Shown piece after piece: positions 1 to 64,000 of a stretch of 64,000 nucleotides of DNA. The first letter of the stretch is position 1, and each line of letters begins with the position of its first letter. A program made the position numbers and the translations under genes. Origin of the DNA: a virus; the IMG/VR virus record IMGVR_UViG_3300028569_000022, positions 1 to 64,000 of that record; one strand, written 5' to 3'. The notes beneath the pieces were generated by a model. That model was not told where the DNA came from, did no database searches, and was given only the letters and a program-made list of their open reading frames with translations.

Positions 1-352
1 AAGTAAATTCCATCAAGCAAGGGATTATACAAAGAACGGAAGCATTTAAACCAACCGCAACTGCTGCTGTATCTAAGACTAAGGAGTTTGCTGTAGATTC
101 ATTTACAAAGTTAAAAGATAATACAAATTCGCTTGTTGAGTCTCTTGTTAAGTCGATTACTAAAATAGCTACGTCGCCCGAGACAACGAAGGCATTAGAG
201 ACGGGAAAAAAGTCATTAGAACAAGTTGGAACTAAAGTAAATTCCATCAAGCAAGGGATTATACAAAGAACGGAAGCATTTAAACCAACCGCAACTGCTG
301 CTGTATCTAAGACTAAGGAGTTTGCTGTAGATTCATTTACAAAGTTAAAAGA
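1..352 (+). repeat. Exact direct repeat, 1-118 = 235-352 (period 234 bp, 78 aa), inside the tape-measure ORF
   Basis: Identical sequence aagtaaattccatcaagcaa...ttaaaaga starts at 1 and at 235. Confidence 0.95.
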
Positions 353-3300
353 AAACACTACTTCATTATTCAATACAATAGCCGCGCCTTTAAAAAAGGC
401 ATCAGAATCTTCTCAAGCAAAAGATGTAAAAAATGCCGGCAGTCAATTGTTAGATGGAGTTAAAGGATTTTTTTCTTCATTAAAACAGATTAAAGTACCA
501 GCAGATTCTTCGCAAAAGGCTGACGGCAAAGTGGCTGCTAAGAAAGAATATTCTGACCACCCAGAAGCAATTAGAAGCAGAAAAAGACGAGCTGCTGCCA
601 ATAATGAAGTGCTTGATGGTCAGGCTGTTTACGAAGAAAATTCTAAGATTAAAGAGAAAAAAAAGAAAAAGGGTAGCGACACTAGAGAGAATGATACTAA
701 TGTCAAAGAAGAGTCAGCTAGAAATTCAGCAGTAGTAAGCGAAACAAAAAGCCAAAATAGAACTGAGCAAACTTCTCCTCCATTAGCTGTCTCCTCCTTA
801 CTTGATGAAGATCCCACAGCTAACCGTTCTTTATTAGAGCAAGAAGAAAAGCCTCAAATCATGCTATTCGGTGGATTTACTGAAAATGGCGTTAAAAATT
901 TAAAAGAGAAGCTTCCGGAAATTGTTGGAGACATGTTTAAGGCTCCGACGGAAAAGAAAAAGAAAGATAAGGACAAAGAAAAACCGAAAGACGATGGATC
1001 TTCAAGCTTGCTTGACATGCTAAAAGGAACAGGTCTTTTTGCCTCGCTTGGCATTCTTATTGCTGGAGGAGCTCTTGTGTTGGGTGGGCTTGCAGCTTTA
1101 GTAAAAGGATTGAGTACGGATGGTCCGTTTAAAGGAATTTTAAAGATCTTAGCTCAAGGTGGTTTAATTGGTGGTATAAAACTCTTAGCAGTCGGAGCAA
1201 CACGGTGGATGGCTTCGTTGAGTGCACTGGTACAATCGCCTTTTGCCTTAATGAGAATGTTGGGAGGAGCGCTTGGCAAAGTTACGGGAATGTTTACTGC
1301 GTTTGGTTCTAAATTAATGGGAATGTTTTCTTCTGGAATTGGAGCAGTTGCTAGAATGCTCCCTACTACGGGAATATTTGGATCAATCACCAAAGTAATT
1401 GGTGGTTTTTTTGCAAAATTTGTTGGAAAAGGACTCAATTTTATTCCTATTATTGGTCCAGCAATTAGTTTGGGATTTGCTGTTAGTAGATTATTAAAAG
1501 GTGACGTTATCGGTGGATTAATAGATGTTGCTTCGGCTTTAGTCAGCTTTATTCCTGGAGTCGGTCCAATATTAGGCACTACACTCAGTCTAGGCCTGAG
1601 TGTATTGAATGCTGTTTTGGATTGGAAAGGGGGCGGATCCAAACCTGGAGCAACGGCCAACAAAGGAGGAATTTTAATGGGGTGGTTGAAGGGGTTAGGC
1701 AATCTCATCCTAAAGGGAGCAATGGCGCTTCCAATTATAGGGCCAGGAATTAGAGCGGTTAAAGCAATGATCGCAAATGATTATGGCGAAGGATTAAAAC
1801 AGCTAGCTTATATGATTCCTGGAGTAGAGCTTATTGGAGCTTTGTTCGGAGATAAAAACGTAAGTGCTGTTTCTGGTGGGGCCGCGAGCATGATAAAAGG
1901 CACTGCTGGATTTTTAGGCAAAGCTATAGCATGGGTAGCTAAAATGATATATGGTGGTATAAAGCAACTTCCTATCATTGGGCCTGCACTCAAAGCAGTA
2001 GAAGCATTTTCTAGTGGGAATTTCTTAAGAGGGTTGAAACAACTGGCTTACATAATGCCTGGAGTAGAGCTTATTGGAGGGTTTTTTGGAGACAAAGACG
2101 TTGGGGTGGTAGGCAAGGTTGGAGGAGTTGCTGGAGGATTGACGAAGTGGGTTGGTGGATTTGCTGCTTGGGTATTTAAAAAGATATATGCTGGCGTCAA
2201 ACAGCTTCCGATTATTGGACCAGCCTTGAAGGCTGTAGAGGCTTTTGCTAGTGGCAACTTCCTCAAGGGATTAAAACAGCTAGCATATATAATTCCACCA
2301 TTTGAAATGATTGGAGCTTTATTTGGCGATAAAGAAACTGGAGGAGTTGCAAAGGTTGCTGCTGCTCCGATCGGGTGGATTGGATCTCTCGCTAAATGGG
2401 CACTAAAGAAAATAATTTCAGGGTTAAAATTACTTCCAATTATAGGACCTGCAGTAAGTGCTCTTGGTGAGTTTGTTAAAGGTAATTTCTTAAAGGGGTT
2501 AAAGCAGATGGCTTATATATTCCCTCCATTTGAGATGTTGGGAGGTCTGCTTGGTGATAAAGAAGCTGGATCTGTTGCAGGAAAAGTTGGAGGGGGAGTA
2601 GGAACCGTGGCTGGATGGATTGGATCTCTTGCTAAATGGGCATTAAAGAAAATAATTTCTGGGTTAAAATTACTCCCAATTATAGGACCTGCGATAAGCG
2701 CACTTGGAGAATTTGCACAAGGTAACTTCTTAAAGGGGTTAAAGCAACTTGCCTATATGGTTCCTGGAATGGAAATGTTAGGGGGATTGCTTGGTGATAA
2801 AGAAGCTGGATCTGTTGTTGGAAAAGCTGGTAATACAATAGGAAATTGGATTAAAGGATTAAAAGATTGGGTGTTTGAAAAAATTACTAACATGCCGGTC
2901 ATAGGTCCTTTAATCAAAGGCATAAAGTGGCTCGCAACTGATCCACTAAAAGCACTAAAAACTCTAGCATTAGCCGTTCCAATTTTAGGAGGAATATTAA
3001 GCTTCTTTGGAATAAAAGAAGAGAAAGAAGGAGACGCTGCTGCTCCGCCTGCTCCCAAAAGTCCATTTGCTGCAATTAAAGACATGATTCTTGAAAAAGC
3101 AAGAGCATGGTGGAAAGGAACATGGTCGTGGGTTCGCTGGTTAGCTGCAAAGGTTTTACCAGAAGGAATAGTAAAAGCATTAGACGAAGGAAGCTTAGCT
3201 AAAGAAGACATTAAGACGGAAGGAGAATCTGCTGAAGGAGGTTCTGAACAAGTCAAACCAGCAGCAGAAACAGCAGAGCCTCCTGCTGACAGCAAAGAGA

Positions 3301-5501
3301 CTGTAGATGCAAAAGCCGCTACCACATCTCCTGTTGTAAGCAGCACACCACAAGAACAACAAGCCGCTCCTACTACCACTGCAAGCAGCGAAGCAGTCGT
3401 TACACCACAAGAACAACAAGCAGCTCCTACTACTCCTACAAAAAGTGAGGCTAAAAATTCTCCAATTATAAGTCAAGCCAAAAAAGCTGCAGAACGTCCC
3501 AAAGATTACATAGATCAAAAAATAGAAGCCGTAAAAGAACAATCTGCTGACGATGAAGCATATAAAGTCGACAATATATTTGATCCGAAGAGTTATATTG
3601 GAGCAGCTGAACAAATAGGAGAAAAGACTCGCAAAACTATTAATGGCATTTACAAAATGCTTGGATCAAAAGCAGCAGACCTTGCAATGTTTGCTGCTGT
3701 TGGAAATAAGCTAAAGTCTAAACCTTCTGAAGAAGCAGCTGAACAAGAAGCACTATTAAAACCTCAGAAAGACAAAACGTCTGAAGGTACTTCTGGGACG
3801 CTTAAAGGAGGAGAAGTAGAAAGTGGATCGACAAGCGAATCATCACCCAATCCTGCAGTTAAAGGCAACCAAAAAGATGTTTCTGTGTCTTCTAGTAGTT
3901 TTAGCGAATATGATAACGATGATTCACCTGAGGTGAGGAAGAAACGAAATGATGCTAGTGTCGCTTACCGTGAAACTCGTGATAGTGATCCCGAGTATAT
4001 TAAAGACAAAGAGAGACGAGGAGCTTTTAAAGCTCAACAAAGATATAACAAAAACAATCCGTTTCAAGATCCAACTGATGACGGAAAAAAGGTTGAATTA
4101 ACAGAAGCAGATGCAAAAGATGCAAAATCAATAAAAGCATCAGAGACGGTAGTTACAGAATCAACAATAAACGGCAAAGGTACTCACTCCACTACAACAT
4201 CTTCGACCAACGCTGCACCATCTTCTGATAAGTCAAGACCAGCTGTAACAGCAAGTCCTAAACAAGAAGCTTCACCAGGAGATATTGCTGCTGAAAAATT
4301 TGGTCTAACGAAAACAGATGACGGCACGTATATTTCCGAAGATGGTTGGAAATATACGTACAAAGATGGTGTATTTTCCGATGAGTTCGGAGAAGATGCA
4401 ACGGATGAGTTAAGAATTGAACGTAAATCAAATAAAGTTAAATCAGCTGGAGGGACTTCAGCAGAGTTCAGTGGTGGTGAAGTGGTGCCAGGAACAGTTT
4501 CTGGAAAACCTTCTAAAGAGGGTGCAGAAAAACCAGCAATGGATTCTAAAGCATCTTCTGATAAGTCAAGACCAGCTGTAACAGCAATTCCTAAGAAGGG
4601 ATCTACACCAGAACAACAACCTGCTGATTTAAGTAGTTTACTAGCAGCTAAAGAGAAAAACGATCCGTTAAAAACTAAAAATTACGATAAAATTACAGCC
4701 GAGCTCGTAAACCAAGGTATAACTTCACCAGCTGAATATGAACAGGCAGTTCGAGACGGAAGAATATCTAAAGAATTTGATACAGCGTTTAAAAAACAAT
4801 ACACTCGAAAATCCTTAGGGGAAGCGTCGAGCGAACAGATATTTGCAGAACGTTTAGCGGTGAATTTAAAGGAAGCTCAAGTAAAAAAAGCAGCTGGTGT
4901 GTCTCCTGACCAACAGAACTACGAAGTGTCTGGAAGTGTAGAGGGAAATAAAAAAGCTTCAGTAAATTCTGTTGAGACTACTAAAGCGTCTTCTGATAAC
5001 TCAAGACCAGCTGTAACAGCAGTACCCAGAGAACAGGGACAAGTACACCTAGGTGCTCATGACTATATACAACGGGATCTTGAATCTCAGTTTGCCTCTC
5101 CTGTTGATTTAACTACTACTGCTCCTGAAGAATTAACAGCTGAAGCAACGCCTGACGAAACAACATCTTCTTCCTCATCGCAAAGTACTACGATAGACTC
5201 AGCAGTTGCATTGGGAGGTGGAAAATCCGATCAATTATTAACAAAAATTGCAGCAAACTTTGATACATCAAATCAAAACTTATCATTACTAGTCCGTGGG
5301 TTTAATAAGTTAGCAGGCGCCTTAGGACAACTTGGCGTATCTATAGCTGAAAAGCCTGGTGGAAATACTATTGTTAACTCAAATTCTGGTGGGGGCGGCG
5401 GACAAGCTCCAGCACGAACGTCTGAAATAGCTAAGGGCGGAAATCAAGAAATTGCTAACTTCAGAGCAAGTATTGAAAAAATGAAACAGCGTCCAGCTTA
5501 A
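3..5501 (+). CDS. Tape measure / baseplate hub-like protein (T4 gp29-like), 5'-truncated by the window
   Basis: The frame of the 447..5501 ORF is open back to position 3 (VNSIKQGIIQRTEAFK...). It has Gly/Ala/Trp-rich helical repeats (LPIIGPALKAVEAF..GNFLKGLKQLAY) and a long low-complexity C-terminal half, and lies directly upstream of gp48/gp53/gp27-like genes. Confidence 0.7.
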   Translation, partial: VNSIKQGIIQRTEAFKPTATAAVSKTKEFAVDSFTKLKDNTNSLVESLVKSITKIATSPETTKALETGKKSLEQVGTKVNSIKQGIIQRTEAFKPTATAAVSKTKEFAVDSFTKLKENTTSLFNTIAAPLKKASESSQAKDVKNAGSQLLDGVKGFFSSLKQIKVPADSSQKADGKVAAKKEYSDHPEAIRSRKRRAAANNEVLDGQAVYEENSKIKEKKKKKGSDTRENDTNVKEESARNSAVVSETKSQNRTEQTSPPLAVSSLLDEDPTANRSLLEQEEKPQIMLFGGFTENGVKNLKEKLPEIVGDMFKAPTEKKKKDKDKEKPKDDGSSSLLDMLKGTGLFASLGILIAGGALVLGGLAALVKGLSTDGPFKGILKILAQGGLIGGIKLLAVGATRWMASLSALVQSPFALMRMLGGALGKVTGMFTAFGSKLMGMFSSGIGAVARMLPTTGIFGSITKVIGGFFAKFVGKGLNFIPIIGPAISLGFAVSRLLKGDVIGGLIDVASALVSFIPGVGPILGTTLSLGLSVLNAVLDWKGGGSKPGATANKGGILMGWLKGLGNLILKGAMALPIIGPGIRAVKAMIANDYGEGLKQLAYMIPGVELIGALFGDKNVSAVSGGAASMIKGTAGFLGKAIAWVAKMIYGGIKQLPIIGPALKAVEAFSSGNFLRGLKQLAYIMPGVELIGGFFGDKDVGVVGKVGGVAGGLTKWVGGFAAWVFKKIYAGVKQLPIIGPALKAVEAFASGNFLKGLKQLAYIIPPFEMIGALFGDKETGGVAKVAAAPIGWIGSLAKWALKKIISGLKLLPIIGPAVSALGEFVKGNFLKGLKQMAYIFPPFEMLGGLLGDKEAGSVAGKVGGGVGTVAGWIGSLAKWALKKIISGLKLLPIIGPAISALGEFAQGNFLKGLKQLAYMVPGMEMLGGLLGDKEAGSVVGKAGNTIGNWIKGLKDWVFEKITNMPVIGPLIKGIKWLATDPLKALKTLALAVPILGGILSFFGIKEEKEGDAAAPPAPKSPFAAIKDMILEKARAWWKGTWSWVRWLAAKVLPEGIVKALDEGSLAKEDIKTEGESAEGGSEQVKPAAETAEPPADSKETVDAKAATTSPVVSSTPQEQQAAPTTTASSEAVVTPQEQQAAPTTPTKSEAKNSPIISQAKKAAERPKDYIDQKIEAVKEQSADDEAYKVDNIFDPKSYIGAAEQIGEKTRKTINGIYKMLGSKAADLAMFAAVGNKLKSKPSEEAAEQEALLKPQKDKTSEGTSGTLKGGEVESGSTSESSPNPAVKGNQKDVSVSSSSFSEYDNDDSPEVRKKRNDASVAYRETRDSDPEYIKDKERRGAFKAQQRYNKNNPFQDPTDDGKKVELTEADAKDAKSIKASETVVTESTINGKGTHSTTTSSTNAAPSSDKSRPAVTASPKQEASPGDIAAEKFGLTKTDDGTYISEDGWKYTYKDGVFSDEFGEDATDELRIERKSNKVKSAGGTSAEFSGGEVVPGTVSGKPSKEGAEKPAMDSKASSDKSRPAVTAIPKKGSTPEQQPADLSSLLAAKEKNDPLKTKNYDKITAELVNQGITSPAEYEQAVRDGRISKEFDTAFKKQYTRKSLGEASSEQIFAERLAVNLKEAQVKKAAGVSPDQQNYEVSGSVEGNKKASVNSVETTKASSDNSRPAVTAVPREQGQVHLGAHDYIQRDLESQFASPVDLTTTAPEELTAEATPDETTSSSSSQSTTIDSAVALGGGKSDQLLTKIAANFDTSNQNLSLLVRGFNKLAGALGQLGVSIAEKPGGNTIVNSNSGGGGGQAPARTSEIAKGGNQEIANFRASIEKMKQRPA
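1720..2990 (+). repeat. About 5-6 degenerate ~75-80 aa helical repeats in the tape measure
   Basis: Recurring LPIIGPA...GNFLKGLKQLAY...GDKE. The units near 2370-2600 and 2610-2830 are near-identical in DNA. Confidence 0.85.
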
Positions 5502-5515
5502 ACGTTTTTGAAGGA

Positions 5516-5521
5516 TAAATA
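5516..5521 (+). promoter_or_regulatory. T4-late-like promoter motif TAA[A/G/T]TA (representative of about 20 sites)
   Basis: Also at 13749, 14242, 16346, 18658, 24644, 36362, 41968, 42650, 50708, 51777 and 60044 (+), and 33447, 36254, 55759, 55967, 59358 and 61233 (-). Confidence 0.8.
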
Positions 5522-5526
5522 ACATT

Positions 5527-6684
5527 ATGTCTTTCAGTACTAATACACCTTCAAAAACGTTTCCTTCTCAGAGAATTAGTATTGATGATGAATTGTTGTT
5601 GAGGCCACTGAATAACGTCACAGCAGCTCCTCCTGACGAGGCATCTTCACAAACATTTGAAGTTACAAATCCAGCAAACAAAACAGAGGTAGCGCCTGCA
5701 GCAGCTCCAATGGAAACATATGCTGGATACGACATGGAAAAACCTCTTTCAGACGATCAAATGGGCAGCTCTGCTTCAACTTTTGATCGCAAAACTCAAA
5801 GCCCCAAAACTGATGATATCGTTCATAGTTATCCTTGGACTGCTTCAAACATTAAAAGAGATGATATTCCATATATTGTTTTAGCTGAGCATAGAAATAC
5901 AGAATCTACGTTGATGAGACAAATGCAGTTTTACGGTAAAGGGGTAGTAAACACAGCAGGTGGAGCATTTGGAGCTGCTCCTAAGGGGTTACTTGAAGTA
6001 TATGATGAAATTTTTCCTGATAATCCAACAAACAACAAATACATATTTCCTTACTTTTCCAAAAGTGCTTTTGATTTAGGAACGACAAAGTGGGAGCAAA
6101 TGGATGAAATCAGTCAATCAATTAAAGATGTGACTGGAGGTGCTGCTGATATGTTAGACCAATTTTCAGTCACAAAAGGAATGGGAGACATGGTAAGAAC
6201 CGGAATGAAAGTTGGGGAGTTTGCAGGGGCAGCAGCAATGACAGCGCTGAAAGGAATGTATCCAGTAGTCGGAATCTTTGATAGACCACGCGTGTTCTCT
6301 GCACACAACGACAGAGAAATTACAATTGAATTTCCTTTATATAATACGTTAACGCCGGGGGCTTGGAAAAAAAATCGAGATTTCATCTATAGGTTTATGA
6401 GTCAAAACTTATATATAAAGCGAGATTTTATTACAGGCATTCCTCCTTGCTTTTATAGAGTATATGTTCCTCAGCAATATTTCTGTTTTGCTTCATGTGT
6501 TACAAACATCAAAGTTGAAAACTTAGGAAACCAACGAATGATTGGTGATTTTATTGTTCCTGATGCCTATCAGGTTTCCATAACGTTGTCGGAGATGGTA
6601 ATGCCTAGCTTAAATCAGTTCCAAGCATTAATTAACGGCGATGCGCAAGGAAGAGTTAATGTAATAGCGAAAAAAAAAGCGTAG
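5527..6684 (+). CDS. Baseplate tail-tube cap-like protein (T4 gp48/gp54-like)
   Basis: Lies between the tape measure and the gp53-like gene. C-terminal tube-fold-like pattern (ITIEFPLYNT...CVTNIKVE...QVSITLSEM). Confidence 0.55.
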   Translation: MSFSTNTPSKTFPSQRISIDDELLLRPLNNVTAAPPDEASSQTFEVTNPANKTEVAPAAAPMETYAGYDMEKPLSDDQMGSSASTFDRKTQSPKTDDIVHSYPWTASNIKRDDIPYIVLAEHRNTESTLMRQMQFYGKGVVNTAGGAFGAAPKGLLEVYDEIFPDNPTNNKYIFPYFSKSAFDLGTTKWEQMDEISQSIKDVTGGAADMLDQFSVTKGMGDMVRTGMKVGEFAGAAAMTALKGMYPVVGIFDRPRVFSAHNDREITIEFPLYNTLTPGAWKKNRDFIYRFMSQNLYIKRDFITGIPPCFYRVYVPQQYFCFASCVTNIKVENLGNQRMIGDFIVPDAYQVSITLSEMVMPSLNQFQALINGDAQGRVNVIAKKKA

Positions 6685-6699
6685 TAAATAAGGATACAA

Positions 6700-7044
6700 A
6701 TGAGACAACACGACATTAAAGAGCTGAAAAGATTGGATCCACAATGTTTGGAAAATATGTTTAATGTGTATAAGGATCAATCAGGCAGCTATTACTATAA
6801 TTTAATAAAAGCTTTGGCTCTGCCTGAAAAATTACCAAACAGTTTATATAAAGTTTATACAATAAGTCCAGGAGATACGTGGCCCATGATTTCGTATAAG
6901 CATTATGAAACTCCAAATTTGTGGTGGTTGATATTATACGCAAATAAAATAATGGATCCAACTAAAAAAATTATTCCAGGAGACACTATTAAAGTATTAA
7001 TCGTAGATGTAGCTAAAGAAATAATGTTACAACTAAGAAAATAA
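6700..7044 (+). CDS. Baseplate wedge LysM protein (T4 gp53-like)
   Basis: YTISPGDTWPMISYKHYETPNLWWLILYANKIMDP is the LysM/gp53 signature. Confidence 0.85.
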   Translation: MRQHDIKELKRLDPQCLENMFNVYKDQSGSYYYNLIKALALPEKLPNSLYKVYTISPGDTWPMISYKHYETPNLWWLILYANKIMDPTKKIIPGDTIKVLIVDVAKEIMLQLRK

Positions 7045-7048
7045 TATT

Positions 7049-8866
7049 ATGGGTAATATCATTTCTGACGGATTATCAAAAGTAATTACACCAATAATTA
7101 ACACTGGACTCGATGCCGTGAAGGACGGCATTAGAGCTACTGCAAATGCAGTTCGAGGTGTAATAAATGGAACAAGCGGAAAGAAAAGCTTTTCTGCCGG
7201 AAAGTTTTTTGAGCAAAAGTATAATGAACTTACTCATAAAGTAGAGTTTTGGTTAGACAACAGCGGAGATTTAAAGGAAGTGGCAAACAAAGTATATCCA
7301 ATAAACCCAGCCGCAGTAATGGAGCTGAAATTAGTAAACAATTTAGGTGACTGGGTTGTAGAGGGTAGTATGATATTTATGTACATGGTTGAAGATGCTA
7401 TTTCATCTCAGCATCTTTCGCTTGCTCAAAGCTTCATGAGTTTTATTAATGGTGCAATGGAGAATTCTGAAACAATGAAGACATTTCAGTTTAGAGGTGA
7501 TGGATATGACTTACTGAGAGTGTCAATAATACCAATCACCAGAGAAGGAGAAGCAGAATCAGGAACCTCTTTACCTATTCAAGAGGGAGATCCAAAGTGG
7601 TGTATAAGTCATCTCTTTTCAATTTATGAAATGGAGGATATTAATGACGTTCCTGGAATGAAAGGTCCGATGGCTGCATACATGAAATGTGTAAAAATAT
7701 ACTTCAGAGATGTTAGGCAGCATATATTACAAACTACTAATCTAGAATACTCTACGGCATATAGTCCTGATGCAGATAATTCAACTCTTTTAGCAAAAGA
7801 GGGTGCACTAGAAACAGGAAAAGCAATAGTTGAAGTGTGGAATAAGTCAGTAGGAGAACCAGCTGCTGGTGGGCTTGAAGAACTCAAAATAATAATTCCA
7901 AATCCAGAAGAATGGGATGAAGGTAGTACAAAAATATTTTATACATCCCCAGCATCAACTTCTGCTGCTGAAGATATAGAATATTTGTTAGCTCATCACG
8001 CAAGCAAAGAACCTTTAGAAGGAGCTGAGGTAGATACAATACACGACATGTGTTTGTTGACTACGCAGCATCCAAAATCTCCTGACTTACTTGAAGATTT
8101 GACGTTAGTTCCTCTTACTAAAATATTTAAAAAAGCAACAGAGGGGGATCAAGCTGGTGAGTTACAATTAGAACATTTCTTTGTGACGTCTCAATCTCAA
8201 CGGGGGAACTCTGTTGATTTGGGATTTAAATCTCCGTTTAGTGAGGATCCAAATCGCGACTTAAAAACATTCAAATACGGACAAATTATTTCTTACAGTT
8301 TTATTGATATGAATCCTCATATTAATAGTTCTTCATTTACGTCTGCTCCTCTATATTCAGTAGACGTGGGAAAGAGAACGTTTAAAGTCAAATTCGAGAA
8401 AAATGATATATTAACTGTAAGAAAACTTATAACAGAGAACTACATAAAGCCTTTATTTAAAGGAACTGCGAATAGCGAAAAGTTATTTATTCCTACCTTA
8501 CATCAAACTAAAAAAGCATATAACCTATTTCCGACATTCACTCTGAATGGTGATGATGTTAATTGGGGAGAGTTATTACGACAAAAAAACAGCTTGCATA
8601 GTCTTATGTATACTGGACTATTTCAGAGCACATGTATATGCTTTAAGACGTTCGGATTAACATTGAGAAGTCCAGGAACGTTTATTGCGATTGACAAGAC
8701 TGACGGAAGTACTGATAACGATTATAATAATAAATTATATGGTCAGTGGTTTGTGGTCAGAGTTGATCACGTATTTGAAGCAGGATCGTTTATGAATGCT
8801 ATTTATGCTGTAAAGATACATAGATTTAAAGAAGCTCACGAACCTTTTGAGGCAATTTTAGAGTGA
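7049..8866 (+). CDS. Baseplate hub protein (T4 gp27-like)
   Basis: C-terminal GLTLRSPGTFIAI...LYGQWFVVRVDHVF motif typical of hub proteins; follows gp53. Confidence 0.6.
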   Translation: MGNIISDGLSKVITPIINTGLDAVKDGIRATANAVRGVINGTSGKKSFSAGKFFEQKYNELTHKVEFWLDNSGDLKEVANKVYPINPAAVMELKLVNNLGDWVVEGSMIFMYMVEDAISSQHLSLAQSFMSFINGAMENSETMKTFQFRGDGYDLLRVSIIPITREGEAESGTSLPIQEGDPKWCISHLFSIYEMEDINDVPGMKGPMAAYMKCVKIYFRDVRQHILQTTNLEYSTAYSPDADNSTLLAKEGALETGKAIVEVWNKSVGEPAAGGLEELKIIIPNPEEWDEGSTKIFYTSPASTSAAEDIEYLLAHHASKEPLEGAEVDTIHDMCLLTTQHPKSPDLLEDLTLVPLTKIFKKATEGDQAGELQLEHFFVTSQSQRGNSVDLGFKSPFSEDPNRDLKTFKYGQIISYSFIDMNPHINSSSFTSAPLYSVDVGKRTFKVKFEKNDILTVRKLITENYIKPLFKGTANSEKLFIPTLHQTKKAYNLFPTFTLNGDDVNWGELLRQKNSLHSLMYTGLFQSTCICFKTFGLTLRSPGTFIAIDKTDGSTDNDYNNKLYGQWFVVRVDHVFEAGSFMNAIYAVKIHRFKEAHEPFEAILE

Positions 8867-8902
8867 TAATGTCTCTGCTGAACATTAATTAAATTAATCA
8901 TG

Positions 8903-8931
8903 TTGAAATTTCATTCAACTTTTGATAAAAT
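8903..8931 (+). promoter_or_regulatory. sigma70-like promoter of cysD-cysNC (TTGAAA-17 nt-TAAAAT with extended -10 TG)
   Basis: TTGAAA at 8903-8908, TG at 8923-8924, TAAAAT at 8926-8931, ATG at 8942. Confidence 0.6.
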
Positions 8932-8941
8932 AATTTTCTAC

Positions 8942-9778
8942 ATGGATCATCTTGATAAACTCGAATCGCAAAGCATCTACATTCTTCGTGAAGCCTACCA
9001 TAGCTTTTCCAACCTCTGCATGCCGTGGAGCATGGGTAAGGACTCTAACGTTCTGATCTGGCTTTCAAAAAAAGCATTTTGTGGTCACATCCCATATCCG
9101 TTACTACACATTGATACCACGTATGAGTTTCCAGAGATGCTGGAATTTCGTGAGTGGGCAGTTGAAAAATACAAGCTCGATTTGATCGTGAAGATCAATG
9201 ATGATGCTCGTAAAGGCATTGGTTCTTATACTACTTCTATTGGCTACGAAACTCACGATCCAATGACCGTCACACATGAACTAAAAACAGTGGCCCTCCA
9301 ACAAGTCCTAACAGAACGAAAGTTTGACGCGCTTATCACTGGTATTCGTCGAGATGAAGATTCAACACGTGCAAAAGAACGTTATTTTTCGCCTCGTAAT
9401 GCTGAATTTGAGTGGGACTATAAAGATCAACCGCCGGAGTTCTGGAATCAATTCACTACGGCATTAGAACCCGGCGAGCACATCCGTGTTCAGCCGTTGT
9501 TAGATTGGGCAGAAGTTGACATCTGGCGCTACATCGAGCGGGAGAATATTCCGATTCCACAAATGTATTTTGCGAGAAAGGGTGAAGATGGATTAAACTA
9601 CCGTTTCCGCTCATTAGGCTGCTGGCCTATTACAAAGCCAGTGCAAAGCAATGCAGTTAATATAGAGGAAATTATTGCTGAACTTTTAGTCACAAAAACT
9701 AGTGAACGGTCAGGCCGGGCTCAAGATCATCATGAGCGAAATGCTATGCAAAAACTTCGCGCTAAAGGATTTATGTAA
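8942..9778 (+). CDS. cysD: Sulfate adenylyltransferase subunit 2 (ATP sulfurylase small subunit)
   Basis: MDHLDKLESQSIYILREAY N-terminus, WSMGKDS PP-loop, GIRRDEDSTRAKERYFSPR, RFRSLGC and C-terminal KGFM. The likely start is 8942 rather than 8900. Confidence 0.95.
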   Translation: MDHLDKLESQSIYILREAYHSFSNLCMPWSMGKDSNVLIWLSKKAFCGHIPYPLLHIDTTYEFPEMLEFREWAVEKYKLDLIVKINDDARKGIGSYTTSIGYETHDPMTVTHELKTVALQQVLTERKFDALITGIRRDEDSTRAKERYFSPRNAEFEWDYKDQPPEFWNQFTTALEPGEHIRVQPLLDWAEVDIWRYIERENIPIPQMYFARKGEDGLNYRFRSLGCWPITKPVQSNAVNIEEIIAELLVTKTSERSGRAQDHHERNAMQKLRAKGFM

Positions 9779-9840
9779 GATCGTAGTTTAAATTACATCC
9801 TCGATCTATTTTCTCATATTATTTATATAATTTTTACTAA

Positions 9841-11730
9841 ATGAACTCTTTTAACGAAAACACACAATTAACCACTTCAAAACTTAAAACCGTAATTGTT
9901 GGTCATGTTGATCATGGCAAGTCAACTCTTATAGGACGTCTCTTTCACGATACTGATTCATTACCAGAAGGTAAGATAGAACAAATACGTAATGCGAGTA
10001 CTGCTGAAGGAATGGAATTTGAATTTGCATTCTTGTTGGATGCTCTTCTCGAAGAGCAAGAACAAAACATTACAATAGACACAACTCAATTGCCATTCCG
10101 AACAAAACTCAGAGAGTATGTAATTATTGATGCTCCTGGCCATAAAGAATTTTTGAAAAACATGATTACTGGTGCAGCTAATGCTGATGCTGCTATTTTA
10201 CTCATTGATGCACACGAAGGCATTCAAGAGCAATCTAAGCGTCATGCTTATTTGCTTTCATTACTAGGAGTCGAACAAGTTATTGTTGCAATAAATAAAA
10301 TGGACCTTGTTGGATTTAAACAAGAGATATTTGATAGAGTTTGTGCGGAATATTCGGAATTTTTAAAGAGTCTCAACATAATTCCTAGGCAATTTATACC
10401 AATCTCAGCCAAACACGGTCATAACATCACCGCCCCGAGCAGTGAGATGCAGTGGTTCACAGGACCAGCTATTCTTGACGCTTTAGATCAACTTGATACG
10501 CCAAAAACTCTGGAAGGACTGCCTCTGCGTTTTGTTTTACAGGACATTTACCGTTTTGATGAGCGCCGAATTCTTGCTGGTCATATTGAATCAGGTAGAC
10601 TAACTGTCGGCGAGGAATTAGTCTTTTGTCCAAACAGTAAAAGCAGTCGCATAAAAACCATAGAAAGTTGGGGGTCTGATATTCCTAAAACTTCTGCTTT
10701 TGCTGGAGAGTCTGTTGCTATTACTCTTGAAGAACAAATCTTCGTTGAACGGGGACAGATTGCCAGTAGTATAAACGGTTGTCCTATCGAGGGCAGAGAA
10801 ATACAAGCAAGTCTCTTTTGGTTATGTGATGAACCATTAGCGCTTGATAAACCATTTAATCTTAAAATAGGCACACAATCGGTAGAAGGTCGCGTAAAAG
10901 AATTTCAACGAATTTTAAATTCTTCCACATTAGAGCCAATCACCAAATCCCGAACCAGCCTTTTAAAAAACGAGGTAGCTGATGTTCTTATCCGCTTACG
11001 TAAGCCTATTGCGTTTGATAGCAACTCCTACATTAACAGCACAGGCAGATTTGTTATTATTGTAGGTAAACGAATTGGGGGAGGAGGAATTGTTCGAGAA
11101 GCGAACTATAAACATTCAGAAGTAATCAACAAAGATATCACATGGACATTGAGTAATGTATCCAGAGAATCTCGAGCTAAATTATTTGGTCACCGCGGAG
11201 CTGTTATCTGGCTTACGGGATTATCTGGTTCTGGCAAGTCTACTTTAGCTACAGCACTTGAAAATCAACTCTGTGGGCGAGGGATAGCATCATTTGTTTT
11301 AGATGGAGATAATCTTCGTCACGGCCTTTGCTCTAATTTATCATTTACTCATGAAGACAGAACAGAAAACATTAGAAGAGCAGGTGAGACAGCAAAAATA
11401 ATGGCTGAAGCTGGATTGGTTGTTATTTGTTCTCTCATTTCACCTTACCGAGCAGACAGAGATATCGTTAGGAGAATTTGCCAACACAACAGTATACCAT
11501 TTGCTGAAGTTTTCATTAATGCTTCGCTTCAAACATGTGAATCTCGTGATCCACGAGGATTGTACAAAAAGGCTCGTTCAGGAGAGATATCTAACTTTAC
11601 TGGCGTCAGCTCGCCTTATGAACCACCAGAAAGTCCGGAACTTGAAATTGTCACTGATGTGTGTACAAAAGAAGATTCTTTGATTAAGCTCGTCGATTTT
11701 GCTGGTGAGTTTGTGTCTCATTCTTTTTGA
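9841..11730 (+). CDS. cysNC: Bifunctional sulfate adenylyltransferase subunit 1 / APS kinase
   Basis: GTPase motifs [14 protein letters not shown] and NKMD. C-terminal APS kinase [32 protein letters not shown] and [11 protein letters not shown]. Confidence 0.95.
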
Positions 11731-11755
11731 AATTAACGTCTAAAAGAAAATGTGA

Positions 11756-11780
11756 GCATCACGAGTTTGATGCGATTTTT
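11756..11780 (+). terminator. Possible weak intrinsic terminator after cysNC
   Basis: GCATCA-CGAGTT-TGATGC followed by GATTTTT. Confidence 0.35.
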
Positions 11781-11803
11781 AATAAGTAATTTGACACGAA
11801 ATT

Positions 11804-12097
11804 ATGAAAAATAGAATCAACATTGAACCTGTAGAAGGTGGATTTAGGGGATTTTTATATGATGGTGAAATTTTGGAGTACGAAACTCCAACATATAGTG
11901 ATCCTGCTCTCGCGTCTAAAGAGTTGTTAAAACATATAAACAGATCTCAGTCAGACTCTAGTCTGCAGAATCAAGTTGAACAATCTCGATTAACCGCTTC
12001 AGTTAACCGTCCAACCCCAGTTTCTCCTCCAGCAATAGTAACCGCCCCTCCTGCAGCAAACACTGCTCCAAGAAAAAGATCTTGTTGTGGCGGCTAA
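11804..12097 (+). CDS. Hypothetical protein, Pro-rich with C-terminal RKRSCCGG
   Basis: 97-aa ORF preceded by a TAAGTA motif; converges on the clamp loader gene. Confidence 0.6.
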   Translation: MKNRINIEPVEGGFRGFLYDGEILEYETPTYSDPALASKELLKHINRSQSDSSLQNQVEQSRLTASVNRPTPVSPPAIVTAPPAANTAPRKRSCCGG

Positions 12098-13035
12098 TTG
12101 TTAACAATTTTATAAACATTTGCTAATACAGCAAAACAGTTTATTTCTTTGTCAACGACAAAACAATCCATCTCCATTCCTTTCGCAACACATAAGAGAA
12201 CTTCCGTCTTAATTTGCTCTGATAAATTACTATTAAATACAAATTCGAAAAAGTGCTTGAGTAGATTTCTGTAATCAGATGAAAAATGTCTTTCGTTCTC
12301 GATGACATATCTGCGAAGTTCGCAAATATCGCCTTTGCTTTGAATTCGTTCTAAAATTTGAGAAACGACAGATCCACATCCGCTATCAACTCTGATGTTC
12401 AAAGAACCTGAAACAGTAAATTTTTGAACATCATTTATAATTCTGCGAACGTCAGGAAGATTTTTCCTAATGTGCTCTAACAATAAAGGCTTTTGCGAAC
12501 TATCAATCGAAATGTTTTCTTTTTGCAGAATCTCTTTAACTCTTTGGACCACGCCTTCAATAGGAGGTGTTAGATTAAAGATTTGAGTGCGGCTTTGCAG
12601 AGCTGGTATAATCTTAAAAAGATAATTGCAAGTTATAATAAATCGAGTATTAGAAGCAAATTCTTCAATAATATTACGCAGAGCTTTTTGGGCATCGAGA
12701 GAAATCTGATCTCCTTCATCCAACAAAACAACTTTGAGTTTACCATCAAGAGATTTAGTTCTAGCAAAACCGGAAATCTTACCTCTAATAGTATCAATGC
12801 CGTTTTCGTCAGATGCGTTAATGTAAAGATATTGGCAATCAAGAATGTCATTTACTATAATTTTTGCTAAACTTGTTTTACCAGAACCTTGTACTCCTGC
12901 AAAAAGCAAGTGTGGTATTTCTTGTTTTTCTTGCAGAGACTCAAAAAATGCTCGGTCGTCTTTAGATAGTACAATATCCTCTAGATGGGTCGGTCTATAT
13001 TTCTCAACGAGTAGATTGCTAAAGTCGCTCATCAA
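12094..13035 (-). CDS. Sliding-clamp loader ATPase subunit (T4 gp44 / RFC-small-like)
   Basis: LVEKYRP, PHLLFAGVQGSGKTS Walker A, INASDENGID, LLDEGD Walker B, LQSR. Confidence 0.92.
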   Translation of the reverse strand: MMSDFSNLLVEKYRPTHLEDIVLSKDDRAFFESLQEKQEIPHLLFAGVQGSGKTSLAKIIVNDILDCQYLYINASDENGIDTIRGKISGFARTKSLDGKLKVVLLDEGDQISLDAQKALRNIIEEFASNTRFIITCNYLFKIIPALQSRTQIFNLTPPIEGVVQRVKEILQKENISIDSSQKPLLLEHIRKNLPDVRRIINDVQKFTVSGSLNIRVDSGCGSVVSQILERIQSKGDICELRRYVIENERHFSSDYRNLLKHFFEFVFNSNLSEQIKTEVLLCVAKGMEMDCFVVDKEINCFAVLANVYKIVNN

Positions 13036-13523
13036 TTATATTTTTTATCATGTTCTGATTTCAACCCATATGAACCATCATATTCTTTTAACATTTCAGC
13101 ATCAAAGCTCAAGTATTGACCAATTCGAGTTCCTTTTTTAATCTTAGCTGGTCCAATAGTTACATGAAGTACCCCAGCCATTACACCAGAATAACCACTA
13201 TCATAAAGGCCACTAGTAAGAAATAATCCATTCCTGTTGAGAGTGCTTCTAGTAATTACCCAGCCAGCTTCGTTGGAGCCAACAGTAATTTTATTCTCCA
13301 TGATTACTTCGTATTGTCCTGGTTCCAAGTGAAACATTTCTTTTTCGTCAGGCATTATTTCGTAGGAACCTCTGTGTTTCTTTGCATTTCCAGCAATTTC
13401 AAATACTTCAGGAAGGATTTTAAAAACTTTGCCTAGACGGAGATCTACAGCATTTGGTTGAATGTCTTCTGGCTCGATTCCGGTCAGATCGCTTTTTGTA
13501 TTAGGTCCACAAATGTGTTTCAT
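13032..13523 (-). CDS. Trimeric dUTPase / dCTP deaminase family protein
   Basis: IQPNAVDLRL, TRSTLNRNG, SGLYDSGYSG, GTRIGQ and YDGSY motifs. Confidence 0.85.
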   Translation of the reverse strand: MKHICGPNTKSDLTGIEPEDIQPNAVDLRLGKVFKILPEVFEIAGNAKKHRGSYEIMPDEKEMFHLEPGQYEVIMENKITVGSNEAGWVITRSTLNRNGLFLTSGLYDSGYSGVMAGVLHVTIGPAKIKKGTRIGQYLSFDAEMLKEYDGSYGLKSEHDKKYN

Positions 13524-13524
13524 G

Positions 13525-13707
13525 TTACTTTCTCCCCTCTGTGATCAATTGTCTCCCAACATATGTGTTGCCATCTTGATTTATTTGTTCTCTGACTGGT
13601 TCTTGTCCAGCTTTAATAGCGTGAGTCTGGAGCCAACAAATCAGCTCAGCCTGTTTTTCTGAAGGTACGATGAATGTGCCTTGAATTGTATTGATTACGA
13701 TTGACAT
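13525..13707 (-). CDS. Small hypothetical protein
   Basis: ORF tightly upstream of the dUTPase-like gene; probable ATG at 13707 (MSIVINT...). Confidence 0.55.
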   Translation of the reverse strand: MSIVINTIQGTFIVPSEKQAELICWLQTHAIKAGQEPVREQINQDGNTYVGRQLITEGRK

Positions 13708-13759
13708 AATTAGCACTTTAGTATGTTTATAAAATTAATCAAGCTTGATAATTAGAAGA

Positions 13760-14248
13760 GTGGATGATCCAAACATAACTTCTTTATTAGATGAACTTTC
13801 TTCATTTGACTTCTCTGCGACGACAAATGATATACAAAAACCCAAGGAAGATGAGTCTCCAATAACAGACGAAAATGCTAATCAATATTTTCTAGACAAG
13901 ACTAAAGCAATAATTGATGCTGGAGTGGGAGCTATACAGAATATGACTCCTTATGTTATTCAAGGTCAAGATGCAAGAGAAATCGATGCTTTATCAAAAC
14001 TAATGGCTGCTACGTCACAAGCATTAGATACTTTGAACAAAGGCGCTCTAGTAGACAAAAAAGCTGACAGAGACGAGCAAATGGAATACATCAAGCTACA
14101 GGGAAAAAAAGAGCTAATGCAGTTAAAACAACAAGAACAAGTAAACAAAGCACAAAATAATTTAAATATACTTGTAGCTTCTCCAGAAGAAATTATGAAA
14201 AAACTATTTCCAAATACAGCCAACATTTTAAACATCGAGAATAAATAG
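13760..14248 (+). CDS. Terminase small subunit (T4 gp16-like)
   Basis: Helical core (KAIIDAG..AIQNM...AREIDALSKLM) and C-terminal NNLNILVASPEEIMKKL, which resembles the gp16 NNxxFVGSTxEL tail. The GTG start at 13760 is 5 nt after TAATTA. Confidence 0.6.
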   Translation: MDDPNITSLLDELSSFDFSATTNDIQKPKEDESPITDENANQYFLDKTKAIIDAGVGAIQNMTPYVIQGQDAREIDALSKLMAATSQALDTLNKGALVDKKADRDEQMEYIKLQGKKELMQLKQQEQVNKAQNNLNILVASPEEIMKKLFPNTANILNIENK

Positions 14249-14253
14249 ATATT

Positions 14254-16296
14254 ATGCCGTCATGTCAATATACCACTTTAATTCCTAGTAGTCAATGCAT
14301 AGGAGACTCTCTTCGTACAATAAATTCTAATTTTACCATATTGAATGATGAACTCTGCAAAATCCCGAGAGCAGTGGGAGATGGAAAAGATACGTTCGTA
14401 ACTCATGAAATGGATTTATTAGGGTGTAACAATATAAAGCTTGAACTTGCTCCCAAACCAACATTATATAAAAAATTCGATTCAATTAGCAGTAATATAA
14501 CATTGAGTTCGTGTGCGTTATCTGACGGATTTAACACTGACATGTACGTTTTTCCGTACATAAGCAGTTTGAAGGACTCTAAGCCCATAGGAACTTTTGA
14601 TGCCATTTCAGAAAACGGTTCTCCTCAATTAACTTTATTTTGGACAGCATCATCAAATAATGCTGAAACCGTATTTGCAACAAATAGTTCAGTGTCTTTC
14701 GGTCAAAGAGGTTCTGTATCGCCTGATGGTCCGGTTCACTGTTTTTGTGAGGTTGGAAATATGCTTTATATAGGAGGAGAATTTAATAATATTGGAACAA
14801 CTACATCAAGAAAATTTGCAACGATTAATTCGAGCGGTGGAGATTTACACAACGAATTAGGAAATGTCGGAGTGAGTGCCGTCTCGTTGTTTGATGGTGT
14901 AAACGGAAACGCAGTTGATTTTGGAGAAATTGGATCGGTGAATTTCATAAAAAATACGAGCATTACGATAGATATTGACGCTAATGATATTCGTGACATA
15001 TTTATAATAGGAGGAAGCTTTAGGTCACCTACTGCTGGAAGAAGTTTAACTGTGTGGGACAATACTTCAAAAAAAACTTATCAGTTTTATGTCAATGGTT
15101 CTCTTCATGATTGTGCTGTAGTTGGATCTGATTTATACGTCGTTGGTAGATTTGATTTTGTTAACTTTGGGGTAGAAGCTGAATCATTCAAATCTGGTAA
15201 GAGATACTATAGTAAATCTATATTAAAAATATCTCTATTAAAGTTGTTAAACAACCAACAACACAATTGTATAGATTCTGCTTTCTGTGAAACCATACAA
15301 AGTTCTCTAACAAACGTTTGTGAGATTAATTGTATTGTGGAAACGTCTAATCAACTTTTTATCGGTGGTGATTTTTTTGCTGAAATAGACGGATTATTAA
15401 ATCAACAAAATTTGATGGCTCTGACTCTTACAGGAGAAATAGTACAATCAATTAAGTTGATTGTAAATAAACCTGTATTTACTTTAGCGTATGACGTGGA
15501 CGTTTCAGTGTTGTATGTTGGTGGAGAATTTACTAAAATTGTACAGCAATCGGTATTTAGTGATTCATTGAATCAGCCCGTAATGGAATCTGAAGGTGCT
15601 TATTTACATGCTGCTGCATTTGATGTACAAATTGAACAAGCTCCTGTTTTAATGGATTGGAAACCCCGATTTAATGGAGCGGTAAGAAAAATAGAAATAC
15701 AGAACGCGTTTATTAACAGTAACATATATGCTATAGGTGATTTTACACAAATAAACGACGAATATTCCGGTCATGCTGCAGCTGTAACGAAGGCATCTGA
15801 TCCACTTGTCGGTAACAATATTGGTGCTAAGGTTGATTGGGCTATTGAAACTCCTACAGCTCCAACACGAAATACTAACGCGCTTCTTAAAGGACTCAAT
15901 GGAGTGTATATTGGTGGAACCTTTACCAAAATCGGAGGAACAACGAGGTTTTATTTCTCCAAAGTAGCAGGAGCTGGAGAAACGGCTGGAAACGTAAAGG
16001 CTGATGTGGTTTGGGATTTTGGAGGAAAGGTGCTCACAGCAAATGAACCATACTCATTAATATTTAATGAAATAGACACTGTTCGATCTAAAACACTCTG
16101 TAAACGAAGTGATACCGTCAACGTTACCACTTTTGCTCCATTAAGAGAGCCGTTTCAGAATCAACGTGCTGGACACTTGTGTAGATTCTTTATAAGAAGG
16201 CCGTGTTATAGCGGTGCTAGTGGAAAGTTAGATCTGACTGATGACACTTACGCGAAGTCGGTAAAGATTGTAGGTTGGTCTCTATCATACGTGTAG
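14254..16296 (+). CDS. Virion accessory protein with beta-propeller repeats
   Basis: Repeated LY(I/V)GG(E/D/T)F blades; N-terminal CIGDSLRTINSNF adaptor motif. Confidence 0.6.
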   Translation: MPSCQYTTLIPSSQCIGDSLRTINSNFTILNDELCKIPRAVGDGKDTFVTHEMDLLGCNNIKLELAPKPTLYKKFDSISSNITLSSCALSDGFNTDMYVFPYISSLKDSKPIGTFDAISENGSPQLTLFWTASSNNAETVFATNSSVSFGQRGSVSPDGPVHCFCEVGNMLYIGGEFNNIGTTTSRKFATINSSGGDLHNELGNVGVSAVSLFDGVNGNAVDFGEIGSVNFIKNTSITIDIDANDIRDIFIIGGSFRSPTAGRSLTVWDNTSKKTYQFYVNGSLHDCAVVGSDLYVVGRFDFVNFGVEAESFKSGKRYYSKSILKISLLKLLNNQQHNCIDSAFCETIQSSLTNVCEINCIVETSNQLFIGGDFFAEIDGLLNQQNLMALTLTGEIVQSIKLIVNKPVFTLAYDVDVSVLYVGGEFTKIVQQSVFSDSLNQPVMESEGAYLHAAAFDVQIEQAPVLMDWKPRFNGAVRKIEIQNAFINSNIYAIGDFTQINDEYSGHAAAVTKASDPLVGNNIGAKVDWAIETPTAPTRNTNALLKGLNGVYIGGTFTKIGGTTRFYFSKVAGAGETAGNVKADVVWDFGGKVLTANEPYSLIFNEIDTVRSKTLCKRSDTVNVTTFAPLREPFQNQRAGHLCRFFIRRPCYSGASGKLDLTDDTYAKSVKIVGWSLSYV

Positions 16297-16356
16297 AACT
16301 GGTTATATAAATTTTAAACTGGTATTGTTTATTGAGTTAAAAAGATAAATAAGAAT

Positions 16357-18570
16357 ATGGCTCTACAAGGTATACCAATTTCCCAAGAACAGTGCATAGG
16401 AGACTCCTTAGACACAATCAATAATTCATTTGTTGCTTTGGACTCAAGAACACTTGAATTGTCTAGCAACTTATCGTTAAGCGCTGTATCACTTCACGAA
16501 AAAATAACTAGTTTATCTGCTGGGGATGATGCGTTTACCACCAATTTAAATCTCACCGCTTCGAATCTTTCGTCAAGCTTGACTCTTACTGCATTAAGCC
16601 TTTCCACAAGTTTAGCTCTATCCGCTTTAAATTTACAGACAGCAATATTGGAAATGTCTGGAACTTATACTGTTGCTACTCAGACCACATTCGAATTTAA
16701 TCCGTCTCACAATAACACAACAATTGTATTAACAGGAACGAATAATGTTAAAATAAGCAAGGCTGCTTCTGCAACGTTTAAGCCTAATCACAGAACAACA
16801 ATATTGCAATTAGGCACAGGAAGAGGATATTTTGAAGATCCAGCGTTTAAGGTTAGTTCATTCCAGACTTTAAGCACAGGCGGACAATATACTACTTGTG
16901 AAATCCGAAATATAAACGTAAATGAGGTTAATATGCCTTGGGTCGTAGTAGGACAATTATCTGCGTCTCTTCCTCCTCTTCCTGAACTTCCGGAAATATT
17001 TCAGTTTTCGTTGAAAGGATCTTATAACCAAAACTCAGGAGAGGGGATTGAAATTGCTGGTGTAGAAGATGACATATTTTATTTCAATTCGAGGCCGATG
17101 GATCACTCAAGCACAGAAGTTATGACATTGGTTGTCAATGGAAGGAAACGATTGACTGTAGCGTTTACTTCGGACAGACTAAGAACGTATTTTGGATACA
17201 AACCTAAAGGCACTGCTACTATTTCTACAGCATTGTTTTCGAGGGGAAATGTCTCATTAACTATTCTTAATGCGTCAGAAATAGTTCCTAAAACGCCGGT
17301 AGAAACTCAACCAGGGGTTGGTGAGCTATATGAATATTCTCTTACTGGAGATCGGGAGGACGCGTTAGCAGGAAAAGATATTTCTTTGTGTACGGTTGGA
17401 AACGGAGACGTGCTCTATTACAATTCAACAGTACCAGCTTTATCTAGCGATAGGTTAATTGCGGTCAATGTATTTGTTAATAACGTATGGAGATCAACTA
17501 TTATAGCAAAATCGAATAGACTAGGTTCGGCATTTGGATATAAATTAGACCAAACCGATGCTCCATTGACGTCGATGGTGCACGGAACATTTATTATAGA
17601 TAGTCCATATTCAGGTTCATACTCAAACGTAAATTTAACAGTTGCTAATTGGACTCCACCAACAACGACACCATTCGCTCTTTTTTCAAACAACTTAACT
17701 GGGCCAACCGAAGAAACTGACACTTTACTAAAAAGTGTTAGCTCCTATGGATTTCCAGATACAATATATTTTGAGAACAGGACGGGTAGCACAGCAGTTA
17801 CTTTATTGTCTACTATGTCTGTTGCAGTAAATGGGAATGATAGATTATCTGTCCAGTTTTCGCCGGATCGTGCAGGGTTGGGTTTTCAATATAAAATGCA
17901 GGGTTATAACGATGTATTAACAGGAAAATTTGGAGCCGGTAAAGTTCATCTAACATCTGGAACACATCCGTTAGCGCTTGCTGTTCCATACAATCCGTTC
18001 ACAAACAAATTAAGTGTTGGTGTCAACGATACGTCTAATGGGTTGATTTTTAGTGGTCCTGCAGGTGTTTTTACTGGGTATGTAGCTGGCTTTTGTTTTT
18101 ATAATAATAATCCTGCTCCTTCCACCGGCGGAGTGCCATCTACAGCAACACTATTTATGTCTGGTGATCCAATAAATTCTATAGGAAGTATACTGTTTAA
18201 TGATGGATTGTTGGGTAAAGATTTTGGAGTTAGCTTTACTGGCAATCCAGATGCTCCACAAATGTTCGGAAAGTTTGCTGCTGGAAATGTTGAGCTCTCT
18301 CTTATTCTTACTGGAAATCAAACAGATACTTCTGATAACGATATTGGTATGATGAATTACACTAATTCAGCAAGATTATTTTATAAAAAAAGACCTAACA
18401 CTACAGCACCGGTAGGTGTAACTTCACAATTATATGTAAATTCAAAGTATGTGGCTACAATAACCTACTACGAAGATTATGTTGGACAACAATTTGGGTT
18501 TAGTCCATATAACACATCCGTTCCACTCTACAACAAAACGTTTACAAGCGGTAAAATATTTCTACCGTAA
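16357..18570 (+). CDS. Tail fibre / accessory virion protein with about 5 tandem ~95-aa repeats
   Basis: N-terminal CIGDSLDTINNSF, an LSA-rich coil, and repeated FYF...V.VNG..R..V.F..DR.G..FGY...G.F..G.V.L units. Confidence 0.6.
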   Translation: MALQGIPISQEQCIGDSLDTINNSFVALDSRTLELSSNLSLSAVSLHEKITSLSAGDDAFTTNLNLTASNLSSSLTLTALSLSTSLALSALNLQTAILEMSGTYTVATQTTFEFNPSHNNTTIVLTGTNNVKISKAASATFKPNHRTTILQLGTGRGYFEDPAFKVSSFQTLSTGGQYTTCEIRNINVNEVNMPWVVVGQLSASLPPLPELPEIFQFSLKGSYNQNSGEGIEIAGVEDDIFYFNSRPMDHSSTEVMTLVVNGRKRLTVAFTSDRLRTYFGYKPKGTATISTALFSRGNVSLTILNASEIVPKTPVETQPGVGELYEYSLTGDREDALAGKDISLCTVGNGDVLYYNSTVPALSSDRLIAVNVFVNNVWRSTIIAKSNRLGSAFGYKLDQTDAPLTSMVHGTFIIDSPYSGSYSNVNLTVANWTPPTTTPFALFSNNLTGPTEETDTLLKSVSSYGFPDTIYFENRTGSTAVTLLSTMSVAVNGNDRLSVQFSPDRAGLGFQYKMQGYNDVLTGKFGAGKVHLTSGTHPLALAVPYNPFTNKLSVGVNDTSNGLIFSGPAGVFTGYVAGFCFYNNNPAPSTGGVPSTATLFMSGDPINSIGSILFNDGLLGKDFGVSFTGNPDAPQMFGKFAAGNVELSLILTGNQTDTSDNDIGMMNYTNSARLFYKKRPNTTAPVGVTSQLYVNSKYVATITYYEDYVGQQFGFSPYNTSVPLYNKTFTSGKIFLP

Positions 18571-18668
18571 AATATTCACGTCTGCTTGAAGTAATCGTGC
18601 ATAAGTTTACATAAACTTGCTGCGCAGAAAACGTTGGTGTTTTTGAAGTTAAACGGATAAATAAAAGC

Positions 18669-19169
18669 GTGGCTTTAAGAATATCAAATCTAGAACAAAT
18701 TGCTGAAAAATACAGCAAAAAGCAGTATGTCTTTAAAGACTTACATTTAGATTTTGGTTCAGCTTCGAACTTTAACAGGTTTGAAGAAAAAACGCTGAAT
18801 GGAAATGACGTACAGGTAGATTATGATCTTGCTGCGATCTTTAATTCATTGCGAAATATATTCAACACAAAGCCGGGACAAAGGTTTTTATTTCCGTTAT
18901 ACGGGTTAGATTTAACCCAATTTCTCTTTGAACCAATAACCATGGAAAATGGAAGATCCATAGGCGAACGTATTGGAAGATCCATAGATCAATTTGAAAA
19001 GAGAGTTGAGTTGTTAGAATGTAATGTTACTCCGAATGAAGAAGATAACACGTATGAAATAACAATTAATATAAAAGTGCCTATATATGATACTGTAGCA
19101 ACAATGAGTGCTCTGTTGGATAAAAAAGCTCAAAAAATGACAGTATTACAAACTAGTAGAAACAGATAA
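18669..19169 (+). CDS. Baseplate wedge subunit (T4 gp25 / GPW family)
   Basis: AIFNSLRNIFNTKPGQRFLFPLYGLDLTQFLFEP...FEKRV signature. Confidence 0.9.
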   Translation: MALRISNLEQIAEKYSKKQYVFKDLHLDFGSASNFNRFEEKTLNGNDVQVDYDLAAIFNSLRNIFNTKPGQRFLFPLYGLDLTQFLFEPITMENGRSIGERIGRSIDQFEKRVELLECNVTPNEEDNTYEITINIKVPIYDTVATMSALLDKKAQKMTVLQTSRNR

Positions 19170-21013
19170 TGCAAAACGAAAATTACCCTTCATTTCCAAT
19201 CGCTCCAAATACATATGCTGCATTTGACGCAATATCGTTAAGAAATTTAATAATAGAAAGACTTAATGCTCAAGGCACTTTTACTGATCAAAATTATATT
19301 GGATCTAATTTGGCGTCAATAATAGATATTGTCGCATATGCATTCAATACTCTTTTGTTTTATCTTAATAGAACAAGCTCAGAAGCAACGTTTACTGAGG
19401 CACAAGTATATGAAAATATTAATAGAATAGTAAAATTACTTGACTATAAACCTGTAGGATACCAAACATCCACTCTCGCCTTTCAAGTATCTGCTGATAA
19501 TAGAAATAATACTTTTGAAGTAGCAAATCAATATTATACTATTCCACGATACTCCTATCTAATTGTATCCGGGGTTCCGTTTTCGTTCAATGAAGATATT
19601 ACGTTCACTGTGAACGAAAGTAATAGAATAGTAGAATTAATGCAGGTATCAAACAGAAAATTGCTGTTTCAAGGATCGTTTCGAGAAAGCCCTATACATA
19701 ATGCAGCTGGGAATCCAAATGAAATAGTAACAATTAATGTAGTAAATTCGCTAATAGATCATTTTAACATACATGTGTATGTATATGAACAAGATCAATC
19801 AAAATGGGTGCAATACAACGAATCTCATAGCATGTATATGGAGCAGCCAAATTCAAAATCTTTCGAAAAAAGATTAAATTCGAACTTACAGTATGAAATA
19901 CTGTTTGGGGACGATGTCAATGGTCGAAAATTACAACAAGGAGAAAAAGTTGTAGTGTATTTCTTGCAAAGCTCTGGAGAAAAGGGAGTAGTAGGACCAG
20001 GAAGTTTAAGCGGACCAGCGAACACAACAAAATATATTGTACTTAACACAGCTTTGTTGAGTCAGATAATGAATGACGTTAAGCAAGATCAAACTTCTGT
20101 TTATTTGCAAACCAGAGAATTCAGAAGTTTGAATTTCTCTAATGCTGCTGGCTCTACTATGCCAAAGGATATAGAGTCTGCTGACGAAATCAGAAAACAT
20201 GCACCTGCAGCATTTAGAAGTCAATATAGATTACTAACTCAGCAAGATTTTGAAGTCTTTATACGGACTAATTTTTCGAATTTTATATCTGATGTGAAGG
20301 TGTTTAATAATTGGGAATATACTTCAGACTATTTGAGATATTTTCAAAACTTAAATTTAGATCCGGTAGCATTCCAACAAATTGCATTAAACCAAATCAT
20401 CTATGCGGACGCTTGTAATTTTAATAACATATACATTTGTGCTATACCTGGAATTGGGTTTGCTGCGAGCTTGAAGTATTTATTGCCTGCACAAAAAGAG
20501 GCGATAATTTCTGGAATTCAACCACTAAAGCCTTTAACATCTGAAATAACATTTATTGATCCAATTTACCTGTCCGTTAGATTTGGAACGGAAAATTCAA
20601 CAGGCGACACGGTAGTAGAAGACCGATACTTTACAAAGCTGGAGATAACAAAAACCAGAAGAACAGGTAAGAGTGACCAGAGTATTATCAATGAAGTAGC
20701 ATCAATATTCCAACAGTATTTTATGCCACAACAGCAAAAAATAGGCGGCCAATTTGACTATAGCTCTCTTGTAGCCAAAATATTGGCAGTTGAAGGTGTA
20801 GATAGTATTGCTACTGTTAATATATATACTTTGCAGTCCGTTCCAGGCTTACGAATGTTATTATGGAATTCAACTTATCCTGATTTAGATAAACGAATAA
20901 TAAATCACAACATAACACTCGAACCTTTTCAATTTCTCTTTTATGAAGATCTAAATAAAATCCCCGAATACATCTTCGTCAAGCAGACGGCATATAATGA
21001 TTCTAGTCAATAA
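19169..21013 (+). CDS. Baseplate wedge subunit (T4 gp6-like)
   Basis: FTDQNYIGSNLASIIDIVAY, LLDYKP, YEILFGDDVNGRKL and ESADEIRKHAP...QYRLLTQQDF. Confidence 0.9.
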   Translation: MQNENYPSFPIAPNTYAAFDAISLRNLIIERLNAQGTFTDQNYIGSNLASIIDIVAYAFNTLLFYLNRTSSEATFTEAQVYENINRIVKLLDYKPVGYQTSTLAFQVSADNRNNTFEVANQYYTIPRYSYLIVSGVPFSFNEDITFTVNESNRIVELMQVSNRKLLFQGSFRESPIHNAAGNPNEIVTINVVNSLIDHFNIHVYVYEQDQSKWVQYNESHSMYMEQPNSKSFEKRLNSNLQYEILFGDDVNGRKLQQGEKVVVYFLQSSGEKGVVGPGSLSGPANTTKYIVLNTALLSQIMNDVKQDQTSVYLQTREFRSLNFSNAAGSTMPKDIESADEIRKHAPAAFRSQYRLLTQQDFEVFIRTNFSNFISDVKVFNNWEYTSDYLRYFQNLNLDPVAFQQIALNQIIYADACNFNNIYICAIPGIGFAASLKYLLPAQKEAIISGIQPLKPLTSEITFIDPIYLSVRFGTENSTGDTVVEDRYFTKLEITKTRRTGKSDQSIINEVASIFQQYFMPQQQKIGGQFDYSSLVAKILAVEGVDSIATVNIYTLQSVPGLRMLLWNSTYPDLDKRIINHNITLEPFQFLFYEDLNKIPEYIFVKQTAYNDSSQ

Positions 21014-21019
21014 AACGTC

Positions 21020-24000
21020 ATGGAAACTCTCAAATTTTCTGTATCGCCATTATTAAAAAAAGAAGGAGCGTATAAAGGAAATGTGTATGCTACTCAGTTT
21101 GAGTTTAAGCAACAAAATTTCTTTGAATATACTGAAACTGCGTGGGAATTTGGTGATGGAAATACTGCGTACAACAGCACTACAGCAGCACACATATATA
21201 ATTATCCAGGCATATATCAAGTAAGTTTATCAGCATGGTCAAATAACGGTTATTTACAGACAGCAAAAGAACAAATTGATGTTGATTATATTATAAGAGA
21301 TTCGATGGTTGCAACTAAAATTCCGGCTGATAAAAGTGTAGTTGGGGCTAAGACAAAAGAATGTTTCACTATAGCATTAACTTCAACAAGAATACAAGAG
21401 CCAATAGTAGTAGCTTTGCACTCGTTAGGTTCTGCCTCTATTCCGTACTCTGCTGCTCCTCAGAAGTGGAATTTTTTAACACAGAGGTGGAGATTTGTTG
21501 ATGCAACAACAAATGAAGTCATTTCAGGAAATCTCATTGAAGTAAACACAGCTCCAATATACAGCAATTCAAATCAAATTGCAGTATCTGGAGAATTTTC
21601 ATTTTATTATATCGATGATTCTCCTACACAATTTGATAGTGGAGTGGGATGTCCTGCTATGTTGATTGTCACGCTGAGTGCTCAAAATTTTTTATATCCA
21701 CCAGAAACATTAAGATACCCGTATTACAGTTACAGCAACACAGAATCTGTGCAAGTAGCAATTCCTAGATTTATAATGGATTTAGTTCCTACTGAATTAA
21801 AAATTACAGAAAATTATCTGAGTAATGTGTATCCTATAAAATGGACGACTGTTCCTGTCCCCGTAATGGTGACATGCGTGTTTAATCCTTTAACGTTGCC
21901 TTCATTTGCATCGTCGACTGACGTGCTATCCTCAAGTGATATGTTTAGTTATCCTAAAACTAATATTCACGGAAACGTTAATCCAGTAACGCTGAGTTTA
22001 TCTGGAGTAGATCCTAGCCTTTATGTAGTAGATGAAGCGCCTAATATATTCTTTAATGCAACAGACGATGACGGAGGACTTATAAGAGGGTATATATTCA
22101 CCACAATAACTCCCCTAAGTCCAATCTCAGCAACATGTGTTGTAGCTTCTACTACTGCTGTGAATTTGTTGCCGGATACTGCAAATCCTAAACGTTTTCA
22201 GTTCCCTGTTGGATATAACATTCCAACAGAAGTATACGTCTCACATCCGTTTGAGTGTAACTTGAATAAAATAAACATTGTTCCATATAGTTCTAATTGT
22301 CAAACAGTAGATTATTTTATGGCAAAAAAGGCATTGCGGACCGGGTTTATACAAACGATATCAATTCCCCAATTGTCGTCAAATACTGTCGATAATCTAC
22401 AATTATCAGGAACAGCAGGGGTTTATGGTATGTCTTACAATCCAAATACGGAAACACTGTATGCTGCAGATTCCGATCAAAATACCATATTGAAAATTGA
22501 TAAAAATGGAAAAATTATAACATCAGTTCAGGTATCAGCAACTACTTTAGATTCATATAATACCCCGTCATGTGTTTCAGTAGCTGAAAATGGGGATGTG
22601 TGGGTTTCTTTATATGATAGTCATCAATTATTAAAATATACGGCTGATTTATCAGCTGTAGCTTGTGTTGCAATGCCTTTTAATTCAACTCAACTACTAA
22701 CTGCGGTTGATGAGTTTGATAGTCCGTTGATCGCTCCACCAATCGTAGAAACCACAAATAACGGAGAGGTGTGGGCATGTTATGCAAATCCTCTATCTAG
22801 CTTATTAGTTAAGTATAACTCATCTGGAAATTTATTGCTTAGTTGCACTGAATTGGAGTCAACAAGTGAACCTTCTTGCTTGGCCATAGATAAAGATTAT
22901 AATGTTTGGGTTGCATGTAAAAACACAAACCAAGTTCAACAATATGATTCGAACGGCAATAAAAAACAATCTTTTAGCTTCTTGAGACCTAGCTTTATAT
23001 CGATAGATAATGACAATGATGTGTGGGTTGCACATGGATATAATCTATTGAGTTACCTCAACACAGCAACTCTTCAGGTTAATACTTGGAGAGTAACGTT
23101 CTTTCCAAAGCTTGAAATAACACTAGCGTTTACAAGGCCATACGTATATGATGAGTATCCCGAAGAGGACTTGCGGAATATTTTATCTAATGATGAAATA
23201 TGGGGAGGATTAACAGTTGACGTGTTTAATCGAGTTTGGGTTATAGATTCTGTCAACAATAATATAGGAATGTTTAATAAGTCAACCATAACCAATTTTA
23301 AAGTAATGAAAGCTTATCCAACAGCTTCGACTAACTATATTGTTGAAACTGGGTTAGATTACGTAACTCACGTTAACGTTTCATCTGAATTGCCTCAAGT
23401 TCCTGTTCGTTCCATACAAGCATCTGGAGACTGGTCGGGTAATCGATGGTTGCAAAAATATGCAAATAAATACATAACTACATCTATAAAGGGTGCTTCA
23501 ACACCGTTTGAGGTACTCCCGTTAGTTAACAACGAACAAATATTAACAATGGATATATATGTTAGGGACAGTAAACGAGCTAGCGTAAATTTTACTGGAG
23601 ATCGAGTGGGCTCTATGTTTGGATATAGAGTATTTGATGTTAATATCGGCGATGCTGAAGCATATGATGTGTTTCAAATTGGCAGAGTTGATTTAAACAT
23701 AAAGGAGCACACGTCTCAATTAGATCAATTTGAATATGTAATAACAGGAAAGTCGAAAAGCACAGATGAGAACGTTTCATTGAGTACCGTAACTTACGAC
23801 GAGTTTTTATTTACTAATAGAAGAAAACAACAATTTAAGCTTACTAAGACAAATGGAAATTTCGATTTTGCTGAATACTTTAACAGACTGGCTTTACCTC
23901 AAACTCTTATTGAAAGTCCGTTGCTGATTAGCGAGTTCATAACAGGACTGTTTGGAAATGGTGAAGGAATGACTGAAGACGCAAGTCGGACAATATACGA

Positions 24001-24577
24001 AAAGACAGCAAATTTTGTTGCGAACCATTCGGATATAGAAACAGCTGAAATCGATAAATTAATATCTCTAGCGGAAGCTCTATCAATAGATTCTAAAACA
24101 TTTGGAAGCAACTTTCCAACAGAAGTAATAAAGTATTTGAATGTTTTCTCCACACCAATTCACAATTTAAGAGGAGTTCCTGTATATCAAACTATAGTAG
24201 CTGAAAATTTAGGAGCATATTTAAATATAACTGATACAATAAGTGCTGGAGAATATATTCTAGCAAAGGATAAAGCATATGATGAATACAAGTTGATTTT
24301 TGTAAATGCATTAACTGATGGTACTCTAATATATCCTCTATCGTCACTTAACGCAGACTCTCTTAGAAAGTATCCAAGCGAACAGTATTACACACAATAT
24401 CACTTTTTTAAGTATAACACAGAAAACATTATAGGCTTTCAAAATAACACGATTGAGTGGGATGCTAATTTAACTGCCATTTCTCGTACGTTATCAGGAT
24501 ATGAAGATTGGTATAAAGAAGATGGTGTTGCTGAAATATATTTCAATAATACATTAACGAGAGGGCTCTTCTCATAA
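21020..24577 (+). CDS. Large baseplate-associated protein with PKD domain and beta-propeller
   Basis: PKD motif WEFGDG...HIYNYPGIYQVSL, NHL-like repeats (IDKDYNVWV, VDVFNRVWV); follows gp6. Confidence 0.65.
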   Translation: METLKFSVSPLLKKEGAYKGNVYATQFEFKQQNFFEYTETAWEFGDGNTAYNSTTAAHIYNYPGIYQVSLSAWSNNGYLQTAKEQIDVDYIIRDSMVATKIPADKSVVGAKTKECFTIALTSTRIQEPIVVALHSLGSASIPYSAAPQKWNFLTQRWRFVDATTNEVISGNLIEVNTAPIYSNSNQIAVSGEFSFYYIDDSPTQFDSGVGCPAMLIVTLSAQNFLYPPETLRYPYYSYSNTESVQVAIPRFIMDLVPTELKITENYLSNVYPIKWTTVPVPVMVTCVFNPLTLPSFASSTDVLSSSDMFSYPKTNIHGNVNPVTLSLSGVDPSLYVVDEAPNIFFNATDDDGGLIRGYIFTTITPLSPISATCVVASTTAVNLLPDTANPKRFQFPVGYNIPTEVYVSHPFECNLNKINIVPYSSNCQTVDYFMAKKALRTGFIQTISIPQLSSNTVDNLQLSGTAGVYGMSYNPNTETLYAADSDQNTILKIDKNGKIITSVQVSATTLDSYNTPSCVSVAENGDVWVSLYDSHQLLKYTADLSAVACVAMPFNSTQLLTAVDEFDSPLIAPPIVETTNNGEVWACYANPLSSLLVKYNSSGNLLLSCTELESTSEPSCLAIDKDYNVWVACKNTNQVQQYDSNGNKKQSFSFLRPSFISIDNDNDVWVAHGYNLLSYLNTATLQVNTWRVTFFPKLEITLAFTRPYVYDEYPEEDLRNILSNDEIWGGLTVDVFNRVWVIDSVNNNIGMFNKSTITNFKVMKAYPTASTNYIVETGLDYVTHVNVSSELPQVPVRSIQASGDWSGNRWLQKYANKYITTSIKGASTPFEVLPLVNNEQILTMDIYVRDSKRASVNFTGDRVGSMFGYRVFDVNIGDAEAYDVFQIGRVDLNIKEHTSQLDQFEYVITGKSKSTDENVSLSTVTYDEFLFTNRRKQQFKLTKTNGNFDFAEYFNRLALPQTLIESPLLISEFITGLFGNGEGMTEDASRTIYEKTANFVANHSDIETAEIDKLISLAEALSIDSKTFGSNFPTEVIKYLNVFSTPIHNLRGVPVYQTIVAENLGAYLNITDTISAGEYILAKDKAYDEYKLIFVNALTDGTLIYPLSSLNADSLRKYPSEQYYTQYHFFKYNTENIIGFQNNTIEWDANLTAISRTLSGYEDWYKEDGVAEIYFNNTLTRGLFS

Positions 24578-24652
24578 CAATTAGAGACAAATTTTCACAT
24601 TTGGATTACGGTAATTTAAGTACTAAACTCGAGGGATTAATGATAAATAACA

Positions 24653-27600
24653 ATGACTGTGATTAATCCATTTGAAACAACACTCAATTCTCGTGCACTT
24701 ACTAAAAAGAAACCATCTTTTAATGGAGATAGTGACGCACCACTTCCATTTATTGAGTGGAGAAGGCAGACTCTTGTAGCAACCGAACAAGAAGCAAGTA
24801 ATTTATATAACCAATATCTATCCGAGTGGTTTCAAGCATCTAAAAATAACTCAGTAACTATAGATCAAAAGTTTTTGTTGAGACAGAAGTATTTGTATCT
24901 CTTAGCTCAACTTAAATTATTTTTTACTAACGAAGAGAAGCAAAGTTGGTATTCGAAAATTAATCTTGCTGACGAAAAAGAATTATTGTTATCAATCCCT
25001 TTTTTTGCAAAAAAACTTAAATCGATTGCTCTGTATTATCAAAATTTACGAAAAAAACTCAAAAACGCTAAAATTAAATACAATTTAGCTGGATCATCTG
25101 GAGGAATAGAGAAGGAAATACAGCAATATTTATTAGAATTGTTTGCTTCTATGGAGGAAGATGTTGATCCGGCTCTCAGAAGAGCTCTGCCTTCATATGA
25201 TGCAGTTAAAGATTCATTAAAAGTCGAAATAGAAGAATTATATGACGGAACTACTTATTTTGATCGCTCAACTACAATGCCAGTATCTGCGTACGTTGAC
25301 TTGTTTCATGAATCTACTGCGAAATTATTTCAAACAAAAGGACTAACACTATCATCTGACGAGTGGGTATTTAACACATTTTCGGTTCCTGTTACCTCAA
25401 ATTTAACTACATATGTTAATCAAATCACTGGATTGATTTTCGAACAAACTGATCCAGCTCTTTATTACGGATTTGTAAGTAAATATTTAACAGGAAACAG
25501 AATCGTAACCAACTTTGCAGTTCCTTCAGCTGAAGTGGTTTTCAAAGACATTTCAATAACTAAAGGAGATAATTATTTTTATTATCCGTATGGCTCCGTA
25601 AACGAGGTCACTGACACTTCGATGATGGTTCCTGTAGCTTTAAGCTCGCTTAATTTAGTTGGAACCGCTGGAGATGCATTATCCACTGCTGATATTATTC
25701 ACGTAAGATACGGAGATGTAATTAAATCAGCATGGTTACACGAGAGAATATATGATGCTACAGACTCTCATGTTGCAGCAAAAATTAACGGAAAGACAAG
25801 CACTAAGTTTATGTTTCCATATCCTGGAGTTGGTATGTCAGCAGAAGATATTCCGTGGACGGGAAAAAGTCTTTCTTCTACTTCCGAGTTTAAATACCTA
25901 ACAAGAGAATACAAAAATGCTGTAACCTCAGCATACTGGCTAGATCCTCTTTCAGGAGATTCTTGTATTCCAATTCCAATTAATAATTCAACCTTAACAG
26001 ATTGTGGAGCTTTTCCGAGTGTGTATTCAGACAAAGCGGATACAATATATTTGAGAGAAAGTAATGGGGCGGACCAAGCAGCACCATTCACAAGCTTGAG
26101 TTCCTGTTGGCTATATCGCTTCGAACGGACATCTATTCCGATTCACGTATCATTAACTGATCCTATTTTGTGGCCATATCAATACGTAAGCGCTACAGAA
26201 GACTTATTTCCACCACATCTAAAGACGTTTAATTATGATAAAAGATGTGCTACGACAGTATTAAACGATATAAACAAGTCTAATTTAGTTGCTGGTTCAG
26301 CAATCGATCTTGGTGAGAAGGTATATAAGTTGGGTCGATACACTGACAACAAAACCACAGCAATGGAATGTGCGTGGCTTTCTGGTTCGTCAAACGAATC
26401 AGAAACTCATAAGTGGATCTCACAGGATGGGTTTACTGGATTATTTGAGCCTGGTCAAGCTACTAGATTTTTATGGACCGGTGTAAATAAAACTCCTCTC
26501 AGTGGTGTATTCAAGACGTTAAGTCACTCAGAAGAGTGTCCGTTTACTACTAGTAAAGACCCTGAGCATTTGGGCGGAAACCAATGTACATGTAAACAAG
26601 TATATTATACGCCAAGAGGGCATCCTGGCGAAATATTCAGTGAACACAACTCACAAGCAGACTTTATCGTAAAAGAAATAATCGTAGAAGATTCTGATAA
26701 TACTCGATTTTCATCCGGCATTGAACCGTTTACTGGTAGTACATGGGTAGACGAAAACGGATTAACCATAACTGAAACTAATAAATTTGCGTGGTATAAA
26801 ACAGACAGCGTAATTGGAGGATATGGAGATGGAAAGTGGGTTGGAAATCAAGGTAGAACACCACTTGTTTTAGAGACAGGATCTTCTTATTTTTACGTGA
26901 GAGCGGCCTCTCGGACATCAGCTCTTTCTGCTGAAGATCCGTGTTTGGTTGTAAATTACGATCATTCGTTACCTAAGAAAAATACAAAGTGGATACAAGC
27001 CAAATTAGATATCGAAGGAAATTGGATATCAACAGATGTTGAATCAACCATTTCTATTGATGCTGGAGATTTTGTTATTTGGGAACATCCAGAAGTCACT
27101 ACAAACTATTTATTGTCTACCGTTGAGGTGGAAAATGTGTCTGAAAATACTGGTAACATATGGGCTTCTCTTGACGTCCTTGCATATAATACTCCTCTTA
27201 GTACCGCAATAATTACTTGGCCAGTGGAGGTATATGGGAGTGAACCAGAAGAGACGAAATCCCTTCAATATCCAAAATATTCATTTGTGGATGTCCTTTC
27301 AGTAACATATTGGAAATTTAAAAATACTACAACAAATAAAACTTATACGTTTAGTGCTACTGATATTATGACGTTTGCTCCGCCCACTACAGGAGTATAT
27401 GACATTTCAGTAAGAGCAATGATTGCTCTTAGTGGCGGAGAGAGTGGGTTAGTGGTCAATATTCCAGGTGATGGTGGCACAACAATACCTCCGCTAACTG
27501 TAATTCCTCAGTTTGAGTCTACTAAGGAATTAGTTCCAGTAACGCAACCGGTTCCTGGTGCATTGTTAGAAATACCACTAAGCGGATGGAACTATGAAAC

Positions 27601-29362
27601 AAATAAGTATGACGGAAAATCGTTAGGTGCTGCTCCATACTGGGCTGAAAAACATGTAAGTAAATCTCCATCAACAAACTTTGGTGGATTATTTGATTGG
27701 GGATACTCTACAGAATTTATTGAAAGATATCTTCCGAACGCTACACCTCATATATCTAATTTAACAATAAACTACGGACATGTACTAGAATACAAGTCCT
27801 TAAGTTCATCATTTGTGTGGAATCAACCAATTGAATTTCAAACATTTGTAGGAGTTCCACTCTGGTGTAAAATCCAAAGAAATGAAAATAGTTACTCACC
27901 TTTGTCTGCTACGTACGATATTCTTCAATATAGAGATACTCACGCCAAGCCTACATTGAGTGCTAGTGATATTTTATTGAGTAACTATATAGATGGCAGT
28001 CCACTTGAGGTGTTTTATCAAGCAGCAAACTCTTTTACGTGGACCGTGAAAGTTGATACATTATCAAGTGGGACTGTGAGCAAATATAGTTACACAGCAA
28101 TAGGGACTGATCAATCTCATAACGTATTATCTAATAGAAATTATCCAACAATTGCTGTTATACCAATTGCGGAAGATGTTTACAGTAAAAAAGACGTTGG
28201 TGGATTTTTTGTGCCAAATAATTTAGGAGCTTCTAATTACGTAAACAGAAATTATACAGTAAAATTATCAACTGACATAAAAGACGGCTCTGAATTCTTT
28301 GCTAGCGAATTAAACCCAGCAGGAGGAAGAGGATTGACAAAACAACAACAACAAGTACCATATTATTGGGAAGATGACAATCAATGGCTAAAAGCTCCTT
28401 TTAATTCAGGAGTTTTTGCTGGGTCAGTAAGAAAATCCTTAACTAAGGATCTCCAAACATTTGTTCCGTATCAAGAATCTTTAGGATTATCCGTAAATGG
28501 ATTAGTTACTCCTGAAAGTAGAACTTCTCCGTGGGGAGGAGTTGAAGGCACAGAATGGACAGATACACAAAATTTCCCAAAAACATTCGCTGGTGTTCCT
28601 AATGTGCCAGCATGGACAAAAACACAAATTTTAAAGTATACCCAACAGGAAGTAGATTGTTGGACTTCCGACATTTACAGTAATCAGTATGGGTTGTATA
28701 AGTCCTTATCAGCATCTGTCGTAACAGACAGATCCGAGACCACTGGAGAATTATGGGTAAAAACTAAAGAGGGAAATGTTATTACAGGCACCGCAGCACT
28801 ATCATCGATCTACGAACCGTTTAAAGTCATTAATAGCACCGTTTATAGTCAATTGACTGGAAGTGGAATTTGTGTAGTTGATTGCTTTGGAGATGTTGTA
28901 TTTATACAAACTACTAATGCAGTAATTTTTGCTAAAATATTATTCGATCCTGAAACTCTGTTAATAAATACTACTCTTGATGATACAAGATTTATTATAA
29001 CTTCTCTTAACATCGAAAGTGATGAAAGATTAGATGGATATCAAAAATTAGGACAAACTTGGTACTCCCCAAAGAACAAAACAGTTGATATTGCTGTAGT
29101 TTCAATATACCAAAACCAGCTGTTTCCAGAAATTCATAAAGTTCACTTGTCTCCAATGTCTCTTGACAAGGCGTTCCCTTCAACTGAAGATCAAACAACA
29201 ACTTTAACACAAGAGTTGAGTAGCATTTCTGCTAAAAGTGTAGAGTCTGCCTTGTTAACTTATAATGAACCATTGCGTAAGTATGCAATGACCATAAGTG
29301 GAACTACTACAAACGAAAAGCCGTTCGTAGTTAATCTCATACTACAACATGAAAATAGTTAA
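24653..29362 (+). CDS. Very large virion structural protein (1569 aa), function unknown
   Basis: Long S/T-rich ORF in the baseplate cluster with TAAATA just upstream. Confidence 0.55.
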   Translation: MTVINPFETTLNSRALTKKKPSFNGDSDAPLPFIEWRRQTLVATEQEASNLYNQYLSEWFQASKNNSVTIDQKFLLRQKYLYLLAQLKLFFTNEEKQSWYSKINLADEKELLLSIPFFAKKLKSIALYYQNLRKKLKNAKIKYNLAGSSGGIEKEIQQYLLELFASMEEDVDPALRRALPSYDAVKDSLKVEIEELYDGTTYFDRSTTMPVSAYVDLFHESTAKLFQTKGLTLSSDEWVFNTFSVPVTSNLTTYVNQITGLIFEQTDPALYYGFVSKYLTGNRIVTNFAVPSAEVVFKDISITKGDNYFYYPYGSVNEVTDTSMMVPVALSSLNLVGTAGDALSTADIIHVRYGDVIKSAWLHERIYDATDSHVAAKINGKTSTKFMFPYPGVGMSAEDIPWTGKSLSSTSEFKYLTREYKNAVTSAYWLDPLSGDSCIPIPINNSTLTDCGAFPSVYSDKADTIYLRESNGADQAAPFTSLSSCWLYRFERTSIPIHVSLTDPILWPYQYVSATEDLFPPHLKTFNYDKRCATTVLNDINKSNLVAGSAIDLGEKVYKLGRYTDNKTTAMECAWLSGSSNESETHKWISQDGFTGLFEPGQATRFLWTGVNKTPLSGVFKTLSHSEECPFTTSKDPEHLGGNQCTCKQVYYTPRGHPGEIFSEHNSQADFIVKEIIVEDSDNTRFSSGIEPFTGSTWVDENGLTITETNKFAWYKTDSVIGGYGDGKWVGNQGRTPLVLETGSSYFYVRAASRTSALSAEDPCLVVNYDHSLPKKNTKWIQAKLDIEGNWISTDVESTISIDAGDFVIWEHPEVTTNYLLSTVEVENVSENTGNIWASLDVLAYNTPLSTAIITWPVEVYGSEPEETKSLQYPKYSFVDVLSVTYWKFKNTTTNKTYTFSATDIMTFAPPTTGVYDISVRAMIALSGGESGLVVNIPGDGGTTIPPLTVIPQFESTKELVPVTQPVPGALLEIPLSGWNYETNKYDGKSLGAAPYWAEKHVSKSPSTNFGGLFDWGYSTEFIERYLPNATPHISNLTINYGHVLEYKSLSSSFVWNQPIEFQTFVGVPLWCKIQRNENSYSPLSATYDILQYRDTHAKPTLSASDILLSNYIDGSPLEVFYQAANSFTWTVKVDTLSSGTVSKYSYTAIGTDQSHNVLSNRNYPTIAVIPIAEDVYSKKDVGGFFVPNNLGASNYVNRNYTVKLSTDIKDGSEFFASELNPAGGRGLTKQQQQVPYYWEDDNQWLKAPFNSGVFAGSVRKSLTKDLQTFVPYQESLGLSVNGLVTPESRTSPWGGVEGTEWTDTQNFPKTFAGVPNVPAWTKTQILKYTQQEVDCWTSDIYSNQYGLYKSLSASVVTDRSETTGELWVKTKEGNVITGTAALSSIYEPFKVINSTVYSQLTGSGICVVDCFGDVVFIQTTNAVIFAKILFDPETLLINTTLDDTRFIITSLNIESDERLDGYQKLGQTWYSPKNKTVDIAVVSIYQNQLFPEIHKVHLSPMSLDKAFPSTEDQTTTLTQELSSISAKSVESALLTYNEPLRKYAMTISGTTTNEKPFVVNLILQHENS

Positions 29363-30347
29363 AATTGAAATATTTCAAGAGCAAGTTCTACCAGAACCAC
29401 CTATAGTCGTTTCTCCGTTTAATGTTATTCCTATAACCACAGGCGAACAATTCAGCATCTTCGTTCAAACAATTCCCTTTCCTGTAAACTTTAGATTGTT
29501 AAATTTCCTAAACGAGACTGGTAACAAAGGAAGTGTATGGTCCACATATGATTATGTATCGATCGGTTCTTCTCTTCCGTCTACTACGTTTACTTGGCCT
29601 ACAACGATTAGTTCAATTTCATCACAAAATCCGGTTGCTACATCATCTCAAATTCTATCAGTAGCATGTTGGGAAATTACTAACACTTCTACTAATAAAG
29701 CGTACGTCTATTATAATGTAGATGAACTAACATTTACTCCAACTACTACAGGAATCTATACTGTTTCAGTTAGCGGAATTGATGAAAATAGAGATTTAAT
29801 AACATTTAATCAAATCCCTTCCATTACAGCCGTTCAATTAAGCGACATATCAATAGCACAGAGCATAGGAGAGTTTAATGGCGTATTTAACGAAGAAGGA
29901 TTGTATCAAGTTGCATACGAAGTATACAATGAGTCAGGAGAAAACAGATATTGTTTGACGTTATCAGCAATTCACCCTCCACCATCTCCAACTCCGTCGG
30001 TAACGCCAACATCTACTGTAACTCCAACGCCAACGGTGACTCCGTCGCTTATCCCTTCATCAACTCCAACTCCAACTCCAACTCTAACGGTGACTCCTGG
30101 ATTGTCTCCAACGCCAACATCAACACCAACACCAACGTTAACCCCGACAGTAACTCCAACATTAACTCCGACTCCGACACAAACTCCTCCACCGACAATA
30201 TGGGTGGTTCCTAACGCAACACCTCGGTGGATTTGTGAGACTCCTGTATGTGATCCTGTTGTGGATGGAGACATTATCATAAAGACTACTCCGAGACTAG
30301 AACCCCCTTGCCCCGAACCTGAACCTGATTGTCCTTGTGATAATTAA
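29349..30347 (+). CDS. Virion protein with mucin-like Pro/Thr tract and Cys/Pro-rich tail
   Basis: PTPSVTPTSTVTPTPT... tract at about 29975-30195; overlaps the previous gene. Confidence 0.6.
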   Translation: MKIVKIEIFQEQVLPEPPIVVSPFNVIPITTGEQFSIFVQTIPFPVNFRLLNFLNETGNKGSVWSTYDYVSIGSSLPSTTFTWPTTISSISSQNPVATSSQILSVACWEITNTSTNKAYVYYNVDELTFTPTTTGIYTVSVSGIDENRDLITFNQIPSITAVQLSDISIAQSIGEFNGVFNEEGLYQVAYEVYNESGENRYCLTLSAIHPPPSPTPSVTPTSTVTPTPTVTPSLIPSSTPTPTPTLTVTPGLSPTPTSTPTPTLTPTVTPTLTPTPTQTPPPTIWVVPNATPRWICETPVCDPVVDGDIIIKTTPRLEPPCPEPEPDCPCDN

Positions 30348-30382
30348 CAACAAAGAGAATATGATTATATTAAATTAATATT

Positions 30383-31003
30383 ATGGTTAAAGGAACAAAA
30401 ATAACCGAATTGATTTCTGTAGCAACTATGAATTCCACAATGGATGAATTGTTGGCAGGAAGCGACGGAAAAACTGTACTGGTTCCTATTAGTGCAATAG
30501 AAAGTGGAATAGCAAAAGTATTACAACTTGAAACTGAGCTTAAAAGCTTGTCTGCAGATATCATTCATCCAGTTAACTCTTCTACGGTTAATATGTATAT
30601 AGATTCTGCTGTGCGGGATCTATCTGCCGATTTTACTATTGTAGTAGATGAGTCTGTATTATTTCCTCAACTTCCTTTAATTTTTACGGAAAGTCTTACT
30701 GCAACAAACGGGATGCATAATAGAATGATTGTGCTTAGTTCCGACGATGACGTAACAGTAACTCTAATGCCGAATCTGTCATCTGGTTTAACGGTAAATT
30801 TTCTTCGATATGGATTTGGAGAGGTTAAATTCGTTTCAGGAGCTGGTGCTAAAGTATACACATATCCTGACAGCTCATATAACTTAATATCACACCAAAA
30901 CGCATGCGTCACAGCAATAAAAGGAACTGCTGACAAATGGAATCTGAAAGGTAGTTTGGGATCTCTAAAAGGCGGAAAATTTATTATCGAGCACAATCCG
31001 TAA
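30383..31003 (+). CDS. Small virion/fibre-associated protein
   Basis: N-terminal TKITEL motif; C-terminal G.G.V.F...Q.....L.....W.L.G.L domain, also seen in 16357..18570. Confidence 0.5.
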   Translation: MVKGTKITELISVATMNSTMDELLAGSDGKTVLVPISAIESGIAKVLQLETELKSLSADIIHPVNSSTVNMYIDSAVRDLSADFTIVVDESVLFPQLPLIFTESLTATNGMHNRMIVLSSDDDVTVTLMPNLSSGLTVNFLRYGFGEVKFVSGAGAKVYTYPDSSYNLISHQNACVTAIKGTADKWNLKGSLGSLKGGKFIIEHNP

Positions 31004-31008
31004 TACTG

Positions 31009-31323
31009 CTACTCTTTTCTGACAGCATCCGCTTCTTTTACTATGTCTGTCAACGCAGCAATATAAGGAATCAAATCTACTGCAGTATCATGTTTATATC
31101 CTCCCGCAAAGCGAGAATATTTTTGATCTATGAATGATGCAAGAGCGACTGCTTTAACCGCATTTTCAGACAATTCTTTATCGGTATATTTTTTAATAAT
31201 AGCCTTTGTGAGATGCCAACATCCATCTTGACCCCAGGTGTCCGCATACTGTGAACCCCGTTCGTGCATGGTCTTTGCTGCTTCTTTTAGAGTGGTTGAT
31301 GCTCTTTCAATAAATTCATTCAT
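31009..31323 (-). CDS. Small all-alpha protein resembling nucleotide-modification-associated / DUF6378-type domains
   Basis: ERGSQYAD...K.SR...DT.VDL..Y pattern; probable ATG at 31323. Confidence 0.45.
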   Translation of the reverse strand: MNEFIERASTTLKEAAKTMHERGSQYADTWGQDGCWHLTKAIIKKYTDKELSENAVKAVALASFIDQKYSRFAGGYKHDTAVDLIPYIAALTDIVKEADAVRKE

Positions 31324-31373
31324 ACACAAATATTATACGAACAAACAGAACCTTATCAACTACTAAAACTATA

Positions 31374-33440
31374 TTAATATTTTATGCAATACAATAAAGC
31401 AACGTTTCTAGGTCGAGCAGATCCTGTGCCGAATCCGCCAGTATGAAGCTCTATGGCTGATCCTGATGTTACGGTAGTATTTTGGTAACTATTCAAGAGA
31501 TTTGGCCAAGTGTCTCTCGCATTTACTACGTGATCAACTCCTATATCTTCACATGAATCATTCAAGTCCAGCCAGTTAGTTGATAAGTTTCCGCCAGATT
31601 TATCTACTCTGTTAATTGGAGTACAAACCGTAACAGAACTTCTATTAGGATCTACAATCACAGCAGTGCCTTTCTGCTTACTTCCAAAGGGTCTTCCCTT
31701 ATCTACTTCTCTACCATCATCCCAACCCCGAACAAATTCGCCTCTCAAATCAGGAAGTTTACCTAGCGAGCCAAAGCTTGAACCTACTGCAGCATATAGT
31801 AACTCAAAATTTGCTTTTATACCTTGAATAGTATCTTCTCCATTCGGAACAATATCACCATTACAAACTAGCCATCCGGCCGGAGCAGTTCGTCTAGCAA
31901 AAGACATTACAGCACCGACTGGAATTACATTGTTTATTGTTGTTTGAGCACTGATGGTAATATCGTCGGTTCCGTTATTAACAATAATTCCAGCTCCAGC
32001 TTTTATTTTTTTAAACTCCAATATACCGTTTGTGTTTCCCTTCAGTACTTTTCCAACACCTGTTCCGATGTTTGAATTTACTGCATTTATCAGTGCGTTT
32101 CTCGAATCGAACGTAATTGAATTTATATCGCTCGTTACATTAATAGCTGAGCCTATCGAACTGAGACTTTTAAATTGCAAGGTTCCAAGTGAAGATTTAC
32201 CTGAGTAAAGCCCGAATGTTTGACTATTTCCCAAATTTTCAACATTTATTGTTTTGTATATTACTTCATCTTTTACGGTGATGCTTAATGTTCCGTTGTC
32301 ATCATTTAACTCGATGCCGTTTCCTGCACTAAGGGTTTTAAAGTGTAGCTCGAATCCACTTTGTCCAGAGAATACTGTAGTTCCGGTTCCGACATTTATT
32401 CCGTTAAACCCAGCCATTGCTGGAATAAATGTATCAATTTTAATTCCGTCTGCTGTCTCGGTGAGCTCTACGTATTTTCCTGCAGAGAGTGTTTTAAAAT
32501 GTAATGTGTTGTCAGTTAAATTTGAAAAAACTTTTTTGCCAAATCCTATATTTTCCCCAGACAATAAATTAACAACGCTTATGTGTATATTATTTAAACG
32601 ATCTTCAATTATAACGTTTGGACTAGCTGCTGACAGCGTTTTAAATATTAAGTTGTCATTAATTTTTTCTTTGTAAATAAAAGCTCCTTCAGGATGTGCT
32701 CTAACTGCTGAGACTGAATCTGTTGCTGAAATGACTATGTCAGCGTTGCTCATACCCACAGTAATGTTCTTCCCACTTTTAATTGTTCTAAACTCGAGTG
32801 GGTGAGTACTATTGTCGAGAACAACTCCAGTCCCTGTACCTATATTTTTTCCAGAAACTGTAGACGTTATAGTAACAAAATCATCAGCAGTCAATAAACT
32901 AATTCCAGTGCCTGCAACAAGAGTTTTAAAAGGTAAGATCGTTCCTTGTTTTTCTTTAGCTAATCCCACTCCGCTTCCGACATTGGAAGTTGAATTTGCT
33001 TCTCCAAGAGCAAGTCCGCTTGAATCAAGTCCTGTTATTTTTATAACATCACCAACTGCACTAACAGATATATTTGTGCTTCCAGAAACAATTTTTCTGA
33101 ATTCTAAACCTCTGTTAGCTTTTTGTTTAAAAATGTCTGCACCATAAGCAACACCAACATTTGAAGCAGAAATTAATTCCTGTCCGGAATACGGATTGCC
33201 TGCAGATAGTGTCACTGTTCCTATTCCTGTGCTGGGATCGATCGTAAGATAATCTCCCACGACTTTAATTTTACTAACACCAAACGCGCTAAATTCTGCT
33301 ACGTTTGTTTGCAATTGCTGTAACGCAACGTTTACTGAATTTACTTCAGATGTTAACGTAACAAAGTTGCTGTTGATTGATGACAGAGAATTTCCAACAC
33401 ACTCATTTTTGTCGATTAAAAGAACATTAGCAAGAGACAT
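31374..33440 (-). CDS. Tail fibre protein with about 9 ~45-aa repeats and C-terminal tail-collar domain
   Basis: Repeats N(V/I)G.G....K....L.FKTL.AG.NI. Collar motifs PVGAVMSFA...PAGWLVCNG, LPDLRGEFVRGWDDGR and RPRNVALLYCIKY. Confidence 0.85.
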   Translation of the reverse strand: MSLANVLLIDKNECVGNSLSSINSNFVTLTSEVNSVNVALQQLQTNVAEFSAFGVSKIKVVGDYLTIDPSTGIGTVTLSAGNPYSGQELISASNVGVAYGADIFKQKANRGLEFRKIVSGSTNISVSAVGDVIKITGLDSSGLALGEANSTSNVGSGVGLAKEKQGTILPFKTLVAGTGISLLTADDFVTITSTVSGKNIGTGTGVVLDNSTHPLEFRTIKSGKNITVGMSNADIVISATDSVSAVRAHPEGAFIYKEKINDNLIFKTLSAASPNVIIEDRLNNIHISVVNLLSGENIGFGKKVFSNLTDNTLHFKTLSAGKYVELTETADGIKIDTFIPAMAGFNGINVGTGTTVFSGQSGFELHFKTLSAGNGIELNDDNGTLSITVKDEVIYKTINVENLGNSQTFGLYSGKSSLGTLQFKSLSSIGSAINVTSDINSITFDSRNALINAVNSNIGTGVGKVLKGNTNGILEFKKIKAGAGIIVNNGTDDITISAQTTINNVIPVGAVMSFARRTAPAGWLVCNGDIVPNGEDTIQGIKANFELLYAAVGSSFGSLGKLPDLRGEFVRGWDDGREVDKGRPFGSKQKGTAVIVDPNRSSVTVCTPINRVDKSGGNLSTNWLDLNDSCEDIGVDHVVNARDTWPNLLNSYQNTTVTSGSAIELHTGGFGTGSARPRNVALLYCIKY

Positions 33441-33476
33441 ATAAGCTATTTATAATAAAAGAACGTTTTTTGGTGT

Positions 33477-35129
33477 TTATCCTTTGTTGAATTCAATGAC
33501 AGCTGAACCGAAATCAGGATTAAACAAATATTCCCAGCGACAAAAATTATTTGGATTCGTTCCCCAGCACATTAATGTTTTATCTGATAAGGCAAACCCA
33601 ATATTGTCGCCTTGCATCGATCCAATTCCAAAATAACCAACCAACGTCCATTGTTTAGTGGAATTGTTTCGTCTAACCAACCATCGTTCATTCGAACCCA
33701 TTACAGCAAATGAATATGACCTCCCATCAAATAACCACACATCAACGAATGTTGTTTGCTCTGTTGCAATAATAAATGGTTTGAGGTAGCCTATTTCCTC
33801 AACATCAAACCCAACTTTGATCGAGTTAGCTACTGAGTTTGTGTTGGTTATGGCTTCATTCGGATTGAAGAACTTGCTGTTAAATGAGCACGAATTAAAG
33901 CAATTTCCTTTTGTTATAGTCTTAACGGTCGGAGTTAAGTTTTTATAACCGTGTTCTATTATTGCTTCTGTGATGACATTAGTTAACTCTTCTTTTGTAA
34001 AATTTGCTTGTACCTGTGAGATTTTAAAATTAGCGAGATCTTTAATGTTGTTCGGGCTTTCAAATTTTCCTTCATCTGTTTTAATTGAGGATAGAAATTT
34101 CCAACTCAACTCACTGTTTGTATTATCCTCTGAGTTAATAAAAAATATTGTTCCAGCTACATTGGTTTGATTGACTGAATTCAACGCGCAAACATCTTCA
34201 TAATAACGTACGGTTGGCTGATTTGGAGTTTCAGAGAAAAAGTAACTTGATTCCAAATCGTTACAGAAAACCAAATTAACAAAACGAGAATAGTTGTCGT
34301 TACTGTATCCAACAGCATTGAATACTCTATCGAGAGTAAATGGAAGTATTTGTACTTTATTCTTTAATACGTCTAAATTGCCTCCAAATAGTGGAAGCAA
34401 CGCACTAATCAAAGGGTTTGCGTCATCATCATTTAATATAGTAGAAATTTGTTGAGCTTCAGGAAGTTTTGAATCGAGCCAAATATTAATTTTAGGACTT
34501 TCCCAAGGAATAATGGGTTGGGCGTTAGATAACCGTAATCGAGGATTGTCTGATTTAATTTTAGATGCAAATTGCTTTGAAAGAGGTTCACTAATACTGT
34601 AAGTGGCTTTATTTGGATTCATAATATTTGTAGTAGTTGACACTGATATTAAGTATGTAATATTTGGATCAAGTGTTGTAAATGCACACACCTTATCATT
34701 TGGTGAATATGTGTCAAAGGTTTTGGAATCCAAACTAACTTTTTGTGCCTTTTTAATTGATGGGTAATCGGATAGGTTAATAGAGGAATTAAACGGAAAC
34801 TTAATAATGTGCCACGCTTCGGTTATATCACTACAGTCTAACGTTAATATGTCTGGTACAAAACCGTTTAATATACCATCAGTCTCTATTGTAAATTGCC
34901 TAACTGACCGAATGCAATATCCTCTACCCGGCTTAAGAGAAGTTACTGATTGTGATTCGGTTGACGCTCCATTAATATAAAAATCAATATTCGAGTTTGA
35001 TTCTTCGTTTGGAGAAAACGCTGAAATAATATCAGGAAAATTACTTAGGTGTCGTTCTGATGTTCCGTCAAATTGGAGTAAAGTAAATCTTGGGCTATTT
35101 TTTTCTCCGTTAATGTTAAAAGTTTTCAT
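33477..35129 (-). CDS. Hypothetical (probable virion) protein
   Basis: 550-aa ORF with two N-terminal repeats ending L.PG.GY.I / LDPNITYLI; TAAGTA upstream. Confidence 0.5.
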   Translation of the reverse strand: MKTFNINGEKNSPRFTLLQFDGTSERHLSNFPDIISAFSPNEESNSNIDFYINGASTESQSVTSLKPGRGYCIRSVRQFTIETDGILNGFVPDILTLDCSDITEAWHIIKFPFNSSINLSDYPSIKKAQKVSLDSKTFDTYSPNDKVCAFTTLDPNITYLISVSTTTNIMNPNKATYSISEPLSKQFASKIKSDNPRLRLSNAQPIIPWESPKINIWLDSKLPEAQQISTILNDDDANPLISALLPLFGGNLDVLKNKVQILPFTLDRVFNAVGYSNDNYSRFVNLVFCNDLESSYFFSETPNQPTVRYYEDVCALNSVNQTNVAGTIFFINSEDNTNSELSWKFLSSIKTDEGKFESPNNIKDLANFKISQVQANFTKEELTNVITEAIIEHGYKNLTPTVKTITKGNCFNSCSFNSKFFNPNEAITNTNSVANSIKVGFDVEEIGYLKPFIIATEQTTFVDVWLFDGRSYSFAVMGSNERWLVRRNNSTKQWTLVGYFGIGSMQGDNIGFALSDKTLMCWGTNPNNFCRWEYLFNPDFGSAVIEFNKG

Positions 35130-35150
35130 TCTTAATTTATAATACTTATA

Positions 35151-36248
35151 TTATTTTGCTTGCTGTTTCGACCTGAATAACGCTACAGCCGATACGTCTT
35201 TCCAATTTTGATCGTCGTTCCAAATCACAGAGTCATTCCATTTAACTTCCGCAGCAAAAATTGTTGTAGCCGTAGGAGTTGGAGTAATAGTTGGAGTTGG
35301 GTCCGGAGTGCATGTCGGAGTCGGAGTAAAGGGGAGTGTTGATGTGGGGGTTGGTGTGACGGATGGTGAGGTCGTCGGAGTAGGAAAAACCGTAGGAGTT
35401 GGAGGATTTGGGATTATTATAGCTTTAGGATCATAAATTAACTGACGAGAACTTGGTGAAATTCCTAAGACAGTCGAACCTGTAGTGAAATAATAAAACG
35501 TAAAGATATCTGTATCAACTACAGATAGTTGAACATTAGATGACACGAAAAGTTTGCTAGAAGAAGCACTAATATTGCTGTTTGGGGCAATCGACCAGTG
35601 ACAATTGTTAAAATCACACGCATCAAAATTATTTGCAAAAGTAACTCCGTCTATACCGTTAATAGTAAGAGTAAATCGCGAAACTGTAGTTGTGTCTATA
35701 ATGAAATATGTCTGATCAATTACGCTTGTATTTACTATTGAATTGTTTTTATCAATAAAAATAGTAGTAACCGGAGTTTGAATTGCTGCTGGAGTTGGGG
35801 AAGGAGGCGGTAAATAGTTCTCCGTTTTTGTCAAATCAGCCACGCCATCTACAAATCTTCCAGTTAACACATCAGATGTAGTAGTTGTAAACGGTTTATA
35901 TCCAAACACTGAGCCGATACGATCTTCGGAAAATTCTACAGCTGATCTAAAAAGACCATCTACTGAAACAATCATCGTTTTGAGTAATGCGCTTGTTTGA
36001 GCGGCCTCAGCAAAATAAAACGTATCAGAAAAGAAATTCCGCTTAAATGCTATTTTTTGATGAGCAACAAACGTAGTTTCTGGAGTCAAACCATACTTAA
36101 ACGATTGTGCTAATTGCTGAGTCAATTTTGGAAATGGAGTAGAGGTAGGAGTGGGAGTGGGCGTAGGCGTTGGTGAAGTGCGGGGAACGGGGGCTGTGTA
36201 ACGTATTCTGCCACCAAACGGATTTAAGTTACCTGCTGAACGATTCAT
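35151..36248 (-). CDS. Virion protein with Pro/Thr tracts and one copy of the ~95-aa shuffled domain
   Basis: PTPTPT tracts and FYF...VSVDGLFRSAVEFSEDRIGSVFGYKP. The probable ATG at 36248 is 5 nt after TAATTA. Confidence 0.6.
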   Translation of the reverse strand: MNRSAGNLNPFGGRIRYTAPVPRTSPTPTPTPTPTSTPFPKLTQQLAQSFKYGLTPETTFVAHQKIAFKRNFFSDTFYFAEAAQTSALLKTMIVSVDGLFRSAVEFSEDRIGSVFGYKPFTTTTSDVLTGRFVDGVADLTKTENYLPPPSPTPAAIQTPVTTIFIDKNNSIVNTSVIDQTYFIIDTTTVSRFTLTINGIDGVTFANNFDACDFNNCHWSIAPNSNISASSSKLFVSSNVQLSVVDTDIFTFYYFTTGSTVLGISPSSRQLIYDPKAIIIPNPPTPTVFPTPTTSPSVTPTPTSTLPFTPTPTCTPDPTPTITPTPTATTIFAAEVKWNDSVIWNDDQNWKDVSAVALFRSKQQAK

Positions 36249-36373
36249 GATCATAATTATCAATTAAACTTATCAAAAAGCGTAAATGAAGCGTTCGTTT
36301 AATTTTGAGATGCAATTTTTGAAAATTTTCTTGAGTATATAGTTTTTTATTTGAGTTTGATTAAATAACCTTA

Positions 36374-36910
36374 ATGAAGAATTTTGATACATTATTCGAA
36401 AAAGAGTTAGAGCGCTTTCAGCTAGGAGGAATAATTGTAGGGGATCGCATCCGCTTTACAAAAGATTGCCTCAAATTAGATTACATTAAAAGCAGAGCAG
36501 CTTCATATCAAGATATTATCAAAGCTTGCTCTGAACCCACATTTGATCTTAACTTGCGAGTTGGTGCAGTAAAAAGCGTATATCCAACAACTTCACACAA
36601 TTACACCGGAGGAGTAACTGATGCTCCTGACGGTATCTTTTTGGACATTTATATCGAATATGCTCCAGGATTATATAGAAATCCAATGACGGTGCCAATC
36701 GACGCAGTAGAAGTCATTGATGATGGAAACAATAGAGGACCAGTGCCAGATAGTCTCGTAAGAAAAAACAGAGTGCACGGACCTGAGGAAATAAAAACCA
36801 AACAATCAGACTTTGCTAATATTAATTTGCCTACAAAAAACACCACTCTCCCAAATGCAAATAAGTGGGATGACGGAAAACCAGGCGGAGGAAATTTTTT
36901 AAAGGTTTAA
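36374..36910 (+). CDS. Hypothetical late protein (possible internal head protein)
   Basis: TAAATA 6 nt upstream; N-terminus MKNFDTLFEKELE. Confidence 0.55.
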   Translation: MKNFDTLFEKELERFQLGGIIVGDRIRFTKDCLKLDYIKSRAASYQDIIKACSEPTFDLNLRVGAVKSVYPTTSHNYTGGVTDAPDGIFLDIYIEYAPGLYRNPMTVPIDAVEVIDDGNNRGPVPDSLVRKNRVHGPEEIKTKQSDFANINLPTKNTTLPNANKWDDGKPGGGNFLKV

Positions 36911-36947
36911 GTTTCCTAAAACCATACTACACTAGTATGCATGACCT

Positions 36948-37148
36948 ATGTTCAAAAATAAAATGCAAATAATCGTATATAAAATGGCTGTGGTAATATT
37001 CTATTGTATAGGGGATATTGCTTCAAAAATTAATTCTGAGTTTGCATATGAGATTTATCAGAAGTCTATGAAAGCATCTGTTAAATATGACGAGAAAATT
37101 GGTTGGTGGTTTTGGAAAGAACCTTTAAATACAAATACGACTTTATGA
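36948..37148 (+). CDS. Small hypothetical protein
   Basis: 66-aa ORF whose stop overlaps the nrdB start (ATGA). Confidence 0.5.
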   Translation: MFKNKMQIIVYKMAVVIFYCIGDIASKINSEFAYEIYQKSMKASVKYDEKIGWWFWKEPLNTNTTL

Positions 37149-38137
37149 AAAATCAAACAAGATTAAAAATATTCGATGAACAAGTTTCGCGGAAGCCGAA
37201 CTTATATCCGTGGACAGAACAGTTTATTGAAGCAATACATGCTGGATTTTGGACAGATAAAGAATTCAACTTTAAGTCTGACGTGCAAAATTTTAAAGTT
37301 AGTTTGACTGAACAAGAAAAAGAAATTGTTATAAGAACGCTTTCTGCAATAGGACAAATTGAAGTTGCGGTAAAAAGCTTTTGGGCAAATCTTGGAACTA
37401 ATCTTCCTCATCCATCTTTATCTGACCTTGGATATGTGATGGCAAATACTGAAGTAATTCACAACAATGCGTACGAGCGCTTATTAACTGTTCTTGGTCT
37501 TGAAGATATATTCGAAGAAAACCTCAAGCTAGAGTGGATTCAAGGTCGTGTAAAATATCTTAAAAAATATACTCACAAATTTTACAAAGACTCAAAGAAG
37601 CAGTACTTGTATGCCTTAATCCTATTTACTTTATTTGTAGAGAATGTGTCGTTGTTTAGTCAATTCTACGTAGTCAATTGGTTCGCTCGCTTTAAAAACG
37701 TTCTCAAAGATACTGACCAGCAAGTCAAGTATACTCGTAACGAAGAAAATTTACATGCGTTGATTGGGATGAAAATAGTCAATACAATTCGAGAAGAATA
37801 TCCAGAATTGTTTGACGAAGAGCTTGAGGAAAAGATCCGGCAAGAAGCGCAAGAGGCATACAAAGCTGAGGCAAAAATTGTAGATTGGATGGTTAATGGT
37901 GTTCAACAGGAAGGACTTACTGCTGAAATTCTTAAAGAATTTATTAAAAATCGTATTAATGAATCATTGGCTCAAATTGGATTTAAATCAGCATTTGAAG
38001 TTGACAAAGATGTATTACGGTCGACAATGTGGTTCGATGAAGAATTGCTTGGTAACAACATGTCTGACTTTTTCCACAGCCGGCCTGTAGATTACTCCAA
38101 ATCAAACCAATCATTTTCTGAAGACGATTTATTTTAA
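37145..38137 (+). CDS. nrdB: Ribonucleotide reductase class Ia beta subunit
   Basis: FW..E, QIEV, EVIH..AY radical tyrosine, ENVSLFSQF, EENLH and DFF motifs. The ATG at 37145 is preferred over 37103. Confidence 0.93.
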   Translation: MKNQTRLKIFDEQVSRKPNLYPWTEQFIEAIHAGFWTDKEFNFKSDVQNFKVSLTEQEKEIVIRTLSAIGQIEVAVKSFWANLGTNLPHPSLSDLGYVMANTEVIHNNAYERLLTVLGLEDIFEENLKLEWIQGRVKYLKKYTHKFYKDSKKQYLYALILFTLFVENVSLFSQFYVVNWFARFKNVLKDTDQQVKYTRNEENLHALIGMKIVNTIREEYPELFDEELEEKIRQEAQEAYKAEAKIVDWMVNGVQQEGLTAEILKEFIKNRINESLAQIGFKSAFEVDKDVLRSTMWFDEELLGNNMSDFFHSRPVDYSKSNQSFSEDDLF

Positions 38138-38140
38138 AAT

Positions 38141-39208
38141 ATGACAAACAAATATGAATGGCTTAACAAAGACTCGCGAAAATTTCTCGAAAGAGGATAT
38201 TTGTTAGAAGGAGAAACTGCTGAGCAACGAATTAGAGATATTGCAAATGCTGCAGAAAAATATCTTGATATTAAAGGCTTTGCTGATAAATTCGAGGGGT
38301 TCATGGAGAAAGGATTTTTTTCATTATCAAGCCCAATATGGTCAAATTTTGGACGGACTAGAGGCTTGCCTATAAGTTGTTTTGGCTCCTATATTCCTGA
38401 TACGATGGAGGGAATCATGGAAAAAGTATCAGAAACTGCTATCATGACAAAACACGGAGGCGGCACATCTGCTTATTTTGGAGATGTACGTGGAAGAGGA
38501 TCAGCAATTTCATGTGGAGGAGAATCTACGGGTTCCGTTCATTTTATGGAGCTGTATAACAAACTAATGAATGTTGTCTCTCAAGGAAATGTTCGCAGAG
38601 GTTCGTTTGCTGCATATCTTCCAATAGACCACAAAGACATTGAGGAATTTTTACAAATTCGTTCAGAGGGACATGATATTCAAGAGTTATCATTTGCGGT
38701 GACTGTTTCTGATGAATGGATGAAAGATATGGTTGCTGGTGACAAAGACAAGCGAAGAATTTGGTCTAAAGTCATTCAAAAACGCTTCGAAACTGGCTAT
38801 CCTTATATTATGTTTTCGGATACAGTTAACAACAATGCTCCTCAAGTGTATAAAGATAAAGGATTGAAGATTAATAACTCAAATCTTTGTGTAACAGGAG
38901 ATACTTTAATCACCATTCTTATTAATAATTCTGAGAAACGTCAGATACAAATCAAGGACTTGATGTTCTATATGAAGAAGTATGAGGACGTCAAAGTAAA
39001 AGGATGCGACACTACCGAAAACAAAGTAGAATTTGAAAAAATAGAAGTGTTTGCTCAGACTGGAGAATCTACTGAATTATATGAAATTGAAGACGAGCAC
39101 GGAAACGTAATTAGATGCACACCAGACCACCAACTATACACAAAGAACCGTGGTTATGTAATGGCAAAGGATCTCAAAGAAGACGACATCTTACAAAGCG
39201 AAAAATAA
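38141..39208 (+). CDS. nrdA: Ribonucleotide reductase alpha, N-terminal fragment (249 aa) fused to a split-intein N part (106 aa)
   Basis: SSPIWSNFG, LPISCF, GGGTS, QGNVRRG and GYPYI. The intein begins NSNL/CVTGDT at 38888 and has block B CTPDH. Confidence 0.93.
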   Translation: MTNKYEWLNKDSRKFLERGYLLEGETAEQRIRDIANAAEKYLDIKGFADKFEGFMEKGFFSLSSPIWSNFGRTRGLPISCFGSYIPDTMEGIMEKVSETAIMTKHGGGTSAYFGDVRGRGSAISCGGESTGSVHFMELYNKLMNVVSQGNVRRGSFAAYLPIDHKDIEEFLQIRSEGHDIQELSFAVTVSDEWMKDMVAGDKDKRRIWSKVIQKRFETGYPYIMFSDTVNNNAPQVYKDKGLKINNSNLCVTGDTLITILINNSEKRQIQIKDLMFYMKKYEDVKVKGCDTTENKVEFEKIEVFAQTGESTELYEIEDEHGNVIRCTPDHQLYTKNRGYVMAKDLKEDDILQSEK

Positions 39209-39224
39209 CATAATATTAGATAAG

Positions 39225-39261
39225 TAATTACAGAGCATAGACCATTTATGCTCTGTAATTA
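39225..39261 (+). promoter_or_regulatory. Perfect 15-bp hairpin sequestering the HNH start codon, overlapped by a late-promoter-like TAAGTA
   Basis: TAATTACAGAGCATA (39225-39239), loop GACCATT, TATGCTCTGTAATTA (39247-39261, whose last base is the A of the ATG). TAAGTA is at 39221-39226. Confidence 0.8.
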
Positions 39262-40139
39262 TGAACTACAAATTAATACATGATGAGCTAATAAATTATT
39301 GTAATGGAGTATCCCCGCAAATGAGACTAAAACATAGAAATAAAAACGACGAAAGACTCAATAGTTCTTCTTTGTATGTTGAAATTCATCATATTCTTCC
39401 ACGGTCTTTAGGAGGCACAGACGAGATTGCAAATTTAGTAGAAGTATTACCTGAAGAACATATATTTATTCACATGCTTCGATATAAATTATACAAAAAA
39501 AGAGAAGATGCATTAGCTGTACGTTTTTGTTTAAATGGAATGAAATTTAATAAACAGAAAAAGCATGGGTTATCTTCTCTTATTTTAACAAAAAAACTGC
39601 GCATGGGGTATGCATGGATTAGAGCAAATGCTCAAACTGTTAGACAAACAGAGGGCTGGCATACTCCAGACGGAATTAAAAGAATTTCTGAAGCAAGAAA
39701 AGGCAAAATACCAGTAAAAGATATAGATACTAATCAGTTTATTGGAGCTGTTTCTAACACTCATCCCAACGTAATTTCAGGTAAGTGGGTGCACCACACC
39801 AAAGGTAGACGTATATCCGAAGCTGAAAGACAAAAAAGAAAAAACATCGGAAAGGGTCAGAGCAATAATAATGCCTCAGGACTTTCGGAAGAGTACTTTA
39901 TCCAAAAGGGTCTAGAAGCATTCAATGAGTTTGGAATAATATTAACATGGAAAGCAATGTTAATATTGTCTCAAAAAAGAGGCTTTCCGTGGATAAAAAG
40001 CACAAAAAGTAGGTTTAACGGTAAAAGCATTAGAGGTTATTATTCAATTTTAGAAGAAAAGACAGGAACAAAATTTAATTCTTTTGCTGCTAGATCTTTA
40101 TCAAAAACCAAGTTAAAATTAAAAGAAATTTATGATTAA
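39261..40139 (+). mobile_element. Free-standing HNH homing endonuclease (MobE-like) between the nrdA halves
   Basis: YVEIHHILPRSLGGTDEIANLVEVLPEEHIFIH HNH motif and NUMOD3-like HTPDGIKRISEARKGK. Confidence 0.88.
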
Positions 40140-41133
40140 AATACGCAAAATTACAAAAACTGAACCTGTATATGACATTACAGTAAAAAAAATTAAGAAT
40201 TTTTTTGCAAATAAAATATTGGTCCACAACTGTTCTGAAATTTGTCTTTCTAATTCTCAGGATGAGTCGTTTGTTTGCGACCTTTCCTCTTTAAATTTAG
40301 AGAAATGGGATGAAATAAAAGACACTGATGCTGTAGAAACTCTAGTATATTTTTTGGATGCTGTAATGACCGAATTTATTAATAAAACAGAAGGCATGCA
40401 GTTTATGGAGGCTCCTAGGAAATTTGCTGTCAACCAACGAGCCCTTGGAGTGGGTGTTCTTGGCTGGCATTCGCTGCTCCAATCAAAGATGATTGCGTTT
40501 GAGTCATTTGATGCAAAGATGCTCAATGTCAATATTTGGAAGACTATTAGAGAGCGTGCAGATAAAGCTACCGAAGAGTTGGCTTCGCTTTTTGGAGAGC
40601 CAGAATTGCTTAAGGGGTATAAAAGAAGGAACTCAACTACTCTTGCTGTGGCTCCCACTACATCTTCCAGTTTTATCTTAGGACAAGTATCTCAATCGAT
40701 AGAGCCAATGAATAGTAATTTTTATTCTAAAGACTTAGCTAAAGGACGCTTTAGTCACAAAAATCCTCACCTCAAAGAGTTGCTCAAAACTAAAGACAAC
40801 AATACAGACGAAGTGTGGAAGTCGATTCTTTCAAACGGAGGATCCGTTCAACATTTAGATTTTCTTTCTGAAGTTGAAAAGGATGTATTTAAAACGTTTG
40901 AAGAAATTTCACAAAAAGAAATTGTTATTCAAGCAGCTCAACGCCAAAAATACATTGATCAATCACAAAGTTTAAACTTGATGATTCCTCACAACGCGAA
41001 ACCGAAAGAAGTTAATGAACTTCTCATATTTGGATGGGAACAAGGAATTAAAACGTTTTACTACCAAAGATCATCAAATCCTGCACAAAAACTTGCTAGA
41101 TCCATTATGACTTGTAAATCATGTGAGAGTTAA
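40132..41133 (+). CDS. nrdA: Split-intein C part (33 aa) fused to the ribonucleotide reductase alpha C-terminal fragment (300 aa)
   Basis: VYDITV...NFFANKILVHN/CSEI with the junction at 40230/40231. Also VCDLSSLNL, RALGVG, LAVAPTTSSS, IDQSQSLNL, KTFYY and C-terminal CKSCES. Confidence 0.93.
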   Translation: MIKIRKITKTEPVYDITVKKIKNFFANKILVHNCSEICLSNSQDESFVCDLSSLNLEKWDEIKDTDAVETLVYFLDAVMTEFINKTEGMQFMEAPRKFAVNQRALGVGVLGWHSLLQSKMIAFESFDAKMLNVNIWKTIRERADKATEELASLFGEPELLKGYKRRNSTTLAVAPTTSSSFILGQVSQSIEPMNSNFYSKDLAKGRFSHKNPHLKELLKTKDNNTDEVWKSILSNGGSVQHLDFLSEVEKDVFKTFEEISQKEIVIQAAQRQKYIDQSQSLNLMIPHNAKPKEVNELLIFGWEQGIKTFYYQRSSNPAQKLARSIMTCKSCES

Positions 41134-41585
41134 TGCAATCAACAAGCCATAGAATTTTTAATACTGTTCTTGCTGGAGATTTATTAACAATATTTTACAC
41201 CAAATTTCCGTTATTGACTTCAGTTGTTGCTTGTGGAATGGTGTTGTTCAGTAGTTTTCCTGACAAAATCGAGAAGATAGGATTAAAACACAGAGGAATT
41301 AGTCATTCACTAATTCTGTATTTAATTCTCGGTTGGATTTGTTTACAATTACCTACATTAATCGAAGCTCAACTCATTTGGATTTCGTATATAGGTTGCG
41401 GGTTTGTTTGTGGTTGTTTAGGTCATATTCTCGCTGATATGTTTAGTAAGAACGGCATTGTTGTTCTTACTAAGAAAATAAGATTCAACCTGTATAGCAC
41501 AGGAAATTTATCTGAACAAATTTTCTTGTTCAGCTTTGTTTTATTAAATTGTTTGTTGATATATTGGTTCTTGTTTACTAAATAA
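41133..41585 (+). CDS. YdjM-like membrane metal-dependent hydrolase
   Basis: H, FPD, HRGISHS and GHILADMF motifs with hydrophobic helices; TAATG coupling to nrdA. Confidence 0.75.
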   Translation: MQSTSHRIFNTVLAGDLLTIFYTKFPLLTSVVACGMVLFSSFPDKIEKIGLKHRGISHSLILYLILGWICLQLPTLIEAQLIWISYIGCGFVCGCLGHILADMFSKNGIVVLTKKIRFNLYSTGNLSEQIFLFSFVLLNCLLIYWFLFTK

Positions 41586-41636
41586 TCTTTATACACACTT
41601 TCCAATGCAGAGGAAATAGAAAGGAGATACACACAC

Positions 41637-41873
41637 ATGTCACATAATAACAAAAACGCTTACGAAATCCGTTTGGAAGTTCTTCAAATGGCTCACGGGG
41701 ATATGAATATGAAGTTTATTGAAAAGCTTAATGTTCACAGAACACAAGATATAAATGGGTTTTTACAAAATCCATCAGAAGAAGTAATTGAAAGCTTGTT
41801 TCCAAAACCAGCTGATACTATTATCAGAGCTGAAGAACTCTATAAATTTGTTGAAGGAACAAAAGGCCTTTAA
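41637..41873 (+). CDS. Small T4-like phage hypothetical protein
   Basis: KNAYEIRLEVLQMA...P...II.RAEELYKFV. It has an AAGGAG Shine-Dalgarno, which is rare in this window. Confidence 0.65.
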   Translation: MSHNNKNAYEIRLEVLQMAHGDMNMKFIEKLNVHRTQDINGFLQNPSEEVIESLFPKPADTIIRAEELYKFVEGTKGL

Positions 41874-41890
41874 TTTTTGAGTCGAACCCG

Positions 41891-41946
41891 AAACCCCTCT
41901 AGGCTACCAACCTGGAGGGGTTTTATTTTTTTTTTTTTTTTTTTTT
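41891..41946 (+). terminator. Intrinsic terminator with a 21-nt poly-T tail
   Basis: AAACCCCTCTAGG-CTACCAA-CCTGGAGGGGTTT, then a T run at 41926-41946. Confidence 0.85.
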
Positions 41947-42028
41947 AAATTTTTTTAAAATCTTTGATAAATAAAAATGTCTGGTGCTCGAAAGAGGTCA
42001 GACAAAACATAACATAGATTAATAAATT

Positions 42029-42508
42029 ATGACACAACTACAAACATACGTCCCTGGACATTATTCGTCCACTGAACGGGTCTTCCGCCATTTGCCCGCT
42101 CTGTTTAATGATAACTGGCTAGAAAACATGTTCGGAGAAGTCGACAAAGCGTTTGACGTCCCGAATGCAGTATATCCCTACAACGTCTTACAAGTAAGGA
42201 ACGACAAGCAAGAAGTAACCCAATATGAAGTTGAGGTAGCACTTGCAGGAGTCGGAAAAGAACATATTGATGTAAAAGTCCGTGAAGGAAAACTACACAT
42301 TAATATTCTCAAAGAAAAAGAGGAACCGATTGATACTATTGCGTATCTAAAACGAGGCATTAGTCAAAGAAAAGGAAGTATGACTTTCAATCTTGACGAC
42401 AAAGTGAACTCCAAAAAAATTAGTTCAACTTATAAAGACGGGCTACTCAAGGTAATCATTCCAGTTGTAAAACCGGAAACGATTGATATTGATATTAAAG
42501 TAGCATAA
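42029..42508 (+). CDS. Small heat-shock protein (Hsp20 / alpha-crystallin)
   Basis: YPYNV, EVALAG, YLKRGISQR and YKDGLLKVIIP. Confidence 0.92.
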   Translation: MTQLQTYVPGHYSSTERVFRHLPALFNDNWLENMFGEVDKAFDVPNAVYPYNVLQVRNDKQEVTQYEVEVALAGVGKEHIDVKVREGKLHINILKEKEEPIDTIAYLKRGISQRKGSMTFNLDDKVNSKKISSTYKDGLLKVIIPVVKPETIDIDIKVA

Positions 42509-42525
42509 CTAAACTTAACAAAACT

Positions 42526-42560
42526 AAAGAGGGCTTTCGAAGAGGAAGCCCTCTTTTTTT
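42526..42560. terminator. Intrinsic (likely bidirectional) terminator after Hsp20
   Basis: AAAGAGGGCTTTC-GAAGA-GGAAGCCCTCTTT followed by T's. Confidence 0.85.
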
Positions 42561-42648
42561 ATCTGCTGATCTCTTCCCAATCCAAAGAAGCAAAGAGCAC
42601 TGACATAGAAGTTCCAAATAAATGTATTGTGTATTTGAGACTTAACAA
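42559..42648 (-). pseudogene. Possible remnant C-terminus of a deleted virion gene (...SVLFASLDWEEISR*)
   Basis: A short minus-strand frame ends FASLDWEEISR-TAA directly at the terminator. The ending is recalled from other phage structural proteins and has not been verified. Confidence 0.4.
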
Positions 42649-42665
42649 TTAAATAATACTACCAC

Positions 42666-43964
42666 ATGGAAATAACACTTAAAGACTTTGAATGCAAAAC
42701 AGTCAAAAGCACTTACAGCTGGGACGAAGGAGTGCCTACAGGTTCACGTGTTGTTCCAGCTGTAAGCTCAACTGATACAGGACGCTATGTAGGATACGCT
42801 CCAACAGTTATTGTTTCCCTCAGTGCTTCCATTTCTGATTTAAATCCAAACCATTATGCTTTTAAGCGAACTGTAGATTTTGGTGATTATTATAATTCTG
42901 AAACAAACGTGCAAACAGCTCTAACTCAAACTGATGAGTTTTTCTGTCACACATACGTAATGCCTGGAGAATATACCTTAAAGATTACACAAACTCAATA
43001 CTCCGTATTAACATCTGAATTAGAGCAACATACGTACAGGGAGGACGGAATTGCGGAAAATGATATATTACCTCATGAATGGAAGTGGTATAGTTTCTTT
43101 TGTGAGGATCCTGAGCAAACTCCTTTAATAAAATCATATTCCGTGACGTGGGATGATTGTATTTTTCAATCGACAACTCCAATGACGTGGAATGAATTGT
43201 CTAATAGTGCAAGAAGGGATTTTGTTAATTGTCCATGCGTTCCATCACCGACTGTTTGGAATTGGTATAACTTTTTAAGCGGAAATTTAAGTGATGATCT
43301 GGAGATTGATCCTTTAGATCCGAATCGAGACGGGCTCAGATGGAAAAGTTATAGCTTGTCGGGTTGTGCTCCTCTTACTTGGAGAAGGTTAATACAAACA
43401 ACTGATTTAACAGAATGTAGAAGAAAAATACCTCCGTTGACTGCAGAAACAATTACCTACACAAAAGAACTCTTTTTAAAAGTGTTGGAAATTCCTCCTG
43501 TTGCATACTTAGAAGTCGTTGAAGTGCAATCTAATAAAATTTCACCATATACTGTGAAATTGTCTCCAAAAAAAATTCGTTGTGGGAGTTTTCCTATTGA
43601 AAGATTAATTTGGGATTTTGGAGATGGTTCTCCGTTGTTAGAGCAAGTTAGAGGAGAGGTGAAACCAGAATATCCGTTTGTGTTTATGGATGCTTTCGAT
43701 TATGATTCGGATGATGTTAGAAATTATGACGTATTACATACATATCGTAGATCAATTGCTTCAGGTAATTGTTTTTACCCATCAGTAACAGCTATTGCGT
43801 TCTCTACAGAAACTCAAGATTGCGCGTCAGCTGTTGTAGGACCTCTTCTATACGAACCGCCCAAAAAAGTATCCCTATTACAAAACAAGCTTATGGAGAC
43901 CGAAGATATTGTGTATACAGGACAAATTGATGATGGAGCTGTTCTTTGGAAAACTGATAATTAA
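42666..43964 (+). CDS. Virion protein with PKD-like domains and Trp/Cys-rich repeats
   Basis: DFGD...HTYVMPGEYTL and WDFGDGS...HTY; repeated W.WY.F...TW. Confidence 0.6.
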   Translation: MEITLKDFECKTVKSTYSWDEGVPTGSRVVPAVSSTDTGRYVGYAPTVIVSLSASISDLNPNHYAFKRTVDFGDYYNSETNVQTALTQTDEFFCHTYVMPGEYTLKITQTQYSVLTSELEQHTYREDGIAENDILPHEWKWYSFFCEDPEQTPLIKSYSVTWDDCIFQSTTPMTWNELSNSARRDFVNCPCVPSPTVWNWYNFLSGNLSDDLEIDPLDPNRDGLRWKSYSLSGCAPLTWRRLIQTTDLTECRRKIPPLTAETITYTKELFLKVLEIPPVAYLEVVEVQSNKISPYTVKLSPKKIRCGSFPIERLIWDFGDGSPLLEQVRGEVKPEYPFVFMDAFDYDSDDVRNYDVLHTYRRSIASGNCFYPSVTAIAFSTETQDCASAVVGPLLYEPPKKVSLLQNKLMETEDIVYTGQIDDGAVLWKTDN

Positions 43965-43979
43965 AGCAACTAACGTAAT

Positions 43980-44885
43980 ATGATAACAAAACACTTATCT
44001 TTATCAGCTTTTGACCCAATTAAACTGGCGTATAAATATAGCACGACTGGAGATCTTAAAGCTGAATATAAAGAGTTTAGAAATGGAATGAGATATTATG
44101 ATCATGATGCTTTAAAACAGTTTGCTGATGTATCACTCAGCAACGAAAGCGCTCTAATACTAACTAGAACTCTTTCGTTAAATTCAATTTTTGAAGAACA
44201 ACAGAAAATATTGTCTGTTAGTGAGTTATGTGGTATGTTTGTTTTATTTGCAAAAGACACCCCGTTTCTTGGTGGCGATACTGAAGTCAACTACTTTAAT
44301 GGGCAGTTTTGCATTGGAGGAAAGGGAGAGCAAGCAATTTTTAATATCGTTCCAGCAAAAGACAATAAAGTATATTTGAAAGTTAATTACAAACGAGTAC
44401 AAGTAGCTGAACAGTATCCATACGAGGTGTATTTATCTGACGACAAATTGCCTGACAACGAGTCAAACAGAGAGTTGTTTGAAGTATCATATAGGAATAA
44501 AAAGTTTGCAATAAAAACACAAACTAAAGAAGGAACACGGTTTTTATCGTTTGGGACAGATCGCATTTTAAGGGGAGTGGGATTGGAGTTAAATAAATCA
44601 ATAATAAATCCGTATCACTTTGATGTAAAATTTCTCAGCTTTTCTTCGATTGCATATGGTTCTGATTATGATACAAAGGAAGTGAAATATTATAACACTA
44701 ACGAATCGTTACTGGAAAAGAAAGCTTTAAATATTAAGGCACATAAAGGTCAGAACACAAATATATTATTTGATTTTCCTGTTATTCAAACTCAAACAAC
44801 AACAAATGTTGGAGTAAACATGGCTGTATTAAAAACAAACTTCACATCAACAGGTACATTTAACTCCTCGTTAAGCTCACAATGA
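43980..44885 (+). CDS. Hypothetical virion-cluster protein
   Basis: 301-aa ORF co-oriented with and coupled to the LamG gene. Confidence 0.5.
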   Translation: MITKHLSLSAFDPIKLAYKYSTTGDLKAEYKEFRNGMRYYDHDALKQFADVSLSNESALILTRTLSLNSIFEEQQKILSVSELCGMFVLFAKDTPFLGGDTEVNYFNGQFCIGGKGEQAIFNIVPAKDNKVYLKVNYKRVQVAEQYPYEVYLSDDKLPDNESNRELFEVSYRNKKFAIKTQTKEGTRFLSFGTDRILRGVGLELNKSIINPYHFDVKFLSFSSIAYGSDYDTKEVKYYNTNESLLEKKALNIKAHKGQNTNILFDFPVIQTQTTTNVGVNMAVLKTNFTSTGTFNSSLSSQ

Positions 44886-47404
44886 AACAGCGCATTTACA
44901 ACAAATTATACGTAAATAAAAATAGGACCGATGGGTCAGAAAAGGTACTGTTGGGGTATCGATATAATGAGCGAGAGATCGTATTCAAAAAAGACCAAGA
45001 AACGTTTTTTCACGTTCCAGTATATGCTACGCCAATCCGCTTATCAGAGTCTAGCTTAATAACCAACGGAGCAACTGCTGGGACATTTCCTGCTGCTTCT
45101 GATAGAATTTTTAAAAATCTCAAAAGCTATGGAGATGTTACTCCTTACGGTAATCCGTCATTTAGCATTGAAGGGGGATATACTCCTTATGATAATCCTA
45201 CTGGAGGAGGTCCTGCAAACGGTACGTGGTTTTGCAGTTGGTTAAAATATGATGTAAAAACTGGCCTGGTTGGATGGGTAGATAGATTTTATAATCCAGG
45301 ACGATTTGTTTATGAACAAGCTGAACAAGATTTAAATAAACTTCCTACATATGAGAATCATAACCCAACTTTTGAAGATATTCCTTCAACGTTGGTGTTT
45401 GAACCTCAGGTTCTTTATAAATATTTCCACGTAGGCGATCAAACAGCAGCTGAATTACTAACTTCATTTGAAGGGGTTAGCAGTCAATATCTCGGTCTGC
45501 ATTTAAAAAATTGGGGAAATGAAAATGTAGATGAGTCTACAAATAAAGTCCGCGTTACAGTATCGTCTAAAGCTCCTAATGATACGCTATATTCTCCAGC
45601 TTTAACTAATCCTTTGGTGATGGCACCTTCGATAAATTTTAACCACAACTACAACGTGGTTGCTCAGTCTGAGTGGGCATCTTCATATACTACAGAACAA
45701 GAATTTACTTGGTCGTTTTGGGCTCATTCTGAAAATTGGCAAACAAACGTTAGTACACAATTGTTTGGAAATTATTCTGTAGCAGGAGAAGGAATAGGAA
45801 TTTTTATTGATACTTTAGAATCGTTTCCGTTTATTGTAATACCTGAAACTACGTATGGTAGATTATTGTTTATTAACGAAGGTTTAGAAGGATATTTGGA
45901 TAAGGCTGTGTCGGGTGCACAATCAATTTTAGCTCCACCAAGTTGCTTTGTAATTAATTCTGAACGAGAGTTAATAGTATGTAATAATGACCGAGCTGCT
46001 GGAATTTACAAATTTGATCATACAGGAAACGTATTAAGCACTACAAAAAATTTAAATAACCGTTCTAACTTTTTTGTATTTCCGGGACAATATGAAAAAC
46101 CAAAGCAAGTGCTTTGTGGACCAACTGACTCAATATATATCATTACAAATGAAGGATACTACCATTTTGATAAAAACTTGAATTTCTTGTGGTCTGTACC
46201 AAACAATACGAAAAATGTTGTTGGAGCGTTTAGCTATACGCTATCAGGAGACGCCAAATTTGAGTTGGTTTCGGATGTTTATGATGTGAAATTTATCGAA
46301 TCTGATAAATGGTCTCTAGAGAGAAGAGACGGTTGTCTATATAAAAACGATAAGCGAGTCTATGTGTTTGATGATATAGCCACGACTTTAGCAGTAAGTC
46401 CGGACGACAAATTGTGGGTCGCTCACGGAGAAAATATTATCGATATTATCGATCCAGTAACAATGGAATCATCAACATTTACTGTGGGTACTGTTAAACG
46501 AGCATCTGATGCAATAAAAACCATTACGTTTTTTAAAAAATATATTAGAGAGAAAAATACGACATCGTGGAGCGGTCTTGTATTATACTCCGATGAGCAA
46601 GTATTATACTCATGCGATTTAACTGGATTGGTCAAGAGTAGAGTTAAGTTGATAGATCTACTTGATTACAACCAATTACAACAACAAAAGCAAACTGAAG
46701 AAAATTCGACATTTAATGCATTAGGGGATATGACTGGATATGAGCGAAACCGCACAATAAACTCCACTAATCCTATTGCAAATCAACCGCAGTTAAAACT
46801 AAAAATTTCACATCGAGATGTCTCTAAACTTATTCCTGTATTCGAAACGTCTATATTCTCTACATCGATTACAGACTGGACTTTGAATAGCTGGCAGCAT
46901 TTTTCAGTAATTTTTAAAAATAAAACATTGCAGCTATTTATAAACGCTGAGAAAGTTGGACAAATAGTATTAAAAGGCAATCAACGAATCACAAATATAT
47001 ATCAAAATGCTTTTTTTATAGGAATAGAAGCTGGATATAAATTCGGGTTAAATAAAGAGATTGGATATGTATCCGGGATTTTTAACGGGAAGATCAGTGA
47101 TATCAGAGTGTTTAATTATGCTTTTAATCCATATGATTTAAAGGCGTTTATTAATGCAAGTGCGGTTGGTGAGGATTTATTTTGGCAAGTTCCGATGCCG
47201 ATGACTCAATATGTAGAGCAAATAAATCGCTTTTTTAAACACAAGCTTCCTGGAGCAAAATCGCAAATGTTTAACATAAAATTACACGGGACTCAAGTGA
47301 CTGATCCTACTACTCAACGTTTAATAGAAGAAGAAATCAAAGCACTCGTAACCGAACAAAAACCTGCATATACTGATTTATTAAATTTTCAGTGGATAAG
47401 TTAA
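44882..47404 (+). CDS. Virion protein with LamG/concanavalin-like domain and propeller repeats
   Basis: FTWSFW, WQHFSVIF...LQLFINAE and FNGKISDIRVFNYAF LamG motifs. Confidence 0.7.
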   Translation: MKQRIYNKLYVNKNRTDGSEKVLLGYRYNEREIVFKKDQETFFHVPVYATPIRLSESSLITNGATAGTFPAASDRIFKNLKSYGDVTPYGNPSFSIEGGYTPYDNPTGGGPANGTWFCSWLKYDVKTGLVGWVDRFYNPGRFVYEQAEQDLNKLPTYENHNPTFEDIPSTLVFEPQVLYKYFHVGDQTAAELLTSFEGVSSQYLGLHLKNWGNENVDESTNKVRVTVSSKAPNDTLYSPALTNPLVMAPSINFNHNYNVVAQSEWASSYTTEQEFTWSFWAHSENWQTNVSTQLFGNYSVAGEGIGIFIDTLESFPFIVIPETTYGRLLFINEGLEGYLDKAVSGAQSILAPPSCFVINSERELIVCNNDRAAGIYKFDHTGNVLSTTKNLNNRSNFFVFPGQYEKPKQVLCGPTDSIYIITNEGYYHFDKNLNFLWSVPNNTKNVVGAFSYTLSGDAKFELVSDVYDVKFIESDKWSLERRDGCLYKNDKRVYVFDDIATTLAVSPDDKLWVAHGENIIDIIDPVTMESSTFTVGTVKRASDAIKTITFFKKYIREKNTTSWSGLVLYSDEQVLYSCDLTGLVKSRVKLIDLLDYNQLQQQKQTEENSTFNALGDMTGYERNRTINSTNPIANQPQLKLKISHRDVSKLIPVFETSIFSTSITDWTLNSWQHFSVIFKNKTLQLFINAEKVGQIVLKGNQRITNIYQNAFFIGIEAGYKFGLNKEIGYVSGIFNGKISDIRVFNYAFNPYDLKAFINASAVGEDLFWQVPMPMTQYVEQINRFFKHKLPGAKSQMFNIKLHGTQVTDPTTQRLIEEEIKALVTEQKPAYTDLLNFQWIS

Positions 47405-47425
47405 GCATTTACATAATTACTTTAA

Positions 47426-50400
47426 ATGTCTTTAAATCTTTTTTTAAACTATGAGCACACAAACAGTGAAGGGCTTTTTTATAGAGAAGTTAGCACTAGC
47501 TCTTTTACCGTTTTAGCACAAATCAAGTTTGCTGATACGGCTCTACCCATTCCCGCTCGGTATTCCGCAACATACAATCTTAATGACGGAAACGATGAAT
47601 CGTTTAATTTAATTACAGGACAACAATTAACATTTGATAGAACAAACCCTTGCGTTTCTTCTGTTAATGTAACAATTAAAGACGGAGACGGAACGCTGCT
47701 TCACACGTTGAGTTTATCATCTAAGTTCGTGAGTCAATTCCCGACAGTTTCGTTTATTGCGTATCCTCAACATTATATAGATGAAAATGAAGCTGTATTA
47801 AAGACATTGGATGATACTAATTGGTATGCTGATTCTCCTGGTGTTTATTTTTATGGTGAAGGTCATACTGAAACAATTAAGCTTTCTGCAAAAGCAACAA
47901 ATGCTCCATCATCATCAACAACTATTACATGGTTGATAGGTAACAATTTTAGTGATCTGTCAGCAAATTCTCAGATTTCTGCCACAACAATTGGAAATAC
48001 AAACACCGCCACTGTTGAAATATCTTCTGCGAGTGAAAGTAATTTGTTAATACCTATTAGCGTATATGCTACCAATGGTGAGATCGAGCAAGGCGGCCCA
48101 GTGGTCCAATATGATGACACTACTGGTGAAAAATCTTTTTATCCGTTTTTTGCTACTTCTTTAAATACTGACGGCTTACCAGTAAGTGGAGATAGAACTT
48201 GTGGATCTATACGTGTAAAACCATATCCTTCAGATAATTTATATATATTTAATTCTCCTTTCGTATCTAATGAAATTGCTTTACCGTTAAACCGCACTCA
48301 TCAAAAATTTAAAGCATCTATAATAAAAAACTCAAACAGTTCTAAGATTCTTACTTCAACTCTCAGTAGTACTACTTGGGAGATTAAGGAGTTTTCAAAA
48401 ATTGGTGATTGGTCATACAAGACACGTGCACTAAGTGATATTAGTATATATGAGTTTCCGTTAACATATAGTGAAACAGTCGTTGGTGAATCTTTAATGC
48501 CACTTTATGTTCCTCTAGGAGAAAAGACTACTGTTACGTTAGCGGTTTCATCAGCTTCTAGAATAGAATTTATATATCCCCCAGGTGATTGGATTCCACG
48601 CAATGCTCACATCGAACAGCACCAAGCAATAACTCAAATACTACCTATTCCGTTTGCTGAATTATTCATATCAAATTATTTTGTTGAAAAATCAACGGAA
48701 CTTGTAATTAACAGTATTAGAATTTATGCTGATGTTGTATTGGAATTGAGTTCAATCTCTCTGAGGACTGACGACAATAACAAAAAATATGTGATTGATC
48801 CAGAAATGTTAGAATTTCCGCAAAGCATTTCTTTTACAAAGCTGGGGAAACGTACCATTTTTGTTGAAATGACATTTCTAAATACAAATACAAACGAATT
48901 ACAAGTAATTGAAAATTCGTTTGAGGGTATTGTTGATGTAGTAGAATCTATCAATACGATATTCACAGAGGAAAGTCCTCAAGAATACAGAACGGAAAGC
49001 TCGCCGGTAACCTTTTCTTATGCATCTTCAGCAGTTCCTCTGATTGCACCAAATGACTGGACAATTGCAGACAACGTGAATTGCATAATTTCGGAAATTT
49101 ACAATTTAATTGAAAGCGTATTTAATCACACGACTGTATATACTAAGAATGACGTGTTTCTGGGGTGGTTGGGTAGTGATAAGTATGCTTGGAGTGATCT
49201 ACAGTGTTTTTCGAACATAATTACTACTACTCAGTGGTCAAAGTATGTCACTGAAGCAACTATTGATCAACCAGAACCCGAACAATTAGTATGGAATGAC
49301 AATACATGCATAAATTCTGTGGTTGATCCGTTCTGTATTCAGAAATATTGTATAGAGTGGAAATGGTCATCACGAACCAGAAAAAAATCCGATTTATTTG
49401 TAACGTGGCGTTCTGCGTTGTCTGGTGAATCATACAATAAAAAATGGAAATATGAGCCCTGTGAATTGAATCAAATCACACTAACATGCCCAATTGGTAA
49501 ATGGCATACATCAACGTTAGATAAAGCATTGTTCCCAAAGCCTTTTTGTAGTGCAACACCTGAATGTTCAATCATTAGCTTTGCTGTAACAAATCAAGGA
49601 AAATATGTGATTGCAAGAGAAACGGAAGTTCTCGTACTAGATAATGCAGATGTTCCTGTAACACTAGCAAAACACACTTTTGCAGATGAGATTTTTGTAT
49701 TTTCTAAAATAGTGAAAATGGAACTGAGCAGAGAGAGTTTGCTGTATGTATTGGATTCAGGTATTCCGAGAGTATCAGTACTTAGTATAAGACCGAATGA
49801 CGCTATTTTGTTGTCAGAATCTTGGGGAAAGCTTGGATCAGCTTCTAATCCATACGGATTTAAAAATCCACAAGATCTACACATAACAGATGATCTAGAG
49901 ATCATAATTGCTGATACTGGAAACAAGTGTATCAAAACATATACTTCTTCAGGAAAGCATAAAGACACATTTATCGATGAGCGGTTTCAAATAAATCCCC
50001 CTTTAAGTATTGCGACTGATAGCCGAGGCGAATTACATGTTTTAATCCAAGACCGAGTATTGGTATATGACTCAGACAATATATTTGTTCGAGAGTATTT
50101 ACTGTCGTCTGATGTTCAAAATCCTAAAAAACTTGTATTTTCTAATAACAGAGAAATTTGTTATATTACCCATGATGTTGGAGTAATAAAATATTTTAGA
50201 AACGGTGTATTATTTGGAAATTTAATTAAAGATTTAGTTTGTAATAATGAGGAGATGCTAACTGGGTTTAATGATGTTATTCACGATATTGAAAATAATG
50301 TATACGTTTCTGTTAAAGACAAAGTATTGAAATATGCAGATAGAATGGAAGTTGTTCATAAATCTTCACTCAATACAGAACTGTACTGGAGTCTGTCTGA

Positions 50401-50671
50401 CGTATTAATAGATAAAAACGAATATATTCAGCCGGCAACATATATGAAATCGTTTCATAAACTTTGGGATAATACTGAATTATTAAGAAATTCTTTGAGT
50501 TTCTCTGGAATAACTGAAGCAACTGAGCTAGGTACAGCAACATTCATGAAAGAAGATCTAGTTATTGGACAGAATGAGTTAGTTGTTAATTCAGTTATAA
50601 ATAGATTGTCTACTCAGATGTGGACAAACTTGAAAACATTAGTGTCTTATGTTTTACCAAAATCGAGTTAA
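47426..50671 (+). CDS. Large virion protein with NHL repeats
   Basis: LYVLDSG, FKNPQDL..IADTGNKCIK and PLSIATDSRG NHL motifs. Confidence 0.7.
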   Translation: MSLNLFLNYEHTNSEGLFYREVSTSSFTVLAQIKFADTALPIPARYSATYNLNDGNDESFNLITGQQLTFDRTNPCVSSVNVTIKDGDGTLLHTLSLSSKFVSQFPTVSFIAYPQHYIDENEAVLKTLDDTNWYADSPGVYFYGEGHTETIKLSAKATNAPSSSTTITWLIGNNFSDLSANSQISATTIGNTNTATVEISSASESNLLIPISVYATNGEIEQGGPVVQYDDTTGEKSFYPFFATSLNTDGLPVSGDRTCGSIRVKPYPSDNLYIFNSPFVSNEIALPLNRTHQKFKASIIKNSNSSKILTSTLSSTTWEIKEFSKIGDWSYKTRALSDISIYEFPLTYSETVVGESLMPLYVPLGEKTTVTLAVSSASRIEFIYPPGDWIPRNAHIEQHQAITQILPIPFAELFISNYFVEKSTELVINSIRIYADVVLELSSISLRTDDNNKKYVIDPEMLEFPQSISFTKLGKRTIFVEMTFLNTNTNELQVIENSFEGIVDVVESINTIFTEESPQEYRTESSPVTFSYASSAVPLIAPNDWTIADNVNCIISEIYNLIESVFNHTTVYTKNDVFLGWLGSDKYAWSDLQCFSNIITTTQWSKYVTEATIDQPEPEQLVWNDNTCINSVVDPFCIQKYCIEWKWSSRTRKKSDLFVTWRSALSGESYNKKWKYEPCELNQITLTCPIGKWHTSTLDKALFPKPFCSATPECSIISFAVTNQGKYVIARETEVLVLDNADVPVTLAKHTFADEIFVFSKIVKMELSRESLLYVLDSGIPRVSVLSIRPNDAILLSESWGKLGSASNPYGFKNPQDLHITDDLEIIIADTGNKCIKTYTSSGKHKDTFIDERFQINPPLSIATDSRGELHVLIQDRVLVYDSDNIFVREYLLSSDVQNPKKLVFSNNREICYITHDVGVIKYFRNGVLFGNLIKDLVCNNEEMLTGFNDVIHDIENNVYVSVKDKVLKYADRMEVVHKSSLNTELYWSLSDVLIDKNEYIQPATYMKSFHKLWDNTELLRNSLSFSGITEATELGTATFMKEDLVIGQNELVVNSVINRLSTQMWTNLKTLVSYVLPKSS

Positions 50672-50721
50672 ACTCTCTTATATGGTAGAAAAAAACCGAA
50701 AATTAGATAAATAAAATTAAC

Positions 50722-51708
50722 ATGAAAAATCCGTTGTCGTCACTATACGAACAAATACTCATTTCTGAAGCTCAGAATAAACAAGATTTAACGAATCCTT
50801 CGCAGAGTGAAGTAGGTTCGCTCAAACAAAACCAAGATGCATTTGGTTCAAAACCTCAGGTGGTAAGTGGACCGGAAAAAGCCTCTATAGCAAAAGGACC
50901 ATCATACAAAATTTCAACCAGTTCTGAAACAGCAACTCAATATTCCAAAGAAGGAAAATTTAAGGGAAGTGCTCCAGCTAAACCTAAGTCTTCTGACGAG
51001 CCAGAAGAGACTGAGACCCCAGAAAGTGCGTTTCCAGAAGGGGATGACGAAGAAAAATCTAAGGAAGATTCAAAAAAAGAAAAAAACTCAGAATCATCTG
51101 AAGAAAAATACACCAAGAAGAATAAATATATTAGACAACACGAAAATTTTACTATGAGCGCATTTGAAACACTATTTAAAAAAACCCTTATCGAAGAACT
51201 AGAGAATGAAGACGAAGCTACACTTGCTTCTGCACCTGAAGGTGACTTATCTGATGATGTAATGTCTGACGATGAGCCTCTTGAAGACGAATCTTCCGAA
51301 GAAGAGTCTGAAGAGTCTGAGGCTGATTTAGTTTCTGATCTGAGAGAATTACAATCAAAGCTTGATTCGATCCTATCTAAACTCGAAGGCCTTGAAGAAG
51401 AGGAAGAAGATTCTGATGAAGAAAATTCAGACGAAGAATATTCAGACGAAGACTTTGATACAGAGTTCTCTACAGAAGAAGAGCCTTCCGTTACTAAAGA
51501 GTCAGTCGACAAGCCAAAGGCCCTTTCCGATTCAAAAGGAAAACAATTAACAAGCAAAAAAAATAAGGTTGGAAAACTTGCTCCAAAAGGTGGTAAAGCA
51601 TATGTTGGAAAATTCAAAAATAACCCCAACCCAAAAAATCTTTCCACAAAAGTATCTAAATCAGCAGAAGTAAAATCCACTGTCAAAAAAGGTGATTTTC
51701 TTAAATAA
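50722..51708 (+). CDS. Highly charged, disordered late protein (prohead core / internal protein-like)
   Basis: Long Glu/Asp tracts with a Lys-rich C-terminus; own TAAATA and terminator. Confidence 0.5.
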   Translation: MKNPLSSLYEQILISEAQNKQDLTNPSQSEVGSLKQNQDAFGSKPQVVSGPEKASIAKGPSYKISTSSETATQYSKEGKFKGSAPAKPKSSDEPEETETPESAFPEGDDEEKSKEDSKKEKNSESSEEKYTKKNKYIRQHENFTMSAFETLFKKTLIEELENEDEATLASAPEGDLSDDVMSDDEPLEDESSEEESEESEADLVSDLRELQSKLDSILSKLEGLEEEEEDSDEENSDEEYSDEDFDTEFSTEEEPSVTKESVDKPKALSDSKGKQLTSKKNKVGKLAPKGGKAYVGKFKNNPNPKNLSTKVSKSAEVKSTVKKGDFLK

Positions 51709-51734
51709 TTTAGAATAACGTTATTTATAAGTTT

Positions 51735-51767
51735 AAAAAGCCTCGGAGTTTCCGAGGCTTTTTTTTT
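51735..51767 (+). terminator. Intrinsic terminator
   Basis: AAAAAGCCTCGGA-GTT-TCCGAGGCTTTTT plus a T run. Confidence 0.9.
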
Positions 51768-51787
51768 GGTTTTTAATAAATAAAGAT

Positions 51788-52279
51788 ATGGAAAAAAAAT
51801 CCGAACTAAAGCTTAGAGATTATCTGACTTTAGGTAAACCTACAATTTCTCCGGACAGTTTGGATCCGAATGTCTTTTATTTTCCTGAAACAGGAGAGCC
51901 TCCAATATTACATGCGCGAATTAATGCTCAGATTATAAACGATCTGGAGTTTTTTTGCGGGGAGCAACAACAGAGAATCGAGAAATACGTATTGGTTGGT
52001 GATGCATTAATTCCTGGAAACAAAGACCGAACAAAACCCTTAAAAGTATTAATAATTCTCAATAAAACAATAATGGATTTGGATATCGAAGGAATGCTCT
52101 CTGAAGTGATTTTAAAAACACTTAACAATATAAGTGGAAGGTTAGCTTCTGGTACGTTACGACCAATTATATACATACCAACAGTAAGAAATATCAAAGA
52201 TCATCCTGAATATAAAGCAGTTTATGATATTGCTATACACAAATGGATTAAGTTACCTTCAGGGTTAAAACATGCTTAA
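51788..52279 (+). CDS. Degenerate nucleotidyltransferase-fold-like protein
   Basis: LDPNVF...P.L...I..QI...I..YVLVG, then P.IYI...AVYDI..HKWIK.P, resembles phage Pol-beta-type NTases, but the GS/DxD motif is missing. Confidence 0.4.
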   Translation: MEKKSELKLRDYLTLGKPTISPDSLDPNVFYFPETGEPPILHARINAQIINDLEFFCGEQQQRIEKYVLVGDALIPGNKDRTKPLKVLIILNKTIMDLDIEGMLSEVILKTLNNISGRLASGTLRPIIYIPTVRNIKDHPEYKAVYDIAIHKWIKLPSGLKHA

Positions 52280-53273
52280 AGTAACTACAGATAAAGTTCG
52301 TTATTTAAATAAAAATAACAACGCAAATGAGAGAGAAAACTACTCAAAATGGTGGAAAGAACAAATAGAGCATTATGGCACTACTGTTGACTACTATTCT
52401 AATGGATATGGATTGACTGCACACAACTTTGTTTATGGTGAAGATCCAACTTCTTTATTTATAAAAACTCCTGAAGTGGTAATGTTGACAGACATTACAA
52501 ACGATTCTTTGATGTTGTCTAAGTTTGGTATCATGGCTGATTGTGATATGACTGCTGTTATACACATTTCTTCATACTATGAACAGTTTGGTTGTGGTTC
52601 TGAACCAAAAGCTGGAGATCTAATAAGACTAACCGAATACGGAGCAGATCGTCCTGGCGGAAGAAGTGCTCCTGTATACGAAATAACTGAGAGAGATGAT
52701 GAGTATTTGCAAATGACCAATGCTTTAATCGGTCATTATGTGTGGTATTTAAAGTGTAAACGGTATGAATATTCATACGAGCCTGGTGTCGATGTCGGTC
52801 CTAATAACAAGCAAGTCAGCGATGGCGGAGATTATGGAAGACTTGCAGGAGGAGAGAATCCTGAAGAACTATTCCAACCGTATCCAGATTCCGTTCAAAA
52901 CTCAGCAAAGTGTATATATGATTACTATGATAAAGATAACGCGTTTTTAGACAGAAACTTGAATCACTACGTTGAACCAAACCCTCCTTCCTGTCCAACT
53001 GACTTGACAGTTACTTCACTCAGCGCAGTTCCTGGCCCATACTCTTCGACTCAGACAGTGTCAGAAGAAAGTTTTAGGTCATTGTTAGATTTAGCTAAAG
53101 CAGCAGTAAAAATTACGCCAGATATAGTGGTTGCACCAAATACATATACAGACCCACTAAGTACGAATACCTTTACGGCATCAACGTCGTCAAAACCTGA
53201 AGACACAATATTGTTTGCCATTGAAAATAGTAGCTTGCTAAACTTAAATACAATAGATGGAGGTTTTATATAA
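52272..53273 (+). CDS. Neck / head-closure protein (T4 gp14-like) with C-terminal extension
   Basis: EQIEHYG..V.Y, VYGEDP, LSKFGI, PKAGDLI and LKCKRYEYSYE. Confidence 0.8.
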   Translation: MLKVTTDKVRYLNKNNNANERENYSKWWKEQIEHYGTTVDYYSNGYGLTAHNFVYGEDPTSLFIKTPEVVMLTDITNDSLMLSKFGIMADCDMTAVIHISSYYEQFGCGSEPKAGDLIRLTEYGADRPGGRSAPVYEITERDDEYLQMTNALIGHYVWYLKCKRYEYSYEPGVDVGPNNKQVSDGGDYGRLAGGENPEELFQPYPDSVQNSAKCIYDYYDKDNAFLDRNLNHYVEPNPPSCPTDLTVTSLSAVPGPYSSTQTVSEESFRSLLDLAKAAVKITPDIVVAPNTYTDPLSTNTFTASTSSKPEDTILFAIENSSLLNLNTIDGGFI

Positions 53274-53614
53274 TGGCTGAAAATAAGTCGTCTGTTTATG
53301 GATATTACGGTGGAGCAACAGAGGAAAACCACTATGTCCCTCCAGAAAGTCAAGAGTTTATTCCCCAACCTCCTCGAGTCGCCTTTACGGAAGCTGATAG
53401 AGCTTTAGTTCAACAACTCGTAGATCAAACCAAATTTTACGCAGAAAATGCTCCAGATATTTTATTGAGAACGCTTACTTCACGTGTCCCAAATAGTGGA
53501 GATAATATCGATACGTTTATGTTGTCTACGTCTGCTAATCCAGAAGATATGATTGTATATACATCAGATGTAAACGACGTGAATTTAAATCGTATAGACG
53601 GAGGATTCTTTTAA
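53273..53614 (+). CDS. Small protein paralogous to the gp14 C-terminal extension
   Basis: PDI...TF..STS..PED.I...NLN.IDGGF is shared with the gp14 tail. Confidence 0.7.
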   Translation: MAENKSSVYGYYGGATEENHYVPPESQEFIPQPPRVAFTEADRALVQQLVDQTKFYAENAPDILLRTLTSRVPNSGDNIDTFMLSTSANPEDMIVYTSDVNDVNLNRIDGGFF

Positions 53615-53679
53615 TTATTATGAATGCCTCTGTGCAACCTCTATTCTACCACGCGTAAAATCCCAATTCAAATAACATC

Positions 53680-54546
53680 ATGGCATTTAAAGCTAAGACA
53701 TGTAATGATACAATACAGCTCTTTTGCAAAGGAGGCAATCATGGGTTTTTTTCTAATTGTTCTTTTGTACTAAAGTCAATATTAAACTTTGTTGACACAA
53801 ACAAAAAATTGCCAAGTTATTTAGACGGATTGGCTCTATTTCCAGTATACAAACATAACCCCCAGAACCTTAACGAAGACTTAATGAAGGCATGTTTCGA
53901 ACAAAAGTGTATATCAAACATTCAAATTGATAGTGTTTCGAAAGGCGGCTGTTATTTTTATCAGAGAGCTCATCAAGCTCAATATAAAAAACTCAACTTA
54001 AGTGAACTTAGCTTATATATTGACGCATACCTTACTCCTAGCGCTACTATAAAAGAGATTATCAACACAATTGAAAAAACCTATTTAATAGACTACGAAA
54101 ACACATGCACAGTATATTATAGAGGAACCGACAAGAGAACTGAAGCTGGACTGGCTAGCTACGAAGAGTTTTTTGATAAAGCTGACGAGATCTCACAAAA
54201 AAATCCAAATATACGATTTTTTATACAAACTGATGAGTTGGAGTTTGCATTAGCATTTAAGCAAAGGTTTAATAACAGTTTTTCCATCAACGAACTTGCT
54301 ATGATATCTCGTGAGAACAACCTGGGTCCTCATTTTTCCTTATTGCAATCAGAAAGAACCACGCATGCTTATTGGTTTTTGGCTGCTGTTATTATTATGT
54401 CAAAAACAAAACACATAATAACAGCTACTGGAAATGCTGCTCTCTGGGTAGTTCTTTACAGAGGAAACTACAAAAATGTTCATCAGTATTTACGCCGAAT
54501 TAATCGCTTTACTCAAGAGACAGTACAAAATTTTGGCTGGATTTAA
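53680..54546 (+). CDS. NodZ/FUT-like GT-B fucosyltransferase-family protein
   Basis: GFFSN start, VYYRGTDK (H/YxRxxD), FFIQTDE and IMSKTKHII...GN motifs. Confidence 0.65.
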   Translation: MAFKAKTCNDTIQLFCKGGNHGFFSNCSFVLKSILNFVDTNKKLPSYLDGLALFPVYKHNPQNLNEDLMKACFEQKCISNIQIDSVSKGGCYFYQRAHQAQYKKLNLSELSLYIDAYLTPSATIKEIINTIEKTYLIDYENTCTVYYRGTDKRTEAGLASYEEFFDKADEISQKNPNIRFFIQTDELEFALAFKQRFNNSFSINELAMISRENNLGPHFSLLQSERTTHAYWFLAAVIIMSKTKHIITATGNAALWVVLYRGNYKNVHQYLRRINRFTQETVQNFGWI

Positions 54547-54615
54547 ACGATCATTTGTAGCGTCTCTTTGTATTGTTTGACGCTTGTTACATTATTAAAT
54601 TGAAACTGCTATAAT

Positions 54616-55134
54616 TTAAGGTAAAAATGCAGCTATTTGAGCACCAACTGCTTCTACTGTCGCACAATTTTTTAATCTACCACCAATTCCTGTAGAAGGA
54701 AGACTGTTCACATCAAAAGACCAAAGCGTTGAGGCATCAAGAATAGCCAAACCAACAGTATCATCGATTGGAACGCTAAAAGAAACGGAACTAGCAGATG
54801 GTACGTTGCAACTTCCGGTTACGCTTCCACCAGCATAAGAAACTCCAAATCTCACGTCACTTGGAATAGGAAAATCATTTGAAGAAAGCGGAACAACAAA
54901 TGTGGTTGTTAATGTACCAACATTTAAATTAACATTAGAAGTGACAATAAGCGATCCTCCAGCAGCTGCTGAGTTTTGTGCTTTATTTGAGATATGCAAA
55001 CAATATATGTCAGAGTCTATTGTTATTGTTTTATTATTAAGGAAAACCTCGTCATCGGAATTGGGAATTACTCCTCCTACCCATGTTGAAGTATTATACC
55101 AATTTCCACTTTGTGATGCTAAAATATTAGCCAT
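54616..55134 (-). CDS. Small virion/fibre-associated protein
   Basis: N-terminal SGNW...TWVGGVIP...D.V motif; PSDVRFGVSY..G..TG. Confidence 0.5.
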   Translation of the reverse strand: MANILASQSGNWYNTSTWVGGVIPNSDDEVFLNNKTITIDSDIYCLHISNKAQNSAAAGGSLIVTSNVNLNVGTLTTTFVVPLSSNDFPIPSDVRFGVSYAGGSVTGSCNVPSASSVSFSVPIDDTVGLAILDASTLWSFDVNSLPSTGIGGRLKNCATVEAVGAQIAAFLP

Positions 55135-55136
55135 GA

Positions 55137-55301
55137 TTAAAGACCCTTCACCTTAATGTGGTTTTGTAACTCTTCGTAAACATATTTAACTAATCTGCTA
55201 AACAACCCCTCTGTCGTTATAAAAGGCTGTAGAACAGCCAAATAAGCGCAATAAACAGCATATTCTACTTCATGTCGACTATTGAGTGATAAAGATTGCA
55301 T
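55137..55301 (-). CDS. Small hypothetical protein (54 aa, not in the ORF track)
   Basis: MQSLSLNSRHEVEYAVYCAYLAVLQPF...HIKVKGL* fills the gap between two co-oriented genes. Confidence 0.45.
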   Translation of the reverse strand: MQSLSLNSRHEVEYAVYCAYLAVLQPFITTEGLFSRLVKYVYEELQNHIKVKGL

Positions 55302-55312
55302 GTATTGTGTAA

Positions 55313-55753
55313 TTATGTGTAATTGGCAGTTAATCTATCATTCCATGACACGGCTGATGCGCTTGTCGTAGATATTACACTTCCTGCTGTATTTAGTGTT
55401 ATTTTTTTAATATGCCACTCAGACTCGTCTTCCGACGTGCCTGTCAGGGCTTTTCCTATATAATTTGCATTATTTACAAAATCAGTCTTCCATAAAGCAG
55501 AGTCCATATTAACAACAACGTCACTAACTCCATTAATCCATGCAGCAGAATTAGTGCGTACAATTGTCATCACATCTTCGTAATAAGAGTGATTATAAAA
55601 GGACACTAACTCATTAACGGGATTTTTTAAGAAAATCTTACCGTCCGCAATATTGATCGCTAGTTCTCCTTCTCTTATCGAAGATAATGCTGGCGTTCTT
55701 CCAGAGACTGATGTCCTAAAGTGTTGAGTTATACTAATAGTTTCTGGCGGCAT
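55313..55753 (-). CDS. Fibre-associated protein with Mtd-N-like N-terminal domain
   Basis: RTSVSGRTP...EGELAINIADGKIF; TAAATA 5 nt upstream. Confidence 0.6.
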   Translation of the reverse strand: MPPETISITQHFRTSVSGRTPALSSIREGELAINIADGKIFLKNPVNELVSFYNHSYYEDVMTIVRTNSAAWINGVSDVVVNMDSALWKTDFVNNANYIGKALTGTSEDESEWHIKKITLNTAGSVISTTSASAVSWNDRLTANYT

Positions 55754-55772
55754 AGTAGTATTTATTGATAAC

Positions 55773-55961
55773 TTAGAATTTTCCTAAATCTGTTACTGTA
55801 TTTTCTCCGGAAATATTTGTAGTATTCGTTGTCCCAATATATAATGTGTTTGTAGTTTCATCCATAGCTAATTCTCCACTCTTGATCATTGTTGGTGGAC
55901 CAGGTTCTCCAGAAACTCTTCTTTTAATTAAAATCGTGGTATATTTTCTAATTTCTTCCAT
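55773..55961 (-). CDS. Minimal Mtd-N-like domain protein (62 aa)
   Basis: TILIKRR..G.PG.P.....GELA..E....LYIG ... DLGKF. The ATG at 55961 is 5 nt after TAAGTA. Confidence 0.65.
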   Translation of the reverse strand: MEEIRKYTTILIKRRVSGEPGPPTMIKSGELAMDETTNTLYIGTTNTTNISGENTVTDLGKF

Positions 55962-56003
55962 TTGAATACTTATATAACACACAAACCTTTTGTTGTTTTT
56001 ATG

Positions 56004-56765
56004 TTAAGAATCTTTTGACATCAACAATCTTGCCAGTGAACCGTCATCACAACCGTGATGAATTACTGCATTTGAATCAATCGGAAAGTCAAATCTCAAT
56101 CCATCTGGAAATTCGTTATGGTCCTCTCCTTTAATACAGTTTGGTGAAAACTCTTTATAATTTTGTGTCCTAAAGCAATGTTGAAACAAATTAGAATGGT
56201 GAGTGTTTGGCACTAGCTCGTTTTGGCACAATACGTCAAATGCAGTTGCTAATCTGTCGACGTATTTCCAGATTGTACAACACACATCAATGTCAGGCGG
56301 ATATACAGCAGCTCCAACTAAATGTTTAGTTAACGGAACAATAATCCCATCGTCCGTAAGAGTCGTGGTGTCTTGAGTCCACCCTAAGCAGTATTTGCCG
56401 CATTGTTTATATTCTTGTTCTAAAATATTTATCCAGTTACGTGTTAACGGAGTCATGTCAAGCTCCATCCAAAGCCAAGGCAATTTTGTTTTTCTTTGGT
56501 ATTTTAAGTGTTTTATTGTTTCTTGCCAATAAAAGTTTGGACCTTGAGGCCACCCTGTTTTACCGTCTTCTGGAAAAGCATATATATCAGATGTTTTAAA
56601 TTTGGTTTTAATTTTATTTAAAAGAGCTACCGCATGGCTAGCATCTGTCGGCCTGGAAACTACGAGAAGTTCGTGAGTAGAATATGGTCCAAAATGATTA
56701 AGACAAGCTGAAAAGTCTTCAATTAATTTTGCGTCAGAAACGGAAACGGGTATAACTATTAACAT
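56004..56765 (-). CDS. Probable GT-A fold glycosyltransferase-like protein
   Basis: N-terminal LIVIPV strand, GWPQGPN, WLWMELD (DxD-like), GAAVYP and VIHHG. Confidence 0.5.
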   Translation of the reverse strand: MLIVIPVSVSDAKLIEDFSACLNHFGPYSTHELLVVSRPTDASHAVALLNKIKTKFKTSDIYAFPEDGKTGWPQGPNFYWQETIKHLKYQRKTKLPWLWMELDMTPLTRNWINILEQEYKQCGKYCLGWTQDTTTLTDDGIIVPLTKHLVGAAVYPPDIDVCCTIWKYVDRLATAFDVLCQNELVPNTHHSNLFQHCFRTQNYKEFSPNCIKGEDHNEFPDGLRFDFPIDSNAVIHHGCDDGSLARLLMSKDS

Positions 56766-56804
56766 ATATTAATAATTATACCCGCCAGGTGTTTTTTTCC
56801 GAGT

Positions 56805-56912
56805 TTATGAGTTGTATCCCATAGGATCGAGGAATTTTACGTTACCTTGAACTTTGGTGTTTCCTTGAATTTTTGCGCCCGAATAATAACTATTTTCGTT
56901 GTTTGTTGGCAT
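56805..56912 (-). CDS. Small hypothetical peptide (35 aa, not in the ORF track)
   Basis: MPTNNENSYYSGAKIQGNTKVQGNVKFLDPMGYNS*. Confidence 0.4.
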   Translation of the reverse strand: MPTNNENSYYSGAKIQGNTKVQGNVKFLDPMGYNS

Positions 56913-56918
56913 AATCTT

Positions 56919-57017
56919 TTATTTTTTCTTTTTGTTTGCACCTTTTCTGGAAGATTTAGAACCTTCTTTTTTAGGTTTTTTTGTTTCTTTTTTATGAGCG
57001 TTATTTCCTTTAGCCAT
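56919..57017 (-). CDS. Small Lys-rich basic peptide (32 aa, not in the ORF track)
   Basis: MAKGNNAHKKETKKPKKEGSKSSRKGANKKKK*. Confidence 0.55.
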   Translation of the reverse strand: MAKGNNAHKKETKKPKKEGSKSSRKGANKKKK

Positions 57018-57035
57018 ATTTTTTATAGAGTGTAG

Positions 57036-57069
57036 AAAAAAACCTAGGAGCAGGAGACCTGCTCCTAGG
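57036..57069 (-). terminator. Intrinsic terminator of the 57086..59308 gene
   Basis: CCTAGGAGCAGG-AGA-CCTGCTCCTAGG with A7 on the left (U-tract on the minus strand). Confidence 0.9.
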
Positions 57070-57085
57070 CTTAATTTGATTTTTC

Positions 57086-59308
57086 TTAGAACGTTCCGCC
57101 ATCCAAAATTAACATGAGATTATCAATGTAATTTTTGGTTGCAACGTGAGAAGCTAATGTAGGTTCAGCTGCTTCGACTGTGCCAGAAAACTTACCGTTA
57201 CCGATTACGTCTAACGCTTCGGTAGGAGCTTCTGTGTTAACACCGACTACGCCAGCGCCGACAAACAATGTTGCTGTTTCATCATTGTTTACTGAAATCT
57301 CAACGCCGTTAGCAGCAGTAATAGTTCCAGAAACATCTAAGTTTCCAGAAATACTTCCACCAGTAAGGTTTAAGAAGTTAGTGTCTACATATGTATTGAG
57401 ATTACTGATTGTTGCTTCAAGAGCATCAACTTCGTTATTAATAGTTGTATTGAGAGTGCTTACTTCGTCAGCTAAGTCAGAAGCAATTGCTGCTTCAGCA
57501 GCTGTTGCACGGCTAACTTCTGAATCAAGTTGACCTTGGAGGTCAGATGAAACTGAAGATATTGTCGTTGAACTGTTATTAGCGAGTGTTGTTATTGCAC
57601 CGTTAAGATCGCTGTCAGCCTGTTGAAACGCACTAACGATTTCAGTTAAGGAATCGAGAGCTGCTCCATCAACGTTGCTTAGAACGTTATCAATTTGTGA
57701 TTGTATGTTGCTTGCAACACCAGAAATCGTTGAATTGAGTGTTGAAACTTCGCTGTCGATCTTTGAATCGAGAGTAGAAGAAACGGACACCATTAACGAA
57801 TTGAGGTCTGAATCAGCAGTAGCACGAGCTGAAGCTTCATCAGCAATGTCTGAAACCAGACCAGCTGAGATAGAAGCAACAGTTGATGTTAAATCGCTGA
57901 TAGCAGTGCCACGATTGGTAACTTCGTCAGCTAGGTCAGAAGCAATTGCTGCTTCAGCAGCCATTGCGCGGCCTTCTTCAGCAGATACAGCAGCAGTAAG
58001 AGTGCTTACTTCAGAAGCAATTGATGCTTCAAGTGTAGCAACTTCAGAGTCAATTTTTGAATCAAGAACGCCTTCAGCTGTCGTAGCACGGCTAACTTCG
58101 TCTGACAAGTCAGATGCGAGACTAGCTTCAGCAGCGATTGCACGGCCACTTTCTGCAGATACGGCAGTATTGAGAGTGCTTACTTCAGAAGCAATTGATG
58201 CTTCAATTGTTGCAACTTCTGAGTCAATTTTTGAATCAAGACTAGCAGAAACTGAAGCTAATGATGTTGAAGCAGAGTTTGCGAGACTAGTAATAGCACC
58301 ATTGATATCGCTGTCAGCAGATTGAAAAGCTGAAACGATTTCAGTTAAGGAATCAAGCGCAGCAGCGTCAACATTACTAAGAACATTATCAATTTGTGAT
58401 TGTATGTTGCTAGAAACAGATGCGACTGTTGTGTTGAGAGTGCTTACTTCAGAAGCAATTGATGCTTCAAGTGTAGCAACTTCTGAGTCAATCTTAGAAT
58501 CGAGAGTGCTTACTTCAGAAGCAATTGATGCTTCAAGAGTGCTTACTTCAGAAGCAATCGATGCTTCAAGTGTTGCAACTTCTGAGTCAATTTTTGAGTC
58601 AAGAGTGCTTACTTCAGAAGCAATTGATGCTTCAAGTGTAGCAACTTCTGAGTCAATCTTAGAATCGAGAGTGCTTACTTCAGAATCAATTTTTGAATCA
58701 AGCGTAGAAGAGACAGACTCAACTGTAGTAGTTAAGGCTGAATCGGCAGCTATACGAGCAGCTTCTTCAGTTGAAAGATCGCTTTTGATCTCAGCTGAAA
58801 GGCTAACTAATGCTGCGGACGAATCTGAGGCTAAACCGTCTAAATCCGACTGCAAAGACGATGAGATTGAATCCATCGTGGAATTAACACTATTAATCGT
58901 ATTAACGAGATTCGTAGCAAAGTTTTCGTCATTGCCTAAAGCAGAAGCTAATTCATTAAGAGTATTAAGCGCATCTGGAGCCATATCGATAACTGCAGCA
59001 ATTTGCGCATCGATTTTAGCATCAAGAGTGCTTGATACAGATTGAATAGTTGTGTTTAGCGTAGCAACTTCTTGAGTAACTCTTACATCAATAGATGTTA
59101 TGTCCGTTTGGAGATCGGCTGAGATCGAGCTGACGCTAGCGTCAGTTGCAAAATGACCGTCGCCTCCAATAGGTATTACGCCATTTTCTGAACCATAGTA
59201 TAATACTGAGTCTACTTCGTTGAATGCCAATTCACCACCAGAGAGTGCTGCAGGAGCACCAGCTTCACCAGTAGTACGGCGTTTAATGAGGATTGTGTTG
59301 TATGCCAT
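57086..59308 (-). CDS. Long coiled-coil fibre protein with Mtd-N-like head and C-terminal LDGGTF
   Basis: MAYNTILIKRR...GELAFNE, APDALNTLNELA.AL, 11-residue SEVSTLDSKID/SEVATLEASIA repeats and ATKNYID. Confidence 0.75.
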   Translation of the reverse strand: MAYNTILIKRRTTGEAGAPAALSGGELAFNEVDSVLYYGSENGVIPIGGDGHFATDASVSSISADLQTDITSIDVRVTQEVATLNTTIQSVSSTLDAKIDAQIAAVIDMAPDALNTLNELASALGNDENFATNLVNTINSVNSTMDSISSSLQSDLDGLASDSSAALVSLSAEIKSDLSTEEAARIAADSALTTTVESVSSTLDSKIDSEVSTLDSKIDSEVATLEASIASEVSTLDSKIDSEVATLEASIASEVSTLEASIASEVSTLDSKIDSEVATLEASIASEVSTLNTTVASVSSNIQSQIDNVLSNVDAAALDSLTEIVSAFQSADSDINGAITSLANSASTSLASVSASLDSKIDSEVATIEASIASEVSTLNTAVSAESGRAIAAEASLASDLSDEVSRATTAEGVLDSKIDSEVATLEASIASEVSTLTAAVSAEEGRAMAAEAAIASDLADEVTNRGTAISDLTSTVASISAGLVSDIADEASARATADSDLNSLMVSVSSTLDSKIDSEVSTLNSTISGVASNIQSQIDNVLSNVDGAALDSLTEIVSAFQQADSDLNGAITTLANNSSTTISSVSSDLQGQLDSEVSRATAAEAAIASDLADEVSTLNTTINNEVDALEATISNLNTYVDTNFLNLTGGSISGNLDVSGTITAANGVEISVNNDETATLFVGAGVVGVNTEAPTEALDVIGNGKFSGTVEAAEPTLASHVATKNYIDNLMLILDGGTF
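57450..58700 (-). repeat. 33-nt (11-aa) tandem repeats and a larger internal duplication in the fibre gene
   Basis: Recurring gagtgcttacttcagaagcaattgatgcttcaa. The NIQSQIDNVLSNVD.AALDSLTEIVSAFQ block occurs twice. Confidence 0.9.
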
Positions 59309-59393
59309 AATTTTAATGTATTTTGTAGTTTGATGTTGCAGTCATTTGCAACAATATTACTTAATCAAAAACAATTTTTTTTTAGGCGTAAAG

Positions 59394-59492
59394 ACCCTGT
59401 AAATATCAGGGGTTGCACCGATTTGCTTAAAAAAACCCTGTAAATATCAGAGTTTGCACCGACTTGCTTAAAAAACCCTGTAAATATCAAGG
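59394..59492 (+). repeat. About 2.5 tandem 40-41 bp non-coding repeats with palindromic core CCCTG-TAAATAT-CAGGG
   Basis: CCCTGTAAATATCA starts at 59395, 59436 and 59476, separated by near-identical TTGCACCGA(T/C)TTGCTTAAAAAA. Confidence 0.9.
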
Positions 59493-59543
59493 TAGATTGG
59501 TTGTTTTTTATTTAAAACGGATTAAAACTACATACAAAAAAAT

Positions 59544-59675
59544 AATGAAATGAGATATACTTCGGTATATATTTCATTGAAATAACTTAGCGGTTCAAAC
59601 ACAACAAACGTGTAAAAACAATCAGAATATGAACAGACAGCAAAGTGCTGTTAACTGAGTAACAGCACTTTGCTG
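59544..59675. other. Two strong intergenic hairpins: a C(UUCG)G-capped stem and a perfect 16-bp stem
   Basis: AATGAAAT.ATATAC-TTCG-GTATAT.ATTTCATT (59544-59578); CAGCAAAGTGCTGTTA-ACTGAG-TAACAGCACTTTGCTG (59638-59675). Confidence 0.75.
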
Positions 59676-59710
59676 AGATTGGTTGAGGTCTTCTTTTTAA
59701 CTAGATTAAA

Positions 59711-59989
59711 TTAAAGCTCATACCCTTCAGTAACAGAACAATAATCAATTATTGAATTAATTCGAAACGAACGAAATGCCTTATTTTCCAAATCCCAAAC
59801 AGAAAGTACATCTTCATTTTCTGTTCTGTTTTGCTTTTTTTCTTTCGGATTATGATTGTTTTCTTGAGATGGAAGAAGATCTGTCTTTAACGAGCAACAC
59901 AACAGACGTTCTGTTCCGTTTATTTTTTTAAATTTGATATTGAGGATTTCTTTTTTGAGGAGCGTTTTCAGTTCTGCTTTTGTAATCAT
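59711..59989 (-). CDS. SH3 beta-barrel (WYL_2/DUF2693-like) phage protein
   Basis: F.K.NG..R...C.L...VWDLENKAFRSFR; probable ATG at 59989. Confidence 0.75.
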   Translation of the reverse strand: MITKAELKTLLKKEILNIKFKKINGTERLLCCSLKTDLLPSQENNHNPKEKKQNRTENEDVLSVWDLENKAFRSFRINSIIDYCSVTEGYEL

Positions 59990-60054
59990 GCTTTGATCAT
60001 ACATAGTTTCTGTTGGAGTTCAACGAAAATAATTGAAAACAATTAAATAAGAAT

Positions 60055-60255
60055 ATGGCCACTCTTACTCCAATTCTTACAAGCACACCAGGAAATCCTC
60101 TAACCTATAATCCAGGAATGGCTGAAACATTCTCCTGGATTCCTGTAGAGAACGATGTAGATAGACCGATGTTTGCTAAAGTCGTATATCCAATAGAAAT
60201 TTCAAAGCAACTTTCTACTATTATCGATCTTCTTTCGGCACTTGTGGACAAGTAA
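60055..60255 (+). CDS. Small late hypothetical protein
   Basis: TAAATA 5 nt upstream of the ATG. Confidence 0.6.
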   Translation: MATLTPILTSTPGNPLTYNPGMAETFSWIPVENDVDRPMFAKVVYPIEISKQLSTIIDLLSALVDK

Positions 60256-60259
60256 TCCT

Positions 60260-61225
60260 TTAATCTTTATTATTTACTTCTGGCGAGAACCAAATACGAG
60301 AAGTTGGCTCTGGCGAGATTTGTGAAGATGATTTAATACCTTCAGGTAAGACTTCTTCGCTTACGTCTCCAGTTGATAGTTGGTTTTCTGTAGGTATTGA
60401 ATCTACAGTAGGAACAGGAGTCAGAGCAGGCGTAGAGATTGGTTGTGTTGCGGATTGTTCTGCTTTAATGGGGTTTAATGCTGTTTCTTTACGTTTTAAT
60501 GCAATATTAAATGCTAATAAAAGTGTAACAGCTAGCGGGTCAAACACACAAATTAAAATACAAATAAACGCAATTACCACAAAATCGAGAGGCTTGTTAA
60601 TTGCTTCTGCTACAAAATTAAATGTTCCTATGTCTTTTGTTTTGTTAATTTCACTAGAAAGTTGTAAAATATTGCTGTCCTTTTCAGATTTTTGTTGTTG
60701 TACTTCTTGATTTCTTTGTGTTAATACTTGAATTTCATTGTCTGCTTTTTTAATTGCGTCATATGCTTGTTCTCTAGGCAATTTGTAATTTCCAGCCTCC
60801 TGCACTCTTTTTTCTTGATCTATTCTGATGCGGTTTAATGTTTCAATTCGCTGTTGATTTTGATTAATTTCTACATCTAATGTACTTTTTTGACTTTCTA
60901 TTAGTGTAATTTGCGAATTAATTTGACTAAATTTTGAACTATTAATTTGATAGGCAGCTGAAAGATACCCAAATATACCTGCAGACGTAACTACCATTAA
61001 CGTAAAGATAGCTGTTAACAAATAAGCACGAAGAAAAAAGGAAGTATTTTTCCAATATCTATACAGAAACGAAGTTGCTACGAGTTTTCCTAGTTCTAAA
61101 GAAGATGCCATAACAGCAACTTGAAAAAAACTTCCTGAGAATAACGAGGCAATACCAATTACGGAAAAGTAAGCTCCGCACAAAGCAACAAAAAAAGCGC
61201 TGAATCCAAGTATAATAGTAAACAT
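60260..61225 (-). CDS. Membrane protein with coiled coil (common in T4-like phages)
   Basis: AYFSVIG...MASSLELGKLV...TSAGIFGYLS, a coiled coil, then FDPLAV. Confidence 0.75.
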   Translation of the reverse strand: MFTIILGFSAFFVALCGAYFSVIGIASLFSGSFFQVAVMASSLELGKLVATSFLYRYWKNTSFFLRAYLLTAIFTLMVVTSAGIFGYLSAAYQINSSKFSQINSQITLIESQKSTLDVEINQNQQRIETLNRIRIDQEKRVQEAGNYKLPREQAYDAIKKADNEIQVLTQRNQEVQQQKSEKDSNILQLSSEINKTKDIGTFNFVAEAINKPLDFVVIAFICILICVFDPLAVTLLLAFNIALKRKETALNPIKAEQSATQPISTPALTPVPTVDSIPTENQLSTGDVSEEVLPEGIKSSSQISPEPTSRIWFSPEVNNKD

Positions 61226-61326
61226 ACATTTATACTTATCAAAAAAGCTTAATTTACCCTGTATTAAAGCGGGTTATTAGTTATGCAGTATTATAGAGAT
61301 AGCCTGTAAATTAGGGGAACCTCTTG

Positions 61327-63720
61327 TTAATTTTCTCTTCTTTCCTCTGGCTTATAATATACTATTCTGTTGTGTTCAATAGGACTAGCAAGAAGTACTG
61401 CTGGTCGCAAATTGCCTTTTCTGGTCTCTTGAAACATATGACTCATCCAAGTTTGTTCATAAGGATGTCCCCACTTTGTGTCCAAAAACATCTTTCTGTT
61501 TCCTTCTTTACCTACAATCATAGGCCAATTGGCATAATAAATTTCCCCATCAATATAAGCTAGCTCATCAACAACATCAATTTTATTGAAAATTGTTCGT
61601 GGGCAATTTAAATCGAGTCCTTGTACTGGTAATTTATCGTAGTGTGGCCACAATTCTGTTCTAACATGCTGAGGAACATTATACCATGAAACTTGCAAAT
61701 GATTGTCCATATAAACCTCAGTGAAGGTCAGCTTTAAAAAGTCAAATTCATCCTTAAGCATTATCTTATGGATTTTGTCGAACAAATTAGGTACATATTT
61801 CCTAAATCCATTTCTGCAAAACCCTGTGTTTTCAGGGGAAAACATGCCCATGTCATCCTCAAGAAAAATATAGTAATCACTGTCGGTTTGATCGAAATGT
61901 TCTGCTGCTCTGAGTCTGCCTCTATTAATCCCTAAATTCTCTCCAGTAACAATATGTTCAAAACCATACTCTTTACATATCTGCTCGTTTCCTTTTATTG
62001 CCTCTTCGTTATTAGAGTTATCAATTAAAAATTTCTTTGTTTTATCTAAAAACCCAGGATGCTGTTTATATTTTTCAAGTGTATATCTTACTTGTTGAGG
62101 AAAATTAAACGTGAGCATATACAGCGACGTTTTTAATTTAGATGTGTCTAAGCTCTTACGTATAAGAGCAACTCTGTCGTTCGGTATAGACTCTAATGCA
62201 ACCGCATTATTAATTAACGCTTGGACAAACTTGACAACTAAGCCGTTACCATCTAAAGCATATCGTCTATATTTCTCTGGCTCAACATATGACATAAGAG
62301 TGAAAACGCTCTCTTCAGTACCCATAAACCCTCCTCTAAGGGTCTTATCTAGCATTGAGTAATACAACCCATTAGCTTGGTTTATTATTTCTTTTCTTCC
62401 GCCAAACAATCCGCCTCGACATACATATTCGACTTTTTTCCCTGCATAACGATTCATTGCATTAAAATCAAATCCATGAATTTCTGTATTTGCTTCATAC
62501 GGATAGCTTAAAAACAAAAATGTATCGAGATGTGAAATTATGTTATCAAGAGCTCTGTGTTCTGAAAAATATGATTTGCCTACAGTATTCGTTATACCAG
62601 CGTCTATCCAAATAAAATATTCAGTATTAAACGGATTCCAAATCGTGACATCGTTGAGTAAAAACATCTTTGATTGAACAATCGGATTGTACCATTCTAA
62701 AGATGCTTGAGGACTATTCGATAGCCATCCTCCTTCTCCTGTTTGATTGTACCATAACGGATTAGTTCTAATCTCTTGAGTCTTATTCCAAAACGGAGCA
62801 TACATATTCCGTATATCTTCTAGCTCATAAATTTTAACGGAAGTATTTTCTCTCGAACGTTTTTCCCAAACTAAGTGTTCATATTCTTTAGGAATATAAA
62901 TAAACATGTTGGCAGGTGTGTCTAGTAAATTTTTAAAATGTTCTATGTAATGAGAAAAATCTCTTCCTTGACGATTTATATTCCACAGACCTGTAACGAT
63001 CGTTAGATTTTTATTTTGTATGTTGTTTATTGAAGTTGGCTCAGGCAACACACAACTTTCTCTAACTTTATTTAAATCCCAAAACGCGAGAACTTTTCTA
63101 TTTCCGTTTTCGAACCCATCAACTCTTACATCTTCTTCTAAATAGGCATCAGGTTCAGGAAAATTGAATGGGGAAGCAATTAAATTGACTGGATAAAACC
63201 TGCCGTATTCAACACCTTCATTTTCTCTGTGAACCTCTCCAGATTTGCAAGACGTCCACGTGTGATCATCTATCTTTTTAGCCCATGTAGTGCTTAGTAG
63301 GTATTTACAATTTGAATTTAATATATTGTGAATAACCTGCTTGCTGTTTTCTAACGGAAGATGACCTAACACATCCCGTACTATTAATAAATCCGCATCA
63401 GGTATTTTATCTGTAATTAAATCGAACTCAACAAAATTAGTGGTTTCGTTTCCGTAATTTTGTGTATTAGCTTCCACTGCCTTTTTAACTATATCTCCGC
63501 CAACATAACTTTCAAATGAAGAAACTAGTTCTTTCATCCAATTAAAATCTCCACACGGAATATCAACTACAGTTTTAATATTTTTTGCCGTAATAAGATC
63601 TTTTATTTTTTTTCTTAAAATTTTAGTTTCATCTAATGTGCTCCCAGGACCTGATCTACTCTCATTACTCCCGAAACCGTAATTTTCGTAGATGTTTGTA
63701 AAAACGTTTTTGTAATCCAT
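61327..63720 (-). CDS. Fusion: class I SAM methyltransferase + HtrL/WlaTC-like glycosyltransferase + GT2-like domain
   Basis: SGPGS...VDIPCGDFNW...GGDIV...RDVLGHL; TIVTGLWNI...SKMF...YFIWIDAG...GGLFGG...GTEES; LIDNS...NLGINRGR...FLEDD. Confidence 0.75.
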   Translation of the reverse strand: MDYKNVFTNIYENYGFGSNESRSGPGSTLDETKILRKKIKDLITAKNIKTVVDIPCGDFNWMKELVSSFESYVGGDIVKKAVEANTQNYGNETTNFVEFDLITDKIPDADLLIVRDVLGHLPLENSKQVIHNILNSNCKYLLSTTWAKKIDDHTWTSCKSGEVHRENEGVEYGRFYPVNLIASPFNFPEPDAYLEEDVRVDGFENGNRKVLAFWDLNKVRESCVLPEPTSINNIQNKNLTIVTGLWNINRQGRDFSHYIEHFKNLLDTPANMFIYIPKEYEHLVWEKRSRENTSVKIYELEDIRNMYAPFWNKTQEIRTNPLWYNQTGEGGWLSNSPQASLEWYNPIVQSKMFLLNDVTIWNPFNTEYFIWIDAGITNTVGKSYFSEHRALDNIISHLDTFLFLSYPYEANTEIHGFDFNAMNRYAGKKVEYVCRGGLFGGRKEIINQANGLYYSMLDKTLRGGFMGTEESVFTLMSYVEPEKYRRYALDGNGLVVKFVQALINNAVALESIPNDRVALIRKSLDTSKLKTSLYMLTFNFPQQVRYTLEKYKQHPGFLDKTKKFLIDNSNNEEAIKGNEQICKEYGFEHIVTGENLGINRGRLRAAEHFDQTDSDYYIFLEDDMGMFSPENTGFCRNGFRKYVPNLFDKIHKIMLKDEFDFLKLTFTEVYMDNHLQVSWYNVPQHVRTELWPHYDKLPVQGLDLNCPRTIFNKIDVVDELAYIDGEIYYANWPMIVGKEGNRKMFLDTKWGHPYEQTWMSHMFQETRKGNLRPAVLLASPIEHNRIVYYKPEERREN

Positions 63721-63726
63721 ATTGTA

Positions 63727-63999
63727 TTATTTTTTAATCTTGCATACCCATGCTGCCGGTGTAAATTGTTCTTGCATAAATGAATCTAAACAGTATTTGG
63801 CAACTGATTCTTGAATGTCTGAGTCTTGTATTTCATGCCAATTCCAAAATTTCATGTAAACAGTTTTTTTAAAATATTCAGGAGTGGAAGCATAATCGTG
63901 TGCCATAATTATGTCTCCTTGTTTTATATATCTAGACAATAAGTTAAATTCACCAATTTTCCAACCGCCGTCACACAACACTAGCGTTATTCCATCTTG
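63727..63999 (-). CDS. Probable SAM-dependent methyltransferase, C-terminal part (truncated by the window)
   Basis: LVLCDGG.K..EF.......GDIIMAHDY; the frame is open to the window edge. Confidence 0.55.
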   Translation of the reverse strand, partial: QDGITLVLCDGGWKIGEFNLLSRYIKQGDIIMAHDYASTPEYFKKTVYMKFWNWHEIQDSDIQESVAKYCLDSFMQEQFTPAAWVCKIKK

Positions 64000-64000
64000 C

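Follow-up and report, generated by a model that had tools for sequence, protein, structure and literature searches.

The window analysed here, 64,000 nucleotides of the viral record IMGVR_UViG_3300028569_000022 (genome G000), encodes large tail proteins in which the tripeptide Leu-Ser-[Ala/Gly/Ser] (LS[AGS]) recurs, together with glycosyltransferase (GT), methyltransferase and PAPS synthesis genes. A first-pass annotation had proposed that the motif is a Ser O-modification sequon served by these enzymes, and the question was whether motif and enzymes belong together. The best explanation, to which we give an even chance, is that they are two separate things: a structural motif of a phage clade, and a mucin-type decoration module aimed at Thr/Pro tracts.

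Enrichment of LS[AGS] in tail proteins

The motif was counted in the following proteins, named hereafter by their first coordinate.

16357..18570 (+), tail protein, 737 aa; 7 sites vs 1.9 expected, five of them in a Leu/Ser-rich, fibre-like N-terminal stretch (aa 35-90)
21020..24577 (+), baseplate protein, 1185 aa, with PKD and NHL/SGL beta-propeller domains; 10 sites vs a shuffle mean of 1.7 (z 6.1)
24653..29362 (+), peripheral baseplate protein, 1569 aa, the ORF richest in the motif; 17 sites vs a shuffle mean of 2.7 (z 8.9)
30383..31003 (+), ORF, 206 aa; 4 sites vs 0.6 expected
31374..33440 (-), tail fibre with a Collar domain, 688 aa; 7 sites vs 1.5 expected, four of them within a repeated h-F-K-[TS]-L-S-[AS] unit
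42666..43964 (+), PKD-like tail protein, 432 aa; 3 sites vs 0.5 expected
47426..50671 (+), tail protein, 1081 aa; 7 sites vs 1.9 expected
57086..59308 (-), Ser/Ala-rich coiled-coil fibre, 740 aa; enriched for the [LVI]S[AGS] variant only (20 vs 11.1 expected)

The first-pass annotation had given about 17 and about 10 copies for 24653 and 21020, and the recount matched both exactly; the abundance it reported of the motif or its V/I-S-[A/S] variants in 16357, 31374, 47426 and 57086 was likewise recovered, for 57086 in the V/I variant only. It was also right that the motif is scarce in the tape measure (about two copies claimed; 2 vs 3.6 expected) and in the enzymes (CysD 0; CysNC 1 vs 1.2 expected), all at or below chance, and that the motif-rich proteins are not paralogues, none being related to another at the level detectable by BLAST.

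Per-protein shuffles gave z values of 4-9 for LS[AGS]. In an unbiased, composition-corrected scan of all tripeptides, only low-complexity triplets (TPT/PTP and Gly-rich ones) ranked ahead of LSS (43 vs 18.3) and LSA (34 vs 13.1). The motif is encoded with each of the six Leu codons and with codons of both Ser families, so the signal lies at the peptide and not at the DNA level. Its specificity profile was identical in two genomes of around 40% amino-acid identity, with L (2.0-2.2x) and V (1.6x) at position 0, S much preferred over T at position 1, A over S and G at position 2, and S, T or P preferred at position -1. Most sites fall within non-repetitive sequence. Some lie in Leu/Ser-rich repeats (16357, aa 35-90; 77655, aa 212-245), in internal repeats or in 10-residue fibre repeats; the internal repeats of 24653 (aa 296-417, 454-576 and 491-624) explain a few of its sites.

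Distribution among related phages

The observed/expected ratio of LS[AGS] was 2.23 in this genome and 1.0 in T4 (70-169 kb). The enrichment was replicated in five other genomes, with ratios of 2.0 in G001 and 1.8-2.55 in G002, G003, G004 and G010; in the unrelated GT60-positive phages G011-G013 the ratio was 1.2-1.5. The clade that carries the motif is one of aquatic T4-like phages of around 220 kb. G001, a 100% complete genome of 217,182 bp with terminal repeats, shares synteny with this genome at 30-80% amino-acid identity, and its orthologues are enriched alike (15 vs 3.1, 10 vs 2.1 and, for the orthologue of 42666, 6 vs 0.9 expected); a counterpart of 30383 was not found in it. In the 24653 family, all 38 full-length aligned homologues are enriched (z 3.8 to 10.9), and in seven alignment columns the motif is present in 21 or more of the 38. 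The enrichment extends to at least six non-homologous proteins per genome, and in G004 also to large proteins non-homologous to those of G000, a hint that a trans-acting factor, and not inherited folds, is behind it.

Conservation and local structure of the sites

Homologues below 50% identity share 11.8 sites per protein in the 24653 family, with 2.1 unshared vs 2.7 expected, and 4.9 in the 21020 family, with 1.6 unshared vs 1.8 expected; eight of the 10 sites of 21020 itself are shared at this distance. The motif excess is almost wholly at positionally conserved sites and, as unshared sites are at chance level, there is no site turnover. LS[AGS] is a conserved, lineage-specific motif at fixed positions of peripheral baseplate, fibre and neck proteins, kept up site by site by purifying selection.

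When the motif Leu is substituted, 69% of the replacements are hydrophobic, and 71% of those of the Ser are polar or charged, with N, D and T prominent; conservation of the Ser is strong, with Thr seldom in its place. The motif is probably a buried Leu, an exposed Ser and a small residue, the exposure of the Ser being read from its substitutions. In an AF2 model of 24653 (aa 200-1200, pLDDT 75; 14 motif sites), three sites are a strand followed by a 3-10 helix (EE-HHH) that starts at the motif Leu/Ser, and two further sites lie 2-3 residues ahead of a helix. From these data we infer a structural role, in which LS[AGS] would most likely mark a recurrent element, in which a buried Leu is directly followed by a tight turn or the start of a short 3-10 helix capped by the Ser, and which may be reused by the domain types of the clade's tail proteins. 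As a counterpoint, the contexts are heterogeneous (strand ends, coil, 3-10 turns, 10-residue fibre repeats), and with several secondary-structure contexts in the model a single role is not obvious. A conserved and apparently exposed Ser, rarely Thr, also fits a modification site.

Enzyme genes and their distribution

The enzyme toolkit is genuine, and larger than the first-pass annotation had seen.

8900..9778 (+), cysD-like sulfate adenylyltransferase subunit 2; accessory
9841..11730 (+), cysN/cysC fusion (GTPase subunit and APS kinase), PAPS synthesis; accessory
53680..54546 (+), 288-aa ORF with a language-model Atlas lead to NodZ/FUT8-like (GT23) clusters
56004..56765 (-), GT-A-fold glycosyltransferase-like protein, 253 aa, adjoining the fibre gene
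61327..63720 (-), fusion of a SAM methyltransferase and an HtrL_YibB-like glycosyltransferase, 797 aa
63727..64000 (-), RMNT_CmcI-type (rhamnosyl O-) methyltransferase, continuing beyond the window to 64356
66568-67830 and 67823-69061, outside the window, two GT60-like PF11397 paralogues (E 1e-54 and 1e-65) with an invariant QLDSHH motif

PAPS synthesis, as CysD plus a CysN/CysC fusion, the GT-A-like protein and the further methyltransferase at 63727 were thus correctly recognized. The model of 56004 (pLDDT 95.5) has a GT-A fold by Foldseek (probability 1.0), with E101, D103 and H237 invariant; the gene is present in G000, G001 and G010 and missing from the complete G003. Of the supposed methyltransferase-GT-GT fusion at 61327, a methyltransferase fused to an HtrL_YibB-like part stood, and the fucosyltransferase likeness of 53680 was reduced to its Atlas lead, with no match in Pfam, PHROG or NCBIfam. 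The 61327 gene is the window-side end of an accessory GT island whose other end is at 69061 (genome coordinates) and which holds, past the 63727 gene, three unannotated ORFs and the two PF11397 paralogues. None of the island genes has a TAAATA late-promoter motif of its own; virion genes of the same orientation surround the island, and a gene upstream of it has a late-type promoter. A search for sulfotransferases beyond the window, also proposed in the first-pass annotation, found none in 91 kb of this genome.

The complete G001 has neither cysD/cysNC nor 53680 nor any part of the 61327-69061 island and still keeps the enrichment, which leaves a link between the motif and the GT, methyltransferase and PAPS genes unsupported. 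LS[AGS] is independent of these genes, which occupy accessory islands. Other GT genes were found in every clade member sampled over enough length, among them an orthologous GT2-like gene in G001-G004 and a GT/methyltransferase cluster of G001 that adjoins replication genes (helicase, Mre11-like); the motif may therefore still be modified by a phage-encoded enzyme.

Thr/Pro tracts as candidate acceptors

Two further proteins of the window carry mucin-like or Thr/Pro tracts and, like the island, the Thr/Pro-tract proteins of G000 are missing from G001.

29349..30347 (+), protein, 332 aa; 89-aa Thr/Pro mucin-like tract (aa 207-295); domain in common with 24653
35151..36263 (-), protein, 370 aa; two Thr/Pro tracts (aa 19-54 and 279-342); domain of around 70 aa in common with 16357; missing from G001

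Among ten contigs, several of them incomplete, the tracts add up to 269, 956, 447, 204 and 0 aa in the five with GT60, the last being G013, and to 30, 0, 80, 0 and 0 aa in the five without. G007 (L065) is tract-rich, and the 45% of its genome that was examined showed no GT60. G010 encodes a sulfotransferase (PF13469, E 2e-17) whose gene is flanked by two Thr/Pro-rich ORFs. Enzymes of GT60 transfer alpha-GlcNAc to the polypeptide in mucin domains (PMC8724618), and their known acceptors are Thr/Ser-rich mucin tracts and the hydroxyproline of Skp1 (PMC8724618 and the Pfam description of PF11397). To judge from the sequences, Thr/Pro tracts are likelier glycan acceptors than LS[AGS]. The two GT60-like DxH enzymes, the HtrL-like GT-methyltransferase fusion, the RMNT_CmcI-like O-methyltransferase, 53680 and cysDNC would form a mucin-type decoration module, with the long Thr/Pro tracts of three or four tail proteins as likely acceptors. 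We infer every biochemical step of this module, the order of which would be GlcNAc-O-Thr initiation, then extension, methylation and perhaps sulfation.

Alternative explanations

That LS[AGS] is the Ser O-glycosylation sequon of the genome's own enzymes, coating exposed virion proteins, is now very unlikely, and presence/absence has already largely refuted it. It drew on a genuine, Ser-centred and probably exposed motif of peripheral tail proteins in a genome that encodes protein-type GTs (PF11397), methyltransferases and PAPS synthesis, and the exposure of the Ser stands as suggested by substitutions; the acceptor role for these genes does not, since complete relatives without them keep the motif at the same sites and density. 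Moreover, unrelated GT60 phages lack the enrichment, known GT60 acceptors are not a Leu-Ser-small triplet, and a sulfotransferase was not found in the 91 kb. Doubtful, but still a serious contender, is that the island, 53680 and cysDNC act on phage DNA or host envelope polysaccharide and not on virion proteins. A role in DNA glucosylation or host serotype conversion is what phage GTs are usually credited with (PMC12619734; PMC13326640), the family descriptions of HtrL/YibB and NodZ-like proteins give LPS-core or oligosaccharide as their acceptors, no island gene has its own late-promoter motif, and the GT60-positive G011 has a thymidylate-synthase homologue. However, the characterised PF11397/GT60 members are polypeptide GlcNAc-transferases, the island sits amid co-oriented virion genes behind a gene that has a late-type promoter, Thr/Pro tracts co-occur with it, and no thymidylate-synthase/hydroxymethylase homologue was found in G000, G010, G012 and G013 (all incomplete).

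As for the motif, it could be the site of another clade-wide trans-acting factor that modifies or binds an exposed Ser next to a buried Leu, such as an enzyme conserved in the phages (e.g., the GT2-like gene of G001-G004) or supplied by the host, or an assembly chaperone. The enrichment of non-homologous proteins, including those of G004, the strong conservation of Ser over Thr, the heterogeneous contexts, the GT2-like gene, the GT/methyltransferase cluster of G001 and the T4 baseline of 1.0 are in its favour, but we consider it rather unlikely, given the lack of site turnover, the replacement of Ser by N, D and T, which is the pattern of a capping or turn residue, and the position of the G001 cluster by helicase/Mre11-like genes, a location suggestive of DNA or early functions. 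That the pattern is post hoc, or an artefact of composition or low complexity, has a close to negligible probability: sites in Leu/Ser-rich and internal repeats and the mild excess (1.2-1.5) in unrelated aquatic phages could speak for it, but the reading was tested by the shuffles, the unbiased scan and the replication in five genomes and 38 homologues, and was rejected, most sites being in non-repetitive sequence.

Comparison with known systems

In the structural reading preferred here, LS[AGS] resembles helix N-caps with a hydrophobic staple and ST-turns, in having a hydrophobic residue, then Ser (replaced by N, D, T), then a small one, and in the model short helical turns begin at several sites; unlike in those motifs, a helix follows only part of the sites. 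To our knowledge, N-cap or ST-turn motifs are not several-fold enriched across unrelated proteins of any one virus clade. Bacteria have short O-glycosylation sequons, such as the Bacteroidota D-[ST]-[AILVMT], which act in the periplasm on exported proteins. LS[AGS] is likewise a three-residue, Ser-centred pattern on many unrelated proteins, but its residues differ and no transferase here co-varies with it.

The enzymes recall NodPQ/NodH/NodZ of rhizobial Nod factors, with PAPS synthesis (CysD and CysNC-like), the NodZ/FUT8-like 53680, a likeness that is an Atlas lead only, and sulfotransferases in relatives, none being seen in the 91 kb of this genome; the Nod acceptor, a lipo-chitooligosaccharide, is different. 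With protist GT60 (Dictyostelium, T. cruzi; Skp1 Gnt1; PF11397) the phage shares two strong-profile paralogues with an invariant DxH, beside mucin-like Thr/Pro tracts encoded in the same genome. It differs in being a bacteriophage with cytoplasmic assembly, for which activity, sugar donor and acceptor are predicted, and the system is unrelated to LS[AGS]. In the mycobacteriophage virion O-glycosylation of Freeman et al. (2023), as cited in PMC12619734, glycans were located by mass spectrometry at the C-termini of capsid and tail-tube subunits. Common to both systems is the proposal that GTs encoded by the phage modify structural proteins of its virion; here, unlike there, the candidate acceptors are internal Thr/Pro tracts of tail proteins and the putative initiators are GT60-like.

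Enrichment of LS[AGS] in structural proteins

The first-pass annotation had noticed an L-S-[A/G/S] tripeptide (LS[AGS]) in structural proteins of the phage, and had read it as a Ser O-modification sequon for the glycosyltransferase (GT), methyltransferase and PAPS genes of the window. We counted the motif in 45 translated ORFs and compared the numbers with 1000 shuffles of each protein. The earlier counts were exact on recount, and the motif was also scarce in the enzymes, as had been claimed, with LS[AGS] at or below expectation there.

LS[AGS] counts in proteins of this genome (ORF, named by its lower coordinate in the window: observed; shuffle mean)
24653 (1569-aa protein): 17; 2.7
21020: 10; 1.7
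16357: 7; 1.9
31374: 7; 1.5
47426: 7; 1.9
30383: 4; 0.6
42666: 3; 0.5
Tape measure: 2; 3.6

Outside the window, LS[AGS] was found five times versus 0.7 expected in a fibre-like ORF (77655-78809, minus strand), and four times versus 0.2 expected in the C-terminal extension of the gp15-like protein. The fibre-like ORF also carries at aa 212-245 a fibre-like tandem repeat, with 10-residue units each centred on L-S-[AS] (SLSAYNTRSN / ILSAGFATTDR / LSSHHTTSN / ILSANQTT).

The enrichment was also supported by an unbiased scan of the full contig for all 8000 tripeptides, corrected for composition, in which TPT and PTP ranked at the top, and LSS and LSA came directly behind these low-complexity triplets and the Gly-rich ones. 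A position-by-position scan in two genomes recovered the same motif definition that had been proposed, with Leu followed by Val as the preferred first residue, Ser far above Thr at the second, and Ala above Ser and Gly at the third, and with Ser, Thr or Pro preferred directly before the motif. The motif sites use every one of the six Leu codons and both families of Ser codons, a diversity that rejects a DNA-level origin and therefore places the signal in the peptide. Paralogy was likewise rejected, in agreement with the annotation, as none of the motif-rich proteins were mutually detectable in all-against-all BLAST, and only small domains, located elsewhere, are shared. The LS[AGS] observation is solid and unusual.

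The phage and its relatives

The virus contig is a single sequence of 91,440 bp, the window being its first 64 kb, with an estimated completeness of around 40% (CheckV). The phage is a distant T4-like myovirus, with genes for gp25, a gp44-type clamp loader, a T4 neck protein, the gp20 portal, a gp15-like protein and PhoH, and it also encodes a dCTP-deaminase-like protein and a ribonucleotide reductase (RNR). Cultured phages are all distant, the closest portal showing an identity of at most 31%. The gene for the RNR large subunit, nrdA (38141-41133), is intein-split, in such a way that an HNH ORF separates its halves and Pfam Intein_splicing matches on both flanks. Over the whole contig, a TAAATA motif lies 9-16 nt upstream of the start codon in many structural genes (5527, 14254, 16357, 18669, 24653, 31374, 50722, 51788, 71499, 73434 and others), and none was found before the genes of the GT and methyltransferase island (61327-69061).

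A tblastn search of cultured phages with the 1569-aa protein gave no match, nor did scanning IMG/VR with its single sequence, and five same-clade relatives were found by an alignment-based IMG/VR scan with the family of this protein. As shown in the following table, LS[AGS] enrichment is not general, and the value of 1.0 for T4 rejects it as a general trait of T4-like tail proteins. The three unrelated aquatic phages have only 6-11 genes in common with this genome.

Observed/expected (O/E) ratio of LS[AGS] across genomes
G000 (this genome): 2.23
Relatives of the same clade: G001, 2.0; G002, 2.27; G003, 1.79; G004, 2.55; G010, 1.81
Unrelated aquatic phages: G011, 1.23; G012, 1.45; G013, 1.52
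T4 (70-169 kb; distant): 1.0

Each clade member has 6-8 individually enriched tail-module proteins (2 in G010, which is 33% complete), and the enriched set of G004 includes large ORFs without BLAST match in this genome.

Conservation and structure of the motif sites

The 24653 family comprises 43 homologues with 26-93% identity, and all 38 of those aligned at full length were enriched (z 3.8 to 10.9). The motif is found at 17 alignment columns in at least 8 of the 38 sequences, and at 7 columns in at least 21 of them; in these 7, Leu and Ser hardly vary and Thr is seldom seen. Counted per sequence, 11.8 sites are common to a homologue of less than 50% identity and 2.1 are unshared, where composition predicts 2.7; the corresponding values for the 21020 family are 4.9 shared and 1.6 unshared, with 1.8 expected. 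As the unshared sites are near chance, the motif excess consists of old, fixed sites, and ongoing gain of new sites adds nothing to it. Turnover of sites, which would point to a glycan shield, was thus not seen in these two families.

Substitutions at the motif Leu go to other hydrophobic residues in 69% of cases, and those at the Ser to polar or charged ones in 71%, with N, D, T, E and K frequent. At the level of the alignments, this suggests a buried Leu anchor followed by an exposed Ser position. In an AlphaFold model of aa 200-1200 of 24653 (pLDDT 75) the motif sites are placed at strand ends and in coil, and several conserved ones open short helical turns; a fold search with this 1001-aa model gave no informative match. 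A few of the motif sites are explained by three repeats within the protein (aa 296-417, 454-576 and 491-624). These are diverged tandem repeats of around 100-130 aa (hhalign probability 78-91%), with PV-LS-x-I, AD-x-I-[FY] and AWL as common elements.

Enzymes encoded by the phage

The genes considered here are the following:

8900-11730: PAPS synthesis genes (CysD and a CysN/CysC fusion)
53680-54546: fucosyltransferase-like candidate
56004-56765, minus strand: GT-A-like protein
57086-59308, minus strand: coiled-coil fibre gene
61327-63720, minus strand: methyltransferase fusion
63727-64356: methyltransferase
66568-67830 and 67823-69061: two paralogous PF11397 (GT60-like) genes, just past the window end

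The PAPS synthesis genes are real, with matches to PAPS_reduct-fold CysD (E 1e-39), GTPase CysN (3e-46) and an APS-kinase domain (2e-63). The fusion at 61327 joins a methyltransferase to an HtrL_YibB-like part, and the protein at 63727 is an RMNT_CmcI-type O-methyltransferase, both as annotated in their methyltransferase part. The GT-A fold assigned to 56004 was supported by its AF2 model (pLDDT 95.5, pTM 0.92), for which Foldseek gave a probability of 1.00 to B3GalT5, XXYLT1, LgtC, glycogenin and LH3, at a TM of around 0.5. A Pfam scan of its family gave no match. Across 35 homologues, E101, D103 and H237 never vary, and these residues may be the counterpart of the DxD...H of GT8 enzymes, the acidic motif and C-terminal His that serve the metal and the nucleotide sugar. 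This is an uncharacterised viral family of more than 110 clusters without Pfam assignment, and its synteny with the coiled-coil fibre gene is kept in G000, G001 and G010. The fucosyltransferase-like call on 53680 is backed only by a NodZ/FUT8-like lead from the Atlas, at a score of 0.95-0.98 and with 11-19% of the cluster members carrying NodZ/FUT8_N_cat; the protein did not fall within a profile, giving no match to Pfam, PHROG or NCBIfam.

The PF11397 paralogues close an island of seven co-oriented genes (61327-69061), and match the profile with 183.7 and 221.3 bits, versus a Pfam gathering cut-off of 21. Their QLDSHH sequence, invariant in six phage homologues, is what we take to be the DxH metal-binding motif of GT27/GT60 GT-A enzymes. 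No solved structures were found for the GT60-like protein. GT60 enzymes are protist polypeptide alpha-GlcNAc-transferases that start mucin-type O-glycans (PMC8724618). The annotation was also right in seeing no sulfotransferase in the window, as neither PF13469 nor PF00685 matched in the 91 kb, around 40% of the genome; both profiles match in the relatives G010 and G003, the gene of the latter lying at 102450-103052.

Distribution of the motif and of the enzyme genes

The relative G001, a genome of 217,182 bp with terminal repeats and 100% completeness, shares synteny with this one and lacks cysD, cysNC, 53680 and the entire island, whose flanking genes adjoin each other there; its orthologous tail proteins keep the motif. 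The complete G003 lacks the GT60 island and the 56004 family, and its O/E is still 1.79, and the motif is near baseline in the GT60-positive phages outside the clade. Motif presence does not co-vary with the transferase genes, therefore LS[AGS] is not tied to the island, cysDNC, 53680 or 56004 genes, and its proposed role as acceptor for these enzymes is not supported.

Other GT genes are present in the clade, including a GT2-like gene orthologous across G001-G004. In G001 the latter is part of a cluster (43380-52042), together with a second GT2-like gene, a methyltransferase and a Glyco_trans_1_2-like gene, and the genes of an Mre11-like phosphoesterase and a UvsW-like helicase adjoin it.

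Thr/Pro tracts and the GT60 island

Long Thr/Pro tracts were located in ORFs 29349-30347, 35151-36263 and 76193-77650, proteins which have domains in common with baseplate proteins and which, like the island, are absent from G001.

Thr/Pro-tract totals in a small sample of large contigs, several of them incomplete
GT60-positive: G000, 269 aa; G010, 956 aa; G011, 447 aa; G012, 204 aa; G013, 0 aa
GT60-negative: G001, 30 aa; G003, 0 aa; G002, 80 aa; G004, 0 aa; T4, 0 aa

For the predicted activity, transfer of GlcNAc to Thr/Ser (or Hyp) of a polypeptide, what these genomes show is that such tracts exist and tend to accompany the GT60 genes. A search for PF11397 in ten contigs of around 20-30% completeness, picked by Thr/Pro-tract content, was uninformative, with none of five positive in either group. 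The GT60/methyltransferase island is also present in G010, with the same neighbours as here. G010 (locus L094) encodes a PF13469 sulfotransferase at 5558-6157 (E 2e-17), flanked by ORFs 1637-5299 and 6374-9235, each with hundreds of Thr/Pro-tract residues.

Discussion

Comparison of the genomes separates two features that the mechanism proposed at first had merged. In our preferred reading, LS[AGS] is a clade-specific conserved Leu-Ser-small element of peripheral tail proteins, most likely a Ser-capped turn, and the GT60-centred genes form an accessory module, separate from the motif, that most likely targets Thr/Pro tracts. The island would then give the tracts a mucin-type decoration that is methylated and perhaps sulfated, which fits the conserved island neighbours in G010 and the location of its sulfotransferase gene between tract proteins. 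An alternative is that the island modifies DNA or the host surface instead. Such a role would agree with the island genes having no late-promoter motif of their own, with the functions often assigned to phage GTs (PMC12619734, PMC13326640), and with the thymidylate-synthase homologue of G011.

As the clade carries other GT genes, a different enzyme may modify the motif. We consider it unlikely that LS[AGS] is a genuine sequon for the modification or recognition of Ser by a clade-conserved enzyme (e.g., the G001-G004 GT2-like one) or a host enzyme, placed at fixed exposed sites on at least six unrelated tail proteins of this clade of aquatic T4-like phages of around 220 kb, with the GT60/methyltransferase/PAPS island as a second, accessory mucin-type layer on Thr/Pro tracts. 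A three-residue motif that a single clade keeps at fixed sites across unrelated tail proteins calls for an explanation, either as a structural device which these very large baseplates reuse or as the trace of a trans-acting factor.

If the Thr/Pro tracts were glycosylated by the GT60-like enzymes, as in the preferred reading, a bacteriophage would carry out mucin-type O-glycosylation of proteins with an enzyme family so far characterised in protists, and the glycans might also be methylated and sulfated. Such a coat could alter adsorption, polysaccharide stickiness, and grazing or immune recognition. The NodPQ-like CysD and CysNC genes, together with the NodZ/FUT8-like lead, all of them accessory here, recall the Nod-factor decoration set. 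In mycobacteriophages, phage GTs are already known to glycosylate virions (cited in PMC12619734), and therefore the GT60 module would vary a known theme.
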